Below, piece by piece: positions 1 through 64,000 of a stretch of DNA of 64,000 nucleotides. Within the stretch, counting starts at the first letter, position 1, and every line of letters begins with the position of its first letter. Origin of the DNA: an uncultured Actinomycetes bacterium (GTDB lineage Bacteria; Actinomycetota; Thermoleophilia; UBA2241); the NCBI GenBank assembly GCA_963767005.1, contig CAVYCN010000008.1:32001-96000 (forward strand), written 5' to 3'. The notes beneath the pieces were generated by a model. It was given only the letters and a program-made list of their open reading frames with translations, ran no database searches and was not told where the DNA came from. A program made the translations under genes and the position numbers.

Positions 1-474
1 CCGCGCGACGCGCTGCTCGGCCGCCTGCCCGGCACCACGGTCTGGTGGTCGCTGCGCGAGCGTCCCGACGCCGAGCAGCTCGCCGGTGTCGTCGCCTACC
101 GCTTCGACGCACCGCTCTACTTCGCCAACGCGACGCGCTTCCACGAGCGGGTCCGCGAGCTGGTCGACGCTGCGCGTCCCACGCCCCGCCTCTTCGTGCT
201 CGACGCGTCCGGCATCGACGACGTCGACTACACCGGCGGTCGGGCGCTGCTCAGCCTGGTGGACGAGCTCAAGGCCGGTGGCGTCGACGTGGCGGTGGCG
301 AGGGCGACCGGCGATGTGCCGCGCGACACGGCTCGCGCCGGTCTGCGCCGCCACGTGCCCGACGACCACATCTTCGTCACCGTCGACGACGCGGTGCGCG
401 CCCTCGGGCCCCGGGCCGGCGACGCCGGGACGGGGCCGCGCCAGACGCCTGACGCTCGGCCGGCGCGCGAGTAG
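1..474 (+). CDS. SulP-family anion permease, C-terminal STAS domain (5' partial)
   Basis: Frame 1 is open from base 1: ...YRFDAPLYFANA...VLDASGIDDVDYTG, the typical SulP STAS signature. Confidence 0.85.
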   Translation, partial: PRDALLGRLPGTTVWWSLRERPDAEQLAGVVAYRFDAPLYFANATRFHERVRELVDAARPTPRLFVLDASGIDDVDYTGGRALLSLVDELKAGGVDVAVARATGDVPRDTARAGLRRHVPDDHIFVTVDDAVRALGPRAGDAGTGPRQTPDARPARE

Positions 475-557
475 ACTGTCCCGGCCGCCGCGCACGGCGG
501 CCCCGCTCCGGCGGCGCCATGCAGCCCGAGCGACCACAAAGCCCTGGAGGCAGACAC

Positions 558-1382
558 ATGACCACACGGCGTCCGCTCGCTCTCGTCACCGGCGCCTCGT
601 CGGGCATCGGCCGGGCGCTGGCCCGGCTGCTGGCCCGCGAAGGCTACGACCTGATCGTCGCGGCGCGTCGCCGCGAGCGGCTCGAGGAGCTCGCCGCCGA
701 GCTCGCGCGGCACTGCGTGCGCGTCGAACCGGTGGTCGCCGACCTGACGGCGCCGGCCGACGTCGAGCGGCTCGCCGAGCAAGCGGCCGCCGCGCCGCTC
801 GCGCTGCTCGTCAACAACGCCGGCTTCGGCGGCTACGGTCCGTTCGTCGAGATCGACCCCGACGTCCTGCGCGGCCTGCTCGCGATCCACGTGACCACGC
901 CGGCCACGCTCGTGCGGGCCGCTCTGCCCGGCATGGTGGCGCGCGCCGCCGGCGCCGTCGTCACCGTCTCGTCGCTGCTCGCGCTGAGCGGGCCGCTGCG
1001 CCTGGGCATGGCCGGGCGCGCGACGTACGCGGGCGCGAAGTCGTTCCAGCTCGTCTTCACGCAGGCGCTGGCGGCCGAGCTCGAGGGCAGCGGCGTGCAC
1101 GCCATGGTGTGCCTGCCCGGCATGGTCGAGAGCGAGTTCCACGGCGGACGCTCGCTCGCCGGCCGGCCGGGCGTGCCGCCACTCATGAGCGCCGAGGACT
1201 GTGCCGCCGCGATCGTCGCCGGCCTGGCCCAGCGTGAGGTCGTGTGCGTGCCCGGGCTCGACGGCGCGCCGGCCGTCTTCGAGCGGCTCGCCGAGCTGCA
1301 GCGAGCCGCGCTGGCCGCCGGCAACCGCAGCGGCGGCCTGGCGGCACGCTACGGCGGGCCGGAGGCGGGCAGCACGGCATAG
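558..1382 (+). CDS. Short-chain dehydrogenase/reductase (SDR)
   Basis: TGASSGIG, NNAGFG and YAGAK (YxxxK) motifs; GGAGG RBS before ATG 558. Confidence 0.9.
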   Translation: MTTRRPLALVTGASSGIGRALARLLAREGYDLIVAARRRERLEELAAELARHCVRVEPVVADLTAPADVERLAEQAAAAPLALLVNNAGFGGYGPFVEIDPDVLRGLLAIHVTTPATLVRAALPGMVARAAGAVVTVSSLLALSGPLRLGMAGRATYAGAKSFQLVFTQALAAELEGSGVHAMVCLPGMVESEFHGGRSLAGRPGVPPLMSAEDCAAAIVAGLAQREVVCVPGLDGAPAVFERLAELQRAALAAGNRSGGLAARYGGPEAGSTA

Positions 1383-1478
1383 CCGCCGGCCCGCGCGAGC
1401 GCGCGGCGTCGCGAGCGCGGCCGCCTCGCGCGCGCTCGCGAGCGACGCCACTGGCGCGCGGGCTCGGCGGGCTCGCTC

Positions 1479-2891
1479 TCAGTCGCCCTGGGAGCGGCGC
1501 CGCATGCGCTCCCACAGCCCGGGGCCGGTCGCCTGACCGCGGCGCCGCAGCTCGCGCCAGCTCGCGGCGTGCTCGACGTCGACCAGCCGGTTGCTGCGGT
1601 TGCGCGTCGTCATCTGCAGGAGCCAGCGCAGCAGCGTGACCCCGCGGTTGCCCCAGCCGATCAGGTAGTAGAGGTGGATGAAGGCCCACAGCACCGAGCC
1701 GGGAAAGCCGCCGACGCGCAGGCCGTAGGCGTCGACCACCGCGCGCCGCGGGCCGACCGTCGCCATTGTGCCCTTGTCGCGGTAGCGGAAGGTCGCCGGC
1801 GCCGGCCGGCCGGCGACGCGCGCCGCGATGACCGAGGCGACGAAGCGCCCCTCCTGCATGGCCACGGGGGCGACGCCGGGCAGGTCGTCGACCGCGGCGA
1901 CGTCGCCGACGACGAACACCTCGGGACGACCCGGCAGGCTGAGATCGGGGGCGACGACGAGGCGGCCGATGCGGTCGCGGGCGGCGCCGGCGGCGGCCGC
2001 CAGGGCGGCCGCCGCCGGCGCCGCCCGCACTCCCGCCGCCCAGATGATCGTGTGGCTGCGGATGCGCTCGCCCGTCCCCTTTTCGGCGTCGCTCGCCCGC
2101 ACGTTCACGCCGCCGACGTCGATCTCCTCGGCGAGGGCGCCGGTGCTGATCTCTACGCCCAGGCTGCGCAGGTCGCGCGCCGCGCGCTGCGACAGCGCGG
2201 CGGGAAAGCGCGGCAGGATGGCGGGCGCGGCGTCCATCAGCAGGACGCGTGCCTCACGCGTCGCCACGTTGCGAAAGTCGCGCGGCAGGACGCGATGGGC
2301 GAGCGTCGCGATCTCGCCGGTGAGCTCGACGCCGGTCGGCCCGGCGCCGATCACGACGAACGTGAGCCAGGCGCGGCGTTCCTCGGGGTCGGCGGCAAGC
2401 TCGGCCATCTCGAAGGCGCCCAGGATGTGGCTGCGCAGCCAGCGCGCGTCCTCGAGGCTCTTGAGGCCCGGGGCGGCGGCGGCCCAGTCGTCGTGGCCGA
2501 AGTAGTCGGTCTCGACGCCGGTGGCAAGGGCGAGGATGTCGTAGGGCAGGTCGAACGGCCGGCCGTCGGGCGCGACCGCCTGCACCGAGCGCGCCGCGAC
2601 GTCGAAGTCGACGACCTCGGCCAGCAGCACGGCGGCGTTGTCCTGGTCGCGCAGCACGCCGCGGAGCGCCGGGGCGACCGAGCCCTCGTCTATGGTGCCG
2701 GTCGCGACCTGGTAGAGCAGCGGCTGGAAGAGGTGGTGATTGACGCGGTCGACGAGCGTCACCTCGACGGGCGCCGTCGCCAGCGCGCGGGCGAGGTAGA
2801 GGCCGGCGAAGCCGCCGCCGACCACCACGACGCGGGGTCGTGCGGCGGCGGCGCCATCCTGAAGGTCTGTCTCGCTGGTCGCGTCGCTCAT
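1479..2891 (-). CDS. ndh: Type II NADH dehydrogenase (NAD(P)/FAD oxidoreductase)
   Basis: VVVVGGGFAG, HHLFQPLLYQVATG, GAGPTGVE, PGVAPVAMQEG, FRYRDKGTMATVG. Confidence 0.9.
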   Translation of the reverse strand: MSDATSETDLQDGAAAARPRVVVVGGGFAGLYLARALATAPVEVTLVDRVNHHLFQPLLYQVATGTIDEGSVAPALRGVLRDQDNAAVLLAEVVDFDVAARSVQAVAPDGRPFDLPYDILALATGVETDYFGHDDWAAAAPGLKSLEDARWLRSHILGAFEMAELAADPEERRAWLTFVVIGAGPTGVELTGEIATLAHRVLPRDFRNVATREARVLLMDAAPAILPRFPAALSQRAARDLRSLGVEISTGALAEEIDVGGVNVRASDAEKGTGERIRSHTIIWAAGVRAAPAAAALAAAAGAARDRIGRLVVAPDLSLPGRPEVFVVGDVAAVDDLPGVAPVAMQEGRFVASVIAARVAGRPAPATFRYRDKGTMATVGPRRAVVDAYGLRVGGFPGSVLWAFIHLYYLIGWGNRGVTLLRWLLQMTTRNRSNRLVDVEHAASWRELRRRGQATGPGLWERMRRRSQGD

Positions 2892-2981
2892 GGCGCCGGC
2901 ATCATACCGCGTCCGGCACGGCCGCCGGCGGTGGCGGGCAGCGCGATAAGATGCCGGCGAGGCGACGGGACGGGAGGCCGG

Positions 2982-3731
2982 GTGGAAGCGAAGGTCGTGG
3001 TGCTGGTGGCGGCGACGAGCGAGTGGCGCGCCCTCGAGGTGCTCTGGCCGGCGCCGGCGCGGCGGTCCTCGCCGTTCGGGGAGTGGTTCGTCCTGCCCGA
3101 CGAGGCGGCCGGTCCCGGCGTCGTCGTGCTCCACGGGGGCTGGGGCAAGATCGCGGCGGCGGCCGCGACGCAGTACGCGATCGACCGCTTCGCGCCCGAG
3201 CTGCTCGTGAACCTCGGCACCTGCGGCGGCCTCGCCGGCGACGTCGAGCGCGGCGAGGTGCTGCTCGCCGACGAGACGCTCGTCTACGACATCGTCGAGC
3301 GCATGACCGACCCCGACGAGGCGATCGCCGCCTTCACCACCCGCATCGACCTGTCGTGGCTCGGGCCGTCGCCGTGGCCCACGCCGGTGCGCCGCGCCCG
3401 CCTCGTGTCGGCCGACGGTGACATCGCGCCGGCCCGGGTCGTCGAGCTGCGGGAGCGCTTCGCGGCCGTCGCCGCCGACTGGGAGAGCGGCGCCATCGCC
3501 TGGACGGCGGCGCGCAGCGGTGTGCCCTGCCTCATCCTGCGTGCGGTGAGCGACCTGGTCGACGGGGCGGCCGGCGAGGTCTACGACGACTACGCCGAGT
3601 TCGAGCGTCGCAGCCGCGCCGTGATGGAGACGCTGCTCGCCGCGCTGCCGGCCTGGCTCGCGGCGTGGGAGCGGCGGCCGCCGGGCTGGCGCCCGGCCGC
3701 CGCCGGCCGGCCCTCGACCGAGGGCCGTTGA
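2982..3731 (+). CDS. 5'-methylthioadenosine/S-adenosylhomocysteine nucleosidase (PNP_UDP_1 family)
   Basis: GWGKIAAA, VNLGTCGG, DWESGAIA, LRAVSD; GTG start with GGAGG RBS. Confidence 0.8.
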   Translation: MEAKVVVLVAATSEWRALEVLWPAPARRSSPFGEWFVLPDEAAGPGVVVLHGGWGKIAAAAATQYAIDRFAPELLVNLGTCGGLAGDVERGEVLLADETLVYDIVERMTDPDEAIAAFTTRIDLSWLGPSPWPTPVRRARLVSADGDIAPARVVELRERFAAVAADWESGAIAWTAARSGVPCLILRAVSDLVDGAAGEVYDDYAEFERRSRAVMETLLAALPAWLAAWERRPPGWRPAAAGRPSTEGR

Positions 3732-3799
3732 CGGGCGGTCTTGCCCGGCACAGCGCGGGAAACTGCTGGAGTGCAGGCAACGACCGATAGCACTCCGGA

Positions 3800-4009
3800 G
3801 TGAGCGGCACGTGGTTCCCGATCGGCAGTCACGGCGTGCTGCATGAGGTCGCCCAGTTCCTGCCGTCGTACTGGCTCGTGCAGGCAAGCCACGTCGGCGT
3901 CGGCGGCAGGAGCTGGACCGCGCTGGGGTGGATCACGATCGCGGTCTGGAGCGTGGCGCTCACTTTGCTTGCCGCCGTCGCCTATCGCCGCGACACGAAC
4001 CGGGTGTAG
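3800..4009 (+). pseudogene. Isolated C-terminal fragment of an ABC-2 type permease
   Basis: GTWFP...AQFLPSYWL...LAAVAYRRDT resembles the C-terminus of actinobacterial ABC-2 permeases; the N-terminal part and ATPase are absent. Confidence 0.55.
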
Positions 4010-4056
4010 GCGGCGGGGGCGCGGGCCGGCGTTCGTGTGCGGGCGGCAGGGCGCCC

Positions 4057-4802
4057 ATGGTCGGCGTCGAATCGCCAGGCGTCGTGGACAGCGGAGCTAC
4101 CATCGGCTGGCCGGAGAGTGCCGACGAGCTCGTCGAGCTGCAGGCGCGCCTCGCGGCGGCGACCGCGGCGCCGTGGTCGCGCCGCCGCCGCCGCGCGGCC
4201 TGCTCGTCGCCGGGGTCTTCGTCACGTTCCCGACCGGCGCGAGCGGGCCGGGACACGCCGGCGACGCCGCCTGGGCCGCCGCGGCCACGGAGCGCGACGG
4301 CGCGCCGGTCGAGGAGGTCGTGGCGCGCGGCGTGGCGGGCGCGCCCTACCGCGCCGGGCTGCTCGCCCTGCGCGAGGGGGCGCTGCTCGAGGCCGCCCTG
4401 CGCACCCTCGCGGAGCGCCCCGATCTCGTGCTGGTCGACGCCACCGGGCGCGACCACCCACGCCGCGCCGGCCTCGCTGCGCACCTGGGCGCCGTCCTTG
4501 CGCTGCCCACGATCGGGGTGACCGATCGGGCTCTCGCCGCGACGGCCGTCACGCCTGGCGAGGAGCGGGGCGCGAGCGCCCCGCTCCTGCTCGACGGCGA
4601 GACGGTGGGCTACGCGGTGCGCACGCGTGCCGGCATCAGGCCGCTGCTGGCCCACGCCGGTTGGCGCACGACGCCCGAGCAGGCGCGCGACCTGCTGCTC
4701 GCGCTCACGCCGCGCTGGCGCACGCCGCGACCTCTGCGCGCGGCGCGCACGCTGGCGCGCGTCGCGCGCGCAGCCGGCGAGGGGCGCCTGCCGGGCGGCT
4801 GA
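4057..4802 (+). pseudogene. nfi: Endonuclease V, frameshifted near 4180
   Basis: The N-terminus WPESADELVELQARLA is in one frame; YRAGLLALRE, LVDATGRDHPRRAGLA and PTIGV are in another. Confidence 0.7.
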
Positions 4803-4955
4803 GCACCTGCTCGAGCGGTCGCGCGAGGCGTCAACGTCGCCCGCGCGGCCGGAGGTAGGATACGGTGACGCGGGCGGCCTTTGGCCACCCGCGGACGACG
4901 ACGATCGACAGGAAGAGGCGATGGCCGACAGCAGCTCGAGCGGGGGGGCACCGAC

Positions 4956-5213
4956 GTGAGCACGCCCGCGCGCTCGAGGTCGTCGATGGCGCGCCTCGTC
5001 CTGGGCGTGCTGGTCGGCGCGATCGCCGTGGCCGTCGTCGCTTTCGTCACGCAGAACCGTCACCAGGTCAAGCTGACCTGGCTCGTCTGGAGCTTCTCGT
5101 GGCCGCTGTGGCTGCTGCTCGTCGTGACGATCGGTCTCTCGCTGCTTGCCTGGCAGCTGCTCGTGCTCGCGCTGCGGTTCCGGCGGCGCCGGTCCCGCTC
5201 GACGCTTCGGTAG
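4956..5213 (+). CDS. LapA/DUF1049-like small membrane protein
   Basis: TM-FVTQN-x-V-x-LTWL-W-x-PLW-TM pattern with a basic tail; the true start may be ATG 4921 via a G7 indel. Confidence 0.6.
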   Translation: MSTPARSRSSMARLVLGVLVGAIAVAVVAFVTQNRHQVKLTWLVWSFSWPLWLLLVVTIGLSLLAWQLLVLALRFRRRRSRSTLR

Positions 5214-5264
5214 GCGCGCCGCCGCCCGTCCGCGCGGCGGGCCGGGAAACGACAAGGAGTCGCC

Positions 5265-6200
5265 GTGGCCGACAAGACCTTTCGCAACCTCGCGGAGTTC
5301 ATCGCGCCGTTCCGGGTGACGCCCGGCCGGCGCGTGCGCCTGGCCCGCGACTACGATCCCGCCTTCAGGGCGCACTACCTGAAGAAAAAAGACGGCGCGG
5401 AGTTCCTGCAGCAGGGCGTGGCGCTGCTCAGCGACTATCAGGCGCGCCTGGCCGCGCAGGACACCTGGGGGCTGCTCGTCGTGCTCCAGGCTCTCGACGC
5501 CGCCGGCAAGGACGGCACCATCCGTCACGTCATGAGCGGCGTCAACCCGCAGGGGGTGGCCGTCTCGAGCTTCAAGACGCCGTCGGCCGAGGAGCTCGAC
5601 CACGACTTCCTCTGGCGCTACGCGCGGCGGCTGCCGCGGCGCGGCGAGATCGGCATCTTCAATCGCTCCCACTACGAAGAGGTCCTGGTCGTGCGCGTGC
5701 ACCCGGAGCTGCTCGGGGCGCAGCGGCTGCCGAAGGCGGCGACCCGGCGCGACGTCTGGCGCCGCCGCTACCGCGAGATCAACGACTGGGAGCGCTACCT
5801 GTCCGACAACGGCCTGCGGGTCGTCAAGCTGCTGCTCAACGTCTCGCGTGAGGAGCAGCGCCGGCGCTTCCTGGCGCGCATCGACAGCCCCGATAAGAAC
5901 TGGAAGTTCTCGGCCCACGACGTGGCCGAGCGCCGCTACTGGGACGACTACCAGAAGGCCTTCTCGGAGATGTTGTCGGCCACGAGCACGACGTGGGCGC
6001 CGTGGCATGTGATCCCCGCCGACCACAAGTGGTTCGCGCGGGCCGCCGCCGCCGCCGTCATCGTGCACGCCCTCAAGGAGATCGACCCGCGGTACCCCAA
6101 GGTCGACGAGGCGACGCACACGGAGCTGCTGCAGGCCAGGACCGAGCTCGAGGCCGAGGGCGGCGGCGAGTCGGCGCCGACCTCCGGCACCGCCGGCTGA
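5265..6200 (+). CDS. ppk2: Polyphosphate kinase 2 family (polyP:nucleotide phosphotransferase)
   Basis: QALDAAGKDGTI, FNRSHYEEVL, KNWKFS, APWHVIPADHKW. Confidence 0.92.
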   Translation: MADKTFRNLAEFIAPFRVTPGRRVRLARDYDPAFRAHYLKKKDGAEFLQQGVALLSDYQARLAAQDTWGLLVVLQALDAAGKDGTIRHVMSGVNPQGVAVSSFKTPSAEELDHDFLWRYARRLPRRGEIGIFNRSHYEEVLVVRVHPELLGAQRLPKAATRRDVWRRRYREINDWERYLSDNGLRVVKLLLNVSREEQRRRFLARIDSPDKNWKFSAHDVAERRYWDDYQKAFSEMLSATSTTWAPWHVIPADHKWFARAAAAAVIVHALKEIDPRYPKVDEATHTELLQARTELEAEGGGESAPTSGTAG

Positions 6201-6250
6201 CGGCCGGCGCGGCGACGTCGCGCCGTCGCCCCGCGTGCCCGAGCGGCCGC

Positions 6251-7714
6251 CTACGGCAGCCCGGCGACGACGTGCTCGAGCAGCCGGATGAGAGGCGAGG
6301 GGTAGACGCCGAAGAACAGCACGGCGGCGACCACGACGGCGAGGGTCGAGGGGCCGGCGAGCCGGCCGGCGGCTGTGGCCAGGGGCGGCAGCGCCGCCGC
6401 GGCGTCTGCTTCGAGCGGCTTCTGCACGTACATGGCGACGACGATCCGCGTGTAGTAGTAGAGGCCGACGGTGCTCGTCGACACGAGCACGATGAGCAGC
6501 CACCACAGGTTCGAGCCGGCGCCGGCCGTCACCACGTAGAACTTGGCGAGGAAGCCGGCCGTCAGCGGGATGCCGGCCAGCGAGAACAGCACCGCGGCGA
6601 AGGTGCCGGCGAGCAGCGGCCGGCGGGCGCCGAGGCCGCGGTAGTCGTCGATCCGCTCGGCGTCGCGGCCGTCGGGGCCGGACAGCTCGGCGACGACGCC
6701 GAAGGCGCCCAGCGTGGTCGCGAAGTAGGCGACGAGGTAGAAGAGCACGGCGACCGCCGCCGTGCGGCCGAGGGCGAGGAAGGCGACCAGGATGTAGCCG
6801 AGGTGAGCGATCGACGAGTAGGCGAGCAGCCGCTTGACGTTGGTCTGCAGGAGCGCGAGCAGGTTGCCGGCCACCATCGACGCGGCGGCGATCGCGGCGA
6901 AGATCACCCAGACGGTGTCGTGCGGCGCGAGCGTCACGTGACGGAAGTAGCGCAGCAGGAGCGCCACCATGGCGCCCTTCGAGACCGTCGCGACGAAGGC
7001 GGTGACCGGCGCCGGCGCGGCCTGGTAGATGTCGGGCGTCCACATGTGGAACGGTACGACGCCGAGCTTGAAGCCGATCCCCACGATGATCAGGGCCAGG
7101 CCGCCGATCAGCACCTCGGTCTCGCCGGCGCCGCCGGTCACGTGCAGGCCGGCGAGCCCGCTCAGGCTCATCGTGCCGGTCTCGGCGTAGACGAGCGCCA
7201 TGCCGAAGAGCAGGAACGCGGCGGTGGCGGCCGCCAGCACGAGGTACTTGACGCCGGCCTCGATGAACTCGGGACGCTTGCGCGGGTAGGCGATCAGCGT
7301 GTAGAGCGAGACCGAGAGCACCTCGAGGCCTAAGAAGAACGAGGCGAAGTGGGTCGAGGCGACCAGGGCGGCGCCCCCGAGCGTGGCGAGCAGCAGCAGC
7401 GTGTAGTAGTCGTGGGGCCGCTCGCCGCGGCGCTCGAGGTAGCCGTACGACAGCAGCACGACGCCGGCCGTGGTGGCCGCGAGCAAGCCGATGAAGAACA
7501 GGGTGTAGTCGTCGAGCAGCAGCAGAGGAGTCACCTGCCGGTCGGCGCGCGTGGCCGCGACCGGCAGCATGGCGACCGTCCAGGCGAGGCCGGCGAGCGT
7601 GAGCCCTACAGTGAGCCGGTGGCTGCGGTGGAAGGTGCTGGCGACCATCACGATCACCGGCGACAGCGTGAGCGCGATGAAGGGCAGCAGGGTGACGGCG
7701 TCGGCGGGCTTCAC
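6251..7714 (-). CDS. nuoN: NADH-quinone oxidoreductase subunit N
   Basis: EAGVKY, FKLGVVPFHMWTPDIYQAAP, KRLLAYSSIAH, SLAGIPLTAGF. Confidence 0.93.
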   Translation of the reverse strand: MKPADAVTLLPFIALTLSPVIVMVASTFHRSHRLTVGLTLAGLAWTVAMLPVAATRADRQVTPLLLLDDYTLFFIGLLAATTAGVVLLSYGYLERRGERPHDYYTLLLLATLGGAALVASTHFASFFLGLEVLSVSLYTLIAYPRKRPEFIEAGVKYLVLAAATAAFLLFGMALVYAETGTMSLSGLAGLHVTGGAGETEVLIGGLALIIVGIGFKLGVVPFHMWTPDIYQAAPAPVTAFVATVSKGAMVALLLRYFRHVTLAPHDTVWVIFAAIAAASMVAGNLLALLQTNVKRLLAYSSIAHLGYILVAFLALGRTAAVAVLFYLVAYFATTLGAFGVVAELSGPDGRDAERIDDYRGLGARRPLLAGTFAAVLFSLAGIPLTAGFLAKFYVVTAGAGSNLWWLLIVLVSTSTVGLYYYTRIVVAMYVQKPLEADAAAALPPLATAAGRLAGPSTLAVVVAAVLFFGVYPSPLIRLLEHVVAGLP

Positions 7715-9279
7715 TGCGGCGCTCCGGTGTCCGACCCGGTGGGCTCGGTCGCCACGCCCGGACCGGCGGGGCGGTCGGCGGCGGACGCCGCCGGGGCGTT
7801 GCGCACGGCGTGCTGCTGCAGGGCGGTCAGGCTGGGTCGCACGGCGTTGAAGATCGGCTGGGGGTAGACGCCGAGCCAGAGCAGCGGCGTCGCCATGGCC
7901 GCCAGCATGACGCCCTCGGCCGGCGAGAGGTCCTTCATGACCACGGCCGGGGTCTCGCGCCCCTGGAAGACGCGCTGCACGATCCACAGCGAGTAGACGG
8001 TGGCGGCCACCAGGCCGACCGCGCCCAGCACGGTGGCCGGTTCGCTCACGCGCCAGGTGCCGAGGAGGATGAGGAACTCGGCCACGAAGTTGCCGAGGGT
8101 GGGCAGGCCGAGCGAGGCCAGGGCGAAGACGAGAGCCGCCGCGCCCATGCGCGGCGCGGTGATCCAGAGGCCGCCCATCTTCTCCATGTCGCGGGTGTGC
8201 AGGCGGTCCTGCATGAGGCCGACGATGGCAAACAGGGCGCCGGTCGAGAAGGCGTGGCAGACGATCTCGAGCACCGCGCCCTGCAGGGCGAGCGAGTTCC
8301 AGGCGAAGATCGCGAGCAGCACGAAGCCCATGTGACTGACGCTCGTGTAGGCGACCAGGCGCTTGAGGTCGCGCTGGGCGAAGGCGAGCACGGCGCCGTA
8401 GAGGATGCCGAGCACGGCGAGCGCCATGAACAGCGGCGCCAGGCGGAAGGCGGCGTGCGGGAACAGCGGCACCATGAAGCGGATCATCCCGTAGGCGCCG
8501 ATCTTGATGAGCAGCCCGGCGAGCACGAGGCTGCCGGCGGTCGGCGCCTGCGTATGGGCGTCGGGCAGCCAGGTGTGCAGCGGCACGGCCGGCAGCTTGA
8601 CGGCGAAGGCGGCGAAGAAACCGAGCAGCAGCCAGGTGGCGGTGGCCGTCGACAGGTGCGTGCCGAGCAGGCGCAGGTAATCGAAGGTGTAGACGCCCGT
8701 CTGGCGGCCGTGGATGACGTAGAGCGCGATGATCGCGACCAGCATGAGCAGGCCGCCGATCTGGGTGAACAGGAAGAACTTGATCGCCGCGTAGACGCGC
8801 CGCTCGTGGCCCCAGAGCGCGATCAGGAAGTACATCGGCACGAGCATCATCTCGAACAGGAAGTAGAAGAGGAACAGGTCGAGGGCGGTGAACACGCCGA
8901 CCAGGGCGGCGATCGTCCAGAGCAGCATGAAGTGGAAGAAGCCGACGCGCTCGGTGACCTCGTGCCACGACGACAGCACGGCCAGCAGGCCCAGCGCGTA
9001 GCAGAGCGTGACGAGCAGCAGGCTGAGGCCGTCGGCCGCCAGGAAGAAGCTGATGCCGAGCTGCGGCACCCAGCTCGCGTGCACGCTGACCACGAAGGGG
9101 CCGTGCGCGGCGATGCTCAGGGCGTGGCCTTTCAGCGCCCACTCGACGACCGTGGCGACCAGGCCGGCGCCCATGGCGAGCGCCGACACCCAGCGGGCGA
9201 CGTCGGGGCGCCGGCGGCCGGCGATCCAGGCGACGACGCCGGCGACGAAGGGCCAGGCGAGCAGCGCGACGAGGATCAT
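7711..9279 (-). CDS. nuoM: NADH-quinone oxidoreductase subunit M
   Basis: FEMMLVPMY, AVKLPAVPLHTWLPDAH, LKRLVAYTSVSHMG. Confidence 0.95.
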   Translation of the reverse strand: MILVALLAWPFVAGVVAWIAGRRRPDVARWVSALAMGAGLVATVVEWALKGHALSIAAHGPFVVSVHASWVPQLGISFFLAADGLSLLLVTLCYALGLLAVLSSWHEVTERVGFFHFMLLWTIAALVGVFTALDLFLFYFLFEMMLVPMYFLIALWGHERRVYAAIKFFLFTQIGGLLMLVAIIALYVIHGRQTGVYTFDYLRLLGTHLSTATATWLLLGFFAAFAVKLPAVPLHTWLPDAHTQAPTAGSLVLAGLLIKIGAYGMIRFMVPLFPHAAFRLAPLFMALAVLGILYGAVLAFAQRDLKRLVAYTSVSHMGFVLLAIFAWNSLALQGAVLEIVCHAFSTGALFAIVGLMQDRLHTRDMEKMGGLWITAPRMGAAALVFALASLGLPTLGNFVAEFLILLGTWRVSEPATVLGAVGLVAATVYSLWIVQRVFQGRETPAVVMKDLSPAEGVMLAAMATPLLWLGVYPQPIFNAVRPSLTALQQHAVRNAPAASAADRPAGPGVATEPTGSDTGAPQ

Positions 9280-9349
9280 GGCGTCACCTCGCGGCCGGCC
9301 GCACCGCGGGCGCCGGTGGCGATGTCGTCGAGGCGCTGACTCGCCCTGC

Positions 9350-11236
9350 TCATCGCAGCACCACGAACAGGACGCCTACGGCGACGCCCAGGCCGACGAC
9401 GAACACGTAGGAGCGCACGAGACCGTTCTGCGTGGCCGACAGGCCGCGCCAGCCGGCCCGGGTGAGGCGCGCGAGGGCGGCCACGGGCGGGTCGAAGAGG
9501 TCGCCCCTGCTCACGCGCGCGAACCACAGGAAGGGCACCTCGAACGCGTAACGGTAGAGGGTGTCGAAGCCCCAGCCGGCCAGGAAGAAGCGCGCGGCAA
9601 ACGACGTCTCGGCCTCGGCGCGCTCCTGGCGGCGGCGCTCGTAGAGCAGCCAGCCGAGGCCGATGCCGGCGACGGCGATCACACCGGGCAGGTACACCGT
9701 CCAGGCGTCGGCGGCCAGGCCGGCGTGGCGCAGCGCCGCCTCGGGCAGCACCGGCGCGAGGAACTTGTCGAGCGCCTGGATGTGCGCCCAACCGCGCGGG
9801 ACGTCGATCAGGCCGGCGACCACGGAACCCACGGCGAGCACATACAGCGGCAGCCTGATCGCGAGGCCGGTGCGAAAGCCGGGCCGCGGCTCGGTGCGCA
9901 CGGGGCCGAAGAACACCGTAAAGACGGCGCGGAACGAGTAGAGGCCGGTGAGCAGGGAGCCGACCAGGCCGCCTGCCCACAGCCAGGCGCTGCCCTGCGT
10001 GGACTGCAGGGCGCGGTCGATGATGAGGTCCTTGCTGTAGAAGCCGGCGGTCACGATCGGCAGGGCCGACAGGGCGGCGGCGCCGATCAGGAAGGTCCAG
10101 AAGGCCAGGGGCAGCCGCGTGCGCAGGCCGCCCATCCTGAAGATCTCGTGCTCGTCGTCCATGGCGTCGATCACGACGCCGGCCGACAGGAACAGCAGCG
10201 CCTTGAAGAAGGCGTGGGTGATGAACATGAACACGCCGGCCGACCAGGCGCCGACACCCAGGGCGAGGAACATGTAGCCCACCTGGCTGACCGTCGAGTA
10301 GGCAAGGATGCGCTTGAGGTCGACCTGGAACAGGGCGCTCACACCCGCGTAGAGCAGGGTCGCCGCGCCGATCACGGCGACCGTGGTGCGGGCCGCCGGC
10401 GCGAGGTCGAAGAGCAGGTTGGTACGAGCCACGAGGTAGACGCCCGCGGTGACCATGGTCGCGGCGTGGATGAGGGCGCTGACGGGCGACGGGCCGGCCA
10501 TGGCGTCGGGCAGCCAGGTCTGCAGAGGAAGCTGCGCCGACTTGCCGACCGCGCCGCCCAGCAGCAGCAGGGCGGCGGCGACCGGCAGGGCGGAACCGTG
10601 CGCCCAGGTGGCCGCCGCGCGATGCATGAGCGGCTGGATCTGCAGCGTGCCGAGCTGCGTGTACAGCAGGAACAGCCCGACGATCAGCGCGGTATCGCCG
10701 ACACGGGTGACGACGAACGCCTTGCGGGCCGCGTAGCCGTTGTACCAGTGCTTGTACCAGAAGCCGATCAGCAGGTAGCTGCACAGGCCGACGCCCTCCC
10801 AGCCCAGGTAGAGCAGCAGCAGGTTGTCGGCCAGCACGAGCACGAGCATGAAGCCCACGAAGAGGTTCATGTAGGTAAAGAAGCGGGCGTAGCCGTCGTC
10901 CGCGGCCATGTGCTCCACCGAGTAGAGGTGGATGAGGAAGCCCACGCAGGTGACGATCAGGATGAAGCAGATCGCGAGCGGATCGAGGTAGAGGGCGACC
11001 TGCACCTTGAGGCCGGCCACGCTGAACCAGGTCCACAGGGCCTGGTCGAAGGCGTGGCCGGCCGGCGGCGCGGCGATGAAGTCGAGCGAGACGGCGAGCG
11101 CGACGAGCGCCGCGAGGCCGACCGAGCCGGCGCCCACCAGGGCCACGCCGCGCTGCGGCAGGCGGCGCCCGCCGAGGGCCAGCACGGCGAAGCCGGCGAA
11201 GGGCAGCAGAGGCACGAGGAAGAGGGCGTGCAGCAT
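9350..11236 (-). CDS. nuoL: NADH-quinone oxidoreductase subunit L
   Basis: GWEGVGLCSYLLIGFW, GKSAQLPLQTWLPDAMAGPSPVSALIHAATMV, HAFFKALLFL. Confidence 0.95.
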   Translation of the reverse strand: MLHALFLVPLLPFAGFAVLALGGRRLPQRGVALVGAGSVGLAALVALAVSLDFIAAPPAGHAFDQALWTWFSVAGLKVQVALYLDPLAICFILIVTCVGFLIHLYSVEHMAADDGYARFFTYMNLFVGFMLVLVLADNLLLLYLGWEGVGLCSYLLIGFWYKHWYNGYAARKAFVVTRVGDTALIVGLFLLYTQLGTLQIQPLMHRAAATWAHGSALPVAAALLLLGGAVGKSAQLPLQTWLPDAMAGPSPVSALIHAATMVTAGVYLVARTNLLFDLAPAARTTVAVIGAATLLYAGVSALFQVDLKRILAYSTVSQVGYMFLALGVGAWSAGVFMFITHAFFKALLFLSAGVVIDAMDDEHEIFRMGGLRTRLPLAFWTFLIGAAALSALPIVTAGFYSKDLIIDRALQSTQGSAWLWAGGLVGSLLTGLYSFRAVFTVFFGPVRTEPRPGFRTGLAIRLPLYVLAVGSVVAGLIDVPRGWAHIQALDKFLAPVLPEAALRHAGLAADAWTVYLPGVIAVAGIGLGWLLYERRRQERAEAETSFAARFFLAGWGFDTLYRYAFEVPFLWFARVSRGDLFDPPVAALARLTRAGWRGLSATQNGLVRSYVFVVGLGVAVGVLFVVLR

Positions 11237-11237
11237 G

Positions 11238-11546
11238 TCAGCCTCGCATCCTGTTCGCGGCGTCGATGTCGAGCGAGCCGAAGGCACGCCGGAACAGCAG
11301 CGCCAGCGCGAGGCCCACGGCCACCTCGGCGGCCGCCATGGCGAGGATGAAGATGAACATGACCTGGCCGTCGGGGCGGCCCCAGCGCGAGCCGGCCACG
11401 ACGAAGGCCAGGCCGGAGGCGTTCAGCATGATCTCGATCGAGGCCAGCACGAAGATCAGGTTGCGGCGCACGAGCACGCCGGTCAGGCCGACCAGGAACA
11501 GGGCGGCGGCCAGGTAGAGGCCGTACTGGAAGGGCACGTGGGCCAT
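11238..11546 (-). CDS. nuoK: NADH-quinone oxidoreductase subunit K
   Basis: [27 protein letters not shown]. Confidence 0.95.
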
Positions 11547-12169
11547 CAGGCATCCCTCCCCACGGCCTGCCGCAGCGGCTCGCCGGGCCGCGGCGGTTCG
11601 CCGGGCCGCGGCGTTTCGCCCGGCCGCGGCGGCTCGACGAACTGCGCCTCGCCGCCGCGCACCCGCTCGAGCTCCGGCTCGCGCTGGCGCTGGCCGAGGT
11701 GACGAGCGCCGATCAGGGCGGCGAGCAGCAGCGTCGAGGCCAGCTCGACGCCGATCGCATAGGGCCCGTAGAGGGCGACGCCGACCGCGCGGGGCGGCAC
11801 CGCGTGCACGCCGGTGTGGGCCGCCGGACCGGTCGAGATCGCCAGGGCGAGCTCGACGAGCAGGGCGACGGACAGCAGGCCGGGGCCGAGGAACGAGATC
11901 GGCCGCAGGCGCGCGGGCTCGTCGCCCTCGGCCTGGCGACCGACGTTCAGGAGCATCACCGTGAACAGGAAGAGCACGATGATGGCGCCGGCGTAGATGA
12001 TCACCTCGAGGGCCGCGACGAACGGCGCGCCGAGGGTGTAGAAGACGACCGCCACGGCGAGCAGCGACACGACCAGATAGAGCAGCGCGTGGATCGTGTC
12101 GCGGCGCGTCACGACGAGCAGCGTCGAGACGAGCGCGACGGCGGCGGCCAGGTAGAAGACGACGGTCAC
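11546..12169 (-). CDS. nuoJ: NADH-quinone oxidoreductase subunit J
   Basis: [34 protein letters not shown]. Confidence 0.93.
11579..11632 (-). repeat. 3 x 18-bp in-frame tandem repeat (xPRPGE) in the NuoJ tail
   Basis: [18 protein letters not shown] at the C-terminus. Confidence 0.8.
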
Positions 12170-12182
12170 GGCTCGCGCGTCC

Positions 12183-12695
12183 TCACGGCAGCAGCCGCTT
12201 CGGATCGTACGGCGGGGCCTCGTGCTCGGCCTCGCCGGTCGCCTTGCCGCCGATGGCGAGGCCGGCGATCCGGTAGAAGTCGTAGTCGTGGTACTTGCCG
12301 GTGCCCGCGATCAGCAGGTCTTCCTTCTCGTAGACCATGTTGGCGCGCACGTACTCGCTCATCTCGAAGTCTGGGGTGAGCTGGATGGCGTAGGTCGGGC
12401 AGGCCTCCTCGCAGTAGCCGCAGAAGATGCAGCGCGAGAAGTTGATGCGAAACCACTCGGGGTAGCGCCGGCCGTGCTCGTCCTGCGTAGCCTGCAGCGC
12501 GATGCAGTCGACGGGGCAGGCCACGGCGCACAGGTAGCAGGCCACGCAGCGCTCGCCGCCGTCGGGGTCGCGCGACAGGATGATGCGCCCCTTGAAGCGC
12601 GGCGGGTGGTAAGCCATCTCCTTGGGGTACTCGACCGTGTCGCTGCGCCGGAACAGGTGCAAAAAGACGATCCACAGGCCGCGCAGCAGGCTCAT
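12183..12695 (-). CDS. nuoI: NADH-quinone oxidoreductase subunit I
   Basis: Two CxxCxxCxxxCP ferredoxin motifs ([24 protein letters not shown]). Confidence 0.95.
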
Positions 12696-12741
12696 CGCCG
12701 CCACCTCGTCTCTGCACGGCCGGCATGATCACACGCCGCCC

Positions 12742-13761
12742 TCATCTCTGCACCGCCAGCACGATCGCGCCGGTGACGGCGAGGTTGGCGAGCGAGATCG
12801 GCAGAAGGATCTTCCAGCCGAGCTCCATGAGCTGGTCGTAGCGCGGCCGCGGATAGGTGGCGCGCACGAGGATGAAGAAGGCGATGAAGGCGAACGTCTT
12901 GATCAGGAACCAGACGAAACCGGGCAGCACAGGCCCGAGCCAGCCGCCGAAGTAGAACGTCGCGATGAGCGCCGAGATGAGCGTGATCCCCATGTACTCG
13001 CCGACGAAGAACATGCCGAACTTCATGCCGGAGTACTCGGTGTGATAGCCGGCGACGAGCTCGCTCTCAGCCTCGACCAGGTCGAACGGGATGCGGCGCG
13101 TCTCGGCGAAGCCGGCCAGCAGGAACACGACGAAGCCGGGGAACTGGGGCACGATGTACCACAGGCCGCGCTGGCCCGCGACGATGTCGTTCAGGCTGAA
13201 CGAGCCGGCGAGCAGCACCACGCCGGTGAGCGCGAGACCCATGAAGACCTCGTAGCTGATCATCTGGGCGGCCGCTCGCAGGCCGCCGATCACCGAGTAC
13301 TTGCTGTGCGAGGCCCAGCCGGCCAGGGCCACCGAGTAGACGCCGAACGACGACATCGCCAGGAAGTAGAGCAGGCCGACGTTCATGTTCGCGACCACGA
13401 CGGTGTGGTTGACCGGCACGACGGCGAAGCCGAGCAGCACCGAGAGCACGATGATGGCCGGCGCGGCCACGAAGAGCGCGCGGTCGGCAAAGGGCGGGAC
13501 CCAGTCCTCCTTCGTGAAGATCTTGATCATGTCGGCGACCGGCTGCAGGAGCCCGGCCGGTCCTACCCGGTTGGGGCCCAGGCGGTCCTGGAACAGGCCC
13601 AGGAGGCGGCGCTCCATCCAGATGAGGAAGGCCGCGACGTTGAGCGCGCCGAGCAGCACGATGAGCACCACCACGACCTTCCAGAGGTCCTCGGCCCAGG
13701 CCGCGACGCCGAGCGGCGCGGCAGCGAGGACACGGGCGAGCGGCAAGGCGAGGTCAGGCAT
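12742..13761 (-). CDS. nuoH: NADH-quinone oxidoreductase subunit H
   Basis: ERRLLGLFQDRLGPNRVGP, GGLRAAAQMISYE, PFDLVEAESELVAGYHTEYSG. Confidence 0.95.
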   Translation of the reverse strand: MPDLALPLARVLAAAPLGVAAWAEDLWKVVVVLIVLLGALNVAAFLIWMERRLLGLFQDRLGPNRVGPAGLLQPVADMIKIFTKEDWVPPFADRALFVAAPAIIVLSVLLGFAVVPVNHTVVVANMNVGLLYFLAMSSFGVYSVALAGWASHSKYSVIGGLRAAAQMISYEVFMGLALTGVVLLAGSFSLNDIVAGQRGLWYIVPQFPGFVVFLLAGFAETRRIPFDLVEAESELVAGYHTEYSGMKFGMFFVGEYMGITLISALIATFYFGGWLGPVLPGFVWFLIKTFAFIAFFILVRATYPRPRYDQLMELGWKILLPISLANLAVTGAIVLAVQR

Positions 13762-16573
13762 CGGCCGGCCCCCCGGGCTCGATGGCGACCTCGCCGGGCA
13801 GGTCGACGAAGGGCAGCCCCGGCAGGCCGACCGGCAGGCCGCACACGCCGGCCGGCAGCGACGGTACGACCCGCATCGGCAGGTGGAGGAGCCCACCAGC
13901 CGCGCCGTCGGGCGCCGGCTTCACCCGCACGCCGTCGCCGCGGCGCAGGCCGAGGCGCTCGGCGTCGAGCGCGCCGAGCGCCAGGTAGGGCGCCGGGGCC
14001 CGTCCCGCGATCGGCGGCGAGAGCACGCTGAGCTCCTCGCTGCCGTAGATCTCGTGCAACGGCACGGCGAGGAAGCGGTCGGCGGCCGCTGCGAAGCGCG
14101 CCGGGAGGGCGGGCGTCGGCGCCGCCTGCGGCGTCGCCGGCGGCTCGACCAGGCGCGCGCCGGGGTCGCCGCCGCGCAGCGGCCCGGCGACCTCTTCCTG
14201 GAACTTGTTGAGCGCCTGCACAGAGTTCCAGCGCGGTACCCGGTAGCGGGCAAGGAGCGCTCCCGGCGCCTCGCCGCCGTAGCCCTCCATGCTGAAGGCA
14301 AGGGGCGCGTCGCGGTCGTCGGGCGGCGGCGGCTCGTGCACGGTCCGGTCGGCGACGATCGCCGTACGGCCGCTGAACCGCGACGCCGCGCGCGGCACCT
14401 TCATGCCGGCGAAGCGCGCGCCGGCGGGCGGCGCCGCGAGCGCGGCCGGCGCGAGGTCGGGACGCTCGCGGGCGAGCTCGTCGAGCACGTCGTCGACCGC
14501 GTACCAGCGCTGGCCCACCGGCAGGCGGGCGGCGGCGGCGAGGCTCGACAGCCAGCGCCAGGTGGGCTGCACGGCACGCTCCGACTCCATCACCTGGAAC
14601 GAGCGCTGGGCGCGGCCCTCGAAGCCGACCCACGTCCCGGTCGACTCGGCCCACGACGCCGCCGGCATGACGGCCGTCGCGCGCGCTGTGGTCGGCGTCG
14701 TCACGTGGTCGAAGACGAGCACGGTGGGGCAGTGCTCGAAGAAGGCGTCGACCCGGGCCGCGGGCGCGCGCCGGTAGAGGTCGTTCTCGACGACCAGGGC
14801 GACCTCGACGTCGTCGGCGGCGGCCAGGTCGAACGCCTCGCTCAGGCGGCGGCCGCCGAGCAGGGCGAGGCCGAGGGTGTTGGCCTCGGGCAGCACCAGG
14901 GCGAGCGGGCAGCCGGCGCCGCGCGGCACGGCGCCCGCGACGTCGTCGCCGGCGCGCCAGGCGGGCAGCACGTGGGCCAGCCGGGCGGCGGCCTCGAGCA
15001 ACTCGAGGCTGCCGGCGCTCACGCCCGACACCACGAGCGGCCGGCCGGCACCGCGCAGCGCCGCGGCGAACCGCTCGACGGCGGCGCGCTCGGCGTCGTC
15101 GGCGGGCTTCACGGCCGGCGCGGCGCTCCGGCCGCCGACGGCCCGGGCGAGGGCCAGGGCGAAGCGGGCGAGGTCGGCCGGCGCCGCGTGCCAGGTCGCC
15201 TCGGCTACCTCGTCGAGCTTGCCGGCGTGCGTGTCGGCGATCCAGAGGGCGCTCGGCTCCTCCTTCTTGACCATGCCGAGACCGGCGTCGTTCCAGCGGG
15301 CGATGCCGAGGCGTTCCTCGGCCTGCGTCGGCCGCAGGCGGTTCCAGCGCCGCAGCGAGAGGGCGAGCAGCGGGCCGGTGTTGGTGAGGTCCTCGCCGAG
15401 CACGAGCACGAGGTCGGCCGCGTCGAGGTCGCGCAGGGTCGGCGTCGGCGAGGGACCCGTGGTCAGGATCTCGAGGGCGCGCTCGACCAAGGTGTGCTCG
15501 CGATCGGCGAGACCCAGGAAGAAGCGCTCGTCGCCGACCAGGCGCTTGAGGGCGAAGTTGGCCTCGAGCGACGCGCGCGGCGAGCCGATGCCGACCGGGC
15601 GCGGCCGCGCGAGGCGCGGCCGCGCCCCCACCGCCGCGCGCCGGTCGCGCGTGGCCGACTCGAGGCGCGCGCCCATGCCGCGCACAAGCTCACCGGCCGA
15701 CAGACCGCCGATGCCGACGATCGCCTGGCGCACGCGCCGCTCGCCGTTCACCGACTGATACGCGTAGCGACCGCGGTCGCACAGGAAGTAGCCGTTGACG
15801 TCGCCGTTGTACCGGTTGAGCACGCGGCGCAGCTCGCCGTAGCGCTGGCCCGGGATGGTGTTGCAGCCGCGTCCGCAGAAGACGCACACGGCGGGTGCGG
15901 TCTCCAGGTCCCATTTGCGCGTGTAGTGCGCCGCCAGGGTCTTGTCGTCGAAGACGCCGACGGGGCAGACCTCGACGAGGTTGCCGCTGAACTCGCTGTC
16001 GAGTGCCCCGTCGGTGAGGCGTCCGAAGTAGACGTCGTTGCGCAGCCCGAAGACGCCGAAGTCGCGGCCGCCGGCGTAGTCGTTGTAGAACCGCGTGCAG
16101 CGGTAGCACTGGATGCAGCGGTTCATCTCGTGGGTCACGAAGGGCCCCAGGTCGTGGTTCTCCCAGGTGCGCTTGCGGTAGGGGTAGCGGCGGTAGACGT
16201 GGCCGGTCATCACCGTCATGTCCTGCAGGTGGCACTCGCCGCCCTCGTCGCAGACCGGGCAGTCGTGAGGGTGGCTCGTCATGAGCAGCTCGATGACGCG
16301 GGCGCGGAAGCGCACGGCCTCGTCGTCGGTGATCGCCACGCGGTTGCCGGCGCGGGGCCGCGTCAGGCAGGCCATGACGATCTCGCCGTCGTGGTCGTCG
16401 TCGTCCCAGTACAGCTTGACGGCGCACTGGCGGCAGGCGCCGATCGAGCCCATCGCCGGATGCCAGCAGAAGTAGGGCAGGTCGTAGCCGAGCGACAGGC
16501 AGATGTCGAGCAGGTTGCGGCCGTCGTCGACCTCGTAGGACGTGCCCTCGATCGTGATCGCCACGCGCGCCAC
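13754..16573 (-). CDS. nuoG: NADH-quinone oxidoreductase subunit G
   Basis: PYFCWHP..GACRQC, HPHDCPVCDEGGECHLQD, CIQCYRC, N7 motif CVFCGRGC. Confidence 0.95.
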   Translation of the reverse strand: MARVAITIEGTSYEVDDGRNLLDICLSLGYDLPYFCWHPAMGSIGACRQCAVKLYWDDDDHDGEIVMACLTRPRAGNRVAITDDEAVRFRARVIELLMTSHPHDCPVCDEGGECHLQDMTVMTGHVYRRYPYRKRTWENHDLGPFVTHEMNRCIQCYRCTRFYNDYAGGRDFGVFGLRNDVYFGRLTDGALDSEFSGNLVEVCPVGVFDDKTLAAHYTRKWDLETAPAVCVFCGRGCNTIPGQRYGELRRVLNRYNGDVNGYFLCDRGRYAYQSVNGERRVRQAIVGIGGLSAGELVRGMGARLESATRDRRAAVGARPRLARPRPVGIGSPRASLEANFALKRLVGDERFFLGLADREHTLVERALEILTTGPSPTPTLRDLDAADLVLVLGEDLTNTGPLLALSLRRWNRLRPTQAEERLGIARWNDAGLGMVKKEEPSALWIADTHAGKLDEVAEATWHAAPADLARFALALARAVGGRSAAPAVKPADDAERAAVERFAAALRGAGRPLVVSGVSAGSLELLEAAARLAHVLPAWRAGDDVAGAVPRGAGCPLALVLPEANTLGLALLGGRRLSEAFDLAAADDVEVALVVENDLYRRAPAARVDAFFEHCPTVLVFDHVTTPTTARATAVMPAASWAESTGTWVGFEGRAQRSFQVMESERAVQPTWRWLSSLAAAARLPVGQRWYAVDDVLDELARERPDLAPAALAAPPAGARFAGMKVPRAASRFSGRTAIVADRTVHEPPPPDDRDAPLAFSMEGYGGEAPGALLARYRVPRWNSVQALNKFQEEVAGPLRGGDPGARLVEPPATPQAAPTPALPARFAAAADRFLAVPLHEIYGSEELSVLSPPIAGRAPAPYLALGALDAERLGLRRGDGVRVKPAPDGAAGGLLHLPMRVVPSLPAGVCGLPVGLPGLPFVDLPGEVAIEPGGPADA

Positions 16574-16574
16574 G

Positions 16575-17963
16575 TCAGGCCCCCCCGCCGGGAGCCGGGC
16601 CGCCGGCGCCGGGTCGTGCCGTGCCGCCGCGGGGATAGGCGCCGGTCCGGCCGCCATCGCGATAGCGGCAGCGGCCCTCCTCGATGTGCTGCGCGAAGTC
16701 GTCATGGAACAGCTTCATCGCCGTCGAGAGCGGCTTGGTGGCGCTCGGCGCGAGATCGCAGAAGCACATCTGCTCGCCCATGAACCAGCACATCTCGCGG
16801 AGCAGCTCGAGCTGCTCGGGGCGACCGCGGCCCTCCTCGATGTCGGTCAGCACGTCGACCGCCCACGGCAGCCCCGCCCAGCAGGGCGTGCACCAGCCGC
16901 ACGACTCCTGGGCGAAGAAGCGCAGCAGGTTGAGGGTGAGGCCGACCGGGCAGACCGAGTCGTCGACGAGCAGCGCGGTCGCGGTGCCGAGGCCGTAGCC
17001 GGCCTGCTTCATGTGGTCGAAGTCCATGGGCACGTCGAGGCCGTCGGCGGGGATGAAGGGCGTCGAGGCGCCGCCCGGCAGCACGGCGCGCAGGGTGTAG
17101 CCGTCGCGCATGCCGCCGGCCTGTCCCTCGATCATCTCGCGCAGGGGTGTGCCCACGGGCAGCTCCCAGGCGCCGGTGCGCCGCGCCCGGCCGGACACGC
17201 CGCAGACGCGCGTGCCGCCCTCGTCGGTCAGGCCGAGGGCGCGCCAGCGCTCGACCCCGAGGCGCAGGATGCCGGGCACGCAGCACAGCGACTCCACGTT
17301 GTTGATCACGGTCGGCCGGCTCCACAGCCCGGCGCTTGCCATGTGCGGCGGCCGCCAGCGCGGGTTGGGACGGTCGCTCTGCAGCGCGTTCAGCATGGCG
17401 GAGGCCTCGCCGCACATGTAACGCCCGATGCTCACGTGCACGTGCAGGTCGACGCTGAAGTCGGAGCCCAGGACGCGCTCGCCGAGGAAGCCGCGCTGGT
17501 GGGCCGCGGCGATCGCAGCCTCGAGCAGGGCGCGCGGCACGTCGTACTGGTCGCGCAAGAAGATGAAGCCGACCTTGGCGCCGATCGCGTAACAGGCGAG
17601 CGCCATGCCTTCGACCAGGAGGTGCGGGTCGCCCTGGATCAGGTGGCGGTCCTTGAACGAGCCGGGCTCCATCTCGTCGCCGTTGCAGACCACGTACTTG
17701 ACCGGCGGAGCGTCGGCGCCCATCGGCACGAAGCTCCATTTGCGGCCGGTGGCGTAGCCCGCGCCGCCGCGCCCGCGCAGGCCCGAGTCGCTCACCACCT
17801 GCGTGACCTCGGCCGGCGCCATGTCGCGCAGCGCGGTGCGCAGCGCCTCGTAGCCGCCGGCCGCGATGTACTCGTCGATGTCGAGCGGGCGGCCGTCGGC
17901 GCGGAAGGCGCCGGTGAGCGGACGCTCGTTCGGGTCGCCGATGCGGGCCGGGTCGTCACTCAT
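16575..17963 (-). CDS. nuoF: NADH-quinone oxidoreductase subunit F
   Basis: GLRGRGGAGY, NGDEMEPGSFKD, YMCGE, ESCGWCTPC. Confidence 0.95.
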   Translation of the reverse strand: MSDDPARIGDPNERPLTGAFRADGRPLDIDEYIAAGGYEALRTALRDMAPAEVTQVVSDSGLRGRGGAGYATGRKWSFVPMGADAPPVKYVVCNGDEMEPGSFKDRHLIQGDPHLLVEGMALACYAIGAKVGFIFLRDQYDVPRALLEAAIAAAHQRGFLGERVLGSDFSVDLHVHVSIGRYMCGEASAMLNALQSDRPNPRWRPPHMASAGLWSRPTVINNVESLCCVPGILRLGVERWRALGLTDEGGTRVCGVSGRARRTGAWELPVGTPLREMIEGQAGGMRDGYTLRAVLPGGASTPFIPADGLDVPMDFDHMKQAGYGLGTATALLVDDSVCPVGLTLNLLRFFAQESCGWCTPCWAGLPWAVDVLTDIEEGRGRPEQLELLREMCWFMGEQMCFCDLAPSATKPLSTAMKLFHDDFAQHIEEGRCRYRDGGRTGAYPRGGTARPGAGGPAPGGGA

Positions 17964-18420
17964 AGCGCGAGAGGATCTCATCGATGCGCTCGGGTGTGAG
18001 GTCGCCGTGGAAGTCCTCGTCGATCTGCATCGCCGGCGCGTGGTCGCACTGCGCGAGGCAGACGATCGGCAGGAAGGTGAAGCGGCCGTCGGGGGTCGTC
18101 TCGCCGAGCTCGATGCCGAGCCGTGCGCTCAGGTGCTGGCGCATGCGCTCGTAGCCCATCACGTAGCAGCAGTCGCTGTCGCAGATGAGGATGACGTGGC
18201 GCCCGACCGGCCGCCGGAACACCATGTTGGCGAAGGTCGCGGGCGAGTCGAGCTGCTCGACCGTCTCGCCGAGCAGCTCGGCGATGTCGGCGAGCGCCTC
18301 GTCGGACAGCCAGCCGCGGTGCTTCTGCACGATGCGAAAGGCGCTGGCCGCCGCCGACCGGGCGTGCGGGTAGTGCGGCAGGACGGCTTCGATCTCGGCG
18401 CGTTCTTCGTCGCTCAGCAT
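17956..18420 (-). CDS. nuoE: NADH-quinone oxidoreductase subunit E
   Basis: CDSDCC...CLAQCDHAP 2Fe-2S motif. Confidence 0.93.
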   Translation of the reverse strand: MLSDEERAEIEAVLPHYPHARSAAASAFRIVQKHRGWLSDEALADIAELLGETVEQLDSPATFANMVFRRPVGRHVILICDSDCCYVMGYERMRQHLSARLGIELGETTPDGRFTFLPIVCLAQCDHAPAMQIDEDFHGDLTPERIDEILSRYE

Positions 18421-18459
18421 GGTGTCCTCAGGGCGCGGTCTGCGGGCCTTGGCACGGCG

Positions 18460-20223
18460 TCACCGGTCCACGTCGGCCATCGTGAAGTCGATGCTGCCGA
18501 GGATCGTGATGAGGTCGGGGATCTCGAGGCCCTCGGTCATCAGGGGCAGGGCCTGCAGGTGCGGGAACGAGGGCGTGCGCACGCGGTTGCGGTAGGCGCT
18601 GTCGCCGCCGTCGCTGACCAGGTAGTAGGTGCTGTTGCCGCGCGGCATCTCGGTCGCGACCGCGGCCTCGCCGGGCGGCACGACCGGTCCCCAGCTCACG
18701 CCGAGGAAATGGTCGATCAGGGTCTCGATGCTGTGCATCGTGCCGGGCTGCTTGATCGGCGGCGTGGCGAGCGGCTGCCGCGACTTATGGTCGCCGGCCG
18801 GCATGTGCTCGAGGCACTGGCGCACGATGCGCAGGCTCTGCCGCATCTCCTGGCTGCGCACGACGAGGCGGTCGTAGGAGTCGCCGCCGGCCGCCGTCGG
18901 CACCTCGAAGTCGAACCAGTCGTAGCCCGAGTAGGGGCGCTTCTTGCGCAGGTCCCAGTCGCTGCCGCAGCAACGCAGGTTGGGGCCGGTGACGCCCCAC
19001 TCGACGGCCTGCTCGAGCGTCAGCGTGCCGACGCCCTTGGCGCGGGCCTTGGTCAGGCGGCTGTCGAGCACCAGGTGGTCGTACTCGTCGAGGCGCGGCG
19101 CCAGGTAGTCGAGGAACTCGCGCACGAGCTCGTCCCAGCCGCGCGGCAGGTCGTCGGCGACGCCGCCGAGGCGGAACCAGCCGGGGTGCATGCGGCCGCC
19201 GGCGACCGCCTGGACGATGTCGTGGATGCGCTCGCGGTCGCTGAACATGTAGAAGACCGGCGACAGGGCGCCGATGTCCTGGGCGAACGTGCCGTAGTAG
19301 AGCAGATGGCTGTTGATGCGGAAGAGCTCGCACATCATCACCCGGATGGCCTTCGCCCGGTCCGGCACCTCGAGGCCGGCCAGGCGCTCGGCCGAGACCA
19401 GGTAGCAGAGCTCGTTATTGCTGCCGCCGAGGTAGTCGACGCGGTCGGTGTAGGGGATGTAGGTGTGCCAGCTCTGCCGCTCGCCGATCTTCTCCTGGGC
19501 GCGGTGGTGGTAGCCGATGTCGACCACACAGGCCGCGATCTCCTCGTCGCGCAGGCCCACCACGATGTGCACGACGCCGTGCGTGCCGCCGTGCTGCGGC
19601 CCGACGTTCAGGAACATGATCTCGGGGTCGGTCGCGAGCTCCTCGAGGCCCCAGTCCTCGGGCCTGAACGCCATCATGTCTTGCCACTCCGCGGCAAGGG
19701 CCGGCGGCATGTGCAGGACGCCGATGTCGGTCGCCCGGCAGTGCTCCTCTTTGCGCAGCGGATGGCCGTCCCACCACGGCGGCGTGAGGATGCGCGGCCG
19801 CCAGGGCAGCCCCTCGACCTCGATGCCGAACATGTCCCAGACCTCGCGCTCGTACCACGCGGCCACGGGGAACCGGTCGGTCACGGTGGGGATGCTCGGG
19901 TGCTCGCCGCGCAGGGCGACCTTGAGGCGCACGTCGGCGTTGCGCTCCAGCGACAGCAGGTGGTACACGACGGTGAAGTCGCTCGCCGGCTGGCCCTCGC
20001 GGTGCACGCGCGTGCGCTCGTCGATCGCGGTCAGGTCGTAGAGCATCCGGTAGGGGCGCTCGACGCCGCTCTTCAGGTGCTCGAGCGCCGCGGCGGCGCG
20101 CTCGGCCGGCAGCCAGACGGTGGGGATGTCGTCGGCGGTCGGCTGCACGACGAGCTCGAGGTCCGGGAACCGGGCCGCGAGCTCGTCGACTACGCCGACC
20201 GGCTGTGCCTGCGCGTCGGTCAC
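18460..20223 (-). CDS. nuoCD: NADH-quinone oxidoreductase fused subunit C/D
   Basis: WYEREVWDMFGI and GHPLRKE (C part); NVGPQHGGTHG, GYHHR and C-terminal DVDR (D part). Confidence 0.95.
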   Translation of the reverse strand: MTDAQAQPVGVVDELAARFPDLELVVQPTADDIPTVWLPAERAAAALEHLKSGVERPYRMLYDLTAIDERTRVHREGQPASDFTVVYHLLSLERNADVRLKVALRGEHPSIPTVTDRFPVAAWYEREVWDMFGIEVEGLPWRPRILTPPWWDGHPLRKEEHCRATDIGVLHMPPALAAEWQDMMAFRPEDWGLEELATDPEIMFLNVGPQHGGTHGVVHIVVGLRDEEIAACVVDIGYHHRAQEKIGERQSWHTYIPYTDRVDYLGGSNNELCYLVSAERLAGLEVPDRAKAIRVMMCELFRINSHLLYYGTFAQDIGALSPVFYMFSDRERIHDIVQAVAGGRMHPGWFRLGGVADDLPRGWDELVREFLDYLAPRLDEYDHLVLDSRLTKARAKGVGTLTLEQAVEWGVTGPNLRCCGSDWDLRKKRPYSGYDWFDFEVPTAAGGDSYDRLVVRSQEMRQSLRIVRQCLEHMPAGDHKSRQPLATPPIKQPGTMHSIETLIDHFLGVSWGPVVPPGEAAVATEMPRGNSTYYLVSDGGDSAYRNRVRTPSFPHLQALPLMTEGLEIPDLITILGSIDFTMADVDR

Positions 20224-20224
20224 G

Positions 20225-20875
20225 TCAGACCTCGCTCTGCGGTCGCAGCTCGGTCTCGGCGCTGCGCTCGGGCCGCTTGAGGTCGCGCAGCGACACCGGC
20301 TCGGCGCGCGTGGCGCCTTGGGGGCCGACCACCCAGCTGAGCGGCCGCTGCTCGGTGCCGACCATGGCCTGCAGCAGGAGCAGGCCCTCCATGAAGGCGG
20401 TGGGCGACGGCGGGCAGCCCTGGACGTAGACGTCGACGGGCAGGAAGGTGTCGACGCCCTGCACCACGCTGTAGCAGTCGAACATCCCGCCGGAGTTGGC
20501 GCACGAGCCCATCGAGATGACCCAGCGAGGCTCCATCATCTGCTCGTAGAGGCGCTGTACGATCGGCGCCATCTTGAGGAACACCGTGCCGGCCACCACC
20601 ATGACGTCGGCCTCGCGAGGCGAGATGCGCAGCACCTCGGCGCCGAAGCGCGCGATGTCGTAGCGCGGCGTCACGGTGGTGGCGAGCTCGACGAAGCAGC
20701 ACGACAGGCCGAAGTTGAACGGCCACATCGAGTTCTTGCGACCCCAGGCCACGAGGTCCTGCAGGCTGCCGAAGGCGGTCGGCGGGCGCTGGCCGAACAC
20801 GCCGGGCGCAGTGGTCGCGAGGCCGCTCAGAGCGAGGGCGGTGCGGGAAGGCCCGCTGGTGCGCGGCCGCTTCAC
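20225..20875 (-). CDS. nuoB: NADH-quinone oxidoreductase subunit B
   Basis: [30 protein letters not shown]. Confidence 0.95.
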
Positions 20876-23349
20876 AGCAGGTACACCACGATGAGGATGG
20901 CGATCCAGACGGCATCGACGAAGTGCCAGTAGTAGATCGCCGACTCGACCATGCCGGGGGTGCCGGTGCCGCGCGCGATCGCTGCGGCGGGACCCTCGCC
21001 GGCCGGCACGACGCGACGTGTGCGATCGCCGGCCTGCCGGAAGAGCAGGTAGACGAGCAGCAGGAGCCCCACGGTGACGTGGGCGCCGTGCAGGCCGGTC
21101 AGGGTGAAGAACGACTCACCGGTGAGGCCGCTCGAGAGGCCGAAGCCGGCGTGCGTGTACTCCCAGCCCTGGCCGCCCAGGAAGACCACGCCCAGGATCA
21201 TGGTGACGACGAGGTGGAAGCGGAACCAGCCGATGCGGTCCTTGCGGTAGCTCGTCAGGGCGTAGTGGGCGAAGATCCCGCTCGACATGAGGATGACCGT
21301 GTTGACGATGGGCAGCGTGAGCGGCAGCCGGCCCGACGTCGTGTTCAGCGTGACGAAGTTGTCGTGGATGCGCAGGTGCAGGTCGGCCGCCAGCAGCGCG
21401 CCGAACAGCACGACCTCGGAGCCGATGAAGGTGAGCGTGCCGGCGCCGAGGGCGGTGAAGCGCTGGCCGGGCACGACCGGTGGCTGGGGGACCGTCCAGC
21501 GCGCCGACACCCAGAGGGCGGCCAGGACGAGCAGCAGGGCGATGCCGATGAACGACACGACCAGGCTGGTGAGCAGGCCGACGCCCACGACGACCGCGGC
21601 GAGCGCCGTGACCAAGGGCAGCTTCGTCCAGTGGTCGGCGTGCGGCGGCGGCGCGTGGAGGGCGGCCACCTCGGCGGCTCGTCGGGCCGCCGGCGACGTG
21701 GTGTCGAGCGCCGGGGCGCCGGACTGGCGGGCGCGCTTCATGTCGAACAGCGGACGCTCGCTTGTGATCACCGGCAGCTCGTAGGTGAAGTTGTCCTCGG
21801 GGGGCGGTGAGCTCGTCGCCCACTCGAGTGTCCAGGCATCCCAGGGGTCGTCGCCGGCCGGCTCGCCGGCGACGAGGCTGCGCACGACGTTGACCATGAA
21901 GACGACCATGGCCGCGCCGATCGTGAAGGCGCCGATCGCCGAGACGAGCTCGAGCGTCGTCCAGCCGATGTTCGCGGGGTAGGTATAGATGCGCCGCGGC
22001 GCGCCCATGAGGCCGAGCGCGTACATGGGCATGAAGGTCAGCAGGAAGCCGACCAGGATCACGGCGAAGTGGATCTTGCCGAGGCGGTCCGACAGCATCC
22101 GGCCAGAGAACTTCGGGAACCAGTAGTAGAAGGCCGCAAAGCCGATGAACACGGTGCCGCCGAACAGCACGTTGTGCAGGTGGCCGACGATGAACATGCT
22201 GTCGTTGGCCTGCCAGTCGAAGGGCACCGAGGCCTGCAGCACGCCGGTGATGCCGCCGATCGTGAAGGTCGCGATCATGCCGCAGGCGAAGAGCAAGGGG
22301 GTCTTCAGGCGCAGGCTGCCGCCCCACATCGTGGCGAGCCAGTTGAAGATCTTCACGCCGGTGGGCACGGCGATGATCATGCTGGTGGCCGCCATGATGG
22401 CGTTGAAGTAGCTGGGCAGGCCGGTCGCGAACATGTGGTGGCCCCACACGAGGAAGCCGATGAAGCCGATCGCGGCGAGGCTGATGATCATCGCCGAGCG
22501 CCCGAACAGCGGCTTGCGCGAGAACACCGGCACGATCTCGCTCATCATGCCGAAGGCCGGCAGGATGAGGATGTAGACCTCGGGGTGGCCGAAGAACCAG
22601 AACAGGTGCTGCCAGATGATGGGGTCGCCGCCGCGCGCCGGATTGAACCAGCCCGTGTGGTGGTAGCGGTCGAGGTAGAGCAAGCCGGCCGCCACGGTGA
22701 GGCTGGGGAACGCGAAGAGGATGAGCAGCGAGTTGACGAACGTGGCGATGCAGAGCAGCGGCATGCGGCGGAAGCTCATGCCGGGGGCGCGCAGGCGCAG
22801 CATGGTCATGATGAAGTTCACGGCGCCGGCGATCGACGAGACGCCGAGCAGCAGCAGCGCCACGATCCACAGATCGACGCCGCGCGGCGAGAAGGCGCGC
22901 TCGGTGAGCGGCGCATAGCTGAACCAGCCGGTGTTGAGCAGATCGCCGTTGAAGACGCCCGAGTAGAACAGGATGCCGCCGAACAGGAACAGCCAGTAGC
23001 TGAGCGCGTTCAGGCGCGGGAAAGCCATGTCGCGGGCGCCGATCATGATCGGCACGAGGTAGTTGGCAAAGCCGATCAGCATGGGCATGGCAAACAGGAA
23101 GACCATGGTGGTGCCGTGCACCGAGAAGGCCTCGTTGTACTGCTCGGGGGTGAGCACCTTCAGGCCGGGCAGCATGGTCTGCGTGCGCATCGTGATGGCG
23201 ATGCACATGCCGATCAGAAAGAAGACGAGCGACGTCGTCATGTACTGCTTGCCGACGTGCTTGTGGTCGGTGCCCATGAGCCAGGCGGCCAGGCCGCGCG
23301 GCTCTTCGCCGACGAGGGCGACGTCGTGGGGCAGGGTGATGTCCGTCAT
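20872..23349 (-). CDS. ctaD: Cytochrome c oxidase subunit I fused to subunit III (A1-type heme-copper oxidase)
   Basis: [17 protein letters not shown]; C-terminal [17 protein letters not shown] and YWHFVDAVW are subunit III motifs. Confidence 0.92.
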
Positions 23350-24368
23350 CTCAGCTCATTCAGGTAGGCGACGATCTCGCTCACGATCTGCGGCGTGAGC
23401 GGCACGTCGGGCATGCGCGTGCCGGGCTTCACGCCCTGCGGGTCGGCTATCCAGCGCGTCAGGTTCGCCGGGGTGTTGGTGAGGGTGACGGCGGCGATCG
23501 TGCTGCGGCTCGCGAGGTGCGTGAGGTCGGGGCCGAACGTGCCGTGCAGGCTGGTGCCGCGGATGGTGTGGCAACTGGCGCAGGGCAGGCGCGTCATGGC
23601 CGCCTCGCCGGCGATCGCCTGCGTCCCGGTGGCCGTGACGGCAGGCTTGAGCTGGTCGTGGAACCAGGTCGAGAAGGCGGCCGGCGACTCGACGTAGACC
23701 AGGAAGTGCATGTGGGCGTGCTGGGCGCCGCAGAAATCGGCGCACACGCCCAGGTACCTGCCGGGGGTCACCGGCAGGATCGTCAGGTAGTTCACGTGGC
23801 CCGGGATGAGCTGGATCTTGCCGGCGATCTGCGGGCACCAGAAGCTGTGGATGACGTCGGCCGACAGCAGGTCGAGCCTGACCGTCTGGTCGGCCGGGAT
23901 GTGGATCTCGTTCGCGGTCGCGAAGTCGGCGCCCGCGTAGCTGACCTGCCACCACCACTGGTGACCGGTCACCGTGAGCTGCACCGGGTCGGCGGGGCCG
24001 ACGAGCCGTCCGGTGGTCTGCATGGTGAGGCTGAACAGGACGACCACGATGATCGCCGGGATCACCGTCCACACCGCCTCGATCGTCGTGTTGCCGTGCA
24101 CCTGGCTGGCCTCGCGACCGGGACGCTCGCGGAACCTGATAAGCACGAGCGCGAGCAGTGTCCAGACGGTGATCAGCACGCCGGAGAGGATGGCGAACAT
24201 GGTGATGGTCAGCACCTTGATGTCGTGGGCGCTCGCGCCGTGGGTCTGGAACACGTTCGGCGAGACCTGCGTGCAGCCGGCGAGGCCGGCCGTCAGGGCG
24301 ACGAGGACGGCCGCGCGCAGCACGACCGGGCGCAGAGCGTGGACGCGGCGTGCGGGCTCGCGCGTCAT
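23346..24368 (-). CDS. ctaC: Cytochrome c oxidase subunit II with C-terminal cytochrome c (caa3-type)
   Basis: Lipobox LAGC, GHQWWW, DVIHSFW, CuA motif CADFCGAQHAHM, heme motif CASCH, PGTRMP. Confidence 0.92.
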   Translation of the reverse strand: MTREPARRVHALRPVVLRAAVLVALTAGLAGCTQVSPNVFQTHGASAHDIKVLTITMFAILSGVLITVWTLLALVLIRFRERPGREASQVHGNTTIEAVWTVIPAIIVVVLFSLTMQTTGRLVGPADPVQLTVTGHQWWWQVSYAGADFATANEIHIPADQTVRLDLLSADVIHSFWCPQIAGKIQLIPGHVNYLTILPVTPGRYLGVCADFCGAQHAHMHFLVYVESPAAFSTWFHDQLKPAVTATGTQAIAGEAAMTRLPCASCHTIRGTSLHGTFGPDLTHLASRSTIAAVTLTNTPANLTRWIADPQGVKPGTRMPDVPLTPQIVSEIVAYLNELR

Positions 24369-25288
24369 CGCGTCACCAGCCTTTCGATGATCATGGCCAG
24401 AAGGAGCACGGCGAGGTACGGTCCCGAGAGCTTGTGCAGCAGCCACGCGGTCGTCCGGCGGCGACGGCCGGCCAGGTCGCCTGCGAGGGCGAGAAAGACG
24501 AGGCCGGCCGGCGCGGCGACCAGCAGGTAGCCCGTCCCGTACATCCCTATCACCACCGGCGTCAGGCTGAGGGCTACCAGGGCGGCGGCGGCGGCGAGGA
24601 TCATGCCCGCCGCCGCGCGCTCGCCCAGGGCGACGGGCGGCGTGGGGACGCCCGAGGCCAGGTAGTCGTCCTGCAGCGCGAAGGCCAGCGCCCAGAAGTG
24701 GGGCGGCGACCAGACCGCGATCAGGGCGCAGAGGAAGACGATGTCAGTCGTCAGGCCGCCGCCGGCCGCCGTCCAGCCGATCAGGGCCGGGAACACGCCG
24801 GCGAGGCCGCCGGGCAGGGAGCTGAGCGCGGTGCGCGGCTTGATGAGCAGCGTGTAGACGACCACGTAGTAGACGACGCCGGCGGCCGCGAACAGGGCGG
24901 CGGCGGCGCCGCCGCAGCTCCACACCGCGCCGACGCCGGCGGCTATCGCGGCGAGGCCGGCGAGGAGCGCGGTCCGCGGGTCGAGCGTGCCGTCGGCCGT
25001 CGGCCGACGGCGGGTGCGCGACATGACGGCGTCGAGGTCGTGCTCGCAGGCGTTGTTGAGCAGGGCGGCGCCGCCCACGGTGAGCGCCGCCGCGGCGACG
25101 ATCGCGACCGTGCTGGCCGGCCCGCGCGGGCCGGCCAGCACGGTCGCGACGAGCACGGTGAGGGCGAAGAGCGCGACGATGCGCGGCTTGGCGGCGCGCA
25201 CGAGCGCGCCGCCAAGCCGCGCATCGCGGTGCAGGCGACCGTTGCGCAGGTCGAGGCGCGGCGCGGCGTGGTCGAGCGCCCAGCTCAA
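24365..25288 (-). CDS. ctaB: Heme o synthase (protoheme IX farnesyltransferase)
   Basis: KPRIV, DLDAVMSRTRRRP, YTLLIKPRT, WSPPHFWALA; TTG start with GGAG RBS. Confidence 0.9.
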   Translation of the reverse strand: MSWALDHAAPRLDLRNGRLHRDARLGGALVRAAKPRIVALFALTVLVATVLAGPRGPASTVAIVAAAALTVGGAALLNNACEHDLDAVMSRTRRRPTADGTLDPRTALLAGLAAIAAGVGAVWSCGGAAAALFAAAGVVYYVVVYTLLIKPRTALSSLPGGLAGVFPALIGWTAAGGGLTTDIVFLCALIAVWSPPHFWALAFALQDDYLASGVPTPPVALGERAAAGMILAAAAALVALSLTPVVIGMYGTGYLLVAAPAGLVFLALAGDLAGRRRRTTAWLLHKLSGPYLAVLLLAMIIERLVTR

Positions 25289-26679
25289 AACGCCGGCTCC
25301 TTCACGATCACCGGCGCGACGGCCGCGTGGCGCCGGCGGAACACGGCCCAGGCGATCAGGCCGACCACAAACGGCAGGCCGAGCGTGAGGCCCTGCATGA
25401 CCGCGACGACGGTCGGCAGGCTCCAGTGGAAGTGCACGGCGTACACGTCGTCGCCGCCGGCGATCAGCAGCATGACGAGGAACGTGACGAGACCGAAACC
25501 GATCGCCGTGCGCCCCGGCCGGTCGCGCGGCGTCTGCAGCAGGTTGTGGAGGTCGTCGTCGCGCGTGATGAAGGCGTCGAGCCACGGCCACGAGAACAGG
25601 AAGCCGGCGATCACGCCGGGCAGCACGGCGGCCGGCCAGAACAGGCCGGGCAGCAGGAAGCCGCCGATGTGGATGTCCGAGGAGGGCATCAGGCGCACGG
25701 CGCCCTCGAGCCAGCCGGTGTACCAGTCGGGCTGGGCGAAGCTCGTCGAGTTCCACGGCGTGTACGGTCCGTACAGCCAGACCGGGTTGATCTGGATGAA
25801 GCCGCCCATCGCCGTGAGCAGGCCGGCGAGCATGAGCATGAAGCCGCTCGTGCGCAGCGCGTAGGCCGGCACGAGCGGCGTGCCGACGATCACCCGGTCG
25901 CTGCGCTTGCGGCCGCGGTACTGCGTGTGGCGCTGGACCCAGAGCAGACCGAGGTGGGCGCCGAGGACGCCCGCGATGGCAGCGGGGACGAGCAGGATGT
26001 GCAGGGCGTAGATGCGCGGGATCAGGCTGTTCGTCGGGAAGCCGCCGCCGAAGAGCAGCGAGGCCATGTTGGGCCCGATCAGGGGCACCGACTGGGTGAT
26101 CGAGTAGGCGATGCGCAGGCCGGTGCCCGACAGCAGGTCGTCGGGCAGCGAATAGCCGAAGACGCCGTTCAGGATCACGAGGATCAGCATGGTCAGGCCG
26201 AGCAGCCAGTTGAGGCGCCGCGGGCGCCGGTAGGCGCCGGTGAAGAACATGCGCAGCAGGTGCAGCACGATGGCCGCGGCGAACACGAGCGCGGCCCAGT
26301 GGTGCACCTGCCTGACGAGCAGGCCGGCGCGCACGTCGAAGCTGAGGCGCAGGACCGAGTCGTAGGCCTGGGACACGACCGCGCCGTGGAGCGGCTGGTA
26401 GCGGCCGGTGTAGACGGTCGGCGCCACCGAGGCCTTGAAGAACATCGTGAGGTAGATGCCGGTCGCGATCAGGATGATGAAGCAGTAGAGGCCGATCTCG
26501 CCGAAGAAGAACGACCAGTCGTCGGGGAAGATGTGGCGCAGCTCGCGACGGATGAGGCCGCCGCCGCCCGTGGTCGAGTCGAGCCAGGCCGCCACCCGCC
26601 GGTAGCGGCCGCGCGGCAGGCGGAACGAGCGCGCGAGCGAGCGGTCGAGCCGGTCGCCTGCTGTGGGCTCGTCAGGCAT
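25285..26679 (-). CDS. qcrB: Cytochrome bcc complex cytochrome b subunit
   Basis: RQVHHWAA, GYSLPDDLLSGTGLRI, HILLVP, QPDWY. Confidence 0.93.
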   Translation of the reverse strand: MPDEPTAGDRLDRSLARSFRLPRGRYRRVAAWLDSTTGGGGLIRRELRHIFPDDWSFFFGEIGLYCFIILIATGIYLTMFFKASVAPTVYTGRYQPLHGAVVSQAYDSVLRLSFDVRAGLLVRQVHHWAALVFAAAIVLHLLRMFFTGAYRRPRRLNWLLGLTMLILVILNGVFGYSLPDDLLSGTGLRIAYSITQSVPLIGPNMASLLFGGGFPTNSLIPRIYALHILLVPAAIAGVLGAHLGLLWVQRHTQYRGRKRSDRVIVGTPLVPAYALRTSGFMLMLAGLLTAMGGFIQINPVWLYGPYTPWNSTSFAQPDWYTGWLEGAVRLMPSSDIHIGGFLLPGLFWPAAVLPGVIAGFLFSWPWLDAFITRDDDLHNLLQTPRDRPGRTAIGFGLVTFLVMLLIAGGDDVYAVHFHWSLPTVVAVMQGLTLGLPFVVGLIAWAVFRRRHAAVAPVIVKEPAF

Positions 26680-28342
26680 ACAGGTTCCAGAAGCCGGGGC
26701 CGATGGGCTCGTCGAAGTCGTGCTGGGCCACGAGAAAGCCGTCGGCGTCGATCGCGAGAGGAAGCTGGGGCAGCGGCCGCGAGGCCGGGCCGTGGACCGG
26801 GCGGCAGCCGTCGAGCAGGTCGAAGGTCGACTGGTGACAGGGGCAGAGCAGGACCTGGGCCTCGTCCTCGTACTGCGCGACGGCGCAGCCGGCGTGGGTG
26901 CAGACGCGCGAGTAGGCAAAGAAGCCGTCGGGGCTCCAGGACTCGCGACCGGGCAGCGGTGTGACACCGGCCAGGCGCACGAGCGCGACCTGCGAGTCGG
27001 CTGCGGCGGTGTGACCCTCGGGGAACGCGACGATGAAGCCGCCGCCCTGCAGCGCGTCGCTGCGGATGGGCTGGTTGTCGGGCGTGACGAGGCGGCGCCC
27101 CGGCCGCCATGCCGTCGAGTACAGGCCGCGCGACTTGGGGCCGAGGCCGCCGAGCAGCACGAGCTGGCTCAGGCCGACGACGCCGGCGGCGCTCACCAGC
27201 ACGCCCGTGAGGAACCGGCGCCGAGTGAGCACGCCGGCGCTGCGGGCGAGCTCGTCGCCCAGCGCCGCCGGCTCGTCGGGCTCTCCGGCCGCGGCCGCGA
27301 CGGCCGGCTCTGCCGGCAGCGGGTAGCGCCCGATCTCGACGTCGTCGCCCGAGAGGTCGCGGCCCCAATAGGCCAGGGCGAAGCCCAGGCCGAGGAAGGC
27401 GAGCGCGAGCGTGCCGCCGATCCGCGCGGTGTCGTTGCCGAGCACGAAGAGGACGACGAAGGCCACGGCTCCGCCGACGGCCACGAGCAGCGCGAGGCCG
27501 GCGGGCCACCCGGGCGCCGGCTGCTCGGCGCCGGCGGGCTCTGGCTTGACCTGCCCCTTGCCCCAGGCCAGCCACACGGTGAGCAGGATGAGCAGGCCGA
27601 GGCCGCCGGCGGCCGCGAAGCCCTCGGTCACCGGTCCGACGTAGCCGAGGCCCCAGCCACCGGGCGAAGCCGGCGACTCGAGGGTCTCGACGAACAGGGC
27701 GACCGACGCGGTCTGACGCACGTTGAACGTGGTGCCGGCGAAGATCGGCATGTTGCCGCGGCCGAGGATCATGGCGGCGATGGCCTCAGCCGCGGGGTAG
27801 TTGGAGAGGCGCGGCGCGTTGCGGCCCTGGCTCAGCGCGCCGCCGCGCCCGGTCGAGCTGTGGCAGCCCGAGCAGTAGAGGTGAAAGAGCTGCTGACCTT
27901 CGCCCACCGTGGCGTCGTGGGCCTGGGGCGCCGCGATCTGGGTGGCGACGTAGCCGGCGACCTCGTCGACCTGGACGGGTGAGAACTGCGGGAACGCCGG
28001 CATCTGGACGCCGCCGCGACGCACCATGCCGGCGACGAGGCTGGGAAAGGCGTCGGCCGCCTGGCTCGGCCCGATCAGGCCCTCGCCGTGGTCGCCGTGG
28101 CAGCCTGAGCAGTTCGCCGCGAAGATTGCGGCGCCCGGGCCCGCGGCCGGCGCGGTCGAGTCGGACGCGGCGCCGGCCAGGGGAGTGGCGGTGACCGCCG
28201 GGATAGGGCTGGACGAGGGCGACGCGGCCGCTGTGGGGCCGGCACTCGCCGCCCGCACGACGGCCGGCAGGACGATGGCGACGACCACCGCCACGACGAG
28301 CAGCAGCGCGGCGAGACGAAGGCGACCTGCGCGGCGCCGCAT
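26672..28342 (-). CDS. qcrCA: Fused diheme cytochrome c (QcrC) - Rieske protein (QcrA)
   Basis: Two CSGCH motifs, GGWGLGYVGPVTEG, then Rieske motifs CTHAGC and CPCHQS. Confidence 0.88.
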   Translation of the reverse strand: MRRRAGRLRLAALLLVVAVVVAIVLPAVVRAASAGPTAAASPSSSPIPAVTATPLAGAASDSTAPAAGPGAAIFAANCSGCHGDHGEGLIGPSQAADAFPSLVAGMVRRGGVQMPAFPQFSPVQVDEVAGYVATQIAAPQAHDATVGEGQQLFHLYCSGCHSSTGRGGALSQGRNAPRLSNYPAAEAIAAMILGRGNMPIFAGTTFNVRQTASVALFVETLESPASPGGWGLGYVGPVTEGFAAAGGLGLLILLTVWLAWGKGQVKPEPAGAEQPAPGWPAGLALLVAVGGAVAFVVLFVLGNDTARIGGTLALAFLGLGFALAYWGRDLSGDDVEIGRYPLPAEPAVAAAAGEPDEPAALGDELARSAGVLTRRRFLTGVLVSAAGVVGLSQLVLLGGLGPKSRGLYSTAWRPGRRLVTPDNQPIRSDALQGGGFIVAFPEGHTAAADSQVALVRLAGVTPLPGRESWSPDGFFAYSRVCTHAGCAVAQYEDEAQVLLCPCHQSTFDLLDGCRPVHGPASRPLPQLPLAIDADGFLVAQHDFDEPIGPGFWNLYA

Positions 28343-28752
28343 CACGACCCCCGGCGGCGGCGTTGCCGGCCGCTCGTGCCCCAGTCGAGGGCGCCGAGAC
28401 GCCACAGGTACACGAGGCCGGCCAGCAGCAGGACGATGAAGACGAGGGCCTCGACGTAGCCGCTCCAGCCGGCCTGCCGCAGGCCCACGGCCCAGGCGAA
28501 GATGAAGACGGCCTCAAGGTCGAAGATCACGAAGAAGACGGCGATCTCGTAGAACTCGATCGAGAAGTGGCGCGGCAGCGGACCGGCCGGCGGCAGACCC
28601 GACTCGTAGCGCTCGTCGGTGGTCAGCTCACGGTGCCGCTGGCCGAGGAGGCTGGAGACGACGACGATGCCCACGGTGATGACCGCGGCAAGCGCTGCGT
28701 ACACCAGAAAGGGCCATCCGGCTCCTGAGATGGCCACGACAGTCGACCCCAC
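28342..28752 (-). CDS. nuoA: NADH-quinone oxidoreductase subunit A
   Basis: YESG, FYEIAVFFVIFDLEAVFIFAW, GALDW. Confidence 0.93.
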   Translation of the reverse strand: MGSTVVAISGAGWPFLVYAALAAVITVGIVVVSSLLGQRHRELTTDERYESGLPPAGPLPRHFSIEFYEIAVFFVIFDLEAVFIFAWAVGLRQAGWSGYVEALVFIVLLLAGLVYLWRLGALDWGTSGRQRRRRGS

Positions 28753-28910
28753 GCTTCGACCCCCTGCTGCCAGACACGGCCCTGGCTACCCTGGAAAGAG
28801 CTCGCGGAACCGCGTTTGGCCCCAGCGATGCTGCCAGTTAGGTAGGAAACAGGCAGGAGGCCCCTCTCGTCCAGTGTTTGGCGCTCCCGAGGCCAGCGCC
28901 GCGCGCTGAT

Positions 28911-29984
28911 CTACCCCCTGAGCCGCGCCCTGAGGTCGGCGGGCGGGGGCGGCACGGCCGTCCAGTCGAAGGCGTCGCCAATGGTCCGCAGGCGCTCGCG
29001 CGTGACCGGCGCGCAGAGCGCGCCGGCCACGCCGCTCTCGTAGGCCCAGCGCGGCTCGACGCCGAGATGGGCGGCGACCGCGTAGTCGAGGTCGAGGTCG
29101 GTGGCGAACAGGACCGGGTCGTCGGTCGAGATCGAGCAGCGTACGCCAGCCGCCCGCAGGGCGCGCAGCGGGTGCCGGCGGAGCGACTTCACAACGCGCG
29201 TGCGCAGGTTGGAGACCGGCGTGACGTCGAGCACCGTGCCGCGCGCGACGAGCTCGGCTACGAGGGTCGGGTCCTCGACCGCGCGGATGCCGTGGCGGAT
29301 GCGGTCGGCCCGCAGCGCGTCGAGCGCGGCACGCACCGACTCCGGGCCGGCAGCCTCGCCCGCATGCGGCACCGCGCCGAGGCCGAGCGAGCGCGCCAGG
29401 GCGAACACGTCGGCGAACTGCTCGGGCGGGTTCTCGAGACCTCCGAGGCCCACGGCGACGACCCCCCGCTCGCGGTAACGGCCGCACCAGCGGACCGTCT
29501 CCTCGGCCAGGCTCAGACTGAACGTGCGGGTGATGTCCGGGGTGAGGTTGACCTCGATCCCGAGGCGCTCGCGTGCCTCTTCCGCGCCGTCGCAGTAGCC
29601 CTCGAAGACCTGCTGCCACGCGATGCCGCGGACCACAGGCTCGGCCGGCGAGAAGATCGCCTCGATATACACGGCGCCACGGCCGGCTGCCTCGCGAGCG
29701 TAGTCGACGACGACCCGGCGAAAGTCGTCGGCGGTCTGCAGGGCGGGCGTGATCGCGATCCAGACGTTGAGGAAGCTCAGGAAGTCGCGGAACCGGCACA
29801 GCTCGGCGAGGCCCTCGACGGTGTCGACGGGCAGGGCGTAGCCGTTGCGCCGCGCGATGGCGAGCAGCGTGGCGGGCTGGACGGTCGCCTCGAGGTGGAC
29901 GTGGAGCTCGATCTTGGGGAACGCCGCCGGCCGGCGGCGTTCGGCCGTCGCCCCGGTCGTCTCGGTCGCTCTCGCTTGGCCCAC
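28911..29984 (-). CDS. add: Adenosine/adenine deaminase
   Basis: PKIELHVHLE, PHAGE, RIRHGI, STDDP. Confidence 0.9.
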   Translation of the reverse strand: MGQARATETTGATAERRRPAAFPKIELHVHLEATVQPATLLAIARRNGYALPVDTVEGLAELCRFRDFLSFLNVWIAITPALQTADDFRRVVVDYAREAAGRGAVYIEAIFSPAEPVVRGIAWQQVFEGYCDGAEEARERLGIEVNLTPDITRTFSLSLAEETVRWCGRYRERGVVAVGLGGLENPPEQFADVFALARSLGLGAVPHAGEAAGPESVRAALDALRADRIRHGIRAVEDPTLVAELVARGTVLDVTPVSNLRTRVVKSLRRHPLRALRAAGVRCSISTDDPVLFATDLDLDYAVAAHLGVEPRWAYESGVAGALCAPVTRERLRTIGDAFDWTAVPPPPADLRARLRG

Positions 29985-30003
29985 GCGGTCGCCTCCCTCG
30001 CTT

Positions 30004-30060
30004 CGGCGATCGACTGCGTCGTCGCCGCTCAGACATGCGTGACTTCGTCGCGCGCCTGGT
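30004..30060. repeat. Single copy of the 58-bp double-hairpin repeat family
   Basis: cggcgatcgactgcgtcgtcgccgctcagacatgcgtgacttcgtcgcgcgcctgg aligns with the units at 31256 and 34713. Confidence 0.8.
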
Positions 30061-30145
30061 TCGAAGGAGCTTACCGTACGCCGCCGGGCGCCGGATGCTT
30101 GTGTTCCGCCGCGCGACGGGGAAGCGATAGCATGAGGCCGACGTG

Positions 30146-31255
30146 ATGGACAAGGACACCTCATCCGAGGAGCCTGCGCGGCCAACGCCGCCCACGCCGG
30201 ACGAGCAGCCGTCGACGCTACGCGCCCTGCTCAGGTGGCTGCCCGTCCGCCACATGATCTGGTTTGGCGTGGCGATCGTCGCGCTCTACTTCGTGTGGCC
30301 GCCGCTGCTCGGCATCTTTTCGCAGCTGCCCAAGCTACGCGGCATCTTCTGGCTGTGGTTCGTGCTCATGGCCCTGCTCGAGGTCGCGAGCTTCGCCTGT
30401 GCCTGGGGCCTCATGCGCCTCACGCTGAACGAGCGTAACTGGTTCCTGATCGCCACGGCCCAGCTCACCAGCAACGCGGTCAGCCGCATGCTGCCCGGCG
30501 GCGCCGCGTCCGGCGGCACGGCCAGCTACCAGATGTTCACCGCGCGCGGCGCGCGCCCTGAGCGGGTCGTGTCGGGGCTCACCGCGACCACGCTGGTCTC
30601 GACCGCGGTCCTCGTGTCGCTGCCGGTGCTGTCCTTGCCGGCCATCCTGTTCGGCGGCCTCACCGTCGCCCGCACGCTGCTGCACGCGCTCGTCTACGGG
30701 ATGGTCGTCTTCACGTTGATCCTGGCGGCCGGCGCCGTCGCGCTGTTCGCCGACGAGCCGCTGCGCGCCGTGGGCACGCTCGCGCAACGCGGCCGCAACC
30801 GCCTGCTGCGGCGGCGCAAGCCGGTCCACGACCTGCCCGACCGGCTGATCGACGAACGCGACCTCATCAGGAGCATGCTCGGCCGGCGCTGGTGGGAGGC
30901 GCTGCCCTACGCCGCCGGCAACTGGCTGCTCGACTACACCGCCCTGCTCGCTGCCCTTGCGGCCACCGGCGCGCATCCGCGCGCCTCGCTCGTGCTCATC
31001 GCCTACGTCGTGGCCGCCCTGCTCGGCATGGTGCCGATCACGCCGGGCGGCCTCGGGTTCGTCGAGGTCGGCCTGGTGGCGAGCCTCGGTCTGGCCGGTG
31101 TCGGGGCGGCCCAGGCGACGCTCGCCACGCTGGCCTATCGTCTCGTCGCCTTCTGGATGCCCATCCCTGCGGGCGGCGTCGCGTACGCCCTGTACCTGCG
31201 CCGGTTCGGCCACAAGGACGCCCCGCCGGCGGCCGGCGGCACGTCGGGCTCGTAG
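30146..31255 (+). CDS. Lysylphosphatidylglycerol synthase TM / UPF0104 flippase-like membrane protein
   Basis: Multi-TM; PITPGGLGFVE and YRLVAFW motifs. Confidence 0.8.
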   Translation: MDKDTSSEEPARPTPPTPDEQPSTLRALLRWLPVRHMIWFGVAIVALYFVWPPLLGIFSQLPKLRGIFWLWFVLMALLEVASFACAWGLMRLTLNERNWFLIATAQLTSNAVSRMLPGGAASGGTASYQMFTARGARPERVVSGLTATTLVSTAVLVSLPVLSLPAILFGGLTVARTLLHALVYGMVVFTLILAAGAVALFADEPLRAVGTLAQRGRNRLLRRRKPVHDLPDRLIDERDLIRSMLGRRWWEALPYAAGNWLLDYTALLAALAATGAHPRASLVLIAYVVAALLGMVPITPGGLGFVEVGLVASLGLAGVGAAQATLATLAYRLVAFWMPIPAGGVAYALYLRRFGHKDAPPAAGGTSGS

Positions 31256-31429
31256 CTCGTCCGGCGAGCGACTGCGTCGTCGCCGCTCAGGCTGGCGTGG
31301 CTGCGCCGCGCGCCTCGTCCGGCGAGCAACTGCGTCGTCGCCGCTCAGGCTGGCGTGGCTGCGCCGCGCGCCTCGTCCGGCGAGCGACTGCGTCGTCGCC
31401 GCTCAGGCTGGCGTGGCTGCGCCGCGCGC
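31256..31429. repeat. 3 x 58-bp tandem double-hairpin (REP-like) repeat between convergent genes
   Basis: Units start at 31256, 31314 and 31372; one substitution in unit 2. Confidence 0.93.
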
Positions 31430-31723
31430 CTAGTCGAAGCGGCGGCGCAGGCGGCGCCAGTGGCGCCCGCGGTGCCCGGACGCATACGAGAGCAGGTCGA
31501 GCACGAAGCCGGCCAGCACGACGACCCAGCCGGCCTGCGAGGGGCCGTGGAGCGGCGCCGAGTAGACCAGCACGTAGAAGAGCGTCGTGAACGGCAGGAA
31601 CACGATGCCGAGCAGCGGCCACACGAACGTGCTGAAGGCGCGGTCGACGGCGCCGGTGAAGATCCAGAGAAAGAGCAGCACGAGGCGCGGCGCGAGCAGA
31701 CCGACGCAGCCGAGGCAGCACAC
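31430..31723 (-). CDS. Small hypothetical membrane protein
   Basis: Three hydrophobic segments, PLLGIVFLPFTTL, basic tail. Confidence 0.65.
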   Translation of the reverse strand: MCCLGCVGLLAPRLVLLFLWIFTGAVDRAFSTFVWPLLGIVFLPFTTLFYVLVYSAPLHGPSQAGWVVVLAGFVLDLLSYASGHRGRHWRRLRRRFD

Positions 31724-31734
31724 GCGGGGCCTCG

Positions 31735-32895
31735 CTAGCTCCCGAGCGCGGCGCCGAGCGCCGCCCCCAGGCGCCGGGCTGCCTCGGTGAGCTCGTCGGG
31801 CTCGTAGAGCGTGAACGCGAGGCGCAGACCGCCGTCGAAGCCGTCGAGGTGGCTGCGGCCGGCCGGCACGTACGACACGCCGGCCGCCTCGGCGGCCGGC
31901 AGCAGCGCGCTTGCGCGGGCGCCGTCGGGCAGGACCACCCAGACGAAGAAGCCGCCGCCTGGTGGGACCGTCCGGCAGCCCGCCGGCAGGTGGGCGGCCA
32001 GGGCGGCGAGGAGCACGTCTCGGCGCTCACGGTAGGCGGCGCGCAGGCCGGCGACGTGATCGTCGTACGAGCCGGCGGCCAGGTAGCGTTCGACGGCGAC
32101 GGCGGCGAACTGGCTCGTGCAGCCGCCGCTCTCGGTCACGCCGCTCCCGGCGATGCGCTCGACCTGCTCCGCGGCGCCGTTCACCCAGCCCACCCGCAGA
32201 CCCGGCGCCACCGACTTGGCGAAAGAGCCCAGGCGCAGCACGGTGCCGCGCGGCGCGAGGCTCCAGAGCGACGGCGGCGCGGGCTCGTCGTACCACAGCT
32301 CGCGGTACACGTCGTCCTCGACGACGAGCAGGCCGTGCGCGGCGGCGACGTCGACGAGGCGTCGCCGCCGCGCGCTCGCGAGCGAGACGCCGGTCGGGTT
32401 GTGAAAGGTGGGCACCGTGTACAGCAGGCGCAGGCCGGCGCCCGTGGCGCGCGCCTCGACGAGACGCCGCTCGAGGGCGTCGACGTCGAGGCCGTCGGCG
32501 TCGAACGGCAGCGCTTCGACCGTGACGGGATGGTCGCGCAGGATGCCGAGCGCGAGGCTGTAGGTCGGTCGCTCCACGAGCACGACATCGCCGGGCTCGC
32601 AGAACAGCGTGAGGAGCTGGTCGAGAGCCAGCGAGTTGCCGCCGCTCACGAACGTCTCTTCGAGGGCGGTCGCGTGCCCCTCGAGGCGGGTGAGCCGGTC
32701 GGCCAGCAGCCGGCGCAGGGCCGCGGGACCGGCGTTGGCGCCGTAGGGCAGGGCCTCGGCGCCACCGTCCGCGAGGGCGGCCCGGCAGGCGCCGGCCAGC
32801 GCCGCGGTCGGGAAGAGCGCCGGGTCGGGCTCGCCGAAAGCGAGCTCGATCACGCCGGGACGTGCGACCGTCTGTGTGGCCGCCCAGGTGGCCAT
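31735..32895 (-). CDS. PLP-dependent class I/II aminotransferase (Aro8/MocR-like)
   Basis: PTFHNPTG, EDDVY, GSFAKSVAPGLRVGW, PGGGFFVW. Confidence 0.9.
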   Translation of the reverse strand: MATWAATQTVARPGVIELAFGEPDPALFPTAALAGACRAALADGGAEALPYGANAGPAALRRLLADRLTRLEGHATALEETFVSGGNSLALDQLLTLFCEPGDVVLVERPTYSLALGILRDHPVTVEALPFDADGLDVDALERRLVEARATGAGLRLLYTVPTFHNPTGVSLASARRRRLVDVAAAHGLLVVEDDVYRELWYDEPAPPSLWSLAPRGTVLRLGSFAKSVAPGLRVGWVNGAAEQVERIAGSGVTESGGCTSQFAAVAVERYLAAGSYDDHVAGLRAAYRERRDVLLAALAAHLPAGCRTVPPGGGFFVWVVLPDGARASALLPAAEAAGVSYVPAGRSHLDGFDGGLRLAFTLYEPDELTEAARRLGAALGAALGS

Positions 32896-32900
32896 GCCGG

Positions 32901-33203
32901 TCAGACCGCCGGCCGGTCGGCCCGGCGCCGCCGGCGGCGGCCGAGCAGAAAGGCGACGAGCAGGGCGACGAGCGCGGCGAACACCGCCGGCAGCATGAGG
33001 TCGACCCAGAGCGGCGCTGTGAACGTCCAGGCCAGCCAGTGCACGTCGGCGCGCTGGCCGTTTTGCACGATGAAGGCGAGCAGGCCGAGCGCGAGCAGGC
33101 CGCACAGGAACGGCACCGCGCCGCGGCGCAGCATGGTCGTCGACGAGGTCGGCTCGTGCGGCCGGCCGCGCTCGTCGTCGTGTCTGCTGGGATCCTCGGC
33201 CAC
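32901..33203 (-). CDS. LapA/DUF1049-like small membrane protein
   Basis: FIVQNGQRADVHWLAWTFTAPLW between two TM helices; start uncertain. Confidence 0.6.
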   Translation of the reverse strand: MAEDPSRHDDERGRPHEPTSSTTMLRRGAVPFLCGLLALGLLAFIVQNGQRADVHWLAWTFTAPLWVDLMLPAVFAALVALLVAFLLGRRRRRRADRPAV

Positions 33204-33373
33204 CTTCGACACCTTCGCCTGCCTGCCCCGCCGGCGGCCGCCCGAAACGGGAGCCTCGCCGACCGTCCGCGGGCTGCGGCGGCGGCGCGCCGGCCGGGCC
33301 GTCACCCGCGGGCATCCAAGGATACCAAACGAGCGGGCTCGTAGAACGGGGGGGCGACGTATACTGCGCCGGC

Positions 33374-34369
33374 ATGGACACGCCGCTGCTGATCGTCAAT
33401 CCGTCGAGCGGGAGCCTGCGCGGCTCACGCGCCGTGCCGCGTTTCGCGGCCGCGGTCGAGCGTGCCCTGGGCGATGTCGACATCGAGCTCACGCAGCGGC
33501 ACGGGCACGCCGTCGAGCTCGCCCGGCGAGCGGCCGCCGCGGGGCGGCGGACGATCGTGGCCGTAGGTGGCGACGGCACCCTGAGCGAGGTCGTGAACGG
33601 CATCATGCAGGCCGCGGCGGCGGGCGGCGCCGGCCAGCCGGCGCCGCCCGCCCCCCGCGTCGGCCTCATCGGTCTGGGCACCGGCGGCGACTTCGGCCGC
33701 GGCCTGGGCATGGGCCGGCGTCTCGACGAGCACCTCGCCGTGATCGCCGCCGGCCGCACGCGGACGGTCGATCTGCTACGCGTCTCGTTTCGGGACCACG
33801 ACGGCGCGCCGGCCGAGCGCTACGTGGTAAACGTGCTCTCGGCCGGCCCCGGCAGCCTCGTCGACCGCTACGTCGATCGCCTGCCGGCGCTGGTCGGCGG
33901 GCGGGCCTCCTACGGCCTGGCGGCCGCCTGGGCGCTCGTGCGCACGCCGCGCGGTCGCCTGCGCCTGCGGACCTGGGACGATCCGGACGGCGAGGCGGTC
34001 GCCGAGCGCGAGCTCACCACCTGGTTGCTGGGCGTCTGCAACGGGCCGGTCTTCGGCGGCGGCATGCGGCTCGCGCCCGGCGCGCGGGTCGACGACGGCC
34101 TGATCGACGTGGTGTCGATCGGCCCTGAGCGCAAGCGCACCGTGGCCCGCCACCTGCTCTCGGTCTACCGTGGCCGCCACGTGCTCGTGCCCGGCGTCGA
34201 GGTGCTGCGCTGCCGCGGTCTCGAGCTGGAGCTCCTCGAGCCGACCGACCCCGCGCGCTTCGCGCTCGACGTCGACGGCGACGCGCTCGGCCGCCTGCCG
34301 CTGCGCGCCCGGATCGTGCCGGGCGCTCTGACCGTGCTCGCGACGCCCGGCCCGGGGACGTCGCCGTGA
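33374..34369 (+). CDS. Diacylglycerol/lipid kinase family protein (YegS/BmrU-like)
   Basis: IVNPSSG, GGDGTLSEVVNG, GTGGDF, FGGGMRLAP, DVDGD. Confidence 0.9.
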   Translation: MDTPLLIVNPSSGSLRGSRAVPRFAAAVERALGDVDIELTQRHGHAVELARRAAAAGRRTIVAVGGDGTLSEVVNGIMQAAAAGGAGQPAPPAPRVGLIGLGTGGDFGRGLGMGRRLDEHLAVIAAGRTRTVDLLRVSFRDHDGAPAERYVVNVLSAGPGSLVDRYVDRLPALVGGRASYGLAAAWALVRTPRGRLRLRTWDDPDGEAVAERELTTWLLGVCNGPVFGGGMRLAPGARVDDGLIDVVSIGPERKRTVARHLLSVYRGRHVLVPGVEVLRCRGLELELLEPTDPARFALDVDGDALGRLPLRARIVPGALTVLATPGPGTSP

Positions 34370-34722
34370 TCGAGCTGCCGGACGACGACGAGGCGCTGCT
34401 CGCCGAGTGCGACGTGACGACCTTCCGCGCCGGCGGGCCGGGCGGCCAGTACCAGAACACGACCGACAGCGGCGTGCGGCTGCGGCACCGTGCGAGCGGC
34501 ATCGTCGTGGTGTGCCGGCGTGAGCGCAGCCAGCTTCGCAACAAGGCGACCTGTCTGGAGCGCCTGCGCGACAAGGCGGCGCGGCGCAACGCAGACGAGG
34601 CGCGCCTGCCGCGGAGGGCGCCCGCCGTCCCGCGGGCCGAGAAGGAGCGCCGCCTGGCCGACAAGGCGCACCGCGCGCGGCGCAAGCGCGAACGCAGCGC
34701 CCCCGCCGGCGAGGGTGACTAG
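34366..34722 (+). CDS. Peptide chain release factor-like protein (GGQ domain, ArfB-like)
   Basis: FRAGGPGGQYQNTTDSGVRL, RSQLRNK, basic C-terminal tail. Confidence 0.85.
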   Translation: MIELPDDDEALLAECDVTTFRAGGPGGQYQNTTDSGVRLRHRASGIVVVCRRERSQLRNKATCLERLRDKAARRNADEARLPRRAPAVPRAEKERRLADKAHRARRKRERSAPAGEGD

Positions 34723-34842
34723 GCGCGCGACGTAGTCACGCCTGCCTGAGCCCCGACGACGCAGTCGATCGGGTGACTAGGCGCGCGACGTAGTCACGCC
34801 TGCCTGAGCGTCAACGATGGAACCGTTTGACGGACTAGGCGC
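34713..34842. repeat. 58-bp-period repeats of the same family (inverted orientation); 2 units plus a partial third
   Basis: ACTAGGCGC recurs at 34718, 34776 and 34834. Confidence 0.85.
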
Positions 34843-34932
34843 CTGCCGGGGTCGAAGACGGCAAACGAGTGCCGCCCAAGCGAACCGGTCTCGGGCGAGG
34901 GGGTAGAATCCCTCTGATGTGGCGGAGAGGAC

Positions 34933-36585
34933 ATGTCTGACGCGGCGTTCGCGGCGCCGCGCGCGGCCCGGAGGCCGCCCCCGGTACGTCGCGTGGTGCT
35001 GCTGGTCGTCGGCTCGCTCGCCGTGATCGCCGCGGCGGCGCTCGTCATGCGGCTGATCGGCTTCGACGGCTGGGACGCGCCGGCGCACCTGTACAAGATC
35101 GCGGTGCTGCACCGCGGCTCGCTGCTGTGGGACAACGAGTGGTACGGCGGCGCCTATCAGCTCGTGAGCTATGGCTTCGTCTTCTACTGGGTGGCCCAGT
35201 TCATCAACTACACCGTGCTCGTGGTCGTCTCGGCGGCCGTGCTGCCCCTCCTCTTCTACGTCTACATGCGCCGCATCTACGCGGTGACCGACATCCTGCC
35301 GTCGGCAGCCCTCGCCGGCGTGCTCGCCGTGTATCTGGCAAACGGTCAGGATCCGTTCCTGTTCGCGCTCGCGCTCACCTTCGGCGGTCTGGTGGCCGAC
35401 GCCTGCGGCCGGCGTCTGCCGGCGGCCGTCCTGATCGGCGTGGCCAGCTTCGCCAACCCGGTCGCGGTCGCGCTCGGCGCCATCTTCCTCGTGGCCCAGT
35501 ATCTGGCGCGCCCGGAGCGCCGCGCCGGCCTGCACCGCCTCGCCCTCTTCCTCGTGCCGTTCTTCGTCGCCCGCCTGGTGCTCACGCTGTTCTTCTGGGA
35601 GGCGTCGAGCTACACCTACGCCGGCTTCGAGGTCCTCATCTACTCGTCGTTCGGGGCGGGCGGCGTCGCCCTCGCCCTGGTGTCCGACGACCCCCAGCGC
35701 CGCGCCAAGGCGATCCTGTTCGGCACCTTCGGCGCCGTCGCCCTGATCGCCGCCCTTCTGCCGAGCAACCCCATGGGCGGCACCTTCGGGCGTTTCTTCT
35801 TCGTCTTTGGCGTGCCGCTGTTTCTCACGGTGCGGCGTGTGCTGATGCCGCGTGTCGTCGTGGTCGGCATCCTGGTCGGCGTCGCGGTCGGGCAGCTCAT
35901 CCTGCCGGCCGGCCACTTCGTGAGCCCGGCCGAGGGGGTCTCGACCAAACCGGCCTTCTTCGCGGGCGCCCTGGCCTTCGCCGCCGCTCACTACGACCCC
36001 GACTACCGCTACCACGTCGTGGCGCTCTCCAACCACTGGGAGGCGTACTACTTCCCGGTCGACGGCTACGCCATCACCCGAGGCTGGTACCGGCAGTCGG
36101 ACGCTCTGCACAACGAGCTGCTCAACCAGCCGACCTTCAGCGCGGACCAGTACGTCGACTGGCTGCGCGGGATGGGTGTCGAGTATGTGTTCCTGCCGCA
36201 CGCGCCGCTCGACACCTCAGGCCCCCAGGAGACCGCCATCCTGACGACCGACCCGCGTTTCACCGAGGTCTACGGCAGTCCGGACTGGACGGTCTACCGG
36301 CTGCAGGGGGCGGAGCCCATCGTCGTGTCGCAGGACGGCCTCGGCACCGCCCACGTGACGGCGTTCGACCGCGAGTCGATCGCGCTCGCCGTGTCGCGGC
36401 CCGGCTCGTATCTCGTGAAGGTCAGCTGGTCGCCGTACTGGCGGGTGGCCGCGGGCGCAGGCACGCTCACCCCCGGTCCCGACGATTTCATGGTGCTCCA
36501 CGCCCCGGCGGCAGGTGTGATCGACCTGCGTATCGTGGTCACGCCCGACGTCCTCTGGGACGAGCTCGTCACCCGTCTCGGCTGA
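34933..36585 (+). CDS. Polytopic membrane protein with C-terminal extracellular domain (possibly GT-C glycosyltransferase-like)
   Basis: About 10 TM helices, LWDNEWYGG and ITRGWYRQ; function is inferred only. Confidence 0.6.
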   Translation: MSDAAFAAPRAARRPPPVRRVVLLVVGSLAVIAAAALVMRLIGFDGWDAPAHLYKIAVLHRGSLLWDNEWYGGAYQLVSYGFVFYWVAQFINYTVLVVVSAAVLPLLFYVYMRRIYAVTDILPSAALAGVLAVYLANGQDPFLFALALTFGGLVADACGRRLPAAVLIGVASFANPVAVALGAIFLVAQYLARPERRAGLHRLALFLVPFFVARLVLTLFFWEASSYTYAGFEVLIYSSFGAGGVALALVSDDPQRRAKAILFGTFGAVALIAALLPSNPMGGTFGRFFFVFGVPLFLTVRRVLMPRVVVVGILVGVAVGQLILPAGHFVSPAEGVSTKPAFFAGALAFAAAHYDPDYRYHVVALSNHWEAYYFPVDGYAITRGWYRQSDALHNELLNQPTFSADQYVDWLRGMGVEYVFLPHAPLDTSGPQETAILTTDPRFTEVYGSPDWTVYRLQGAEPIVVSQDGLGTAHVTAFDRESIALAVSRPGSYLVKVSWSPYWRVAAGAGTLTPGPDDFMVLHAPAAGVIDLRIVVTPDVLWDELVTRLG

Positions 36586-36820
36586 CGTTCCGCGCAGGCC
36601 GGCCGCTGGCCGCGCGCGGCGGGCCTGGCGCGGCGCGCTGCGTCGCGCCGGCTCCAGGCTCGCTTGCGGCCTCGCGGGTCGATGGTTAGAGTACGGGATC
36701 GGGTCGTTCCCCAAGCTCATGCGTCGGGTTCCGTCCGGCCGTCCCCGACCTTCGGCCACTCCTGCCCCTCGCTCGCTTGCGGTGCGGCTTGCGGCTCCCT
36801 TGTGTGACGGCGGAGGATCC

Positions 36821-37180
36821 ATGAGTGACGAGTATGTGAGATGGCGTAAGAAGGCCCGCAGCCGCGACCTGACCGGTCTCGGCTGGCTCGAAGCCGAGAT
36901 CCTGCGCATCGTGTGGGACAAGGGTGACGTGAAGGTGCGCGACGTCTACGAGGAGCTGCGCCTGCGACGGAGGATCGCCTACACCACCGTCATGAGCGTG
37001 CTGCGCAACCTGCACGTCAAGGGGCTGCTCGAGCAGGACAGACAGCCTGCGGGCTACGTCTATCGCGCCATCGTGTCGGACATCGACGTCGCCAGAGGCA
37101 TCCTCGACGACGTGATCGAGAAGATCATGGGCGGCCGCGTCGAGCCCTTGCAGGAGTACCTCGACTCATACCGGGGGTAA
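36821..37180 (+). CDS. BlaI/MecI/CopY family transcriptional regulator
   Basis: LEAEILRIVW, VRDVYEEL, IAYTTVMSVLRNL; GGAGG RBS. Confidence 0.88.
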   Translation: MSDEYVRWRKKARSRDLTGLGWLEAEILRIVWDKGDVKVRDVYEELRLRRRIAYTTVMSVLRNLHVKGLLEQDRQPAGYVYRAIVSDIDVARGILDDVIEKIMGGRVEPLQEYLDSYRG

Positions 37181-37230
37181 GCCGGGCGCCGGCGTCGCGG
37201 CGTCGCGTTCGCGTGCGAAAGGCGGAGCAC

Positions 37231-38850
37231 ATGCCAGCGAGCGTCACCGACCTCGTGAAGCGACTCGTCGACCGCGTCGCCGCGGCCGAACCGGTGATCG
37301 CCACGCAGCTCGGCATGAGCGAGCACGCCGACGAGCTGCCCGACCTCTCGGCGCCCGCCCTCGTCGCCTACCTGAGCGACGTCCGCCGGCTGGGCGAGCG
37401 TCTCGAAGAGGCGGCCGCCGCCGGTGGCGCCGACGCGATCGACGCGGTCACCGGTGGGCAGATCGCGCGTCGCGTCGCGCGGGCGTACGACATGCGCGGC
37501 GTGCAGCGCTTGCGGCCCGGCCTCTACCTCGATGCCGCCTACGGCGTCCTGCTGCTCATGATCAAGGAGATCGGCAGCCCCGACGAGCGGGTCACGGCGA
37601 TGCGCGGGCGTCTCGAGGCGCTACCGGGCGTGCTCGAGGAGGGCCTCGCCAACCTGCGGGGCCCCCTGCCGCTACCCTACGTGACGGCGGCCCTCGACGA
37701 CGCGCCCGGCGTCGCTGAGCTCGTCGGCGAGGCGGCGCCGCGCGCCGCCGCCGAGCTCGGCCGGCCCGGCGCCCTCGACGACGCCGCGGCCGCGGCCGCC
37801 GCTGCCGTCGCGCGTTTTGCCGCCGAGCTGCGCCGTCGCCACCTCGACGACGCCACACCCGAGGTCGCGGGTGGCCGTGAGCTGCTGGTCGACCTGCTCG
37901 CCCACGAGCACCTGCTCCGGGAGACGCCTGAGCAGATCGCCGCGGTCGGCCGCGCCGCGGTGGCCGACACGCGCGCCGCCATGGCCGAGATCGCCGCCGC
38001 GATGGGCCACGACTCGACCGACGCGGCGGTCGCCGCCGTCCAGGCCGACTGCCCGGCGCCCGAGCACCTGCTCGACAGCTACCGCGAAGCTCTCACGGCC
38101 GCACGGTGTTTCGTCGTCGAGCACGACATCGTGACGCTCGCGCCCGACGAGGAGCTCGTCGTCGAGTCCACGCCTCAGGCCCTGCGTGGCTCGCTGCCGT
38201 TCGCCGCCTACGAGGGTGCCGGGCCCTTCGATCGCGTGCAGCGTGGCTTCTACTGGGTGACGGAGCCCTCTGCCGACCTGACCGGCGACGACCTCGTCCG
38301 AGCCCTCGCCGGCCACCCCTTCGCCTCGATGGCGACCGTCGGAGCGCACGAGGCCTACCCCGGCCACCACACGCAGTTCGGCCGCGCCAACCGGGCCGCC
38401 ACTCTGGCCCACCGCGTGGCTTTCATCCCCGACGGCGGCATGCTGCTGATCGAGGGCTGGGCCTTCTACTGCGAGGAGATGATGGAGGCCGCCGGCTTTC
38501 TCGCCGCGCCGAGCGTGCGCCTCATGCGCCTGAACGATCAGCTCTGGCGCGCCTGCCGCGTGGTGATCGACATGGAGCTGCACCTCGGCCTCATGAGCTT
38601 CGACCAAGCGGTCGACTTTCTGTCGCGCGAGGCCCACCTCGAACGGTCAAAGGCGGCGCTCGAGGTGCGCTGGTACGTGGCCGCCCCCGGCTATCCCATG
38701 GCCTACTTCATCGGCAAGCGCGAGATCGCCGCGCTCGCGCGCGACTTTGCACGCCGGCGCTCGCCGTCGCTCAAGGTCTTCCACGACGAGCTGCTCGAGT
38801 GGGGCGCGACGACCCCGGCCCTGATCCGCAGGGGGATGGGGCTCGACTGA
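37231..38850 (+). CDS. DUF885 family protein (putative metallopeptidase)
   Basis: HEAYPGHHTQ, EGWAFYCE, WRACRVVID, PGYPMAYFIG. Confidence 0.85.
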   Translation: MPASVTDLVKRLVDRVAAAEPVIATQLGMSEHADELPDLSAPALVAYLSDVRRLGERLEEAAAAGGADAIDAVTGGQIARRVARAYDMRGVQRLRPGLYLDAAYGVLLLMIKEIGSPDERVTAMRGRLEALPGVLEEGLANLRGPLPLPYVTAALDDAPGVAELVGEAAPRAAAELGRPGALDDAAAAAAAAVARFAAELRRRHLDDATPEVAGGRELLVDLLAHEHLLRETPEQIAAVGRAAVADTRAAMAEIAAAMGHDSTDAAVAAVQADCPAPEHLLDSYREALTAARCFVVEHDIVTLAPDEELVVESTPQALRGSLPFAAYEGAGPFDRVQRGFYWVTEPSADLTGDDLVRALAGHPFASMATVGAHEAYPGHHTQFGRANRAATLAHRVAFIPDGGMLLIEGWAFYCEEMMEAAGFLAAPSVRLMRLNDQLWRACRVVIDMELHLGLMSFDQAVDFLSREAHLERSKAALEVRWYVAAPGYPMAYFIGKREIAALARDFARRRSPSLKVFHDELLEWGATTPALIRRGMGLD

Positions 38851-38912
38851 CGTCCGGCTGCTGCGCGCCGCGTGCCGTCGAAGGACTCCGTCGGCGCCGC
38901 TCGGCCTGCGTG

Positions 38913-40340
38913 CTAGTCGTAGAAGGCGGGCTGGACCTCGACGCCGTACTGCATCACGCGGTCGCGTCCGTCGGCCTTGGCCTGGTAGAGCGCCTGATCG
39001 GCAAGCTCGAAGAGCTCGGCCACCGTGGTCGCGTCGCGCGGGCACGTGGCCACGCCCATGCTGATCGTGATGTTCACGTCGCTCGGCAGGCCCAGGCCCG
39101 TGTAGCGCGTGCCGGCCAGGGTGCGGCGCAGGCGGTTTGCCATGAAGCTCGCGTTGTCGCCCGGCGTGTTGGGCAGCAGCATGCCGAACTCCTCGCCGCC
39201 GTGCCGCGAGCAGATGTCGGACTTGCGCACGTGCTGGCGCATGACGCCCGCCACCACCTGCAGCACGCGGTCGCCGGTGGCGTGGCCGTAAGCGTCGTTG
39301 AAGTGCTTGAAGTGGTCGATGTCGAGCATGACGAGCGACAGCGGCTGCTGGTTGCGTAGGCTGCGGGCGAGCTCCTCTTCGGCGCGGTTCATGAAGAAGC
39401 GCCGGTTGTAGAGGCGCGTGAGGTGGTCGGTCACCACCTGGCGACGGATGCTGTCGTACTTGCGCGCGTTCGACAGGGCGGCGTGCACGTGGCCCTGCAG
39501 CGTGGTGAGCACGTTGGTCGCGATCTGGTCGAAGTGCTCGCTCGTGGTCGACGTGGCAAGCAGCGCCATCTCGCCCATGGGATCGACGTCGAAGGGCACG
39601 ATGAGCTGGCTCTTCATGGTCTGGGGGAAGAGCGTGCAGGTATGGTCGGCCGAGCGCACGACCGTGCGCTCGTCGATCGCGTGGCGCACCGGGCAGTCGC
39701 TCGTGAACAGGCAGCAGTCCGCGTCGACCGACGGCGCCTGCACGCCGAGGGCGCCCTCGACGTCGAAGGCGCGCGTGTTGGGCTCGAGGGAGATGAGCGC
39801 CACGAAGTCGGCGTGCAGGAAGGTCTTGGCCCGCGCCAGGGTGCGCTCGACCGTCTCGCGGTAGGGCAGGGCGGCGTTGATCTCCTGGCCGATGTCGCCG
39901 ACCTCGACGAGCTGGCGGTTGAAGGTCTGCAGGCGGATGAGGTCGCTCTCGGCGCGCTCGGTGCGCACCTCGTGCGTCTGCACCTCGGTGAAGGTGCGGA
40001 TGATGGTGTTGATGAGGTGGTCGAGCTCGGCGATCTGGTCGCGGTGGCGCGGGTCGGCGTTCTCGTAGCGGGCGCCGAGGCGCCGCCGCGAGCGGCGGAT
40101 CAGCGAGGACAGCGGCCGGTACACCCAGATGTCGAGCACGATGATGACGAGGGCGAACGTGCCGGAGAGCGCGAGGGCGAGCTCGACGAGGTGGTTGCGG
40201 TCGAGCATGCGCGAGAACACGGCGATCACGACCAGGAAGATCACGACGATCATGCCGGTCGTCTTGACCTCGATGCTCACACGAGAGCGGTGTTCGTGCG
40301 GATCGCTCGTGGAGTCTCCTTCGCGGTGTGCGGGCTGCAC
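38913..40340 (-). CDS. Membrane-anchored GAF-GGDEF diguanylate cyclase
   Basis: 2 TM helices, GAF region, DHLTRLYNRR, RKSD I-site, GGEEF active site. Confidence 0.9.
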   Translation of the reverse strand: MQPAHREGDSTSDPHEHRSRVSIEVKTTGMIVVIFLVVIAVFSRMLDRNHLVELALALSGTFALVIIVLDIWVYRPLSSLIRRSRRRLGARYENADPRHRDQIAELDHLINTIIRTFTEVQTHEVRTERAESDLIRLQTFNRQLVEVGDIGQEINAALPYRETVERTLARAKTFLHADFVALISLEPNTRAFDVEGALGVQAPSVDADCCLFTSDCPVRHAIDERTVVRSADHTCTLFPQTMKSQLIVPFDVDPMGEMALLATSTTSEHFDQIATNVLTTLQGHVHAALSNARKYDSIRRQVVTDHLTRLYNRRFFMNRAEEELARSLRNQQPLSLVMLDIDHFKHFNDAYGHATGDRVLQVVAGVMRQHVRKSDICSRHGGEEFGMLLPNTPGDNASFMANRLRRTLAGTRYTGLGLPSDVNITISMGVATCPRDATTVAELFELADQALYQAKADGRDRVMQYGVEVQPAFYD

Positions 40341-40390
40341 GCTTCGAGGCGTGTCGCCGGTCCGGCGCGGCCGCCCGGTTTTCCGTCTTC

Positions 40391-40418
40391 TTATCGGCAG
40401 TTCACGGACGAGGATGAG
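40391..40418 (-). promoter_or_regulatory. Putative sigma28/WhiG-type promoter (CTCA-N16-GCCGATAA)
   Basis: Exact GCCGATAA on the minus strand about 50 bp upstream of the diguanylate cyclase. Confidence 0.45.
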
Positions 40419-40575
40419 CGGGTCGCGGCGACGGGCGCGCCGGCGCCGGGACGAGCGGGTCGCGGCGTCGCCGGCGCGGGTGCCGAGGCCGGGGTGAGGC
40501 GGTCGCGGCGGCGCTCGCGCCGGCGCCGGAGGGTACGGGATGGGCGGGCCGCGGCCGGGGCCGCGGCCGGGGGGC

Positions 40576-40938
40576 TCAGAGGTAACCTTCGATGACCGAC
40601 AGCACCTGGGCGATGCGGAACGGCTTGGTGATGTAGCCGTCGATGCCCACGTCGGTCGCGCGCTCCATGTCGGTGGCCATGGCCTTGGCCGACAGGCCGA
40701 CGATCGGGATGTCGCGCGTGGTGTCGTTTGCCTTGAGCTCGGTGATGGCCTCGTAGCCGCTCATCACCGGCATCATCATGTCGAGGATGATGAGGTCGGG
40801 ATGGTGGTCGCGCGCCAGGTCGACGGCCTCGCGGCCGTTGGCGGCTTTGAAGACGTCGTAGCCCTGGGCCTCGAGCGACATCGCGACGATGCTCAGGATA
40901 TCGGGGTCGTCATCCGCGACGACGATCGACTTGGCCAT
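40576..40938 (-). CDS. Single-domain response regulator (REC)
   Basis: VADDD, LDMMMPVMSG, LSAKA, YITKPF. Confidence 0.92.
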   Translation of the reverse strand: MAKSIVVADDDPDILSIVAMSLEAQGYDVFKAANGREAVDLARDHHPDLIILDMMMPVMSGYEAITELKANDTTRDIPIVGLSAKAMATDMERATDVGIDGYITKPFRIAQVLSVIEGYL

Positions 40939-40954
40939 GGCTGTCCCCACCGTC

Positions 40955-42772
40955 CTAGCTGATCTTGCCGGCGGCCAGATGGTCGGCCGGCTCGTGTGAT
41001 ATCGGCACCGTGAAGATGAAACTGGAGCCCTTGCCGAGCTTGCTCTGCACGCGGATCTGGCCGCCGTGGAGCTCGACCAGCTCCTTGGTGATGGCGAGGC
41101 CGAGACCCGTGCCGCCCTGCGAGCGGCTGGCCGACGAGTCGACCTGCGTGAAGCGCTGGAAGATACGATCGATGTCCTCCTGGCCGATGCCGATGCCGGT
41201 GTCGGTCACCCAGATCTCGACGAAGCCGTCGTGCGTGCGCGCCTCGACGCTCACGTTGCCGTTCTCGTGCGTGTACTTGATGGCGTTCGTCAACAGGTTG
41301 AGCAGCACCTGGTTGAACTTGGCCGGGTCGGCGTGGATCGGCGGCACGTCGGTCGGCAGGTAGGTCGACACCTTGATGCGCTTCTCGCCGGCGCGCGGCT
41401 TGACCACCGGCAGCACGCTGAGCAGCGCCGAACGCAGGTCGACGGCCTCGAGGTTGAGCTCGAGGCGGCCGGCCTCGATCTTGGTCAGGTCGAGCACGTC
41501 GTTGATCAGGTTGAGCAGCGACTCGCCGTTCTTGAGGATGCTGTCGATGAAGTTGATCTGGCGCTCGTTCAGCTCGCCGGTGACGCCCGACAGCAGCATG
41601 TCGCTGTAGCCGATCACCGAGGTGAGCGGCGTGCGCAGCTCGTGGCTCATGGTCGCCATGAAATCGCTCTTCAACTGGTCGAGGTGCGTGAGCTCGTCGT
41701 TCTTCTTGGCGAGCTCCTCGTTGTACTGGATGTTGCGCAGGGCCACCGAGAGCTGGCTGCTGAGCGAGGCGAGCGCCTTGAGCTTGGTCTCGCGTACCAC
41801 CTCGCCCGGCCGGGTCATGAAGCACAGCAGGCCGAGGCGCAGGTCCTTGGCGCGCAGCGGCACGAGCACGAGGTCGCGGAAGCCCTCCTTCTCGATGAGC
41901 TTGAGGATGTGGGCCGACTGGGTGCCGTCGTCGACGGTCGCGACGTGGGGCGCGCCGGCGGAGTAGACGCGGGTGAGGCCGACGCCCTTGAGGCGGTCGA
42001 TGAGCTCGGTCGTGACCGCCCCCCGGAGGGCCGCCAGGCGGTCGTCGCCGGTGCCGTCGTTGTGCAGCAGCACGTAGCCGGTCTCGACCCGCATGAGCCC
42101 GCACAGCTTGTCGAGTGCGTCGGGCATGAGGCTCTCGACGTCGTGGTGGCGCATGAACACCTGGCTCGTCTCTTCGATCGAGCGGAGCTGCTCGTTCACC
42201 GCCTTCATGCGGTCGAGCTGGCTCTCGGCGCGCACCTTGGCGTCGCGCAGCTCGGCGTTGGTCTTGGTCAGCGCCCGCGCGATGAAGCCGGTGAGCAGGG
42301 CGATCAGCAGAAAGCCGGTCACCCTGATGCCGACCGTCTGCGCCGACCAGTTCTCGGGCAGGATCGGCGGCTTGATCGTGGAGTCGTTCACGAAGGGCCC
42401 GAAGGCGGCGGCCTGCAGCGCCCAGATGCCGATGTAGAGGCCGCTCGAGACCGCGGCCGTGATGTACGCCGCCCAGGTGGGCAGGAGGAGGCTCGCCGAG
42501 ACGATCGGCCACAGGTAGAAGATCGCGACCGACGAGAGCACGCCGCCGGTGAAGACGACGGCGGCGGTGATCAGCACGGTGTCGACCACCACCATCGCGA
42601 CGCTCGCCCGGTGGTCGCGGCCCCTGCGGCTCAGGTACAGGAAGGGCACGTTGGCGACCACGAACACGACGATGATGGCGAGCAGCACCGGCGAGACCGA
42701 GCTCGCGTCGAGCAGCCGGAAGCCCATGCCCGCAACGAACAGCGCGACACCGAAGATGATGCGCGCCGTCAT
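40955..42772 (-). CDS. Membrane sensor histidine kinase (GAF-HisKA-HATPase)
   Basis: MSHELRTPL, NLLTNAIKYT, DTGIGI, GGTGLGL. Confidence 0.93.
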   Translation of the reverse strand: MTARIIFGVALFVAGMGFRLLDASSVSPVLLAIIVVFVVANVPFLYLSRRGRDHRASVAMVVVDTVLITAAVVFTGGVLSSVAIFYLWPIVSASLLLPTWAAYITAAVSSGLYIGIWALQAAAFGPFVNDSTIKPPILPENWSAQTVGIRVTGFLLIALLTGFIARALTKTNAELRDAKVRAESQLDRMKAVNEQLRSIEETSQVFMRHHDVESLMPDALDKLCGLMRVETGYVLLHNDGTGDDRLAALRGAVTTELIDRLKGVGLTRVYSAGAPHVATVDDGTQSAHILKLIEKEGFRDLVLVPLRAKDLRLGLLCFMTRPGEVVRETKLKALASLSSQLSVALRNIQYNEELAKKNDELTHLDQLKSDFMATMSHELRTPLTSVIGYSDMLLSGVTGELNERQINFIDSILKNGESLLNLINDVLDLTKIEAGRLELNLEAVDLRSALLSVLPVVKPRAGEKRIKVSTYLPTDVPPIHADPAKFNQVLLNLLTNAIKYTHENGNVSVEARTHDGFVEIWVTDTGIGIGQEDIDRIFQRFTQVDSSASRSQGGTGLGLAITKELVELHGGQIRVQSKLGKGSSFIFTVPISHEPADHLAAGKIS

Positions 42773-43047
42773 GACCTCTCTGAGCTGCCTGCCGGTGCTC
42801 GTCTGACCCGTCCCTTCGCCGTCGTTGTCTGACTCGCGTACATATGTCGACGAAAGCGGCCGATGGATTAGCGGCGCGGCTCGAACAAAAGCGCCCCGCG
42901 GATCGTTCCCGGGCACGAACGGCAGCGGATCGCGGATCGCCGCCTCCGCCGGCTGAAGGAAACCGGGCCGGAGCGCGGAAGCTCTACAATCCCGGGCGGG
43001 CCTTCGACCGGTCGGTCACGCCTGGGCGAAACGAGGACGTCCGTACC

Positions 43048-44436
43048 ATGTCTGTACCGCGCCTCATCCTGGCCGGGGTCGAACCGGGCCCCGCGCTCGA
43101 TCTCGTGGCCGGCGCGCTGCTCGCCGGCTGCGGCGAGCAGCGCGCCACGCGCGCCATCCTGCTGGGCTTCGACCTGCCGCTCTGGCGCCTGGTCTACGAC
43201 GTGGCCGCGCGGGCGCCGCGCGCCCTCGATCCGGCGCTGCACTCGGCGCCGGTGGCCGACGAGCTCTTCGACCAGTGGAGCGAGCACATGGACCTCGCTC
43301 TCGTCACCTGCGTGCGGCCGCTGCTCGACAACTGGGAGGGGGTGCACGGCTCACGTGGTGCCGACCTCGCCCGCCGTCTCGACGCGCCCATCGTGCTCGT
43401 GCTCGACGCGCGCGGCCGCGGCGCGAGCGCCGCGGCCGCGGTCTACGGCACGCGCGCCCTCGCCAAGCAGCTCGAGATCGGCGGCGTCGTGCTGGTAGGC
43501 GGCGAAGACTCGGCGGCCGGCCTCGAGCTGCAGGAGGCGCTGCGCCGCGACGTCGGCCTGCCGCTGCTGGGCCACGTCCCGCCGCAGCTCACCGAGCAGT
43601 TCCTGCGTCAGTACGCCGTGGCGAGCGGCGCCGTGCGCACCCTCGGCGGCGCCCGCGCCCCGGAGACGACGCTGGTGCAGCTCTGTCGCGAGGCCGCCAC
43701 CTACCTGCAGCTCGACGAGATCGCGGCGGTCGCGGCGCGGCGCGGCTTCCTGCCGGCGGCGCCGCGCCACCTGCTGCTGCCAGAGACCTCGGCCACCGAC
43801 CTCGTGGTGGCCGTCGCCTGGGGCCCGCCGCTGCAGCCGGTCATGCTCGAGAACGTCGATGTGCTGCAGGCCATGGGTGTCAACCTCGTGCCGCTGAACA
43901 TCGCTCGCGACCGCGAGCTGCCCGAGCCCTGCGACGGTCTGCTCTTCAGCGGCACGCTCGACGAGCAGACGATCGACGCGTTCTCAGACAACGCGCTACT
44001 GCGCCAGAGCCTGCGCACCGCGGCCGGCGACGGCCTGCCGGTGCTCGCTCTGGGCGGCGGCGCCCTGCTCATGCTGCAGCGCCTCGCCGACAGTCGCGGG
44101 CGCAGCCACGACCTGCTCGGCATCGTGCCGGCCGAGGCGGAGCTGCTCGAGTGGTACGACCGGCCGCGCTACGTGCACGCCGAGGCGACCCGGGCCAACC
44201 CCTACGACGCCGGCTCGGTCACGCTGCACGAGCTGTTCGACCTCGAGTTCCTCGTGCTCGAGCACGACGTGTTCGCCTACCAGGTCGCCATGCCCGACGG
44301 CAGCGGCCGCACCGAGGGCTTCGTCGTCGGCCGCTGCCTGGCGACGACCCTCTTTGCCAGCTTCGCCGCCTCGCCGGCCATGGCGGGCCGGTTCATCGCC
44401 GCGATGCGCGCGGCGCGCGGCACGTCACGCCCGTAG
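43048..44436 (+). CDS. Degenerate cobyrinate a,c-diamide synthase (CobB/CbiA)-like protein
   Basis: ADLARRLDAPIVLVLDARG, IGGVVL, GLPLLG and a GATase-like C-terminal half; P-loop and catalytic Cys absent. Confidence 0.7.
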   Translation: MSVPRLILAGVEPGPALDLVAGALLAGCGEQRATRAILLGFDLPLWRLVYDVAARAPRALDPALHSAPVADELFDQWSEHMDLALVTCVRPLLDNWEGVHGSRGADLARRLDAPIVLVLDARGRGASAAAAVYGTRALAKQLEIGGVVLVGGEDSAAGLELQEALRRDVGLPLLGHVPPQLTEQFLRQYAVASGAVRTLGGARAPETTLVQLCREAATYLQLDEIAAVAARRGFLPAAPRHLLLPETSATDLVVAVAWGPPLQPVMLENVDVLQAMGVNLVPLNIARDRELPEPCDGLLFSGTLDEQTIDAFSDNALLRQSLRTAAGDGLPVLALGGGALLMLQRLADSRGRSHDLLGIVPAEAELLEWYDRPRYVHAEATRANPYDAGSVTLHELFDLEFLVLEHDVFAYQVAMPDGSGRTEGFVVGRCLATTLFASFAASPAMAGRFIAAMRAARGTSRP

Positions 44437-44481
44437 GAGCGCCCGGCGGCCGCGCGCCGGCCCTGGTGTACACTTCCGCGC

Positions 44482-45582
44482 ATGAACGCACGCCGCCGCC
44501 TCGCCCCCGAGGTCTTCGCCCTTCCGGTCGAGCGCATGCGCGAGGGCTACTACAGCGACGCCTACTTCAACTTCTCCAAACGCGTGCTCGAGACACGCGA
44601 CGAGCATCCGCGCGTGCTCATGCAGGTGTTCCAGAAGTACGCCGGCGCCGTGCTGGGCGGCACCGACGAGGCCGTCGCCACGCTCAAGCTCTGCGCCGGT
44701 CGCCACGAGCTGCGCGGCGGGCGCCGGGTCTGGGTCGACGGCTGGGACAAGCTCGAGGTACGAGCGCTCTACGACGGCGACGAGGCCGCGCCGTGGGAGA
44801 CAGTGATGACCATCGAGGGCGACTACACGCTCTTCGCCCATCTCGAGACGGTCTATCTGGGCGTCCTCACGCGCCGCACGCTGATCTCGACCAACGTGCG
44901 GCGCGTGGTGCAGGCCGCCGGCGCCAAGCCCGTGCTCTTCTTTCCGGCCCGTTTCGACCACTACCGCGTGCAGGCCGGCGACGGCTGGGCGGCGCACGTC
45001 GCCGGCGCGATCGGCGTGTCGACCGACGAGCAGGCCTCGTGGTGGGGCGGCAAGGGCGGCGGCACCGTGCCGCACGGCCTGATCGCCGCCTACGGGGGCG
45101 ATACCGTGGCGGCGTCCGCCGCCTTCGCCGACGAGCTCTATCCCGACGTCAACGTGGTCGCCCTGGTCGACTTCGACAACGACTGCGTCGCGACGTCCCT
45201 CGCCTGTGCCCGCGCCCTTGGCGAGCGTCTGTGGGGCGTGCGGCTCGATACCTCCGAGACGATGGTCGATCGCTCGCTCTGGGAGTCCATGGGGCAGTTC
45301 CGCCCGACCGGGGTGAACCCGCAGCTCGTGCGCAACGTCCGCAGCGCCCTCGATGAGGAGGGCTTCGACCACGTGCGCATCGTGGTGAGCGGCGGCTTCG
45401 ACGCCGAGCGCATCCGCGAGTTCGAGCGCGACGGCGTGCCGGCCGACGCCTACGGCGTGGGCTCGAGCCTGCTGCGTGGCAGGATCGACTTCACCGCCGA
45501 CGTGGTCGAGGTCGACGGCCGACCCTGCGCCAAGCGGGGGCGCATCGAACGCCCGAACCCGCGGCTCGAGCTTGTGGAGTGA
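44482..45582 (+). CDS. Nicotinate phosphoribosyltransferase-like (NAPRTase/QPRTase family)
   Basis: GYYSDAYF, GTVPHGLI, LVDFDND, GVRLDT, IVVSGG, YGVGS. Confidence 0.8.
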   Translation: MNARRRLAPEVFALPVERMREGYYSDAYFNFSKRVLETRDEHPRVLMQVFQKYAGAVLGGTDEAVATLKLCAGRHELRGGRRVWVDGWDKLEVRALYDGDEAAPWETVMTIEGDYTLFAHLETVYLGVLTRRTLISTNVRRVVQAAGAKPVLFFPARFDHYRVQAGDGWAAHVAGAIGVSTDEQASWWGGKGGGTVPHGLIAAYGGDTVAASAAFADELYPDVNVVALVDFDNDCVATSLACARALGERLWGVRLDTSETMVDRSLWESMGQFRPTGVNPQLVRNVRSALDEEGFDHVRIVVSGGFDAERIREFERDGVPADAYGVGSSLLRGRIDFTADVVEVDGRPCAKRGRIERPNPRLELVE

Positions 45583-46133
45583 ACTCGCCCGCGAGCCGCG
45601 GCCGCAAGGTGATCCTCGTCGTCGACGTCGTGAACGGCTTCTGCAAGGCCGGCAGCCTGGCCAGCCCCCGCCTGGCCGCGCTCGTGCCGCGACTGCGCGC
45701 CCACCTCGAGGCCGAGACGGCGGCCGGCGCCGTCCTGGTCTTCTTGGCCGACAGCCACGCGCCCGACGACCCCGAGTTCCGGCTGTTCCCGCCGCACTGC
45801 GTCGCCGGCTCCGGCGAGGACGATGTGGTCGCCGAGCTCCGCGAGTTCGTCGAGCGCGGTCACGTGGTGCGCAAGCGGCGCTACAGCGGCTTCTCGGGCA
45901 CCCGTCTCGACGAGCTGCTGGCCGGTCTGGCTCCCGCCGTCGTCGAGGTCGTCGGCGTGTGCACCGACATCTGCGTGCTGCACACGGTCGCCGGCCTGCG
46001 CGACCGCGACTACCGGGTGGTGGTGCGGCGTGACCTGGTCGAGACCTACGACGCGCCCGGGCACCCGGCCGACGAGGTCAACGCCTTCGCCCTGGCCCAC
46101 CTGCGCGACGTGCTCGGAGCCGAGGTCGTCTAG
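45579..46133 (+). CDS. Cysteine hydrolase / nicotinamidase-like (isochorismatase family)
   Basis: VVDVVNGF, DSH, FPPHC, KRRYSGF, GVCTDICV. Confidence 0.85.
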   Translation: MNSPASRGRKVILVVDVVNGFCKAGSLASPRLAALVPRLRAHLEAETAAGAVLVFLADSHAPDDPEFRLFPPHCVAGSGEDDVVAELREFVERGHVVRKRRYSGFSGTRLDELLAGLAPAVVEVVGVCTDICVLHTVAGLRDRDYRVVVRRDLVETYDAPGHPADEVNAFALAHLRDVLGAEVV

Positions 46134-46233
46134 CCGGCGCCGCGCCGGTCGTCGCGGCGCTCGAGATCGGGGTCGGACTCGCTTCGGGGAGGGGGCTGTC
46201 TGCTGCGGGCGTGGCGCCGGACGGCCGGCGCGG

Positions 46234-46845
46234 TCAGCCGCCGCCCGAGCCGGCGTGCGAGCCGGTCCCGCTGCCGTCCATCAGGTCGACGAAGCTGCGC
46301 GCCGTGCGCCCGATGCCCGACGTCGGGTCGATCGCCGCGGCCTTGCGCCACTCGTCGCGCGCCAGGTCGGCGCGCTGCTGGGAGAAGTAGAGGATGGCGA
46401 GGTTGTAGTGGGCGAGCTGACTGTGCGGGTCGGCCGCGAGCACGCCGGTGAGGAGCTGCAGCGCCTGGTCGTCGCGGCCCGTCGCGTGCAGCGCCATGGC
46501 GAGCTGCGCCTTGGCGGTCTGGTCGTCGGGGTCGGCGACGAGGACCTTCGTATAGAGCGCCTCGGCCTTGCGCGGCTGCTCGGTCATGAGATAGGCGTCG
46601 GCCAGGGCCATCGCGTTCCGGGTGCTCGAGGGATGCTTCGAGTAGCGCGCCGCGAGCAGCTTGACCATGGCGGCGTAGTCGGTGTCGCTCGCGCTCGGCG
46701 AGGGGACGTTGGTCGGCAGCGTAGCGGCGCTCGCTTCGGTGGTCGCGGCGGCGGTCTTGCCCGGCGACCGCGAGCCCGCCAGGACGATGAGGCTGGCGAC
46801 CAGGATGGCGACCACGATACCGGCGACGGCGTATCGTTTCCGCAA
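46234..46845 (-). CDS. Exported tetratricopeptide repeat protein
   Basis: N-terminal TM/signal helix, TPR-like AHYNLAILY...WRKAAAIDP. Confidence 0.7.
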   Translation of the reverse strand: MRKRYAVAGIVVAILVASLIVLAGSRSPGKTAAATTEASAATLPTNVPSPSASDTDYAAMVKLLAARYSKHPSSTRNAMALADAYLMTEQPRKAEALYTKVLVADPDDQTAKAQLAMALHATGRDDQALQLLTGVLAADPHSQLAHYNLAILYFSQQRADLARDEWRKAAAIDPTSGIGRTARSFVDLMDGSGTGSHAGSGGG

Positions 46846-47007
46846 CGCGAAGAGTCCTTTCGTGACGGGCGAGACGGCCGAGTAGGGACACCTGCCGTGT
46901 CATCATTATGCGGCGGCCCCGCGGCCCTCTGGACCCCTATCGGACCGCCTGTAACAGTCCTTAACCCCCACTTAACAAAGACACGGGCCGGCCCAGCCCG
47001 CCCGTCC

Positions 47008-47021
47008 TCGTGCCGCTTGAC
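47008..47021 (+). repeat. Casposon target-site duplication, left copy (TCGTGCCGCTTGAC)
   Basis: 13/14 identical to 59331-59344 and directly abuts the TIR. Confidence 0.88.
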
Positions 47022-47073
47022 GGGATAGGAGATAGGGAGAAACGAAACGTCCCCGAAGTGTAACAGGCTGATT
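47022..47073 (+). repeat. Left terminal inverted repeat (52 bp)
   Basis: GGGATAGGAGATAGGGAGAAACGAAACGTCCCCGAAGTGTAACAGGCTGATT; 50/52 match to the reverse complement of 59279-59330. Confidence 0.95.
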
Positions 47074-47231
47074 TGTTCCGAATTCCGGCGACCCGTGCAC
47101 GGACTCGCTGCCGCTGTGCGCCAGCTCGCCTACCCGGGCAGAGGGTCGTCGGCCGGCTGCCCGAAGTCGTAGCTAGGGGGGTGCGGCGGTAGAGAGTTCA
47201 TGGGGTTGATGCGAAGCCGCTGCTGGTAGGT

Positions 47232-47248
47232 ACTCTGTGGTGCAGAGT
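47232..47248. promoter_or_regulatory. Palindromic operator ACTCTG-N5-CAGAGT overlapping a -10-like TACTCT
   Basis: Perfect 6-bp inverted repeat upstream of the membrane protein + wHTH pair. Confidence 0.45.
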
Positions 47249-47917
47249 TCTTTGCCAATAACGGAGGGAGTCACCACGTACCCCGACGGCCCGGACTTCG
47301 ATCTCCGCTCGCTAGAGCAACGCGCGTTTGGGCGGTCCGAAGAGGACGGCCTGACCGACGTCCTACAAGGGTTTCTGTTGCTCAGCATGGTGGTGGTGTC
47401 CCGAGGTGCCGTTTCTCACGGTACGACACAGGCTCTCCTGAGTGCCTATATGCTCATCGGGCCAATCACGATAGGCGCCCTTGCCTACCTGCATCAGAGG
47501 TTGCAGAGAACACGCGTCGGCACTGCGACTCGGCGGGTCAGCCAGCGTCGTCGTCAGAGACACTTCTACCTTGCGGTCGTGGGCGTCGGAGTCGTCGTCT
47601 TCCTCGTAGCGAATGTCATTGACGGCCGGAGGAGCGTCGGGCAGGTTGCGTTTCCGTTTGCGATTGCCATCGCCTGGGTGTCCTTCGAGTTTGGCACCGC
47701 CATCTTCAAGCGCGCCCCTCGATTCTTCGCCTATGGTCTGCTCATGAGCGTCGGCTGGGTGGCATTCCTGTCTACCGATAAGGACTGGCGTCTCGCGCTG
47801 CTGCTCGGCGCCCTTCCCGCAGCGGTCATGATCTGCGTCGGGCTTGTGTTGCTCGTGCGCTTCCTGCGCCGCTATCCACTGCCGCAGATTGGCGAGCTTC
47901 CCGATGGCCGCAGCTAG
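47237..47917 (+). CDS. Hypothetical multi-TM membrane protein (casposon cargo)
   Basis: EDGLTDVLQG, about 6 TM helices, C-terminal RFLRRYP; start uncertain. Confidence 0.65.
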   Translation: MVQSSLPITEGVTTYPDGPDFDLRSLEQRAFGRSEEDGLTDVLQGFLLLSMVVVSRGAVSHGTTQALLSAYMLIGPITIGALAYLHQRLQRTRVGTATRRVSQRRRQRHFYLAVVGVGVVVFLVANVIDGRRSVGQVAFPFAIAIAWVSFEFGTAIFKRAPRFFAYGLLMSVGWVAFLSTDKDWRLALLLGALPAAVMICVGLVLLVRFLRRYPLPQIGELPDGRS

Positions 47918-48227
47918 GTCGCATGAGGCAGGCTGGTTTGCCGCCCCTGATCGTCTCATCCACGAGCCGGCGCGTCTGACCATCATGGCCAACCTCTCTG
48001 TCGTCGAGAGCGCTGACGCCACCTGGCTTGTGCAGCAGACCGACCTGACCTGGGGCAACCTCTCGTCACATCTAGTGAAGCTGCGCGACGCCGGCTACGT
48101 CACGGTGGTCAAAGGCTACGCAGGCAACAAACCACAGACGACCCTTGCCCTGAGTGACAAGGGGCGAGCAGCTTTTCGCGAGTACCGGGAGCGCCTGACG
48201 AGAGCACTCGCGGACTTGCCCAACTGA
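47904..48227 (+). CDS. Winged-helix transcriptional regulator (HTH_34/ArsR-like)
   Basis: DRLIHEPARLTIMANL, LTWGNLSSHLVKLRDAGYV, GRAAFREY. Confidence 0.88.
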   Translation: MAAARSHEAGWFAAPDRLIHEPARLTIMANLSVVESADATWLVQQTDLTWGNLSSHLVKLRDAGYVTVVKGYAGNKPQTTLALSDKGRAAFREYRERLTRALADLPN

Positions 48228-48254
48228 GCGCGCTGGAACTGAGAGTGCCGGCTG

Positions 48255-48346
48255 CGGTCCGTAACTCCGGCGTGTACGCCACGCTGACTCCCTTCTTGGA
48301 CACCAGTGTCCACTTTCAGGGTGTCAACGAAAGCGGGTCAACTCCA
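48255..48346 (-). mobile_element. Probable IS3-family left-end remnant
   Basis: TGGAGTTGACCCGCTTTCGTTGACACC end, then an RBS and VAYTPELR (OrfA-like start); coincides with the abrupt MTase end. Confidence 0.45.
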
Positions 48347-50097
48347 GGTTCCTTCCTCACCGCTTGATCCAACCTTTCCAGAATCGTCACGACAGTGTCG
48401 ACGTCCTGGTTCGGGAAGAACGGCTCGACCTCCGACCAAATGACAAGAACTGGCTGGAAGTAGTCGAGCATGAATCTCTGAAGGGTGGCCCCATACTTCG
48501 ATGTCAGCCATGCGGCTGATGTTACGAAGCCGATGCGTCCCCCTTCCTTCACGAAGCTTGCCGCGTGGATGAAATAGTAGGCGTAGGCATCGAACTTGCT
48601 GTCTTGTGCGACTCCCGCGCGATGCGCCAGCCGGTGGAGTTGAGCCTTGTAGGTGGGCTCTAAGTCATCCAGCTGTTGGCTGCGGACATACGGCGGGTTT
48701 CCTATTACGCAGTCGAACGCTGGCAGCGGGAGTTGTACTTGGTGAGTTGAGCCGCGATGGCGCTTGGCGGGAGGGAAAGTCAACGTGTCACCCGGTTTCA
48801 GGGTGAAGAAGTCCCGCACCGCCACGCGTGGGAAGTTGTCGGCAGACGTCAGGTCCTGGCGGCAGAGATTCAGGACCGCAAGCTCGGCTGGGAAGGCTGA
48901 TATGTCCACTGCCCACAGGTTCTCAAGAATCTCCTCGTGAGACAGAGTGGACGATTGACGAATCCTCTGGTGTGCCCGCATGAGGAATGTCCCCGTTCCT
49001 ACACCGGGATCGAACACAAGGTCCTCCGGTCGAGACATACAAAGTGAAACCATGAGGTCCGCGAGCTGGGGTTTCGTATAGTACTGGCCGAGGATGATTC
49101 GCTCTGACGTGGGGATCATGTTCTCGAATACTGAGCCGAGAACATCGTCCCGGACCTTGTCCCAGCTGTACGCGCTTAGGTCTGCAACAAGGTTGGCTAT
49201 CTGCGATTCGCTTGCTGGGCCAAGTGGGATTTCTTCCAACGGCGACTGTTCGTAGAGAGCTTCGTAGTCGAAAGCTCGAACTGCATCCCAGAAAGCCCTG
49301 AGTTGAGTGGTGACGCTGGAGCCAGGGCTTATCTGCAGCTTGGGCAAGCTTGGCTCGTGCCTTCTGTAGGAGTGGTAGAACAGTATCTGGCCAACAAGCC
49401 TGTAGCTCATTTGGGCCGCGAGCGCTGAGTGCAGGTCCTCCACGAAGGCGGCGAGGCCCTGTTTGGCTGCCCAGAGGCTTATGCGCCTCCGAATTGCACG
49501 GTCTGCGGCAAGCTTCTTGCGAAAATCATCCTCGATTGCGGTTCGCAGACTGCGCACCCGGTCGCCTAGGAAGTCGACAAAGACTGTGGCGTCAACGAGC
49601 TGACCTCCAACGGACCCGTGGGTGCTGAGGTCGTACGCAGCTCGGACAAGTTCGAGCGCCACGCGACGGAGGCTTTCGCGCACGGTTGGCTTGAGGCAAT
49701 CTTCGATGCTCCGCGCCTGAGAGACCCGACCCACCTCCGCGATGAAGTCGTCCGGCAGTAGATCCTTGCGAGGCGGAGCAGGAGTCCGGAAGCAATGAGC
49801 CACAGTGACATTCCAAAGAGCCAGGTACGGAGCACCAACAAGCTGGGCCTTCCTGACCGCGTCCCGCTGGAAAGCCTCGTCGGACAGCGACACGCTGGGT
49901 GGCTTGAGTTCGATCTCAAGCACGGCGTCACCTAAGGCGCGGTTTCGCCAGATGACGATGTCAGAGCGGTGACCGTCGGGATTCTTGAATTCCTGGGTCG
50001 CACGGTCGAAGCCGAGATTGTGCGCACGCAACTCGTCGGATATCCACGTCAGGGCCTCGCCTTGAAACTCCCACTCGGTAGTTCCGAACGTGGTCAC
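48316..50097 (-). CDS. Restriction endonuclease-N6 adenine methyltransferase fusion (Type IIG/HsdM-like), C-terminally truncated
   Basis: SDIV...LEIELK (PD-(D/E)xK-like), GQYYT, FDPGVGTGTF (motif I), GNPPY (motif IV); no TRD follows. Confidence 0.82.
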   Translation of the reverse strand: MTTFGTTEWEFQGEALTWISDELRAHNLGFDRATQEFKNPDGHRSDIVIWRNRALGDAVLEIELKPPSVSLSDEAFQRDAVRKAQLVGAPYLALWNVTVAHCFRTPAPPRKDLLPDDFIAEVGRVSQARSIEDCLKPTVRESLRRVALELVRAAYDLSTHGSVGGQLVDATVFVDFLGDRVRSLRTAIEDDFRKKLAADRAIRRRISLWAAKQGLAAFVEDLHSALAAQMSYRLVGQILFYHSYRRHEPSLPKLQISPGSSVTTQLRAFWDAVRAFDYEALYEQSPLEEIPLGPASESQIANLVADLSAYSWDKVRDDVLGSVFENMIPTSERIILGQYYTKPQLADLMVSLCMSRPEDLVFDPGVGTGTFLMRAHQRIRQSSTLSHEEILENLWAVDISAFPAELAVLNLCRQDLTSADNFPRVAVRDFFTLKPGDTLTFPPAKRHRGSTHQVQLPLPAFDCVIGNPPYVRSQQLDDLEPTYKAQLHRLAHRAGVAQDSKFDAYAYYFIHAASFVKEGGRIGFVTSAAWLTSKYGATLQRFMLDYFQPVLVIWSEVEPFFPNQDVDTVVTILERLDQAVRKEPGVDPLSLTP

Positions 50098-50176
50098 GAA
50101 ACGCCCTCCACGGCTCACCAGCGAGAATACTGTCACATGACCCTTCGGCGCGGGAGCACGTGATGCCTGCCAGCCA

Positions 50177-51736
50177 TCACCTAGGGTGAGGGTGAGGGGG
50201 TGCGGTGGGACCCGACACAGACCTGAGCGCATTCCAGTGCACCGGGTGTGGCACTCGCCCGCGCCGTATCTGAGAGCAGTAGCGTAATGACAGCCCGGTC
50301 GCCTGCACCATTCTCGATAGCGCCACGCCCTGTAACGCGGGAAGTATCTCGCTGGTGAACTCGGTTTCATCGGGTGCGTCGTGCTCGGCGTCCCAGCGTG
50401 TAGCCTCGTTCATCCGCCGGGAGTTCGCCCGTCCCACCTTCCTCTTGGCCTCTTCAGTCTTCGTCGGGTCGCGACCCTCCGCCCGCAGGCGTGCCAAGCC
50501 GGCCGGCCCTGCCTCACAGAAGAGCGCGAGCTTCTGCTGCTCATGCTCTGGGAGGCACTCGTCGCAGTAGACGCGGTCAGAGGCGAGCGACACACCACAG
50601 CCGGCGCAACTGCCCGCCCGCACGCGCGGCGGGCGCGCGACCGTCTTGGCGCTCCTGCGGTGGGCGTCGCGGCCGGCGCTACGCCTGCTCTGTGTGAGGG
50701 GCGTTGGCAGGACGGCGATCCTCGTCTTTGCGGCGAGCATCGCGGCGACGTTCTCGACGACCGGCGCGATGGCTTTGGCCCACTGATTGCAGGTCTCGGC
50801 GAGGGTGTGGGAAAGTGGGGCGAGCACGCGACAGACGCCCTTGCGGGTCTCCGAGAAGTCCTTACTTGAGAAAGTGCGCACCGCGAGCAGGTCGAGCAGG
50901 TAGGCGTCGACCGTCGGTCGCGCCGCCTCCATGAGGTCGAGCGCGAGTGAGTCGCGGGCGGTCTGGTCCGCGTGAAAGACGCCGAGCCCGGGATCGAGCC
51001 CGCAGGCGAGGCAAGCGAAACGCGTCTCCGCTTCAAGCAGAGCGTAGAGGTAGTTGAGCAGGGCGTTCGCGGGGTTGGCAGCAAGACGCGGCGAGCCGGT
51101 AATCGGCGAGCTGCGCTGGCCGAATGTGCGCCAGTACTTGGGCACGGTTCGCTCGTCTTTGCGGGCGAAGCGCGGGGCGATGTTGCACCATGCTGCCCAA
51201 TAGGCGACCGCACCTGCCGCCTCCGCTGTGAGGACCTCGCCGAGGGATGTAGCCTTCTTGGCAACCTGCCGGGCTTCCGTCGCTTCGGCTCGCGCGCTGT
51301 CGGCGAACTCCGCACGCGACAGGTTGATGACCTGGCCGGCGAGCTTGGCGCTCAAGACATAACGAGCGATGTCGAGGCCGACCGGACTTCTAGCCGCCAG
51401 AGCTTGCGCCCGTCGCAGGCGCGGATCGTTGAGGCCGTAGCCGGCGGAAGTCGCAATCAGCTCGCCGTCGTGATCGATCTGCAGGAACTCGATTCCGGCG
51501 TCGCTCAACCACCGTAGGGCTTCGAAAGTGACGAAACCCTCGTGGCCGATGACGACGAGGCGTTTGGCGGGGGCGAGCGCCTTGGCGAAGCTGCGCTGCC
51601 TGCGGAAGCGTCCGATGCCGTCCGAGACGATCAGACTCCGGTTGTGGACCCGAACCTGGATGCCGTAGCCGTCGACCACACAGACGCCGCCTGCGCAGTC
51701 GAGGCTTTGGAAGGTTGCGCTAACATAGCTCTGCAT
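50177..51736 (-). CDS. cas1: Stand-alone Cas1 (casposase) with C-terminal Zn ribbon and HTH
   Basis: GFVTFEALRWL, EAAGAVAYW (catalytic E), NPANALLNYLY, GLDPGLGVFH (H), SLALDLMEAARP (D/E); GAGG RBS before ATG 51736. Confidence 0.92.
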   Translation of the reverse strand: MQSYVSATFQSLDCAGGVCVVDGYGIQVRVHNRSLIVSDGIGRFRRQRSFAKALAPAKRLVVIGHEGFVTFEALRWLSDAGIEFLQIDHDGELIATSAGYGLNDPRLRRAQALAARSPVGLDIARYVLSAKLAGQVINLSRAEFADSARAEATEARQVAKKATSLGEVLTAEAAGAVAYWAAWCNIAPRFARKDERTVPKYWRTFGQRSSPITGSPRLAANPANALLNYLYALLEAETRFACLACGLDPGLGVFHADQTARDSLALDLMEAARPTVDAYLLDLLAVRTFSSKDFSETRKGVCRVLAPLSHTLAETCNQWAKAIAPVVENVAAMLAAKTRIAVLPTPLTQSRRSAGRDAHRRSAKTVARPPRVRAGSCAGCGVSLASDRVYCDECLPEHEQQKLALFCEAGPAGLARLRAEGRDPTKTEEAKRKVGRANSRRMNEATRWDAEHDAPDETEFTSEILPALQGVALSRMVQATGLSLRYCSQIRRGRVPHPVHWNALRSVSGPTAPPHPHPR

Positions 51737-51800
51737 TTCGGAACCTCGTTTTCCGAGTGCCACGCCCCCGGGCCGCTCCAACGGTCGCGGGGGCACTTGT

Positions 51801-52940
51801 CTAGACGGTCGGTTTGGCCGAGCCACCCATCAGTGCCTTCAACATCGCCGCCACGACGCCCGCTCGCGCCTCCTCACGCTTGTAGTCGTCGGCGAACACC
51901 CCGGCCTCTCGTTGTGCCTCGAAGTTCGCCTGCCACTCGGGCAGTAGATTGCGGATGATGGTAAGCAGTGCCTCGAACGGCTTGCGGTCGCGACGGCGCA
52001 CCGAGAAGAGCAACGGCAGCGAGACGACCCGCACGACGTAATGCCAATCGACACCGTCTGCAAGAACCCAAGGCATCTTCTCTTCGACCTGCGGCGGAAG
52101 CAGGGCGCGCCCGGCCTGCACAAAGAACGTGACAAGCGCGTAGACCTCTTCGAAGTCGGCGCGGGCGCGCTCGAAGTCCTGTGTCTTCATCGCCCGAAGG
52201 GACCTGAGGACGTGGGGCAGGCTGAGCTGGCGCACCTGGCGGCCGACCGCTCCGGAGCGGATGTAATCGGCGGCCTTGCCGGCGATCTCGGGCGAGAGGA
52301 GGTCGGCGAGCGCCGCCTCGAAGCCGTAGGCGACAAACGCCTGATAGATAACCTCATCCGACTCGGGCAGCAGGTGCCCCGTCAGGAAGATGAAGAACAG
52401 GCACGTGTAGAGCGTCTTGAGTTTGCCCTGCTGGGAGTCGTCGGGTAGCCAGCGCAACGGCTTGTCGAGGTGGGCGAGCATCTTGTCTGTCTGCGTCCGC
52501 GTGAATCGCGAGAGCCGGTCGCCAGCGAGCTTCGCGGCGAGGCCCTCGGCGACGACAAGCGGCGGCGCGGCGGGCTCGTAGCGCCTGCGGCGCGCGCCCG
52601 CGTAGCGCTCCAACATGGTGCGCACGCGCTCCAGCTGGCCGGCAATCACGCGCTGCAGCTCATCGCCTGTGACACGGTAGCCCGCAAGGAGCAGCGGCAG
52701 GGCGACCTTGTCGAGGTTGTCTTCGCGAGCAGGATGGCGCATGACGGCAAGCACCTGGGCGGCCGCGCCGGCCGGATAGCGCGTGCGGCGTCCATCGACG
52801 CGCTCGGTCTCGGGGATCAGGCCATGCTGACGCCAGCGTTCAAGCTGCGTGACGGTGGGCAGCGCTTCGCCTGCCTCAAGAAGACGAGCAACCTCCGCGA
52901 GAAGCTCTTTGTCTGCGCGTGTGAGCTGGCGTTTCGGCAT
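51801..52940 (-). CDS. Hypothetical protein with N-terminal MerR-like HTH
   Basis: TVTQLERWRQHGLIP...RTRYP; helical remainder. Confidence 0.65.
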   Translation of the reverse strand: MPKRQLTRADKELLAEVARLLEAGEALPTVTQLERWRQHGLIPETERVDGRRTRYPAGAAAQVLAVMRHPAREDNLDKVALPLLLAGYRVTGDELQRVIAGQLERVRTMLERYAGARRRRYEPAAPPLVVAEGLAAKLAGDRLSRFTRTQTDKMLAHLDKPLRWLPDDSQQGKLKTLYTCLFFIFLTGHLLPESDEVIYQAFVAYGFEAALADLLSPEIAGKAADYIRSGAVGRQVRQLSLPHVLRSLRAMKTQDFERARADFEEVYALVTFFVQAGRALLPPQVEEKMPWVLADGVDWHYVVRVVSLPLLFSVRRRDRKPFEALLTIIRNLLPEWQANFEAQREAGVFADDYKREEARAGVVAAMLKALMGGSAKPTV

Positions 52941-53050
52941 GTAACTCCATTCTATTACTACGCGCCAAAATCACAACGAGGCGACAGGATCATTTCGTAC
53001 TCTTCGCAGTCAACGCGGCATGTAGCCGCGACGACTGAAAGGAAGACGGC

Positions 53051-53662
53051 ATGGCAAGACCGCCCATCACCAAGTCGCGCCCCTGGACGCCCTCGCGCGG
53101 GCAGTTCAAGGGGCGCACCTTCGCGACCGAGAGGTCGTACCGCGACGCGCTCGCACAAGCCAAGGGCTTCCGCAGCTGGCACGACCAGCAGAGGGAAGCA
53201 AAGAAGGTCAGCGCGATGAGCTACGGGGCGTTGCGCGAGTCTCAGAAGCAGGCGCGTAGCCGCGCCCTCAAAGCCCTCGCGAAGATGCGGCGCGGCAAAT
53301 CGCTCACCGAGGCGGCGCGTGAGGCTGAGACGACGCCGAACACCGTCGTCCGTTACGCGGGCAGTCAGCTGCACCACGAGGGCGGGCGTATGGTCGCCTC
53401 CAAGTCCGACCGTATGTTCCGCCAGATGTGGGCTTACACGACCGAGGGGCTGCAGCCGGTCGCCGTGCGCACCTCCAAGCAGGCGAGCCTCATCGGTCAG
53501 CACCGCAACGCAGTCAAGAAGTTCCGGCGCGGCGACGAGACCGCGCTGCGCAAGTTCGCGGGTGTGAAGGTGGGCGGCGTGGAACTTGAGGTGCGCCCCG
53601 ACGTCCTTGAGGAGTACTTCCGTACCACCACGCCCGAGTTCGAAGGGCCGCAGTCCGGGTGA
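53051..53662 (+). CDS. Basic HTH-containing protein
   Basis: GKSLTEAAREAETTPNTVVRY; AGGA RBS; stop overlaps the next ORF. Confidence 0.7.
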   Translation: MARPPITKSRPWTPSRGQFKGRTFATERSYRDALAQAKGFRSWHDQQREAKKVSAMSYGALRESQKQARSRALKALAKMRRGKSLTEAAREAETTPNTVVRYAGSQLHHEGGRMVASKSDRMFRQMWAYTTEGLQPVAVRTSKQASLIGQHRNAVKKFRRGDETALRKFAGVKVGGVELEVRPDVLEEYFRTTTPEFEGPQSG

Positions 53663-53673
53663 GGGGGCAGGCG

Positions 53674-54096
53674 ATGAACGACGATCCGATTGGCAAAGCG
53701 GCACGGGCTTCGCGCCGTAAGCGCCGCGTGCCCGAGGGCACAATCTGCCTGCTCTGCGGGGCGCAAGACTCGGACGTGCTCAACGAGTACGACCGCTCGA
53801 TCTTCGAAGCCCATCACATCGCGGGCGTGGCCAACCTGCCGGACGATACCGTATGGCTGTGCTGCAACTGCCACCGCAAGGTGCACATCGCCCTGACAGA
53901 CGAAGGCGTCGATCTGGCGCACGCCGAGAAGCGCACGGTGCTCAGGGTGATTCAGGTGCTGCTTGTCGGCTGCGCTGTGCTTTTCCGCAAGCTCGCCGAT
54001 ACCTTCCTGTGGCTTGCCCACCTGCTCGGGGCGTTCATCGACTCACTCGACGATGAGCTGCCGGGCTGGCGTGAACTTCCGGAGGCTAGCTTGTGA
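53674..54096 (+). CDS. HNH endonuclease
   Basis: CLLCG...EAHHIAG...LCCNCHRKVH. Confidence 0.8.
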   Translation: MNDDPIGKAARASRRKRRVPEGTICLLCGAQDSDVLNEYDRSIFEAHHIAGVANLPDDTVWLCCNCHRKVHIALTDEGVDLAHAEKRTVLRVIQVLLVGCAVLFRKLADTFLWLAHLLGAFIDSLDDELPGWRELPEASL

Positions 54097-57000
54097 GCTA
54101 CGAGGAAATCGCGGTGAGGGCATGGGCGGAGCCTGCGGGCTCCGCCCTTTCCTTCGAGCGCTCGGGGCGAGCTTTTCGCCTGCCCGAATACGCCCTCGTG
54201 ATCGACACCGAGACGAGCGTCGACATCACGCAGGCGCTCAACTTCGGTTCATACCGGTTCATCGCGCTCAACGACGGCGAGAACCCACCGGGCAGCTGTC
54301 TTGAGGAGGGGCTGTTCTATGCCGACGAGTTGGCCACACGTTACCCGGACGGCCTGGGCAGGCTTGAGAGCTACGTGAGTGCCCACGAGGCCGACCTCGA
54401 CGTTGAACGCTACCGCCGGCCGCTCCACCTCTACACGCGCCGCGAGTTCGTGCGCCAGGTCTTTCTGCGCGCGGCCTACCGGGCGCGAGCGCTCGTGGTC
54501 GGCTTCAACCTGCCGTTCGATCTCTCGCGCCTGGCTATCGACGTCTCGGCCGCGAGGCGCTCGTATGCGGGCGGCTTCTCGCTCGCCCTGTGGGACTACG
54601 AGAAGCGCGGCGAGCGCGTGCCCGATCCGAACCGCCCGCGTGTCGTCGTCAAGAGCCTCAATTCCAAAGAGCACCTCTTTCGCTTCACGGACCGCCGCAT
54701 TGGTGACCCAGAAGATTACGAGGAACGCGAGCAGGCGGACGGCACGAAGAAGCGCGTCGCGTTCTCGGGCCACTTCCTCGACCTACACACGCTGACCTTC
54801 GCCCTGACCGCCGAGAACTTCTCACTTGAAAGAGCCTGCAAAGCCTTCGGCGTTGAGCACGGCAAGCAGAAGGTGAAGCGGCACGGTCTCATCACGCCCC
54901 GCTACATCGACTACAACCGCCGGGACGTGAAGGCGACGGGCGAGCTGCTCATGAAGGCCCTTGAGGAGTTTGACCGGCACCCCGTCCGGCTGCAGGTAAC
55001 CAAAGCGTTCTCGCCAGCCTCGATTGCCAAGTCCTACGAGGACGCCATGGGCTTGACGCCGATACTCGGCCGCCAGCCCGACTTCGACCGCAGCGTGCTC
55101 GGCTATGCCATGAACGCCTTCTACGGCGGGCGGGCCGAGTGTCGCATCCGACGCGTCGCCCTGCCGGTCTGCTACACGGACTTCGCCAGCATGTACCCGA
55201 CGGTCAACGCCCTCATGGAGAACTGGCAACTGCTCACCGCCGCCGAGATTAGCGTCGTGCCGGCGACCGATGACGTGAGGCGGTTTCTCGACGAGGTCAC
55301 ACTCGACGCCTGCTTTGAGCCGGCGACCTGGCAATGTCTGCGCGCCTTCGTGAAGGTCAGGCCGGACGGCGAAATCTTCCCGGTGCGCGTGCGCTATGAC
55401 TCGCGCGGGCCGAGCTGGCAGATTGGCGCGAACCCCCTGACAGGAGGCGAGGGCCAATGGTTTGCCCTGCCCGACGTGGTCGCCGCCAAGCTCGCCTCGG
55501 GTAAGACGCCGCAGGTCCTCGACGCGATCCGCTTGGAAGCATCCAACGCACGACAGCCCGGGTTGCGGCGCACGAAGCTGCGCGGTGCGGTGCCGGTTGA
55601 CCCGCGCCGCCAGGACTTCTTTCGGGCTGTCGTCGAAGAGCGACGGCGCACGCGCCGCAACGAGACACTCGACGAGGCCGAGCGCGAACGCCTGGAAGCC
55701 GCGCTGAAGGTCATCGCCAACGCCGGTAGCTACGGCATCTTCGCCGAGATGAACCGCAAGCAGCAGTCGGCCAAGGTACCGGTCGTCTTCTGGAACGCAG
55801 ATGGCGAGCGTTGCGAAACCAAGCTCAAGACGCCGGAAGAGCCGGGACCGTTCTGCTTCCCACCGCTCGCCGCCCTGATTACTTCAGCGGCACGGCTCAT
55901 GTTGACGCTGCTTGAGTGCACGGTGCGCGAGCGCGGCGGCTCCTACGTCTTCTGCGACACCGACTCGCTTGCCATCGTGTCGAGCGAGCAGGGTGGCCTG
56001 TTCGATTGCCCCGGCGGGCCGCAACGTTTGCCCGATGGGCGCGAGGCGGTGAAGGCGCTGAGTTGGTCCGAGGTCGACGAGGTCGTGGCGCGCTTCGCCG
56101 GCCTCAACCCGTACGATCCCGACGCCGTGCCCGGCTCGGTGCTCGACATCGAAAAGCAGAACTACATCAAGGACACAAAGCAGCGGCGTGAGCTGTGGTG
56201 CTATGCGATCAGCGCGAAGCGCTACGTGCTCTACAACCTCGGAGACGACGGGCGGCGTGTCATTCGCAAGCACTCACGTCACGGTCTCGGCCACCTGCTC
56301 GACCCGACCGACCCCGACTCGGGCGACGACAGCTGGATCGAGCAGGTCTGGCAGCACATCCTCGCCCTCGACGTCTTGGGGCAAGCGCCCGTCGAGCCGG
56401 CCTGGTTTGGCCGGCCGGCGATGGCCCGCGTGAGCGTCAGCGACATGCGGACCTTTCGACTCTTCGAAGCGCTCAACAAGGGCAAGCCCTACGCCGAGCG
56501 GGTCAAGCCGCAGAACTTCCTGCTCTCGGCGCAGGTAGCGGACCTCGGCCACCCGCCGGGCGTCGATCCGACCAAGCCCTTTCACTTGGTCGCGCCCTAT
56601 CACTCAGACCCGCGCCAATGGCTCAAGCTCGCCTTCACCGACCGCTACAGTAAGAAGAGCGCGACCTACCACATCACGACCGACGATGACGTCGCTGAGG
56701 GCGTCGCCTGCGTGAAGACCTACGGCGAGGTAATCGAAGACTACCGCTGGCGTCCGGAGCATAAGAGCCTGGCACCTGACGGGCAGCCCTGCAGCCGTGA
56801 GAGTACGGGGTTGCTGCGGCGGCGACCTGTGGAGGTCGTGCGACCTGTCTACGTCGGCAAGGAAGCGAACAGCCTCGAAGAGGTCGAACACCTGCTCGTC
56901 GAAGACGAAGACGAGATCATGAACCGCTACGATGACGCGGCGCACGATCCGTTTGTGCGATACGTCGTGCCGGTGCTGAGGGGGATGCCACGCGAGCAGG

Positions 57001-57344
57001 TGCTGAGAGTGGCCCGCCTCCACCCCGACTCAGTCAAGCGCATCTTGGCCGGCCGTGTACCGCACGGGAAAACGGCAGAGCGTCTAGCGTTGATGGCCGT
57101 TGAGTACGCACGATCGAGGCTGAGAAAGCGCGATGCGGAAATCCCGAAGAACGCAGTGGGGATACTTCGCCGGTTCACGCAGCTGAGCATTGAGCAACGG
57201 ACTTGCCCGGAGTGCGGCAAGCTCGTGCCGTCGAAGAGGGCCGCTTACTGCAGCGCGGTTTGCAGGATGCAGGCTAGCCGACGGAGGCGTGGCGAGCGAA
57301 ACGGAGTCGGAGGACACGCCACCAGTCCGCCGCCGCAAGACTAA
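54093..57344 (+). CDS. polB: Family B DNA polymerase (casposon PolB) with C-terminal HTH and Zn ribbon
   Basis: ExoI IDTET, ExoII GFNLPFD, ExoIII YNRRD, DFASMYP, KVIANAGSYG, CDTDS, AKRY. Confidence 0.92.
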   Translation: MSYEEIAVRAWAEPAGSALSFERSGRAFRLPEYALVIDTETSVDITQALNFGSYRFIALNDGENPPGSCLEEGLFYADELATRYPDGLGRLESYVSAHEADLDVERYRRPLHLYTRREFVRQVFLRAAYRARALVVGFNLPFDLSRLAIDVSAARRSYAGGFSLALWDYEKRGERVPDPNRPRVVVKSLNSKEHLFRFTDRRIGDPEDYEEREQADGTKKRVAFSGHFLDLHTLTFALTAENFSLERACKAFGVEHGKQKVKRHGLITPRYIDYNRRDVKATGELLMKALEEFDRHPVRLQVTKAFSPASIAKSYEDAMGLTPILGRQPDFDRSVLGYAMNAFYGGRAECRIRRVALPVCYTDFASMYPTVNALMENWQLLTAAEISVVPATDDVRRFLDEVTLDACFEPATWQCLRAFVKVRPDGEIFPVRVRYDSRGPSWQIGANPLTGGEGQWFALPDVVAAKLASGKTPQVLDAIRLEASNARQPGLRRTKLRGAVPVDPRRQDFFRAVVEERRRTRRNETLDEAERERLEAALKVIANAGSYGIFAEMNRKQQSAKVPVVFWNADGERCETKLKTPEEPGPFCFPPLAALITSAARLMLTLLECTVRERGGSYVFCDTDSLAIVSSEQGGLFDCPGGPQRLPDGREAVKALSWSEVDEVVARFAGLNPYDPDAVPGSVLDIEKQNYIKDTKQRRELWCYAISAKRYVLYNLGDDGRRVIRKHSRHGLGHLLDPTDPDSGDDSWIEQVWQHILALDVLGQAPVEPAWFGRPAMARVSVSDMRTFRLFEALNKGKPYAERVKPQNFLLSAQVADLGHPPGVDPTKPFHLVAPYHSDPRQWLKLAFTDRYSKKSATYHITTDDDVAEGVACVKTYGEVIEDYRWRPEHKSLAPDGQPCSRESTGLLRRRPVEVVRPVYVGKEANSLEEVEHLLVEDEDEIMNRYDDAAHDPFVRYVVPVLRGMPREQVLRVARLHPDSVKRILAGRVPHGKTAERLALMAVEYARSRLRKRDAEIPKNAVGILRRFTQLSIEQRTCPECGKLVPSKRAAYCSAVCRMQASRRRRGERNGVGGHATSPPPQD

Positions 57345-57347
57345 GTC

Positions 57348-59006
57348 TCAAACTTTCCATGAAACGAGCAACGCAACGACTGCAATAACAATCGAGGCAG
57401 ATGTCAGCCACACTATTAATCTCTGAATCCGAATGTTGGATATCGTCTGAGTAATGTCGCTTGTTACTGACAACTGCGATTGAAGCAATCCAGAGTCACG
57501 TATTAGCTGCGCTGCCCGATCCTTCTGGGACGATTGTAGCGATTTGAGTAGGTCAGGTTTCTCCTTACCAACCACTCTGTTGTACTTCATTTCAATCACG
57601 TCGTGTCGATATGCACGGTCAGACTTGGCGAATGACTTGACCTCGTTAGCTGAGACAGCGATGTCATACAACTCGGCTCGCACTAACGAACGAAGCGACT
57701 TGAGGTCAGATACCGGACGATAGAGATGTCTGCTAGCGGCCTTGTCGCGAAGTGTTGAAAGCATTTCATGGTAGCCATCTAGCGCACAAGAAAGGGTCCA
57801 GCGAACGAGAAGGCCCCGGACGAGCTCGTCTACTCTGTATGCGATGGTCCAGTTCGAAGTCGGGTCAGGGTAGCCGGCATTATCCGCGAAGGCGTCTCGC
57901 CTGCGGCACCCGAATACGAGCCTTAGCCCCTCGTCGTCCCACGTTCTGGGCAGTACAAGTCGCCCGCGAGGCCATTCATCCTCCGACTCCCAGGAATCGT
58001 AGTCCCGATCAAGCGAAAGCCCGTAGAGAGAGCGCATACCGCGTACAGCCTCGGATAGCGGTTCAATGCCCTCGGTCACAAACAGAACGGCTGTCGGGAA
58101 CTCGGAGCCTGAGGCCCTGGACGAAAACACACCTGGCAGGCTGTCTGCTACCCAGGCGGCGCACTTCGTCTCAACTGACTTGACGCGGGAGCGCAGTTCG
58201 CTCCGCCGTATGCGGTCAGGATCGTAGATTGTCTCGCCGGAGTGGAGTCGACCGTTCCACAGGATGAATGAAATGACCTGCCACGGACGAAATCGAGGGT
58301 CATTCTCAGTTCGCGTCCTGAAGAACGCGTGAAGTGGCTCGTTTAGGCAACCCGCCTGTTCTTCTGACAGCATGAAACCCACAACGAGGGCTGTGAGGCT
58401 GGGCGAGATCGACAACAGAACAGGCAGCGCCGCCGTGACTCCATCGGGCAGCGTTGCTTCCCGCTCCCTCATGAATTGGCCAGCATCCGAGGAGACCAAG
58501 CCGAGGCTCGTCCACCCGGCTCTCCGGCCCCGGCGCACATCGCCCATCCACTTCACGAGGCTGTCGCTCCGGGTCCGCCCGTACTCCCATCCGAGACGGC
58601 CTATACCTTCAAGGAGTCCCGCAATAGTCGAGGGTGTGTATAGCTCGGCCACCCAGAGAATGGGAACTTCCACTCGCTCGTCGTCCGGAAGACGGCCACT
58701 CTCGTTGTGCTTGCTGTCAAAGCGCCCCCAAGCGCGGACATCACGCTTGGCCCGCCGCATGGCTCGATACCAAAGAAAGCGATTCGCCGGTCCCCACCTG
58801 GCGAACGCGCGGCCCAATCCTGACTGACGCGGCGATTCCTCGGTCTTCTGCGGCGGTTCGTCGCCTGGCAGCTCCACAGCCTCAGCGCCCTCGGGCGGTG
58901 GGGCACCACTCAAGATGTTGACGTCTGCGTCTTCTTCCGGGGTTCCGCCGGGATCGTTCGGGCCAGGACTGGCTGCCGAGCTTGAGTCAAGCGTCTCGTC
59001 TGGCAT
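57348..59006 (-). CDS. Hypothetical cargo protein with C-terminal coiled coil and single TM helix
   Basis: 552-aa ORF in AT-richer sequence; ends in LIVWLTSASIVIAVVALLVSWKV. Confidence 0.7.
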   Translation of the reverse strand: MPDETLDSSSAASPGPNDPGGTPEEDADVNILSGAPPPEGAEAVELPGDEPPQKTEESPRQSGLGRAFARWGPANRFLWYRAMRRAKRDVRAWGRFDSKHNESGRLPDDERVEVPILWVAELYTPSTIAGLLEGIGRLGWEYGRTRSDSLVKWMGDVRRGRRAGWTSLGLVSSDAGQFMREREATLPDGVTAALPVLLSISPSLTALVVGFMLSEEQAGCLNEPLHAFFRTRTENDPRFRPWQVISFILWNGRLHSGETIYDPDRIRRSELRSRVKSVETKCAAWVADSLPGVFSSRASGSEFPTAVLFVTEGIEPLSEAVRGMRSLYGLSLDRDYDSWESEDEWPRGRLVLPRTWDDEGLRLVFGCRRRDAFADNAGYPDPTSNWTIAYRVDELVRGLLVRWTLSCALDGYHEMLSTLRDKAASRHLYRPVSDLKSLRSLVRAELYDIAVSANEVKSFAKSDRAYRHDVIEMKYNRVVGKEKPDLLKSLQSSQKDRAAQLIRDSGLLQSQLSVTSDITQTISNIRIQRLIVWLTSASIVIAVVALLVSWKV

Positions 59007-59278
59007 GCTATTTCGGCCCCCGACCCCTCCGACATGTCCGCGCGCTGCATTGTCGTTCACTCGGTCGAAGAGCCTATCGCTTTCGTCGAGGCGGGTCACC
59101 GACGCCCCCAATGGGGGCGAGCTGCGCGCTCTATACCGTCCGTTCGCCGACCCCTCGACCACGCCGGAGAGCCGGCCGGCGGCCGTGTGCCTCCGTCACC
59201 TCGACGGCGGGGCGGGCAGAAGAGCCGCTACGAAGTGAGGGCGAGCTGGCCCGGGGGGAGCCCAGAGAATCCGGACTG

Positions 59279-59330
59279 AATCAGCCCGTTACACTTCGGG
59301 GACGTTTCGTTTCTCCCTATCCCCTATCCC
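59279..59330 (-). repeat. Right terminal inverted repeat (52 bp)
   Basis: AATCAGCCCGTTACACTTCGGGGACGTTTCGTTTCTCCCTATCCCCTATCCC. Confidence 0.95.
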
Positions 59331-59344
59331 TGGTGCCGCTTGAC
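59331..59344 (+). repeat. Casposon target-site duplication, right copy (TGGTGCCGCTTGAC)
   Basis: 13/14 identical to 47008-47021. Confidence 0.88.
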
Positions 59345-59368
59345 CACGCCTACCGGCGCGGCTAGACT
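59340..59368 (+). promoter_or_regulatory. Housekeeping-sigma promoter TTGACC-N17-TAGACT for the Rrf2 gene
   Basis: Near-consensus hexamers, 17-bp spacer, 50 bp upstream of the start codon. Confidence 0.7.
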
Positions 59369-59418
59369 CGGTAAGCGGACAAAAACTATCCGACTGGTAC
59401 GCGGACGGTGAGCGCGAC

Positions 59419-59856
59419 GTGGGACTGCAGCTGACTCGGGGAGGCGAATACGCCATCAGGGCGATGAGCTACCTCGCCCTGCGCCCGGTCGGCGAGATTC
59501 GCGCGCTGCACGACGTCGGCGCCGAGCGGGACATCCCCGAGAGCTTCCTCGCCAAGATCTTCCAGAGCCTGGTGCACGCCGGGCTCGTCACCTCGCAGCG
59601 CGGCGCGCACGGCGGCTTCGCACTCGCGCGCCGGCCCGAGGATATCACCGTCCGACAGATCGTCGAGGCCGTCGACGGTCCCATCGCCCTGAACGGCTGC
59701 GTGCTGTGGCCCGACGACTGCCGGCGCAGCGGCACCTGCCGCATGCACGAGGTCTGGGTGCTCGCCCAGGAGCGCATGATGGAGGTCCTCGAGCAGGTCA
59801 CGCTGGCCGAGCTCGCGCCGGCGCCGGCGGCGGTCGCCGCACCCGCTCCCGCCTGA
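59419..59856 (+). CDS. Rrf2 family transcriptional regulator
   Basis: EYAIRAM, IPESFLAKIF, SQRGAHGGFALA, three Cys (C-x6-C-x5-C). Confidence 0.92.
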   Translation: MGLQLTRGGEYAIRAMSYLALRPVGEIRALHDVGAERDIPESFLAKIFQSLVHAGLVTSQRGAHGGFALARRPEDITVRQIVEAVDGPIALNGCVLWPDDCRRSGTCRMHEVWVLAQERMMEVLEQVTLAELAPAPAAVAAPAPA

Positions 59857-59898
59857 CGCGCGGTCGCGGTCCGTCAGGGCCGCCGGTCGCGCCTGGGC

Positions 59899-60894
59899 CT
59901 ACTCCTCGCCCGCGTCCCTGTCGCCGTAGCCGCGCGGGTGCTCGCGCATCCAGCGCCAGGCGTCGGCGACGATCCCTTCGAGGCTCGCGCGCGGCTGCCA
60001 GCCGAGCACGCGCCGGGCGCGCCCGTTCGAGGCCACCAGCACCGGCGGGTCGCCGGCGCGCCGCGCCGCCGTCTCCTCTGTCAGCGTACGCCCGGTCGCC
60101 GTCTCGACGGCGCGCAGCACCGCGCGCACCGAGCTGCCGCTGCCGGTGCCCAGGTTGCAGGCGCCGCTCGCGCCGGGCAGGCGTTCGAGGGCGGCGACGT
60201 GCGCTGCCGCGAGATCGCTCACGTGGACGTAGTCGCGCACGCAGGTGCCGTCGGGCGTGGGGTAGTCCCCGCCGAACACACGCTGCGGCGTGCCGTCGCG
60301 GGCGGCGGCGAGGGCGAGCGGCACGAGGTGGGTCTCGGGCTGATGGTCCTCGCCGCGCACCCCGTCGGCGCCGGCCGCGTTGAAGTAGCGCAGGGCCATG
60401 ACGGCGAGGCGGCCGCCGCTCGCGGCGGCCGCCTCGCCGAGCAGCCGCTCGGCGGCGAGCTTGCTGTCGCCGTACGGGTTGGTCGGGGCGAGGGTCGCGT
60501 CCTCGTCGATCGGCACGCGCTCCGGTGCGCCGTAGACGGCCGCCGTCGACGAGAAGACGAGGCGCGTGGCGCCGGCCGCCAGGGCGGCCTCGGCCACGCG
60601 CCGCGTGCCTTCGGTGTTCACGTCGTGGTAGCGCTCGGGAAAGGCCACCGACTCGGCGACCTCGGCGAGGGCGGCCATGTGGACGACCGCGTCGCAGCCG
60701 GCCGCGGTCATCGCCGCGGTGAGCCGCTCGCCGTCCCGGATGTCTCCGACGACGAGGGCCGCGCCGGGCGGCACGGCGGTCGCGTGGCCGCGCGAGAGGT
60801 CGTCGAAGACGGTGACGGTGTGCCCGGCGGCGAGCAGCCGGGCGGCGATCACGCTGCCGATGTAGCCGGCGCCCCCGGTGACCATGACGTCCAT
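59899..60894 (-). CDS. galE: UDP-glucose 4-epimerase
   Basis: TGGAGYIGS, FSSTAAVYG, PYGDSK, LRYFNAAGA, TPDGTCVRDYVHV. Confidence 0.93.
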   Translation of the reverse strand: MDVMVTGGAGYIGSVIAARLLAAGHTVTVFDDLSRGHATAVPPGAALVVGDIRDGERLTAAMTAAGCDAVVHMAALAEVAESVAFPERYHDVNTEGTRRVAEAALAAGATRLVFSSTAAVYGAPERVPIDEDATLAPTNPYGDSKLAAERLLGEAAAASGGRLAVMALRYFNAAGADGVRGEDHQPETHLVPLALAAARDGTPQRVFGGDYPTPDGTCVRDYVHVSDLAAAHVAALERLPGASGACNLGTGSGSSVRAVLRAVETATGRTLTEETAARRAGDPPVLVASNGRARRVLGWQPRASLEGIVADAWRWMREHPRGYGDRDAGEE

Positions 60895-60954
60895 GGCGTC
60901 ATGCTATCAAGCATCGTCGTGGAGCGGGCGTCACGCGCCCGCCGGGAGTCAGCC

Positions 60955-61155
60955 TCAGCCACCGCCGCCGGTCGGCACCTCGGGACGCCGCGACGACGAG
61001 CTCGTCGAGGCGTTGGTGAGAAACGGCGAGAGCTTCTGCTTTGTGGTGAACGAGCCGCAGTGCGGACACTGCCGGTCCTCGTCTTTCAGGAAGCCCTGGA
61101 CGAAGACCTCGAAGGGGCGACCGCACTGCAGACAGACGAGATCGTAGGTCGCCAT
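60955..61155 (-). CDS. FmdB-family zinc-ribbon protein
   Basis: MATYDLVCLQCG...FE...CPHCGS. Confidence 0.75.
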   Translation of the reverse strand: MATYDLVCLQCGRPFEVFVQGFLKDEDRQCPHCGSFTTKQKLSPFLTNASTSSSSRRPEVPTGGGG

Positions 61156-61224
61156 CGGCACCTCCGGGCGCATCGATCGTATCTGACGGAAGTATGGCGC
61201 CGCGTGAGGACCCTCGAAACAAAG

Positions 61225-61260
61225 ACGGACCGGGGCGGCCGCACGGCCGCCCCGGTCCGT
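61225..61260 (-). terminator. Intrinsic terminator hairpin
   Basis: ACGGACCGGGGCGGCCG/CGGCCGCCCCGGTCCGT stem followed by CTTTGTTT on the minus strand, downstream of 61309. Confidence 0.8.
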
Positions 61261-61308
61261 TCGCGTCTCAGCCGCGCGGCATGCGCGGCAGAGGGTGTCG
61301 TTGACGTA

Positions 61309-62742
61309 TCAGTAGGCGAACCCCACCATGATCTGGTCGGTGCCGCTGGCGGCCGTCGCGCAGCTGCCCGCGACCCAGACGGTGGTACCGGCCACGGCGA
61401 TGGCGTTCGGCGTGTTGGCGCCTACGTGGCCGCCGCCGTCGTTTGTGCCGTTGCCCCAGAGGGACTGCCAGTAGCCGCCGCCGAGGTTCTGGCTGCCGCG
61501 GTAGAGGAAGATGTCGGTGGGCGAGCCCGCCACACCGACGAGGTAGTAGCCGCCGACACCGTCTGTCGCCACCTGGGCGAAGTACTGGGTGCCCGTACCG
61601 TAGGCCATGATGTTGTCGCCGGCCGGCCACGTGGCGCTGCCCGCCGAGGTGTAGTCCTCGAAGTAGGCGTCACCCGACGCGTCGAGCTGCTCGTCCTCGC
61701 CGGCCGCGATCACGTGCCTGCCCGTGGTGACGGCGATGCCGTTGAACCACTGCGCCGTCGCGTTGCTGGTGCCGTTGGTGTCGGTCACGAAGATCTTGAG
61801 CGATCCCGCGGCCGTGTACCGCAGGATCATGCCGTCGGTGCCGGTGGTCGTCCTGTCGACGCCGCCGCCCACGTAGACGCCGCCGCTCGGGCAGGCCGCG
61901 ATGGCGTTGCCCACGGCGCCGAGGTTGTTCGGCCCAAGGTAGACGCGCGACCACAGGAGCTTGCCGGCCGCCGAGAAGCGGGCGGTGACGGCGCCCCACT
62001 TCGACCCGGAAACCCAGGTCCAGCCGGTCATGTACACGCTGCCGTCCTTCGCGACCAGTACGCCTTTCGGGACGTCGGCGCCGTGGCCACTGCCGATGTA
62101 GATCTTCGCCCAGCGCAGCGTGCCCTTGGCGCTCCAGCTCACCACGGCGATGTTGCTGTACGCGGGGCTGACGACGCCGTTGCACACGCCGACGACCGTC
62201 GCGTTGCCGGACTTGTCGACCGCGAGGCCGAGGGTGTAGTCGATGCGGTGCTTGGGGCCGTTGTAGGTGCGCACCCACACGCGCTTGCCGGCCGTCGTCC
62301 ACTTGATGAGCAGGATGTCGGTGTTGCCGGACGTGTTCGTCGTCCAGCCGGCCGTGTAGAGGTAGCCCTTGGTGCCGAAGGCGACGGCGTAGCCGCCGTC
62401 GCTGCCGTGCGCGGCGCCGCCCCACGTCTTGGTCCACTTCTTCGCGCCGTTCACCAGCTCGGTGAGGCTGAGATCGAGGTCACCCGATGCTTTGCCGATC
62501 GCGCCGGTGACGTAGGTGACGCCGCCCGTCGTCGTGACGACGCCGTTGGCGGTATCGGCGGCCGCGCCGCTGCCGGCGACCTGGACCTGCCACGTCGGCG
62601 TCGCCGTGCCGTCCCAGATCTGCTTGACCGACGACGCCCCAGCGACGGCGGTGAACACGAGACCGGCCATCGCTACCGCCGCGAGCGCGGCGATCAGCAC
62701 GATGTGCCGTCTCTGCAGAACCGCGCGTGCTCTTCGTTCCAT
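61309..62742 (-). CDS. Secreted beta-propeller repeat protein (SBBP/delta-60-like)
   Basis: Signal peptide; repeated G-x-YVTG / G-x-x-x-W-x-x-x-Y-x-G blades. Confidence 0.7.
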   Translation of the reverse strand: MERRARAVLQRRHIVLIAALAAVAMAGLVFTAVAGASSVKQIWDGTATPTWQVQVAGSGAAADTANGVVTTTGGVTYVTGAIGKASGDLDLSLTELVNGAKKWTKTWGGAAHGSDGGYAVAFGTKGYLYTAGWTTNTSGNTDILLIKWTTAGKRVWVRTYNGPKHRIDYTLGLAVDKSGNATVVGVCNGVVSPAYSNIAVVSWSAKGTLRWAKIYIGSGHGADVPKGVLVAKDGSVYMTGWTWVSGSKWGAVTARFSAAGKLLWSRVYLGPNNLGAVGNAIAACPSGGVYVGGGVDRTTTGTDGMILRYTAAGSLKIFVTDTNGTSNATAQWFNGIAVTTGRHVIAAGEDEQLDASGDAYFEDYTSAGSATWPAGDNIMAYGTGTQYFAQVATDGVGGYYLVGVAGSPTDIFLYRGSQNLGGGYWQSLWGNGTNDGGGHVGANTPNAIAVAGTTVWVAGSCATAASGTDQIMVGFAY

Positions 62743-62949
62743 CACGGACCCCTCCTTGAGGCAAGACGCGACGCTCGGGCGCCGCTCGAGTACGTACGAG
62801 TACGATGCTTGCACGTATTACCCTGCACGAGAAGCGGTCGCCGGCGCGCCCCGCCCGCCGCCGCGGGTCGGGCGCGCGTGAGAGCCAAGGGGTCGGGAGC
62901 CAGAGCGCGGCTGGCGCGCCCGTCGCGCCGCCGTCTATGCTTGCAGACG

Positions 62950-64000
62950 ATGAGCGGCGAGCACGGCATCCCAGCCCCGAGCGCGCGTGGCGCGGCCGCG
63001 GCGGCGGAGCTCGCCGGCGTGGTCGCCGGCGAGGTCCGCACCGGCCCGCTCGCGCGCTGGCTGTACTCGACCGATGCCTCGATCTACCGCGTGCTGCCCG
63101 ACGCCGTGCTCATCGCCCGCTCGGTCGACGACCTCGCCGCGGCCGCCGAGGTGGCGGCGCGCCACGAGGTGCCGCTCTGCCTGCGTGGTGCGGCCACGAG
63201 TCTCGCCGGACAGACGCTCGGCGCCGGCATCGCGATCGACTGCTTCCACCTCGACCGCATCCTCGAGATCGACCCCGACCGCCGCGTGGCGCGCGTCGAG
63301 CCCGGTGTCGTGCAGGGCGCGCTCAACCGCGCCACCGCCGCCTACGGTCTCGAGTTCGGTCCCGACACCTCGACCGTCGAGCAGGCGACGATCGGCGGCA
63401 TGGTCGGCAACAACTCGTCGGGCTCGCGTTCGATCGTCTACGGCGAGACCAAGGACAAGCTGCTGCGCGTGCGCGGCGTGCTGGCCGGCGGAGAGCCGGC
63501 CGCGTTCGGGCCCTGCGCGGGCGACGACCTGCGCGCCGGGCTCGGCGGGCCCGGCGGCGCGCGACTGGCGGAGGGACTCACCGCCCTGCGGTCGCGTCTC
63601 GGCGACCGTCTCGCCGGGCGGTGGCCGCGCACCGCTCGGCGCGTGTCGGGCTACAACCTGCCCGAGCTCGCCGGGCCGGCGCCGAACCTCGCTCGCGTGC
63701 TGGCTGGCTCCGAAGGCACGCTCGCGCTGTTCACCGAGATCGAGGTGCAGCTCGACGAGCGTCCCGCGGCGCGGCCTCTCGCCGCCCTGACGTTCGCCTC
63801 GATCCGCGCCGCCCTCGAGGCCAACCTCGCGATCCTGCCGACCGGACCGTCGGCCGTCGAGCTGATCGACCTCGTGCCGCTGCGCGGCTCGCCCAACCTG
63901 CGGCGCTTCTCGCGCCTTGCCCCCATCCTCGACGGCAGTGCCCCGGCGGTGCTCCTGGTCGAGTACCAGGGCAGCCGCGACGAGGGCCTCGCCGGCCTCG
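62950..64000 (+). CDS. FAD-binding oxidoreductase (FAD-linked, likely Fe-S fused; 3' partial)
   Basis: YSTDASIY, RGAATSLAGQ, VEPGVV, TIGGMVGNNSSG, SGYNL, GSEGTLA. Confidence 0.88.
   Translation, partial: MSGEHGIPAPSARGAAAAAELAGVVAGEVRTGPLARWLYSTDASIYRVLPDAVLIARSVDDLAAAAEVAARHEVPLCLRGAATSLAGQTLGAGIAIDCFHLDRILEIDPDRRVARVEPGVVQGALNRATAAYGLEFGPDTSTVEQATIGGMVGNNSSGSRSIVYGETKDKLLRVRGVLAGGEPAAFGPCAGDDLRAGLGGPGGARLAEGLTALRSRLGDRLAGRWPRTARRVSGYNLPELAGPAPNLARVLAGSEGTLALFTEIEVQLDERPAARPLAALTFASIRAALEANLAILPTGPSAVELIDLVPLRGSPNLRRFSRLAPILDGSAPAVLLVEYQGSRDEGLAGL

Follow-up and report, generated by a model that had tools for sequence, protein, structure and literature searches.

Can a whole respiratory chain be gathered in one operon, with the genes of complexes III and IV lying inside the complex I cluster, and what would such an order mean for the cell? 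The question is raised by a 64,000-nucleotide stretch of DNA from an uncultured Actinomycetes bacterium (the window; host genome G000), in which one locus appears to encode a complete mitochondria-like electron transport chain. Our preferred reading, to which we assign a probability of about 0.62, is an intact NADH-to-oxygen chain, likely encoded by one coupled operon behind a predicted stress promoter, that would let a mostly anaerobic host respire or consume oxygen. In the literature searched, we found no earlier description of a qcr-cta block inside a nuo cluster. Every protein of the array belongs to a well-known family, which limits the surprise accordingly.

An eighteen-gene respiratory array on one strand

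Profile HMMs, coordinates and cofactor motifs identified 18 intact genes, all on the minus strand, in the order nuoA-qcrCA-qcrB-ctaB-ctaC-ctaDE-nuoB-CD-E...N, bearing out the order and both overlapping borders of the original prediction. The array is 22.5 kb long; 11 of its 17 junctions overlap and the widest gap is 70 nt, the start of nuoG being uncertain. From nuoA to nuoB all six junctions overlap: the nuoA stop shares 1 nt with the qcrC ATG at 28342 (TGATG), the four junctions within the qcr-cta block overlap by 8, 4, 4 and 4 nt, and the ctaDE stop overlaps the nuoB GTG by 4 nt at 20872-20875 (GTGA). Instead of the canonical direct adjacency, 7.5 kb and five genes separate nuoA from nuoB. 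Single open reading frames encode qcrC-qcrA, ctaD-ctaE and nuoC-nuoD. For the 12 genes tested against two relatives, dN/dS was 0.09–0.45 throughout, and the NuoB amino terminus agrees with that of relatives in which nuoB directly follows nuoA. Beyond the end of the array, ppk2 (5265-6200, plus strand) converges on nuoN at a distance of 50 nt.

The junctions recur in independent assemblies

The window stems from a metagenome-type assembly and its contig carries a second nuo cluster, circumstances under which a misassembly could have fused two loci at nuoA and nuoB. This second cluster is, however, differently built and merely 27–51% identical, and the same order recurs in 11 other genomes from three genera and on 12 metagenome contigs. 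In eight of these genomes (G011, G008, G003, G005, G007, G004, G013 and G021), a single contig carries nuoA, the entire qcr-cta block and nuoB in this order; G009 shows both junctions across two contigs, and G001 and G010 show one junction apiece. In metagenomes, the 13 nearest relatives of this nuoA (75–93% identity) have qcrC as the next gene in 12 cases, the contig of the 13th ending there, and among the remaining 67 loci (50–59% identity) nuoB comes next in 58 while 9 end too early. The ctaDE-nuoB junction is furthermore crossed with zero mismatches by a 294-nt contig from run X1, which may be the source sample, and the nuoA-qcrC junction draws its support from the other assemblies. Fifteen sequencing runs each contained less than 20% of the window's words. 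With the same junctions present in independent assemblies and metagenome contigs, the predicted synteny held and we reject misassembly, the probability of which is practically nil.

Composition of the three complexes

All 14 core complex I subunits are present. Besides nuoA (28342..28752; PF00507; 136 aa, three transmembrane (TM) segments) and nuoB (20225..20875; 216 aa), HMM matches identified nuoCD (18460..20223), nuoE (17956..18420), nuoF (16575..17963), nuoG (13754..16657), nuoH (12742..13761), nuoI (12183..12695; two 4Fe-4S motifs), nuoJ (11546..12169), nuoK (11238..11546), nuoL (9350..11236), nuoM (7711..9279) and, as the last gene of the array, nuoN (6251..7714). The fused NuoCD (587 aa) scores 866.3 against the NF008728 cut-off of 840 and has the E. 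coli-type chain 7awt_D as its best solved match, and the long NuoG carries the N7 motif CxxCxxxC-x27-C. By the NuoCD fusion, the NuoG form and the best solved match, we take complex I to be of clade-E type. Clade-E operons share the fused NuoCD, the long NuoG with N7 motif, a short NuoE and the A-B-CD-E...N order, whereas here five non-nuo respiratory genes intervene after nuoA. PMC4453560 describes clade E as frequently an additional isozyme, gained by horizontal transfer, in organisms that have another complex I, and ties it to anaerobic respiration in gammaproteobacteria; here, by comparison, it co-occurs near-strictly with complexes III and IV. A second-type nuoA is found in most genomes of the family. 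The same nuo type occurs in two further families of this class, where nuoA adjoins nuoB in all 16 genomes fetched, and the flanks read of these loci held no cta genes.

The qcrC-qcrA fusion (26672..28342) encodes 556 residues with two CxxCH heme motifs, an internal twin-arginine motif (RRRF) at residue 374 and the Rieske motifs CTHAGC/CPCHQS. Its two parts match actinobacterial models best, yet stay below the cut-offs (QcrC 123.5/200; QcrA 217.9/275). We found 27 more full-length fused homologues, and the twin-arginine pair is invariant in all 28 aligned fusions. Hydropathy indicates four TM segments, the last being the weakest, and a low-confidence AlphaFold model (pLDDT 48) has five long helices. 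According to PMC5449189, dual Sec/Tat actinobacterial Rieske proteins have an odd number of TM segments, with three- and five-TM forms, and a twin-arginine motif before the last. QcrCA, which also has a twin-arginine motif, may be a protein of this kind; between TM1 and TM2 it would additionally bear a diheme cytochrome c domain exported by Sec. The term "cytochrome c" is absent from the main text of that paper. That the fusion would need both Sec and Tat offers testable biochemistry.

The adjoining qcrB (25285..26679) encodes an actinobacterial-type cytochrome b of 464 aa with a PDWY motif (NF050120, 529.5 against a cut-off of 500). Solved mycobacterial and corynebacterial chains have 535–573 aa, the present protein being 71–92 aa shorter than the native-length ones (535–556 aa). 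The alignment runs to roughly position 436 of these structures, and the protein lacks the carboxy-terminal extension that contacts complex IV. On these sequence features, complex III is assigned to the actinobacterial bcc type without the QcrB tail. Judging from PMC8361435 and PMC9145763, the obligate III2IV2 (bcc-aa3) supercomplex of Mycobacterium and Corynebacterium shares with the present system a diheme QcrC, a multi-TM QcrA with internal twin-arginine motif, a QcrB above the NF050120 cut-off, an A1 oxidase, menaquinone, and an associated copper gene of CopC/CopD type (here in relatives). In contrast to that supercomplex, QcrC and QcrA are fused here, the QcrB tail is missing, the genes lie within a nuo cluster, CtaC carries its own cytochrome c, CtaD and CtaE are fused, a separate CtaF is absent, CtaA was not found, and cytochrome c would be matured via Ccm rather than Res: the Ccm system is present, and ResB was not found in G000.

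The oxidase departs further from the actinobacterial pattern. CtaC (23346..24368) combines a CuA motif, a lipobox-like LAGC and a fused cytochrome c with CxxCH, and CtaDE (20872..23349; 825 aa) contains the six histidine ligands, the A1-type GHPEVY motif and intact D- and K-channel motifs. Matches to the actinobacterial Cta models stayed below cut-off; over their full lengths, the best solved matches are 2yev_B for CtaC and 2yev_A ("polypeptide I+III") for CtaDE, an entry we take to be the Thermus thermophilus caa3 oxidase. By these features, the oxidase is classed as caa3-type in architecture and Thermus-like, sharing the I+III fusion and the subunit II–cytochrome c fusion. Unlike in Thermus, the array holds no subunit IV gene and the oxidase is coupled to an actinobacterial bcc complex. 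Thermus, our positive control, also has the heme A synthase CtaA, whereas none of the 89 family genomes exceeded the PF02628 cut-off, a threshold that a very divergent synthase could escape (control positive in 7/14). The heme O synthase CtaB is present (24365..25288; 307 aa, TTG start; TIGR01473, 221.4 against a cut-off of 210.3), and neither DUF420 nor Sco was detected in G000. Since no heme A synthase was found, the oxidase is likely a heme O rather than an aa3 enzyme; more broadly, heme O or B is predicted as its cofactor. The label "aa3" of the original prediction is therefore unsupported, the architecture being caa3 rather than canonical actinobacterial bcc-aa3. A cytochrome c oxidase apparently made without heme A synthase or Sco is likewise open to biochemical testing.

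Distribution and probable origin of the inserted order

Scoring 89 genomes of the family, we found all three complexes in 52, none in 33 and a discordant set in 4, so that the complexes occur together in 52 of the 56 genomes having any of them. Metabolic predictions change accordingly, the module being present in about 60% of family genomes and missing in about 40%. Of 55 genomes with this nuoA, 39 have a divergent arrangement, in which nuoA lies back to back with qcrC, 3 are tandem, 12 are inserted as in the window, and in one no qcr/cta genes were found. The assumption that such oxidase and bcc genes normally form separate loci fails within this family, where qcr/cta adjoin nuo in nearly every genome having them. 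The inserted arrangement spans three genera of one bacterial branch, which likely belongs to Thermoleophilia. In the genus of the window (g1), the module is missing from 2 of 12 genomes, including the 92% complete G006, which indicates that it is dispensable.

The junctions are conserved to different extents. The nuoA-qcrC overlap occurs in 9 of 10 relatives, the tenth keeping TGATG followed by a frameshift, and the ctaDE-nuoB overlap in 6 of 8 genus relatives, G009 and G004 having no in-frame overlap. The qcrC-qcrA fusion is present in all eight g1 relatives checked, the two genes being separate in other genera. Between ctaDE and nuoB, G013 and G021 carry a CopC-CopD gene, whose homologue in divergent genomes comes after ctaDE. 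The ctaB gene is reversed in G013, whereas G021 and g1 have it in forward orientation. Intermediate orders persist in living relatives, which differ in the arrangement (divergent, tandem or inserted), in the orientation of ctaB, in the presence of copCD and in whether qcrC and qcrA are fused. Natural series of this kind are rare, and this one lends itself to studying operon assembly and the gain and loss of aerobic respiration as one module in anaerobic lineages.

In an RpoB tree, the eight inserted-type genomes that have RpoB form one clade with the module-less G006 (UFBoot 100), branching as (G013,(G021,genus g1)) with the divergent G014 as sister. The qcr and cta trees likewise keep G013, G021 and g1 together. 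NuoB+NuoCD of g1, however, fall with those of tandem-type genomes, and the test rejects their grouping with G013 (AU p=0.0009); these gene trees comprised relatives only. This conflict implies that nuo genes were exchanged or that the order arose twice, and the history of the inserted order is not simply vertical.

Synteny and trees suggest that nuo and qcr-cta-copCD were already neighbours in the family, mostly in back-to-back orientation, and were inherited together as a single island. In the common ancestor of the three genera, the qcr-cta-copCD block would have moved between nuoA and nuoB, by one inverted transposition or two inversions, and stepwise tightening may have followed: ctaB turned to the common strand, copCD was dropped, and qcrC and qcrA became one gene. 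That the block lies behind nuoA would then most likely be a side effect of its having come under control of the promoter at the head of nuo, and not a sign of NuoA touching complex III. The array is best read as a module for oxygen respiration that is inherited as a whole and was consolidated downstream of the nuoA promoter. A duplication-loss route was rejected, the 1.4-kb gap of G013 and G021 containing copCD and no nuoA remnant. Contig breaks between nuoA and nuoB in several g10 assemblies gave no support for a hidden intermediate order, nuoB being the next gene after nuoA wherever the sequence could be followed (G044 and G055), and an order with nuoA reversed and nuoB after cta was seen in no locus read.

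Predicted promoter and probable transcription

About 34 nt before the nuoA start we predict a promoter, GGTT-N16-GGGTAG (28786..28811, minus strand), which presumably corresponds to the SigB/SigF consensus (GTTT-like -35, GGGTA -10, 15–17 nt spacer). Across the genome, a ribosome binding site and coding start follow G[GT]TT-N15-17-GGGTA in 8 of 16 matches, against 15 of 145 when the spacing differs (p=0.001 without the nuoA site); the counts are small, the spacing window was picked after seeing the data, and matches that overlapped each other entered the count twice. Hsp70, thioredoxin, a ferritin-like protein, YceI and KdpF are among the products encoded downstream of such sites, as are rplM and a pilin. 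A SigB/F/G-type factor is encoded in G000 and in 39 of 40 family genomes. We infer that a stress-type SigB/F-like promoter precedes nuoA; the motif is nearly absent from divergent-type upstream regions (2 of 28). A second, possibly ECF-type promoter is tentatively suggested by the upstream element GGAC-N18-GTT..CT (28844..28872, minus strand), conserved in 10 of 12 inserted-type versus 1 of 28 divergent regions, a circular comparison as the pattern was derived from the same sequences; genome-wide, no independent support was found. A conserved 5' hairpin before nuoA (GCCAGA-N6-TCTGGC) was dismissed, being missing from the predicted fold (z=+1.26).

Internal promoters or terminators would split the unit, and here the outcome favoured the original prediction. 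Two scans returned 5 terminator-like sites each, versus 2.2±1.6 and 2.8±1.7 in shuffles, all within coding sequence, and a sigma-70 consensus scan, covering this promoter type only, gave 1 and 0 sites; both kinds are at chance level. Internal promoters may still lie within coding sequence. The genes lie on one strand with short or negative gaps and are conserved in relatives, as in polycistronic units. The conserved overlaps, the chance-level terminator and sigma-70 sites, the near-perfect co-occurrence, the anaerobe-type host and the conserved, predicted SigB/F-like promoter together give good indirect support for co-expression, and the array is likely read as a single message and co-expressed as an oxygen-response module. 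Equal transcription would mismatch the usual stoichiometries of the complexes, complex III being a dimer.

The locus might instead be a dense cluster of separate units, with internal promoters before qcrC and nuoB setting complex I apart from III-IV and the order being a neutral inversion accident. A message of 22.5 kb is long, the order is labile (three orders in the family; cta split from qcr in G077 and G089), and overlapping stop/start codons are often the default in GC-rich genomes, nuoA and nuoB too overlapping in most divergent genomes. We nevertheless hold this alternative to be very improbable: complex I assembly needs nuoA expressed together with nuoB-N, there is zero non-coding space before qcrC or nuoB, the terminator-like sites are near shuffle level and in coding sequence, and the subsequent turn of ctaB onto the strand of its neighbours is in keeping with selection for read-through.

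Possible function in a probably anaerobic host

Among near-complete family genomes, 35 of 40 encode an [FeFe]-hydrogenase small-subunit domain and 32 of 40 cytochrome bd; G000 has an mqn gene of the futalosine pathway, and Wood-Ljungdahl ACS was not found in it. This gene content suggests that the host likely lives mostly without oxygen. The assembly does not include 16S rRNA. Electrons would pass from NADH through complex I to menaquinone, QcrB/Rieske and the diheme QcrC, and onward via the CtaC cytochrome c and CuA to O2, with proton pumping at three sites, no need for a soluble cytochrome c, translational coupling along the array and heme O as the likely cofactor.

Alternatively, the co-expressed module could solely remove oxygen, shielding hydrogenases and other oxygen-sensitive enzymes while NADH is burnt without aerobic growth. 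According to PMC4383621, Desulfovibrio vulgaris, an anaerobe, has a heme-O cytochrome c oxidase, cc(b/o)o3, beside a bd oxidase, and its oxygen reductases provide an analogy: here CtaA, Sco and DUF420 were not found, a likeness to the cc(b/o)o3 enzyme. The anaerobe-type gene set, the stress-type promoter context and the patchy, dispensable distribution point the same way. Differing from the D. vulgaris enzyme, the present oxidase is arrayed with its own complexes III and I, and a proton-pumping complex I and Q-cycle complex III would be superfluous for scavenging, yet both are found together with the oxidase in 52 of the 56 genomes that contain any of the three. Most family genomes encode cytochrome bd, the usual scavenger, in any case, and the oxidase is A1-type with its channel motifs intact. 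A1 oxidases are a low-affinity class. We thus consider pure scavenging unlikely and retain the respiratory module as the preferred reading.

A further possibility is that the gene order mirrors a physical I-III2-IV respirasome, interleaving coupling the co-translational assembly of one menaquinone-linked supercomplex. The conserved junction overlaps, the QcrC-QcrA and CtaD-CtaE fusions as signs of pressure toward fixed stoichiometry and the joint gain and loss of the three complexes would fit, and PMC8115037 reports respirasomes that include complex I in Paracoccus denitrificans. However, 42 relatives have the same complexes in a divergent or tandem arrangement; by eye, no extra segment is seen in the NuoA of inserted-type genomes; nuoB/CD were apparently swapped against qcr/cta with the order kept, which argues against a tightly co-evolved interface; and QcrB lacks the tail of solved supercomplexes. 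Two database NuoA-QcrC fusions, P0033 and P0050, are likely frameshift artefacts: each is a singleton, both are out of frame downstream, and in one NuoA lapses into low-complexity sequence before TM3. We regard a respirasome as rather improbable, gene order being its sole support. Similarly doubtful is the bolder version, in which the array is the blueprint of a heme-O respirasome (I-III2-IV) that uses menaquinone and is put together co-translationally when stress induces its single message. In that version anaerobic lineages would hand the array on to one another as a plug-in cassette for aerobic respiration, insertable into any clade-E nuo operon; the conserved nuoA and nuoB flanking the qcr-cta block could let such a cassette insert itself by double crossover. 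A search for a plasmid copy of this NuoCD returned 29 records, every one below 60% identity.

The P. denitrificans respirasome is assembled at the protein level from clade-A, ubiquinone-linked enzymes, and its genes lie in separate loci. Like the array, that system combines complex I with complexes III and IV into a single chain (PMC8115037), whereas here they are shown to be joined at the gene level alone, in a compact gene set for seeking a bacterial I-III-IV supercomplex.

Gene order and integrity of the respiratory array

ORF listing and HMM scans of the array region (6251–28752, minus strand) yielded 18 minus-strand genes in the order claimed by the original prediction, in which the genes for complexes III (qcr) and IV (cta) stand between nuoA and nuoB of complex I (nuo). 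With start codons picked from the sequence and that of nuoG uncertain, 11 of the 17 junctions overlap and the largest gap is 70 nt. Overlapping stop/start junctions had been claimed for both borders of the inserted block, and indeed each of the six junctions on the way from nuoA to nuoB is an overlap. Every motif checked that we take to mark a cofactor site is intact: QcrCA keeps both heme c sites and its Rieske ligands, QcrB the heme b histidines and PDWY, CtaC its CuA and heme c motifs, CtaDE the A1 and channel motifs, and complex I its Fe-S (N7 included) and FMN motifs. The GC content of the array is the same as that of its surroundings, and pairwise dN/dS values against two relatives were in the range of 0.09–0.45 for the 12 genes tested. 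Gene content, order and conservation are direct observations.

The host genome (G000) comprises 3.44 Mb on 19 contigs and is rated 100% complete, although its assembly includes no 16S rRNA gene. CtaDE, NuoB, NuoA and QcrCA served as queries against every one of the 89 genomes in the family, and the gene order was mapped in 53 genome stretches. The whole block between nuoA and nuoB was found on a single contig in eight genomes besides the host, whereas one further genome (G009) carries both junctions on two contigs and two others (G001, G010) one junction apiece, so that both the nuoA-qcr and the ctaD-nuoB junctions proposed for a synteny check recur in independent family assemblies. Among the best 80 of 366 confirmed metagenome matches, the 13 nearest relatives of this nuoA have qcrC next in 12 cases; for the 67 more distant ones nuoB comes next in 58 and the sequence ends too early in 9. 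The ctaDE-nuoB junction is crossed with zero mismatches by one contig of sequencing run X1, possibly the source sample itself. Misassembly was rejected, since the block order recurs in other family genomes and metagenomes and the X1 contig spans the ctaDE-nuoB junction. Two further runs (X2, X3), compared with window positions 19000–30000, contain a high-depth relative with contigs covering nuoB, ctaDE and qcr; an X2 contig joins ctaB on the opposite strand, reflecting another family member with reversed ctaB.

The array is real and lineage-wide, and represents known systems in a new variant arrangement. Full-text searches of the open-access literature found no earlier description of this order, lineage or kind of cluster. 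Respiratory genes lie beside nuo clusters in other taxa at four loci, none of them inside nuoA-nuoB. An Acidobacteriaceae locus (L089:1926-9107) has ctaC-ctaDE and a distant cytochrome b directly after nuoN, forming an independent nuo-oxidase cluster; three unrelated loci (L230, L285, L315) have a distant Rieske protein and/or cytochrome b 1.0–1.6 kb upstream of a clade-E nuoA. Early-branching actinobacterial supercomplexes were reportedly treated by Kao et al. in 2016 and may bear on the III-IV part. The survey of Spero et al. counts nuo genes as colocalised if fewer than 10 ORFs lie between them (PMC4453560), so that a case like this array could hide in its data set.

Co-inheritance and three gene orders

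Co-inheritance of the three complexes was observed directly: 52 of the 89 family genomes hold all three parts, 33 lack every one of them and 4 are discordant. The tally covers the nuoA and ctaDE types of the array together with qcrCA, leaves out the distant 41% oxidase of G017, and is given without a p-value because kin are not independent. Among the 55 genomes with this nuoA, 39 are divergent (nuoA back to back with qcrC), 3 tandem (qcr-cta-nuoA-nuoB) and 12 inserted, and one had no qcr or cta genes found. In 38 of the 39 divergent genomes the matches lie within 660 nt of each other, the remaining one (G014) having a spacing of 6.5 kb. The best titled CtaDE record, from an uncultured Thermoleophilia (L051), likewise carries the module in divergent order. 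A fused QcrCA 66% identical to that of the host falls in a protein cluster with a member labelled Thermoleophilia, and from these two records the host is probably of that class.

Outside the family, a class-wide sample of 351 genomes contained the fused NuoCD type in 16 genomes of two families, and nuoA adjoins nuoB in all 16. No cta gene was found upstream in these 16, with up to 16 kb read (less at contig ends), nor within 17 kb downstream of nuoN in the four checked. The linkage is thus a trait of the family, and the insertion that of one branch.

Further variants were observed. A record titled 'uncultured Bacteroidetes bacterium' (L052) holds the divergent form of the family's module at 40–67% identity, through a mislabelled title or transfer. 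Three genomes carry the module twice (G078, L139 and L140; G064, L143 and L144; G083), as real duplicates or bin contamination. A fourth order, with nuo and qcr divergent and ctaC-ctaDE inverted 7.5–10 kb away, is seen in G077 (L146) and G089 (L147).

Origin of the inserted order

In an RpoB phylogeny of 27 genomes (the host plus the 26 that gave RpoB out of 30 searched), the inserted-type genomes group as a single clade, (G013,(G021,g1)), with UFBoot 100, where g1 is the genus of the host. Its sister is the divergent G014 (support 87), and a separate clade (98) unites the tandem genomes with the remaining divergent ones. Stepwise intermediates are observed within the inserted clade. G013 and G021 carry a CopC-CopD copper gene (copCD) between ctaDE and nuoB, homologous to the gene after ctaDE in divergent genomes, unlike the tandem genomes, in which nuoA follows ctaDE. 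Judged by this arrangement, the inserted block most likely derived from the divergent form, bringing copCD along. The gene ctaB points forward in G021 and g1; in G013 it is reversed, as it is in the tandem and divergent genomes. In g1, copCD is missing from the array, the host having two copCD genes elsewhere, and qcrC and qcrA are fused in all eight relatives with the full region, being separate in all other genera read; 27 more full-length QcrC-QcrA fusions were found in the protein collection. The nuoB gene retained its original overlap start and amino terminus.

The qcr and cta trees group G013, G021 and g1 together (0.99, FastTree). In the trees of NuoB and NuoCD, G013 sits with G014 and genus g10, and g1 near the tandem type; a g1+G013 clade was rejected for NuoB and NuoCD (AU p=0.0009, LG+G4), in a test of 16 rows that left out the frameshifted G021 and for a group named after the trees were seen. 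G064 belongs to g10 by RpoB, yet its tandem module groups with genus g6. These phylogenies indicate exchange of some island genes among members of the family. That the inserted order arose twice would be a less parsimonious reading. As nuoA is the first nuo gene, a block landing just behind it would come under the nuo promoter with no gene broken, which would explain the site without invoking protein contact.

Properties of the encoded chain

NuoCD scores over the E. coli-type cut-off, with best structure matches of E. coli type. The features of clade-E complex I given in the Spero survey (PMC4453560) are present, and by sequence the array complex I is clade-E-like; its closest named relatives outside the family come from several phyla at 63–66% identity. 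In contrast to mycobacterial supercomplexes, where a long carboxy-terminal tail of QcrB covers the oxidase (PMC8361435), the array QcrB lacks this tail, although complex III is of actinobacterial type. The best solved match of the oxidase is 2yev, full length for both subunits.

The original prediction had spoken of bcc-aa3 genes, and the aa3 label is not supported here: none of the 89 family genomes has a heme A synthase match over the Pfam cut-off, against 7 of 14 controls. Heme A synthase is described to require O2, and heme O to be able to replace heme A in Bacillus oxidases (PMC9145763); a cc(b/o)o3 oxidase is present in D. vulgaris (PMC4383621). The array oxidase is a predicted heme-O enzyme. 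In QcrCA, the twin-arginine motif ahead of the last helix is invariant, and a low-confidence model shows five long helices; both would fit the dual Sec/Tat insertion outlined for actinobacterial Rieske proteins (PMC5449189). Electrons would flow from NADH via menaquinone, bcc and membrane-bound cytochromes c to O2.

Regulation

Within the array, neither terminator-like nor sigma-70-like sites exceeded chance expectation. The array would be read as one coupled transcript. The pattern GGT[TGC]-N16-18-GGGT[AG]G precedes nuoA in 10 of 12 inserted-type regions versus 2 of 28 divergent ones, a circular comparison as it was derived from these regions. In a separate, independent test across the host genome, 8 of the 16 matches to G[GT]TT-N15-17-GGGTA have an RBS and coding start behind them, versus 15 of 145 at other spacings; the enrichment without the nuoA site gave p=0.001, for a spacing window chosen post hoc and with overlapping matches counted twice. 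Slightly looser criteria gave nine sites, before nuoA, Hsp70, thioredoxin, a ferritin-like gene, yceI, kdpF, a SnoaL-like gene, rplM and a pilin. The motif before nuoA resembles what we take to be the SigB/SigF general-stress promoter consensus and is a predicted promoter of this kind; 39 of 40 family genomes encode a SigB/SigF-type sigma factor. Stress or oxygen may induce the array.

Divergent genomes have a different conserved element ahead of nuoA. In 21 of 28 divergent regions (e.g. L135, L163), TTGATA[CG]T[GC]AT followed by TGTTCTCTACCAT is highly conserved ~90–170 nt before nuoA, a likely promoter or regulator site; the TTGATA[CG]T[GC]AT element is absent from the host.

Second respiratory clusters and surroundings

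A second nuo cluster (C8:114304-129143, L322) lies outside the window on the same contig, ~53 kb from the array, with the order A-B-C-D-H-E-F-X-J-K-L-M-N and adjoining tatA. Here nuoA adjoins nuoB, C and D are separate, NuoF belongs to the long hydrogenase-B type, and the NuoG position is taken by a flavoprotein X (2Fe-2S, Fer4_20, FAD/NAD(P) oxidoreductase and Fer4). It may be an electron-bifurcating input module. The two complexes I would divide their labour. This second nuoA type is present in most family genomes. A second set of distant Rieske, cytochrome b and cytochrome c genes is located on another contig (C12:129100-131900; L323:7133-9862). The host also holds four [FeFe]-hydrogenase-domain matches, one of them beside HydF and a likely HydG, as well as cytochrome bd, a futalosine-pathway gene and a Ccm system; ACS, ResB, Sco and DUF420 were not found in it. 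In the 40 family genomes with a completeness of 90% or more, a hydrogenase small-subunit domain occurs in 35 and cytochrome bd in 32.

Directly upstream of the array lies an adenosine deaminase gene (28911-30044, minus strand), conserved among several members of g1, some of which have an MFS-type transporter in between; a PPK2 polyphosphate kinase gene (5265-6200, plus strand) converges on nuoN. At 1479-3887 (minus) and 1569-3731 (plus), long opposite-strand ORFs overlap with HMM matches in different parts, to an FAD-dependent pyridine nucleotide-disulphide oxidoreductase, possibly NDH-2-like, and an MTA/futalosine nucleosidase domain. The stretch 47000-60000 has a lower GC content (0.56–0.71, mostly <0.67) and is a possible island, and the ORFs at 51801-57344, one of 1083 aa, had no Pfam match at 1e-6.

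Follow-up and report, generated by a model that had tools for sequence, protein, structure and literature searches.

Published casposons from bacteria are few, and their targets have been named only 'intergenic'. AceAut-C1 from Ca. 'Acetothermum autotrophicum' belongs to family 3 (Krupovic et al. 2014, PMC4046053) and encodes a Cas1 with a zinc-binding domain and an HTH, both C-terminal; its site, too, was published merely as 'intergenic', with no promoter remarked. In the archaeal family 2 (M. mazei, A. boonei; PDB 6OPM), insertion at tRNA 3' ends or at one of a few intergenic positions yields a 14-bp duplication, the TIRs start with GGG and PolB, HNH and HTH proteins form the core. Family 2 casposases use a motif at one TSD end together with flanking DNA and reuse a site in tandem; for the M. 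mazei enzyme a short motif preference, CGCA, was described (PMC4779613). For insertion at promoters there is a precedent in the TnGBS/p-MULT elements, which enter the DNA at a distance of 15-17 bp upstream from sigmaA -35 boxes (PMC3942029).

The window analysed here, a 64,000-nucleotide stretch of an uncultured Actinomycetes bacterium, contains at 47022-59330 a 12.3-kb element (E1) that is almost certainly a casposon, i.e. a Cas1-bearing transposon. A stand-alone Cas1, a PolB, TIRs and TSDs with an empty site and no other integrase place it in the casposon superfamily. The bacterial host (RpoD, tRNA set) and HNH and weak HTH genes beside PolB point to family 3, and the C-terminal zinc-binding domain followed by an HTH to AceAut-C1; judged by sequence, E1 probably belongs to family 3 and is of the AceAut-C1 type. 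The TIRs of both elements start with GGGATAG, and comparison by eye with the published AceAut-C1 Cas1 row revealed long common motifs, e.g. NPANALLNYLYALLEAETR. AceAut-C1 differs in its 602-bp TIRs, its length of 20 kb and its cargo. With family 2, E1 and its type share the duplication length, the GGG start, the PolB, HNH and HTH core, the motif at one TSD end with flanking DNA and the tandem reuse of a site; in contrast to E1, family 2 is archaeal with other targets, and neither a Zn ribbon nor a long helical arm has been reported for its casposase.

Outline and ends of the element

The ends and their host flanks are as follows.

46234..46845, minus strand: host TPR protein gene, left flank, divergent from rrf2
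47008..47021, plus strand: left TSD, 14 bp, TTGAC at its end
47022..47085, plus strand: left TIR, 52-bp core up to 47073, starts GGGATAGG
59267..59330, minus strand: right TIR
59331..59344, plus strand: right TSD, 14 bp
59419..59856, plus strand: host Rrf2-family regulator, owner of the targeted promoter

The TIRs, identical at 50/52 positions in the core and 58/64 over the whole arms, were the longest among 535 inverted pairs in a scan of 44-64 kb. The direct repeat touches both TIRs and is identical at 13/14 positions, for which the chance at a fixed place is ~1e-6. The element has a GC content of 63.4% vs 71.3% for the genome. A homologue labelled Thermoleophilia, matched by the Cas1 from a genome of the same class, makes the actinobacterial host of the earlier note plausible. 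Eight of nine genus relatives have an unoccupied site, and the TPR gene adjoins rrf2 in 8/9. These results bear out the ends, the duplication and the empty site proposed in the earlier note. No junction or empty-site contig was found in the sequencing reads of three low-share DNA runs from one study, and Rfam and ARAGORN gave no matches over the window. The earlier note took E1 for a recent and possibly still competent element; its core ORFs are open, but it has one TSD mismatch and truncated cargo.

Genes of the element

47237..47917, plus strand: cargo, 226-aa hydrophobic, probably membrane protein, without family match
47904..48227, plus strand: cargo, winged-helix regulator (PF13601), start codon inferred
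48264..48346, minus strand: 83-bp IS-like end fragment, overlapping the MTase stop
48316..50097, minus strand: cargo, type IIG-like REase-MTase, 593 aa, C-terminally truncated
50177..51739, minus strand: casposase, 520 aa, Cas1 core, Zn ribbon, two long helices and XRE-type HTH
51801..52940, minus strand: 379-aa protein, 46% identity to its counterpart in the related element E2, without family match
53051..53662, plus strand: 203-aa conserved core protein, weak HTH signal
53659..54096, plus strand: HNH endonuclease-like protein, 145 aa
54093..57344, plus strand: family B DNA polymerase, 1083 aa, open frame, 64% identity to E2 PolB
57348..59162, minus strand: cargo, orphan ORF up to 604 aa, start uncertain

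The casposase matched the Cas1 profile PF01867 (E 9e-39). Its catalytic motif is intact, as first described, and its residues E172, H255, D267 and E270 (P0001 numbering) are invariant in 76/76 aligned homologues, as are the four Cys of the C-terminal zinc-binding domain in 67/67 aligned sequences. Zn-ribbon and HTH_3 profile matches were found in members of the group. The HTH of the tail has an XRE-like fold (Z up to 5.4, weak), ahead of which the predicted model places two ~25-residue helices; a sigma4-like fold, sought in the tail by profile and structure comparison, was not found. The M. mazei casposase was the best match in both structure and sequence, followed in both by the A. fulgidus CRISPR Cas1.

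This second rank and the NCBIfam label of the protein, CRISPR-associated Cas1, would suit a stranded CRISPR gene lying by coincidence between repeats that arose by chance or belong to another element. No Cas2 match was detected anywhere in the genome, which has only two Cas1 genes, and a 24-mer scan for CRISPR arrays returned only tandem repeats of 58-59-bp period; the locus thus has neither the Cas2 nor the repeat-spacer array of a CRISPR adaptation module. The nine ORFs of the element gave no transposase or recombinase match (Pfam, NCBIfam), which argues against an unrelated IS as owner of the TIRs, and the 83-bp fragment contains no transposase. A lone TnsD trace (E 0.04) was seen among these ORFs. 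E2 and six further loci (L080, L088, L108, G056, G159 and G760) have these ends too, together with the 14-bp duplication and the Cas1-PolB core. In a Cas1 tree, 45 casposon-type rows stood apart from seven weaker Cas1, six of them array-linked (97/99); this tree comprised no family 1, 2, 4 or type I-A references, which leaves the stranded gene some room, and no published family 3 rows. Taken together, we regard that origin as extremely improbable. A careful tree search did not resolve the 32 tail-bearing Cas1 rows. A single clade of these, backed by a quick tree, was lost in this search.

PolB, reported earlier with its Exo and Pol motifs, has modest profile support (phrog_1907, E 2e-10); PF03175 fell below the cut-off (E 8e-4), and a PDB search gave no match under E 0.37. 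We take residues 38, 137, 274, 363, 539 and 621 to be the Exo and Pol motif positions. The HNH nuclease was confirmed by a PHROG HNH match (E 1e-4). The two genes listed before as HTH proteins (203 and 379 aa) are present; however, HTH profile support for them is weak or lacking. For the 203-aa protein 36 homologues were gathered from related loci. The N-terminus of the 379-aa protein appears MerR-like by eye.

The N6-MTase gene is there but not whole: its match to the best homologue stops at residue 577 of 670, and 23/27 homologues have 666-707 aa or more, vs 593 aa in E1. Its reading ends at the 83-bp fragment, which by eye we take to resemble an IS3-family left end and which has 93% identity to a piece within the mini element E3. 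The membrane protein and winged-HTH pair and the 604-aa orphan were absent from the earlier gene list; the orphan has a C-terminal hydrophobic helix and matched unnamed clusters only.

Distribution of related elements

Besides E1, the genome contains another full element, a mini element of 930 bp and a relic, each on a promoter; a search over 36 kb did not reveal the partner end of E4. The group is large (531/600 metagenome stretches confirmed). Together with a Cas1 architecture equal to that of AceAut-C1 and core motifs near-identical by eye, this speaks against the new bacterial lineage that had been suggested. Both ends were present in only 3/80 metagenome loci. A single-protein scan of genome contigs revealed one irrelevant locus, a scan of viral contigs one CRISPR-type locus, and plasmids gave no match at E 1e-20. 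Among TIR-pattern matches in viral contigs, 1/64 had the motif in register, taken as chance. A phylum-wide pattern search gave 27 non-own ends, four with the motif, two from the G760 element and 21 left out; four regions of the latter showed no Cas1 or PolB match.

The target site

59340..59345, plus strand: predicted -35 box TTGACC of rrf2, first five bases forming the duplication end
59363..59368, plus strand: predicted -10 box TAGACT, 17 bp past the -35 box

The last five bases of the duplication, TTGAC, are the first five of the predicted rrf2 -35 hexamer (TTGACC-17-TAGACT). Both boxes are kept in 9/9 relatives, the -10 box as TAGA(C/G)T in all nine. Two-ended elements of the E1 type have a 14-bp duplication in 13/13 cases and TTG in register in 10/13 (missing from three), nine of these ten also with TAnnnT 17-18 bp further on; since these motifs had also served to sort the single ends, only the 13 pairs form a non-circular test. 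On its opposite strand, the published AceAut-C1 direct repeat has TTGACG at its end and fits the same register, as judged from the repeat alone.

Of 20 distinct promoter-side sites, 16 have TAnnnT at spacer 17 (six sites) or 18 (ten sites), while the cut stays fixed to the -35 box; TAnnnT is missing at E3 (which has CAGAAT), L080, G760 and G159. With the search frame moved by 2-10 bp in one direction or 4-10 bp in the opposite one, no site matched. A -10 box follows 40/686 intergenic TTGAC (5.8%) and 29/218 of those upstream of a same-strand gene (13.3%), a background derived from a single genome of 71% GC in which genes were called crudely. Against 0.133, 16/20 corresponds to a binomial p of ~3e-11, related genomes in the counts not being independent. 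Position 11 of the duplication is T in 20/20 sites and position 12 is G in 19/20, the side being picked by best match for three exceptions. Five ends (L302, L309, L313, L119 and G051:C36 position 138) were kept out of the assignment. The G051:C13 duplication has 15 bp, and related N-terminal-Zn-finger casposons have neither box in 3/3 elements.

Start-site anchors lie where the promoter predicts: counted from the duplication start, a tRNA begins at 44 nt, the SRP RNA at 47 nt, and a leaderless ATG at 44 nt in E2 and G142. Targets include rpsT, rpmH-rnpA, SRP RNA, a tRNA and SAM-thrC. Insertions occur in both orientations relative to the target promoters; a fixed orientation was therefore dropped. 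By these sequence comparisons E1 and most relatives very probably occupy the precise position of the -35 box in ordinary host promoters. The 'site-specific integrase' of the earlier note is specific for a promoter position; it is not specific for one locus, so that numerous positions in each genome may serve as targets.

A similar picture could arise if the enzyme merely preferred TTGAC-like sequence and genic insertions were purged, so that survivors look promoter-bound. Short motif preferences such as CGCA are known, and bacterial casposons were described as intergenic. Such purging would, however, leave the -10 box near its background of 5.8% or 13.3% and not at 16/20 sites, and an insertion at a non-promoter intergenic TTGAC should be no more harmful. 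Moreover, two sites with a poor -35 box (CTGGCG, CTGGGT), without TTG, keep the register to a strong -10 box (TATACT, TATAAT). This explanation is already disfavoured, and we consider it improbable.

Proposed mechanism

Our main reading, with a probability of roughly 0.5, is that of a family 3 casposon on the -35 box in which docking of Cas1 on housekeeping RNA polymerase, bound at a promoter, leads the enzyme to its sites. If it acts like its counterparts from M. mazei and A. boonei, the casposase would work as a tetramer of Cas1 that joins the two GGGATAG ends at a spacing of 14 bp, each to a different strand; repair would then duplicate the 14-bp site. The near-invariant YTG that closes the duplication may be what the Cas1 core reads; real promoters may be picked via the sigmaA holoenzyme, by either the Zn-ribbon/helix/HTH tail or the 203-aa protein. 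DNA beyond 9 bp upstream of the -35 box would be displaced; the downstream copy retains the -35 box, spacer and -10 box, so that the host gene likely stays expressed and E1 would insert without switching it off. PolB likely copies the excised element, and mini elements would move in trans. The promoters are predicted, and this reading rests on sequence.

The same promoter targeting would result if the casposase read naked DNA, the core recognising YTG(A/C)C and the XRE-type HTH, on its helical arm, TAnnnT ~20-25 bp off. The near-invariant T11 and G12 and the two helices ahead of the HTH in the predicted model are consistent with this. The M. mazei enzyme needs the TSD plus 30 bp, the TSD-end motif and its own HTH (PMC6977970), and the A. 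boonei enzyme is reported to depend on residues that lie upstream of its target (PMC6614799). In purified form the M. mazei casposase shows its site specificity in the absence of host factors, which favours direct reading over polymerase docking. Against docking also count the tail HTH, which is XRE-like and not sigma4-like, and the tetramer, which on the duplicated 14 bp would probably overlap the binding place of sigma region 4. Direct reading fits less well with a -10 box that floats by one base, in which only the T, A and T positions look fixed, and with a poor -35 box being tolerated next to a strong -10 box. These T, A and T positions are the sigma-critical ones. Direct reading is thus a serious contender, somewhat less probable than docking on polymerase.

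In its general form the docking reading holds that a large cross-phylum Cas1 clade lands by sigmaA-RNA polymerase, precise to the base pair, at active housekeeping -35 boxes and moves mini-casposons, and that a genome thereby gathers several elements, each on another promoter; we rate this at slightly under even odds.

Discussion

A literature search on -35 promoter targeting by casposons found no publication. The -35 cut rule would explain the label 'intergenic', in hindsight also for AceAut-C1. It would be a third targeting mode for Cas1-type integrases, beside tRNA/gene 3' ends and CRISPR leaders, and convergent with TnGBS-type DDE transposases. Like E1, TnGBS, ISLre2 and ISKra4 (p-MULT) keep a fixed distance to sigmaA promoters of many genes and spare the gene. 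They use Mutator-like DDE transposases, whereas E1 uses Cas1, and the likeness concerns target choice only; their junction lies 15-17 bp upstream of the -35 box, that of E1 9 bp, with -35 bases within the duplication, and they are mostly oriented whereas the E1 type is found in both orientations.

With this rule, the question of what is recognised by the C-terminal domain of the casposase becomes testable. An integrase able to place 10-17 kb directly ahead of a promoter that stays intact could be of practical use, but with many targets per genome. Since insertion removes upstream regulatory DNA and spares the core promoter, it may rewire host genes. If the docking reading is true, Cas1 would here be guided by the transcription machinery, and not by a leader, a tRNA or a fixed att site.

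A family 3 casposon upstream of rrf2

The casposon E1 covers 47022-59330 of the window (12,309 bp). Its arms form the longest inverted pair of the region, with 50/52 and 58/64 identical bases, and a 14-bp direct repeat (13/14) abuts both of them. The GC content is 63.4% for E1 versus 71.3% for the genome. The Cas1 protein matched PF01867 (E 9e-39) and contains the four catalytic residues, which are invariant in 76/76 homologues; its top match in sequence and in fold was the M. mazei casposase 6OPM, with the A. fulgidus CRISPR Cas1 as a close second. The PolB displays exonuclease and polymerase motifs with modest profile support. Two Cas1 genes were found in the genome, each inside a casposon, and no match for Cas2 was detected anywhere in it. 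The casposon recognised in the earlier note by its terminal inverted repeats, direct repeat, Cas1 catalytic residues, PolB motifs and lack of Cas2 was thereby confirmed. Its proposed gene set held for Cas1, PolB and, with weak PHROG and PADLOC matches, the HNH protein; the N6-methyltransferase is present but about 75 residues short compared with most homologues and ends at an IS3-like end fragment. An orphan cargo protein (window 57348-59162) with a C-terminal hydrophobic helix matched large unnamed clusters at 0.96-0.97 with a low recognition score, and is possibly a defence protein.

E1 is a real casposon of family 3, AceAut-C1 type. According to Krupovic 2014 (PMC4046053), AceAut-C1 is the family 3 member whose Cas1 bears both a zinc-binding domain and an HTH at its C-terminus. 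E1 Cas1 is built in this way, and by eye long motifs are common to E1 and the published AceAut-C1 Cas1 row. Four cysteines are invariant in the Cas1 tails (67/67); in E1, two long helices are followed by an XRE-like HTH. A tree of 52 Cas1 rows, all other than the published references, split 45 casposon-type sequences from 7 weaker Cas1 (support 97/99), with the tail-bearing rows not forming one resolved clade. The group is large. Among the first 600 metagenome stretches, 531 code for a relative, and 1,902 representatives (50% identity) were obtained at E 1e-30 or better, a figure in which other casposases and some CRISPR Cas1 are counted too. Strong matches occur in 10/401 genomes of the host's class.

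The empty site

Among 11 genus relatives searched, 9 provided an rrf2 orthologue. The empty site postulated in the earlier note was found in 8/9 of these, where the TPR gene lies directly upstream of rrf2 and the site carries TTGAC only once; the ninth has about 1 kb of other sequence between the two genes. Since the relatives carry a single TTGAC, the direct repeat of E1 is a duplication from insertion. Another assembly has proteins identical to Rrf2 (window 59419-59856) and NAPRT (44482-45582) recorded on a 1.26-Mb contig for which identical PolB (54093-57344) and 203-aa proteins are not; this assembly may be a near-identical strain with the site empty or different.

Insertion at predicted -35 boxes

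The right duplication of E1 ends in TTGAC, which the next base extends to TTGACC, and TAGACT follows 17 bp on, upstream of rrf2. Both boxes are kept in 9/9 relatives and the spacer has diverged. Three further elements were found in the same genome (G000):

G000:C2:639892-654347, E2, second full casposon (L001, L002)
G000:C7:6304-7233, E3, mini element of 930 bp (L003)
G000:C2:206329-206342, E4, one-ended relic (L167)

E2 looks younger than E1 because its duplication is perfect over 14 bp and its 390-bp terminal repeats are 99.5% alike. The two share 69% identity in Cas1 and 64% in PolB; E2 carries YCF48-like and GIY-YIG-like proteins among its cargo and sits on a promoter predicted for a leaderless cupin gene. 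E3 has casposon ends and a 13/14 duplication without core genes, and an IS3-like end fragment in common with E1. E4 has as its target a 2,4-diaminopentanoate dehydrogenase promoter, at which genome G011 has a PolB-less 10.7-kb element and G008 an element end. Ten short tandem arrays of related sequence (period 58-59 bp, not CRISPR-like by eye) were also noted on C2, C4, C7, C8, C14 and C18, and ARAGORN called a tRNA-Pyl (CTA) at G000:C3:242986-243058.

All four elements show TTGAC in an identical register, with TTGAC at the duplication end as the start of the -35 box; TAnnnT at spacer 17 or 18 was taken as the -10 box. This register was seen first in these elements and then tested in other genomes. 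A 14-bp duplication is present in 13/13 two-ended elements of AceAut-C1 type (one thrC site counted twice), 10/13 of which have TTG in register and 9/13 the -10 box in addition. These pairs are the cleaner test because single ends were sorted by the same motifs. In other genomes of the host's family, 15/17 distinct ends fit TTGAC at the expected place with at most one base off, the remaining two being TTGCGC-17-TAGACT and a tandem junction with a two-base shift. Counting each orthologous promoter once among the ends that could be assigned gave 20 distinct sites, of which 16 have the -10 box and 15 the initial TTG; shifting the search frame by 2-10 bp in one direction, or by 4-10 bp in the opposite one, left no site with a -10 box. 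The -10 box is missing at E3 (CAGAAT), L080, G760 and G159, the last three on long branches of the Cas1 tree. Two ends that were discovered once the rule had been set conform to it in register; their -35 box is poor and their -10 box strong. Element orientation relative to the target is not fixed.

We examined whether the casposon merely prefers TTGAC while selection does the rest. By a crude GC3-based gene caller in the E1 genome only, a -10 box follows 40/686 intergenic and 29/218 gene-upstream TTGAC, the latter against 16/20 at insertion sites (p ~3e-11 versus 0.133, too small a figure given relatedness and GC differences), which argues against a preference for TTGAC alone. Even against a rate of 0.4, 14/18 sites gave p 0.001.

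Target genes and related elements

Besides the promoters already named, the targets include:

rpsT (3 genomes)
SAM-thrC (5 genomes)
rnpA operon
thiolase
trpE-like
ArsR
GH18
carbon-nitrogen hydrolase

From the duplication start, the distance is 44 nt to a tRNA, 47 nt to an SRP RNA, 66 nt to a SAM riboswitch and 44 nt to the leaderless ATG for E2 and genome G142. These RNA genes and leaderless start codons provide anchors for the predicted start site.

Mini elements of other genomes, L257 (434 bp), L243 (1533 bp) and L303/L311 (3293 bp), have both ends and 14-bp duplications, and may have been either mobilised in trans or reduced by deletion where they lie. Tandem junctions with one 14-bp duplication for two element ends (L113, L116, L049, L263, L311) represent reuse of one site. 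A related casposon group has a Cas1 with an N-terminal Zn finger and ends GGGGTATAG (L141 9192-9571; L139; L143). Neither promoter box was found in register in 3/3 of its elements, one of which sits 10 bp downstream of a tmRNA (Rfam).

Mechanism and significance

Geometry and target class are the part of the mechanism that the insertions show. By analogy with casposases that have been characterised, the ends would be joined at staggered positions 14 bp apart, and repair would follow. We put the probability that the promoter is chosen through the sigmaA holoenzyme at about 0.5. That the Cas1 core and HTH arm read the two boxes directly is a somewhat less likely alternative: the purified M. mazei casposase is specific without the host and needs the duplication plus 30 bp and the HTH, according to PMC6977970, but the -10 box floats and weak -35 boxes are tolerated, which favours the holoenzyme. 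Under either route, the downstream duplication copy retains the core promoter unchanged.

No report of promoter targeting by casposons was found in literature titles and abstract openings, a scope outside which most subscription journals lie, and the word 'promoter' has 0 occurrences in the available portions of PMC4779613 and PMC9939771. On its other strand the published AceAut-C1 repeat ends TTGACG; the published repeats of NitAL212-C1, StrAlb-C1 and CitBat-C1 have no such end. TnGBS-type DDE elements, as described in PMC3942029, are a known functional analogue. The analysis contributes the pattern in a host group that weak evidence points to as probably Thermoleophilia, a single genome with four elements on as many promoters, mini elements, a control for background frequency and sites where the -35 box is weak. 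E1 is distinguished by its choice of target.
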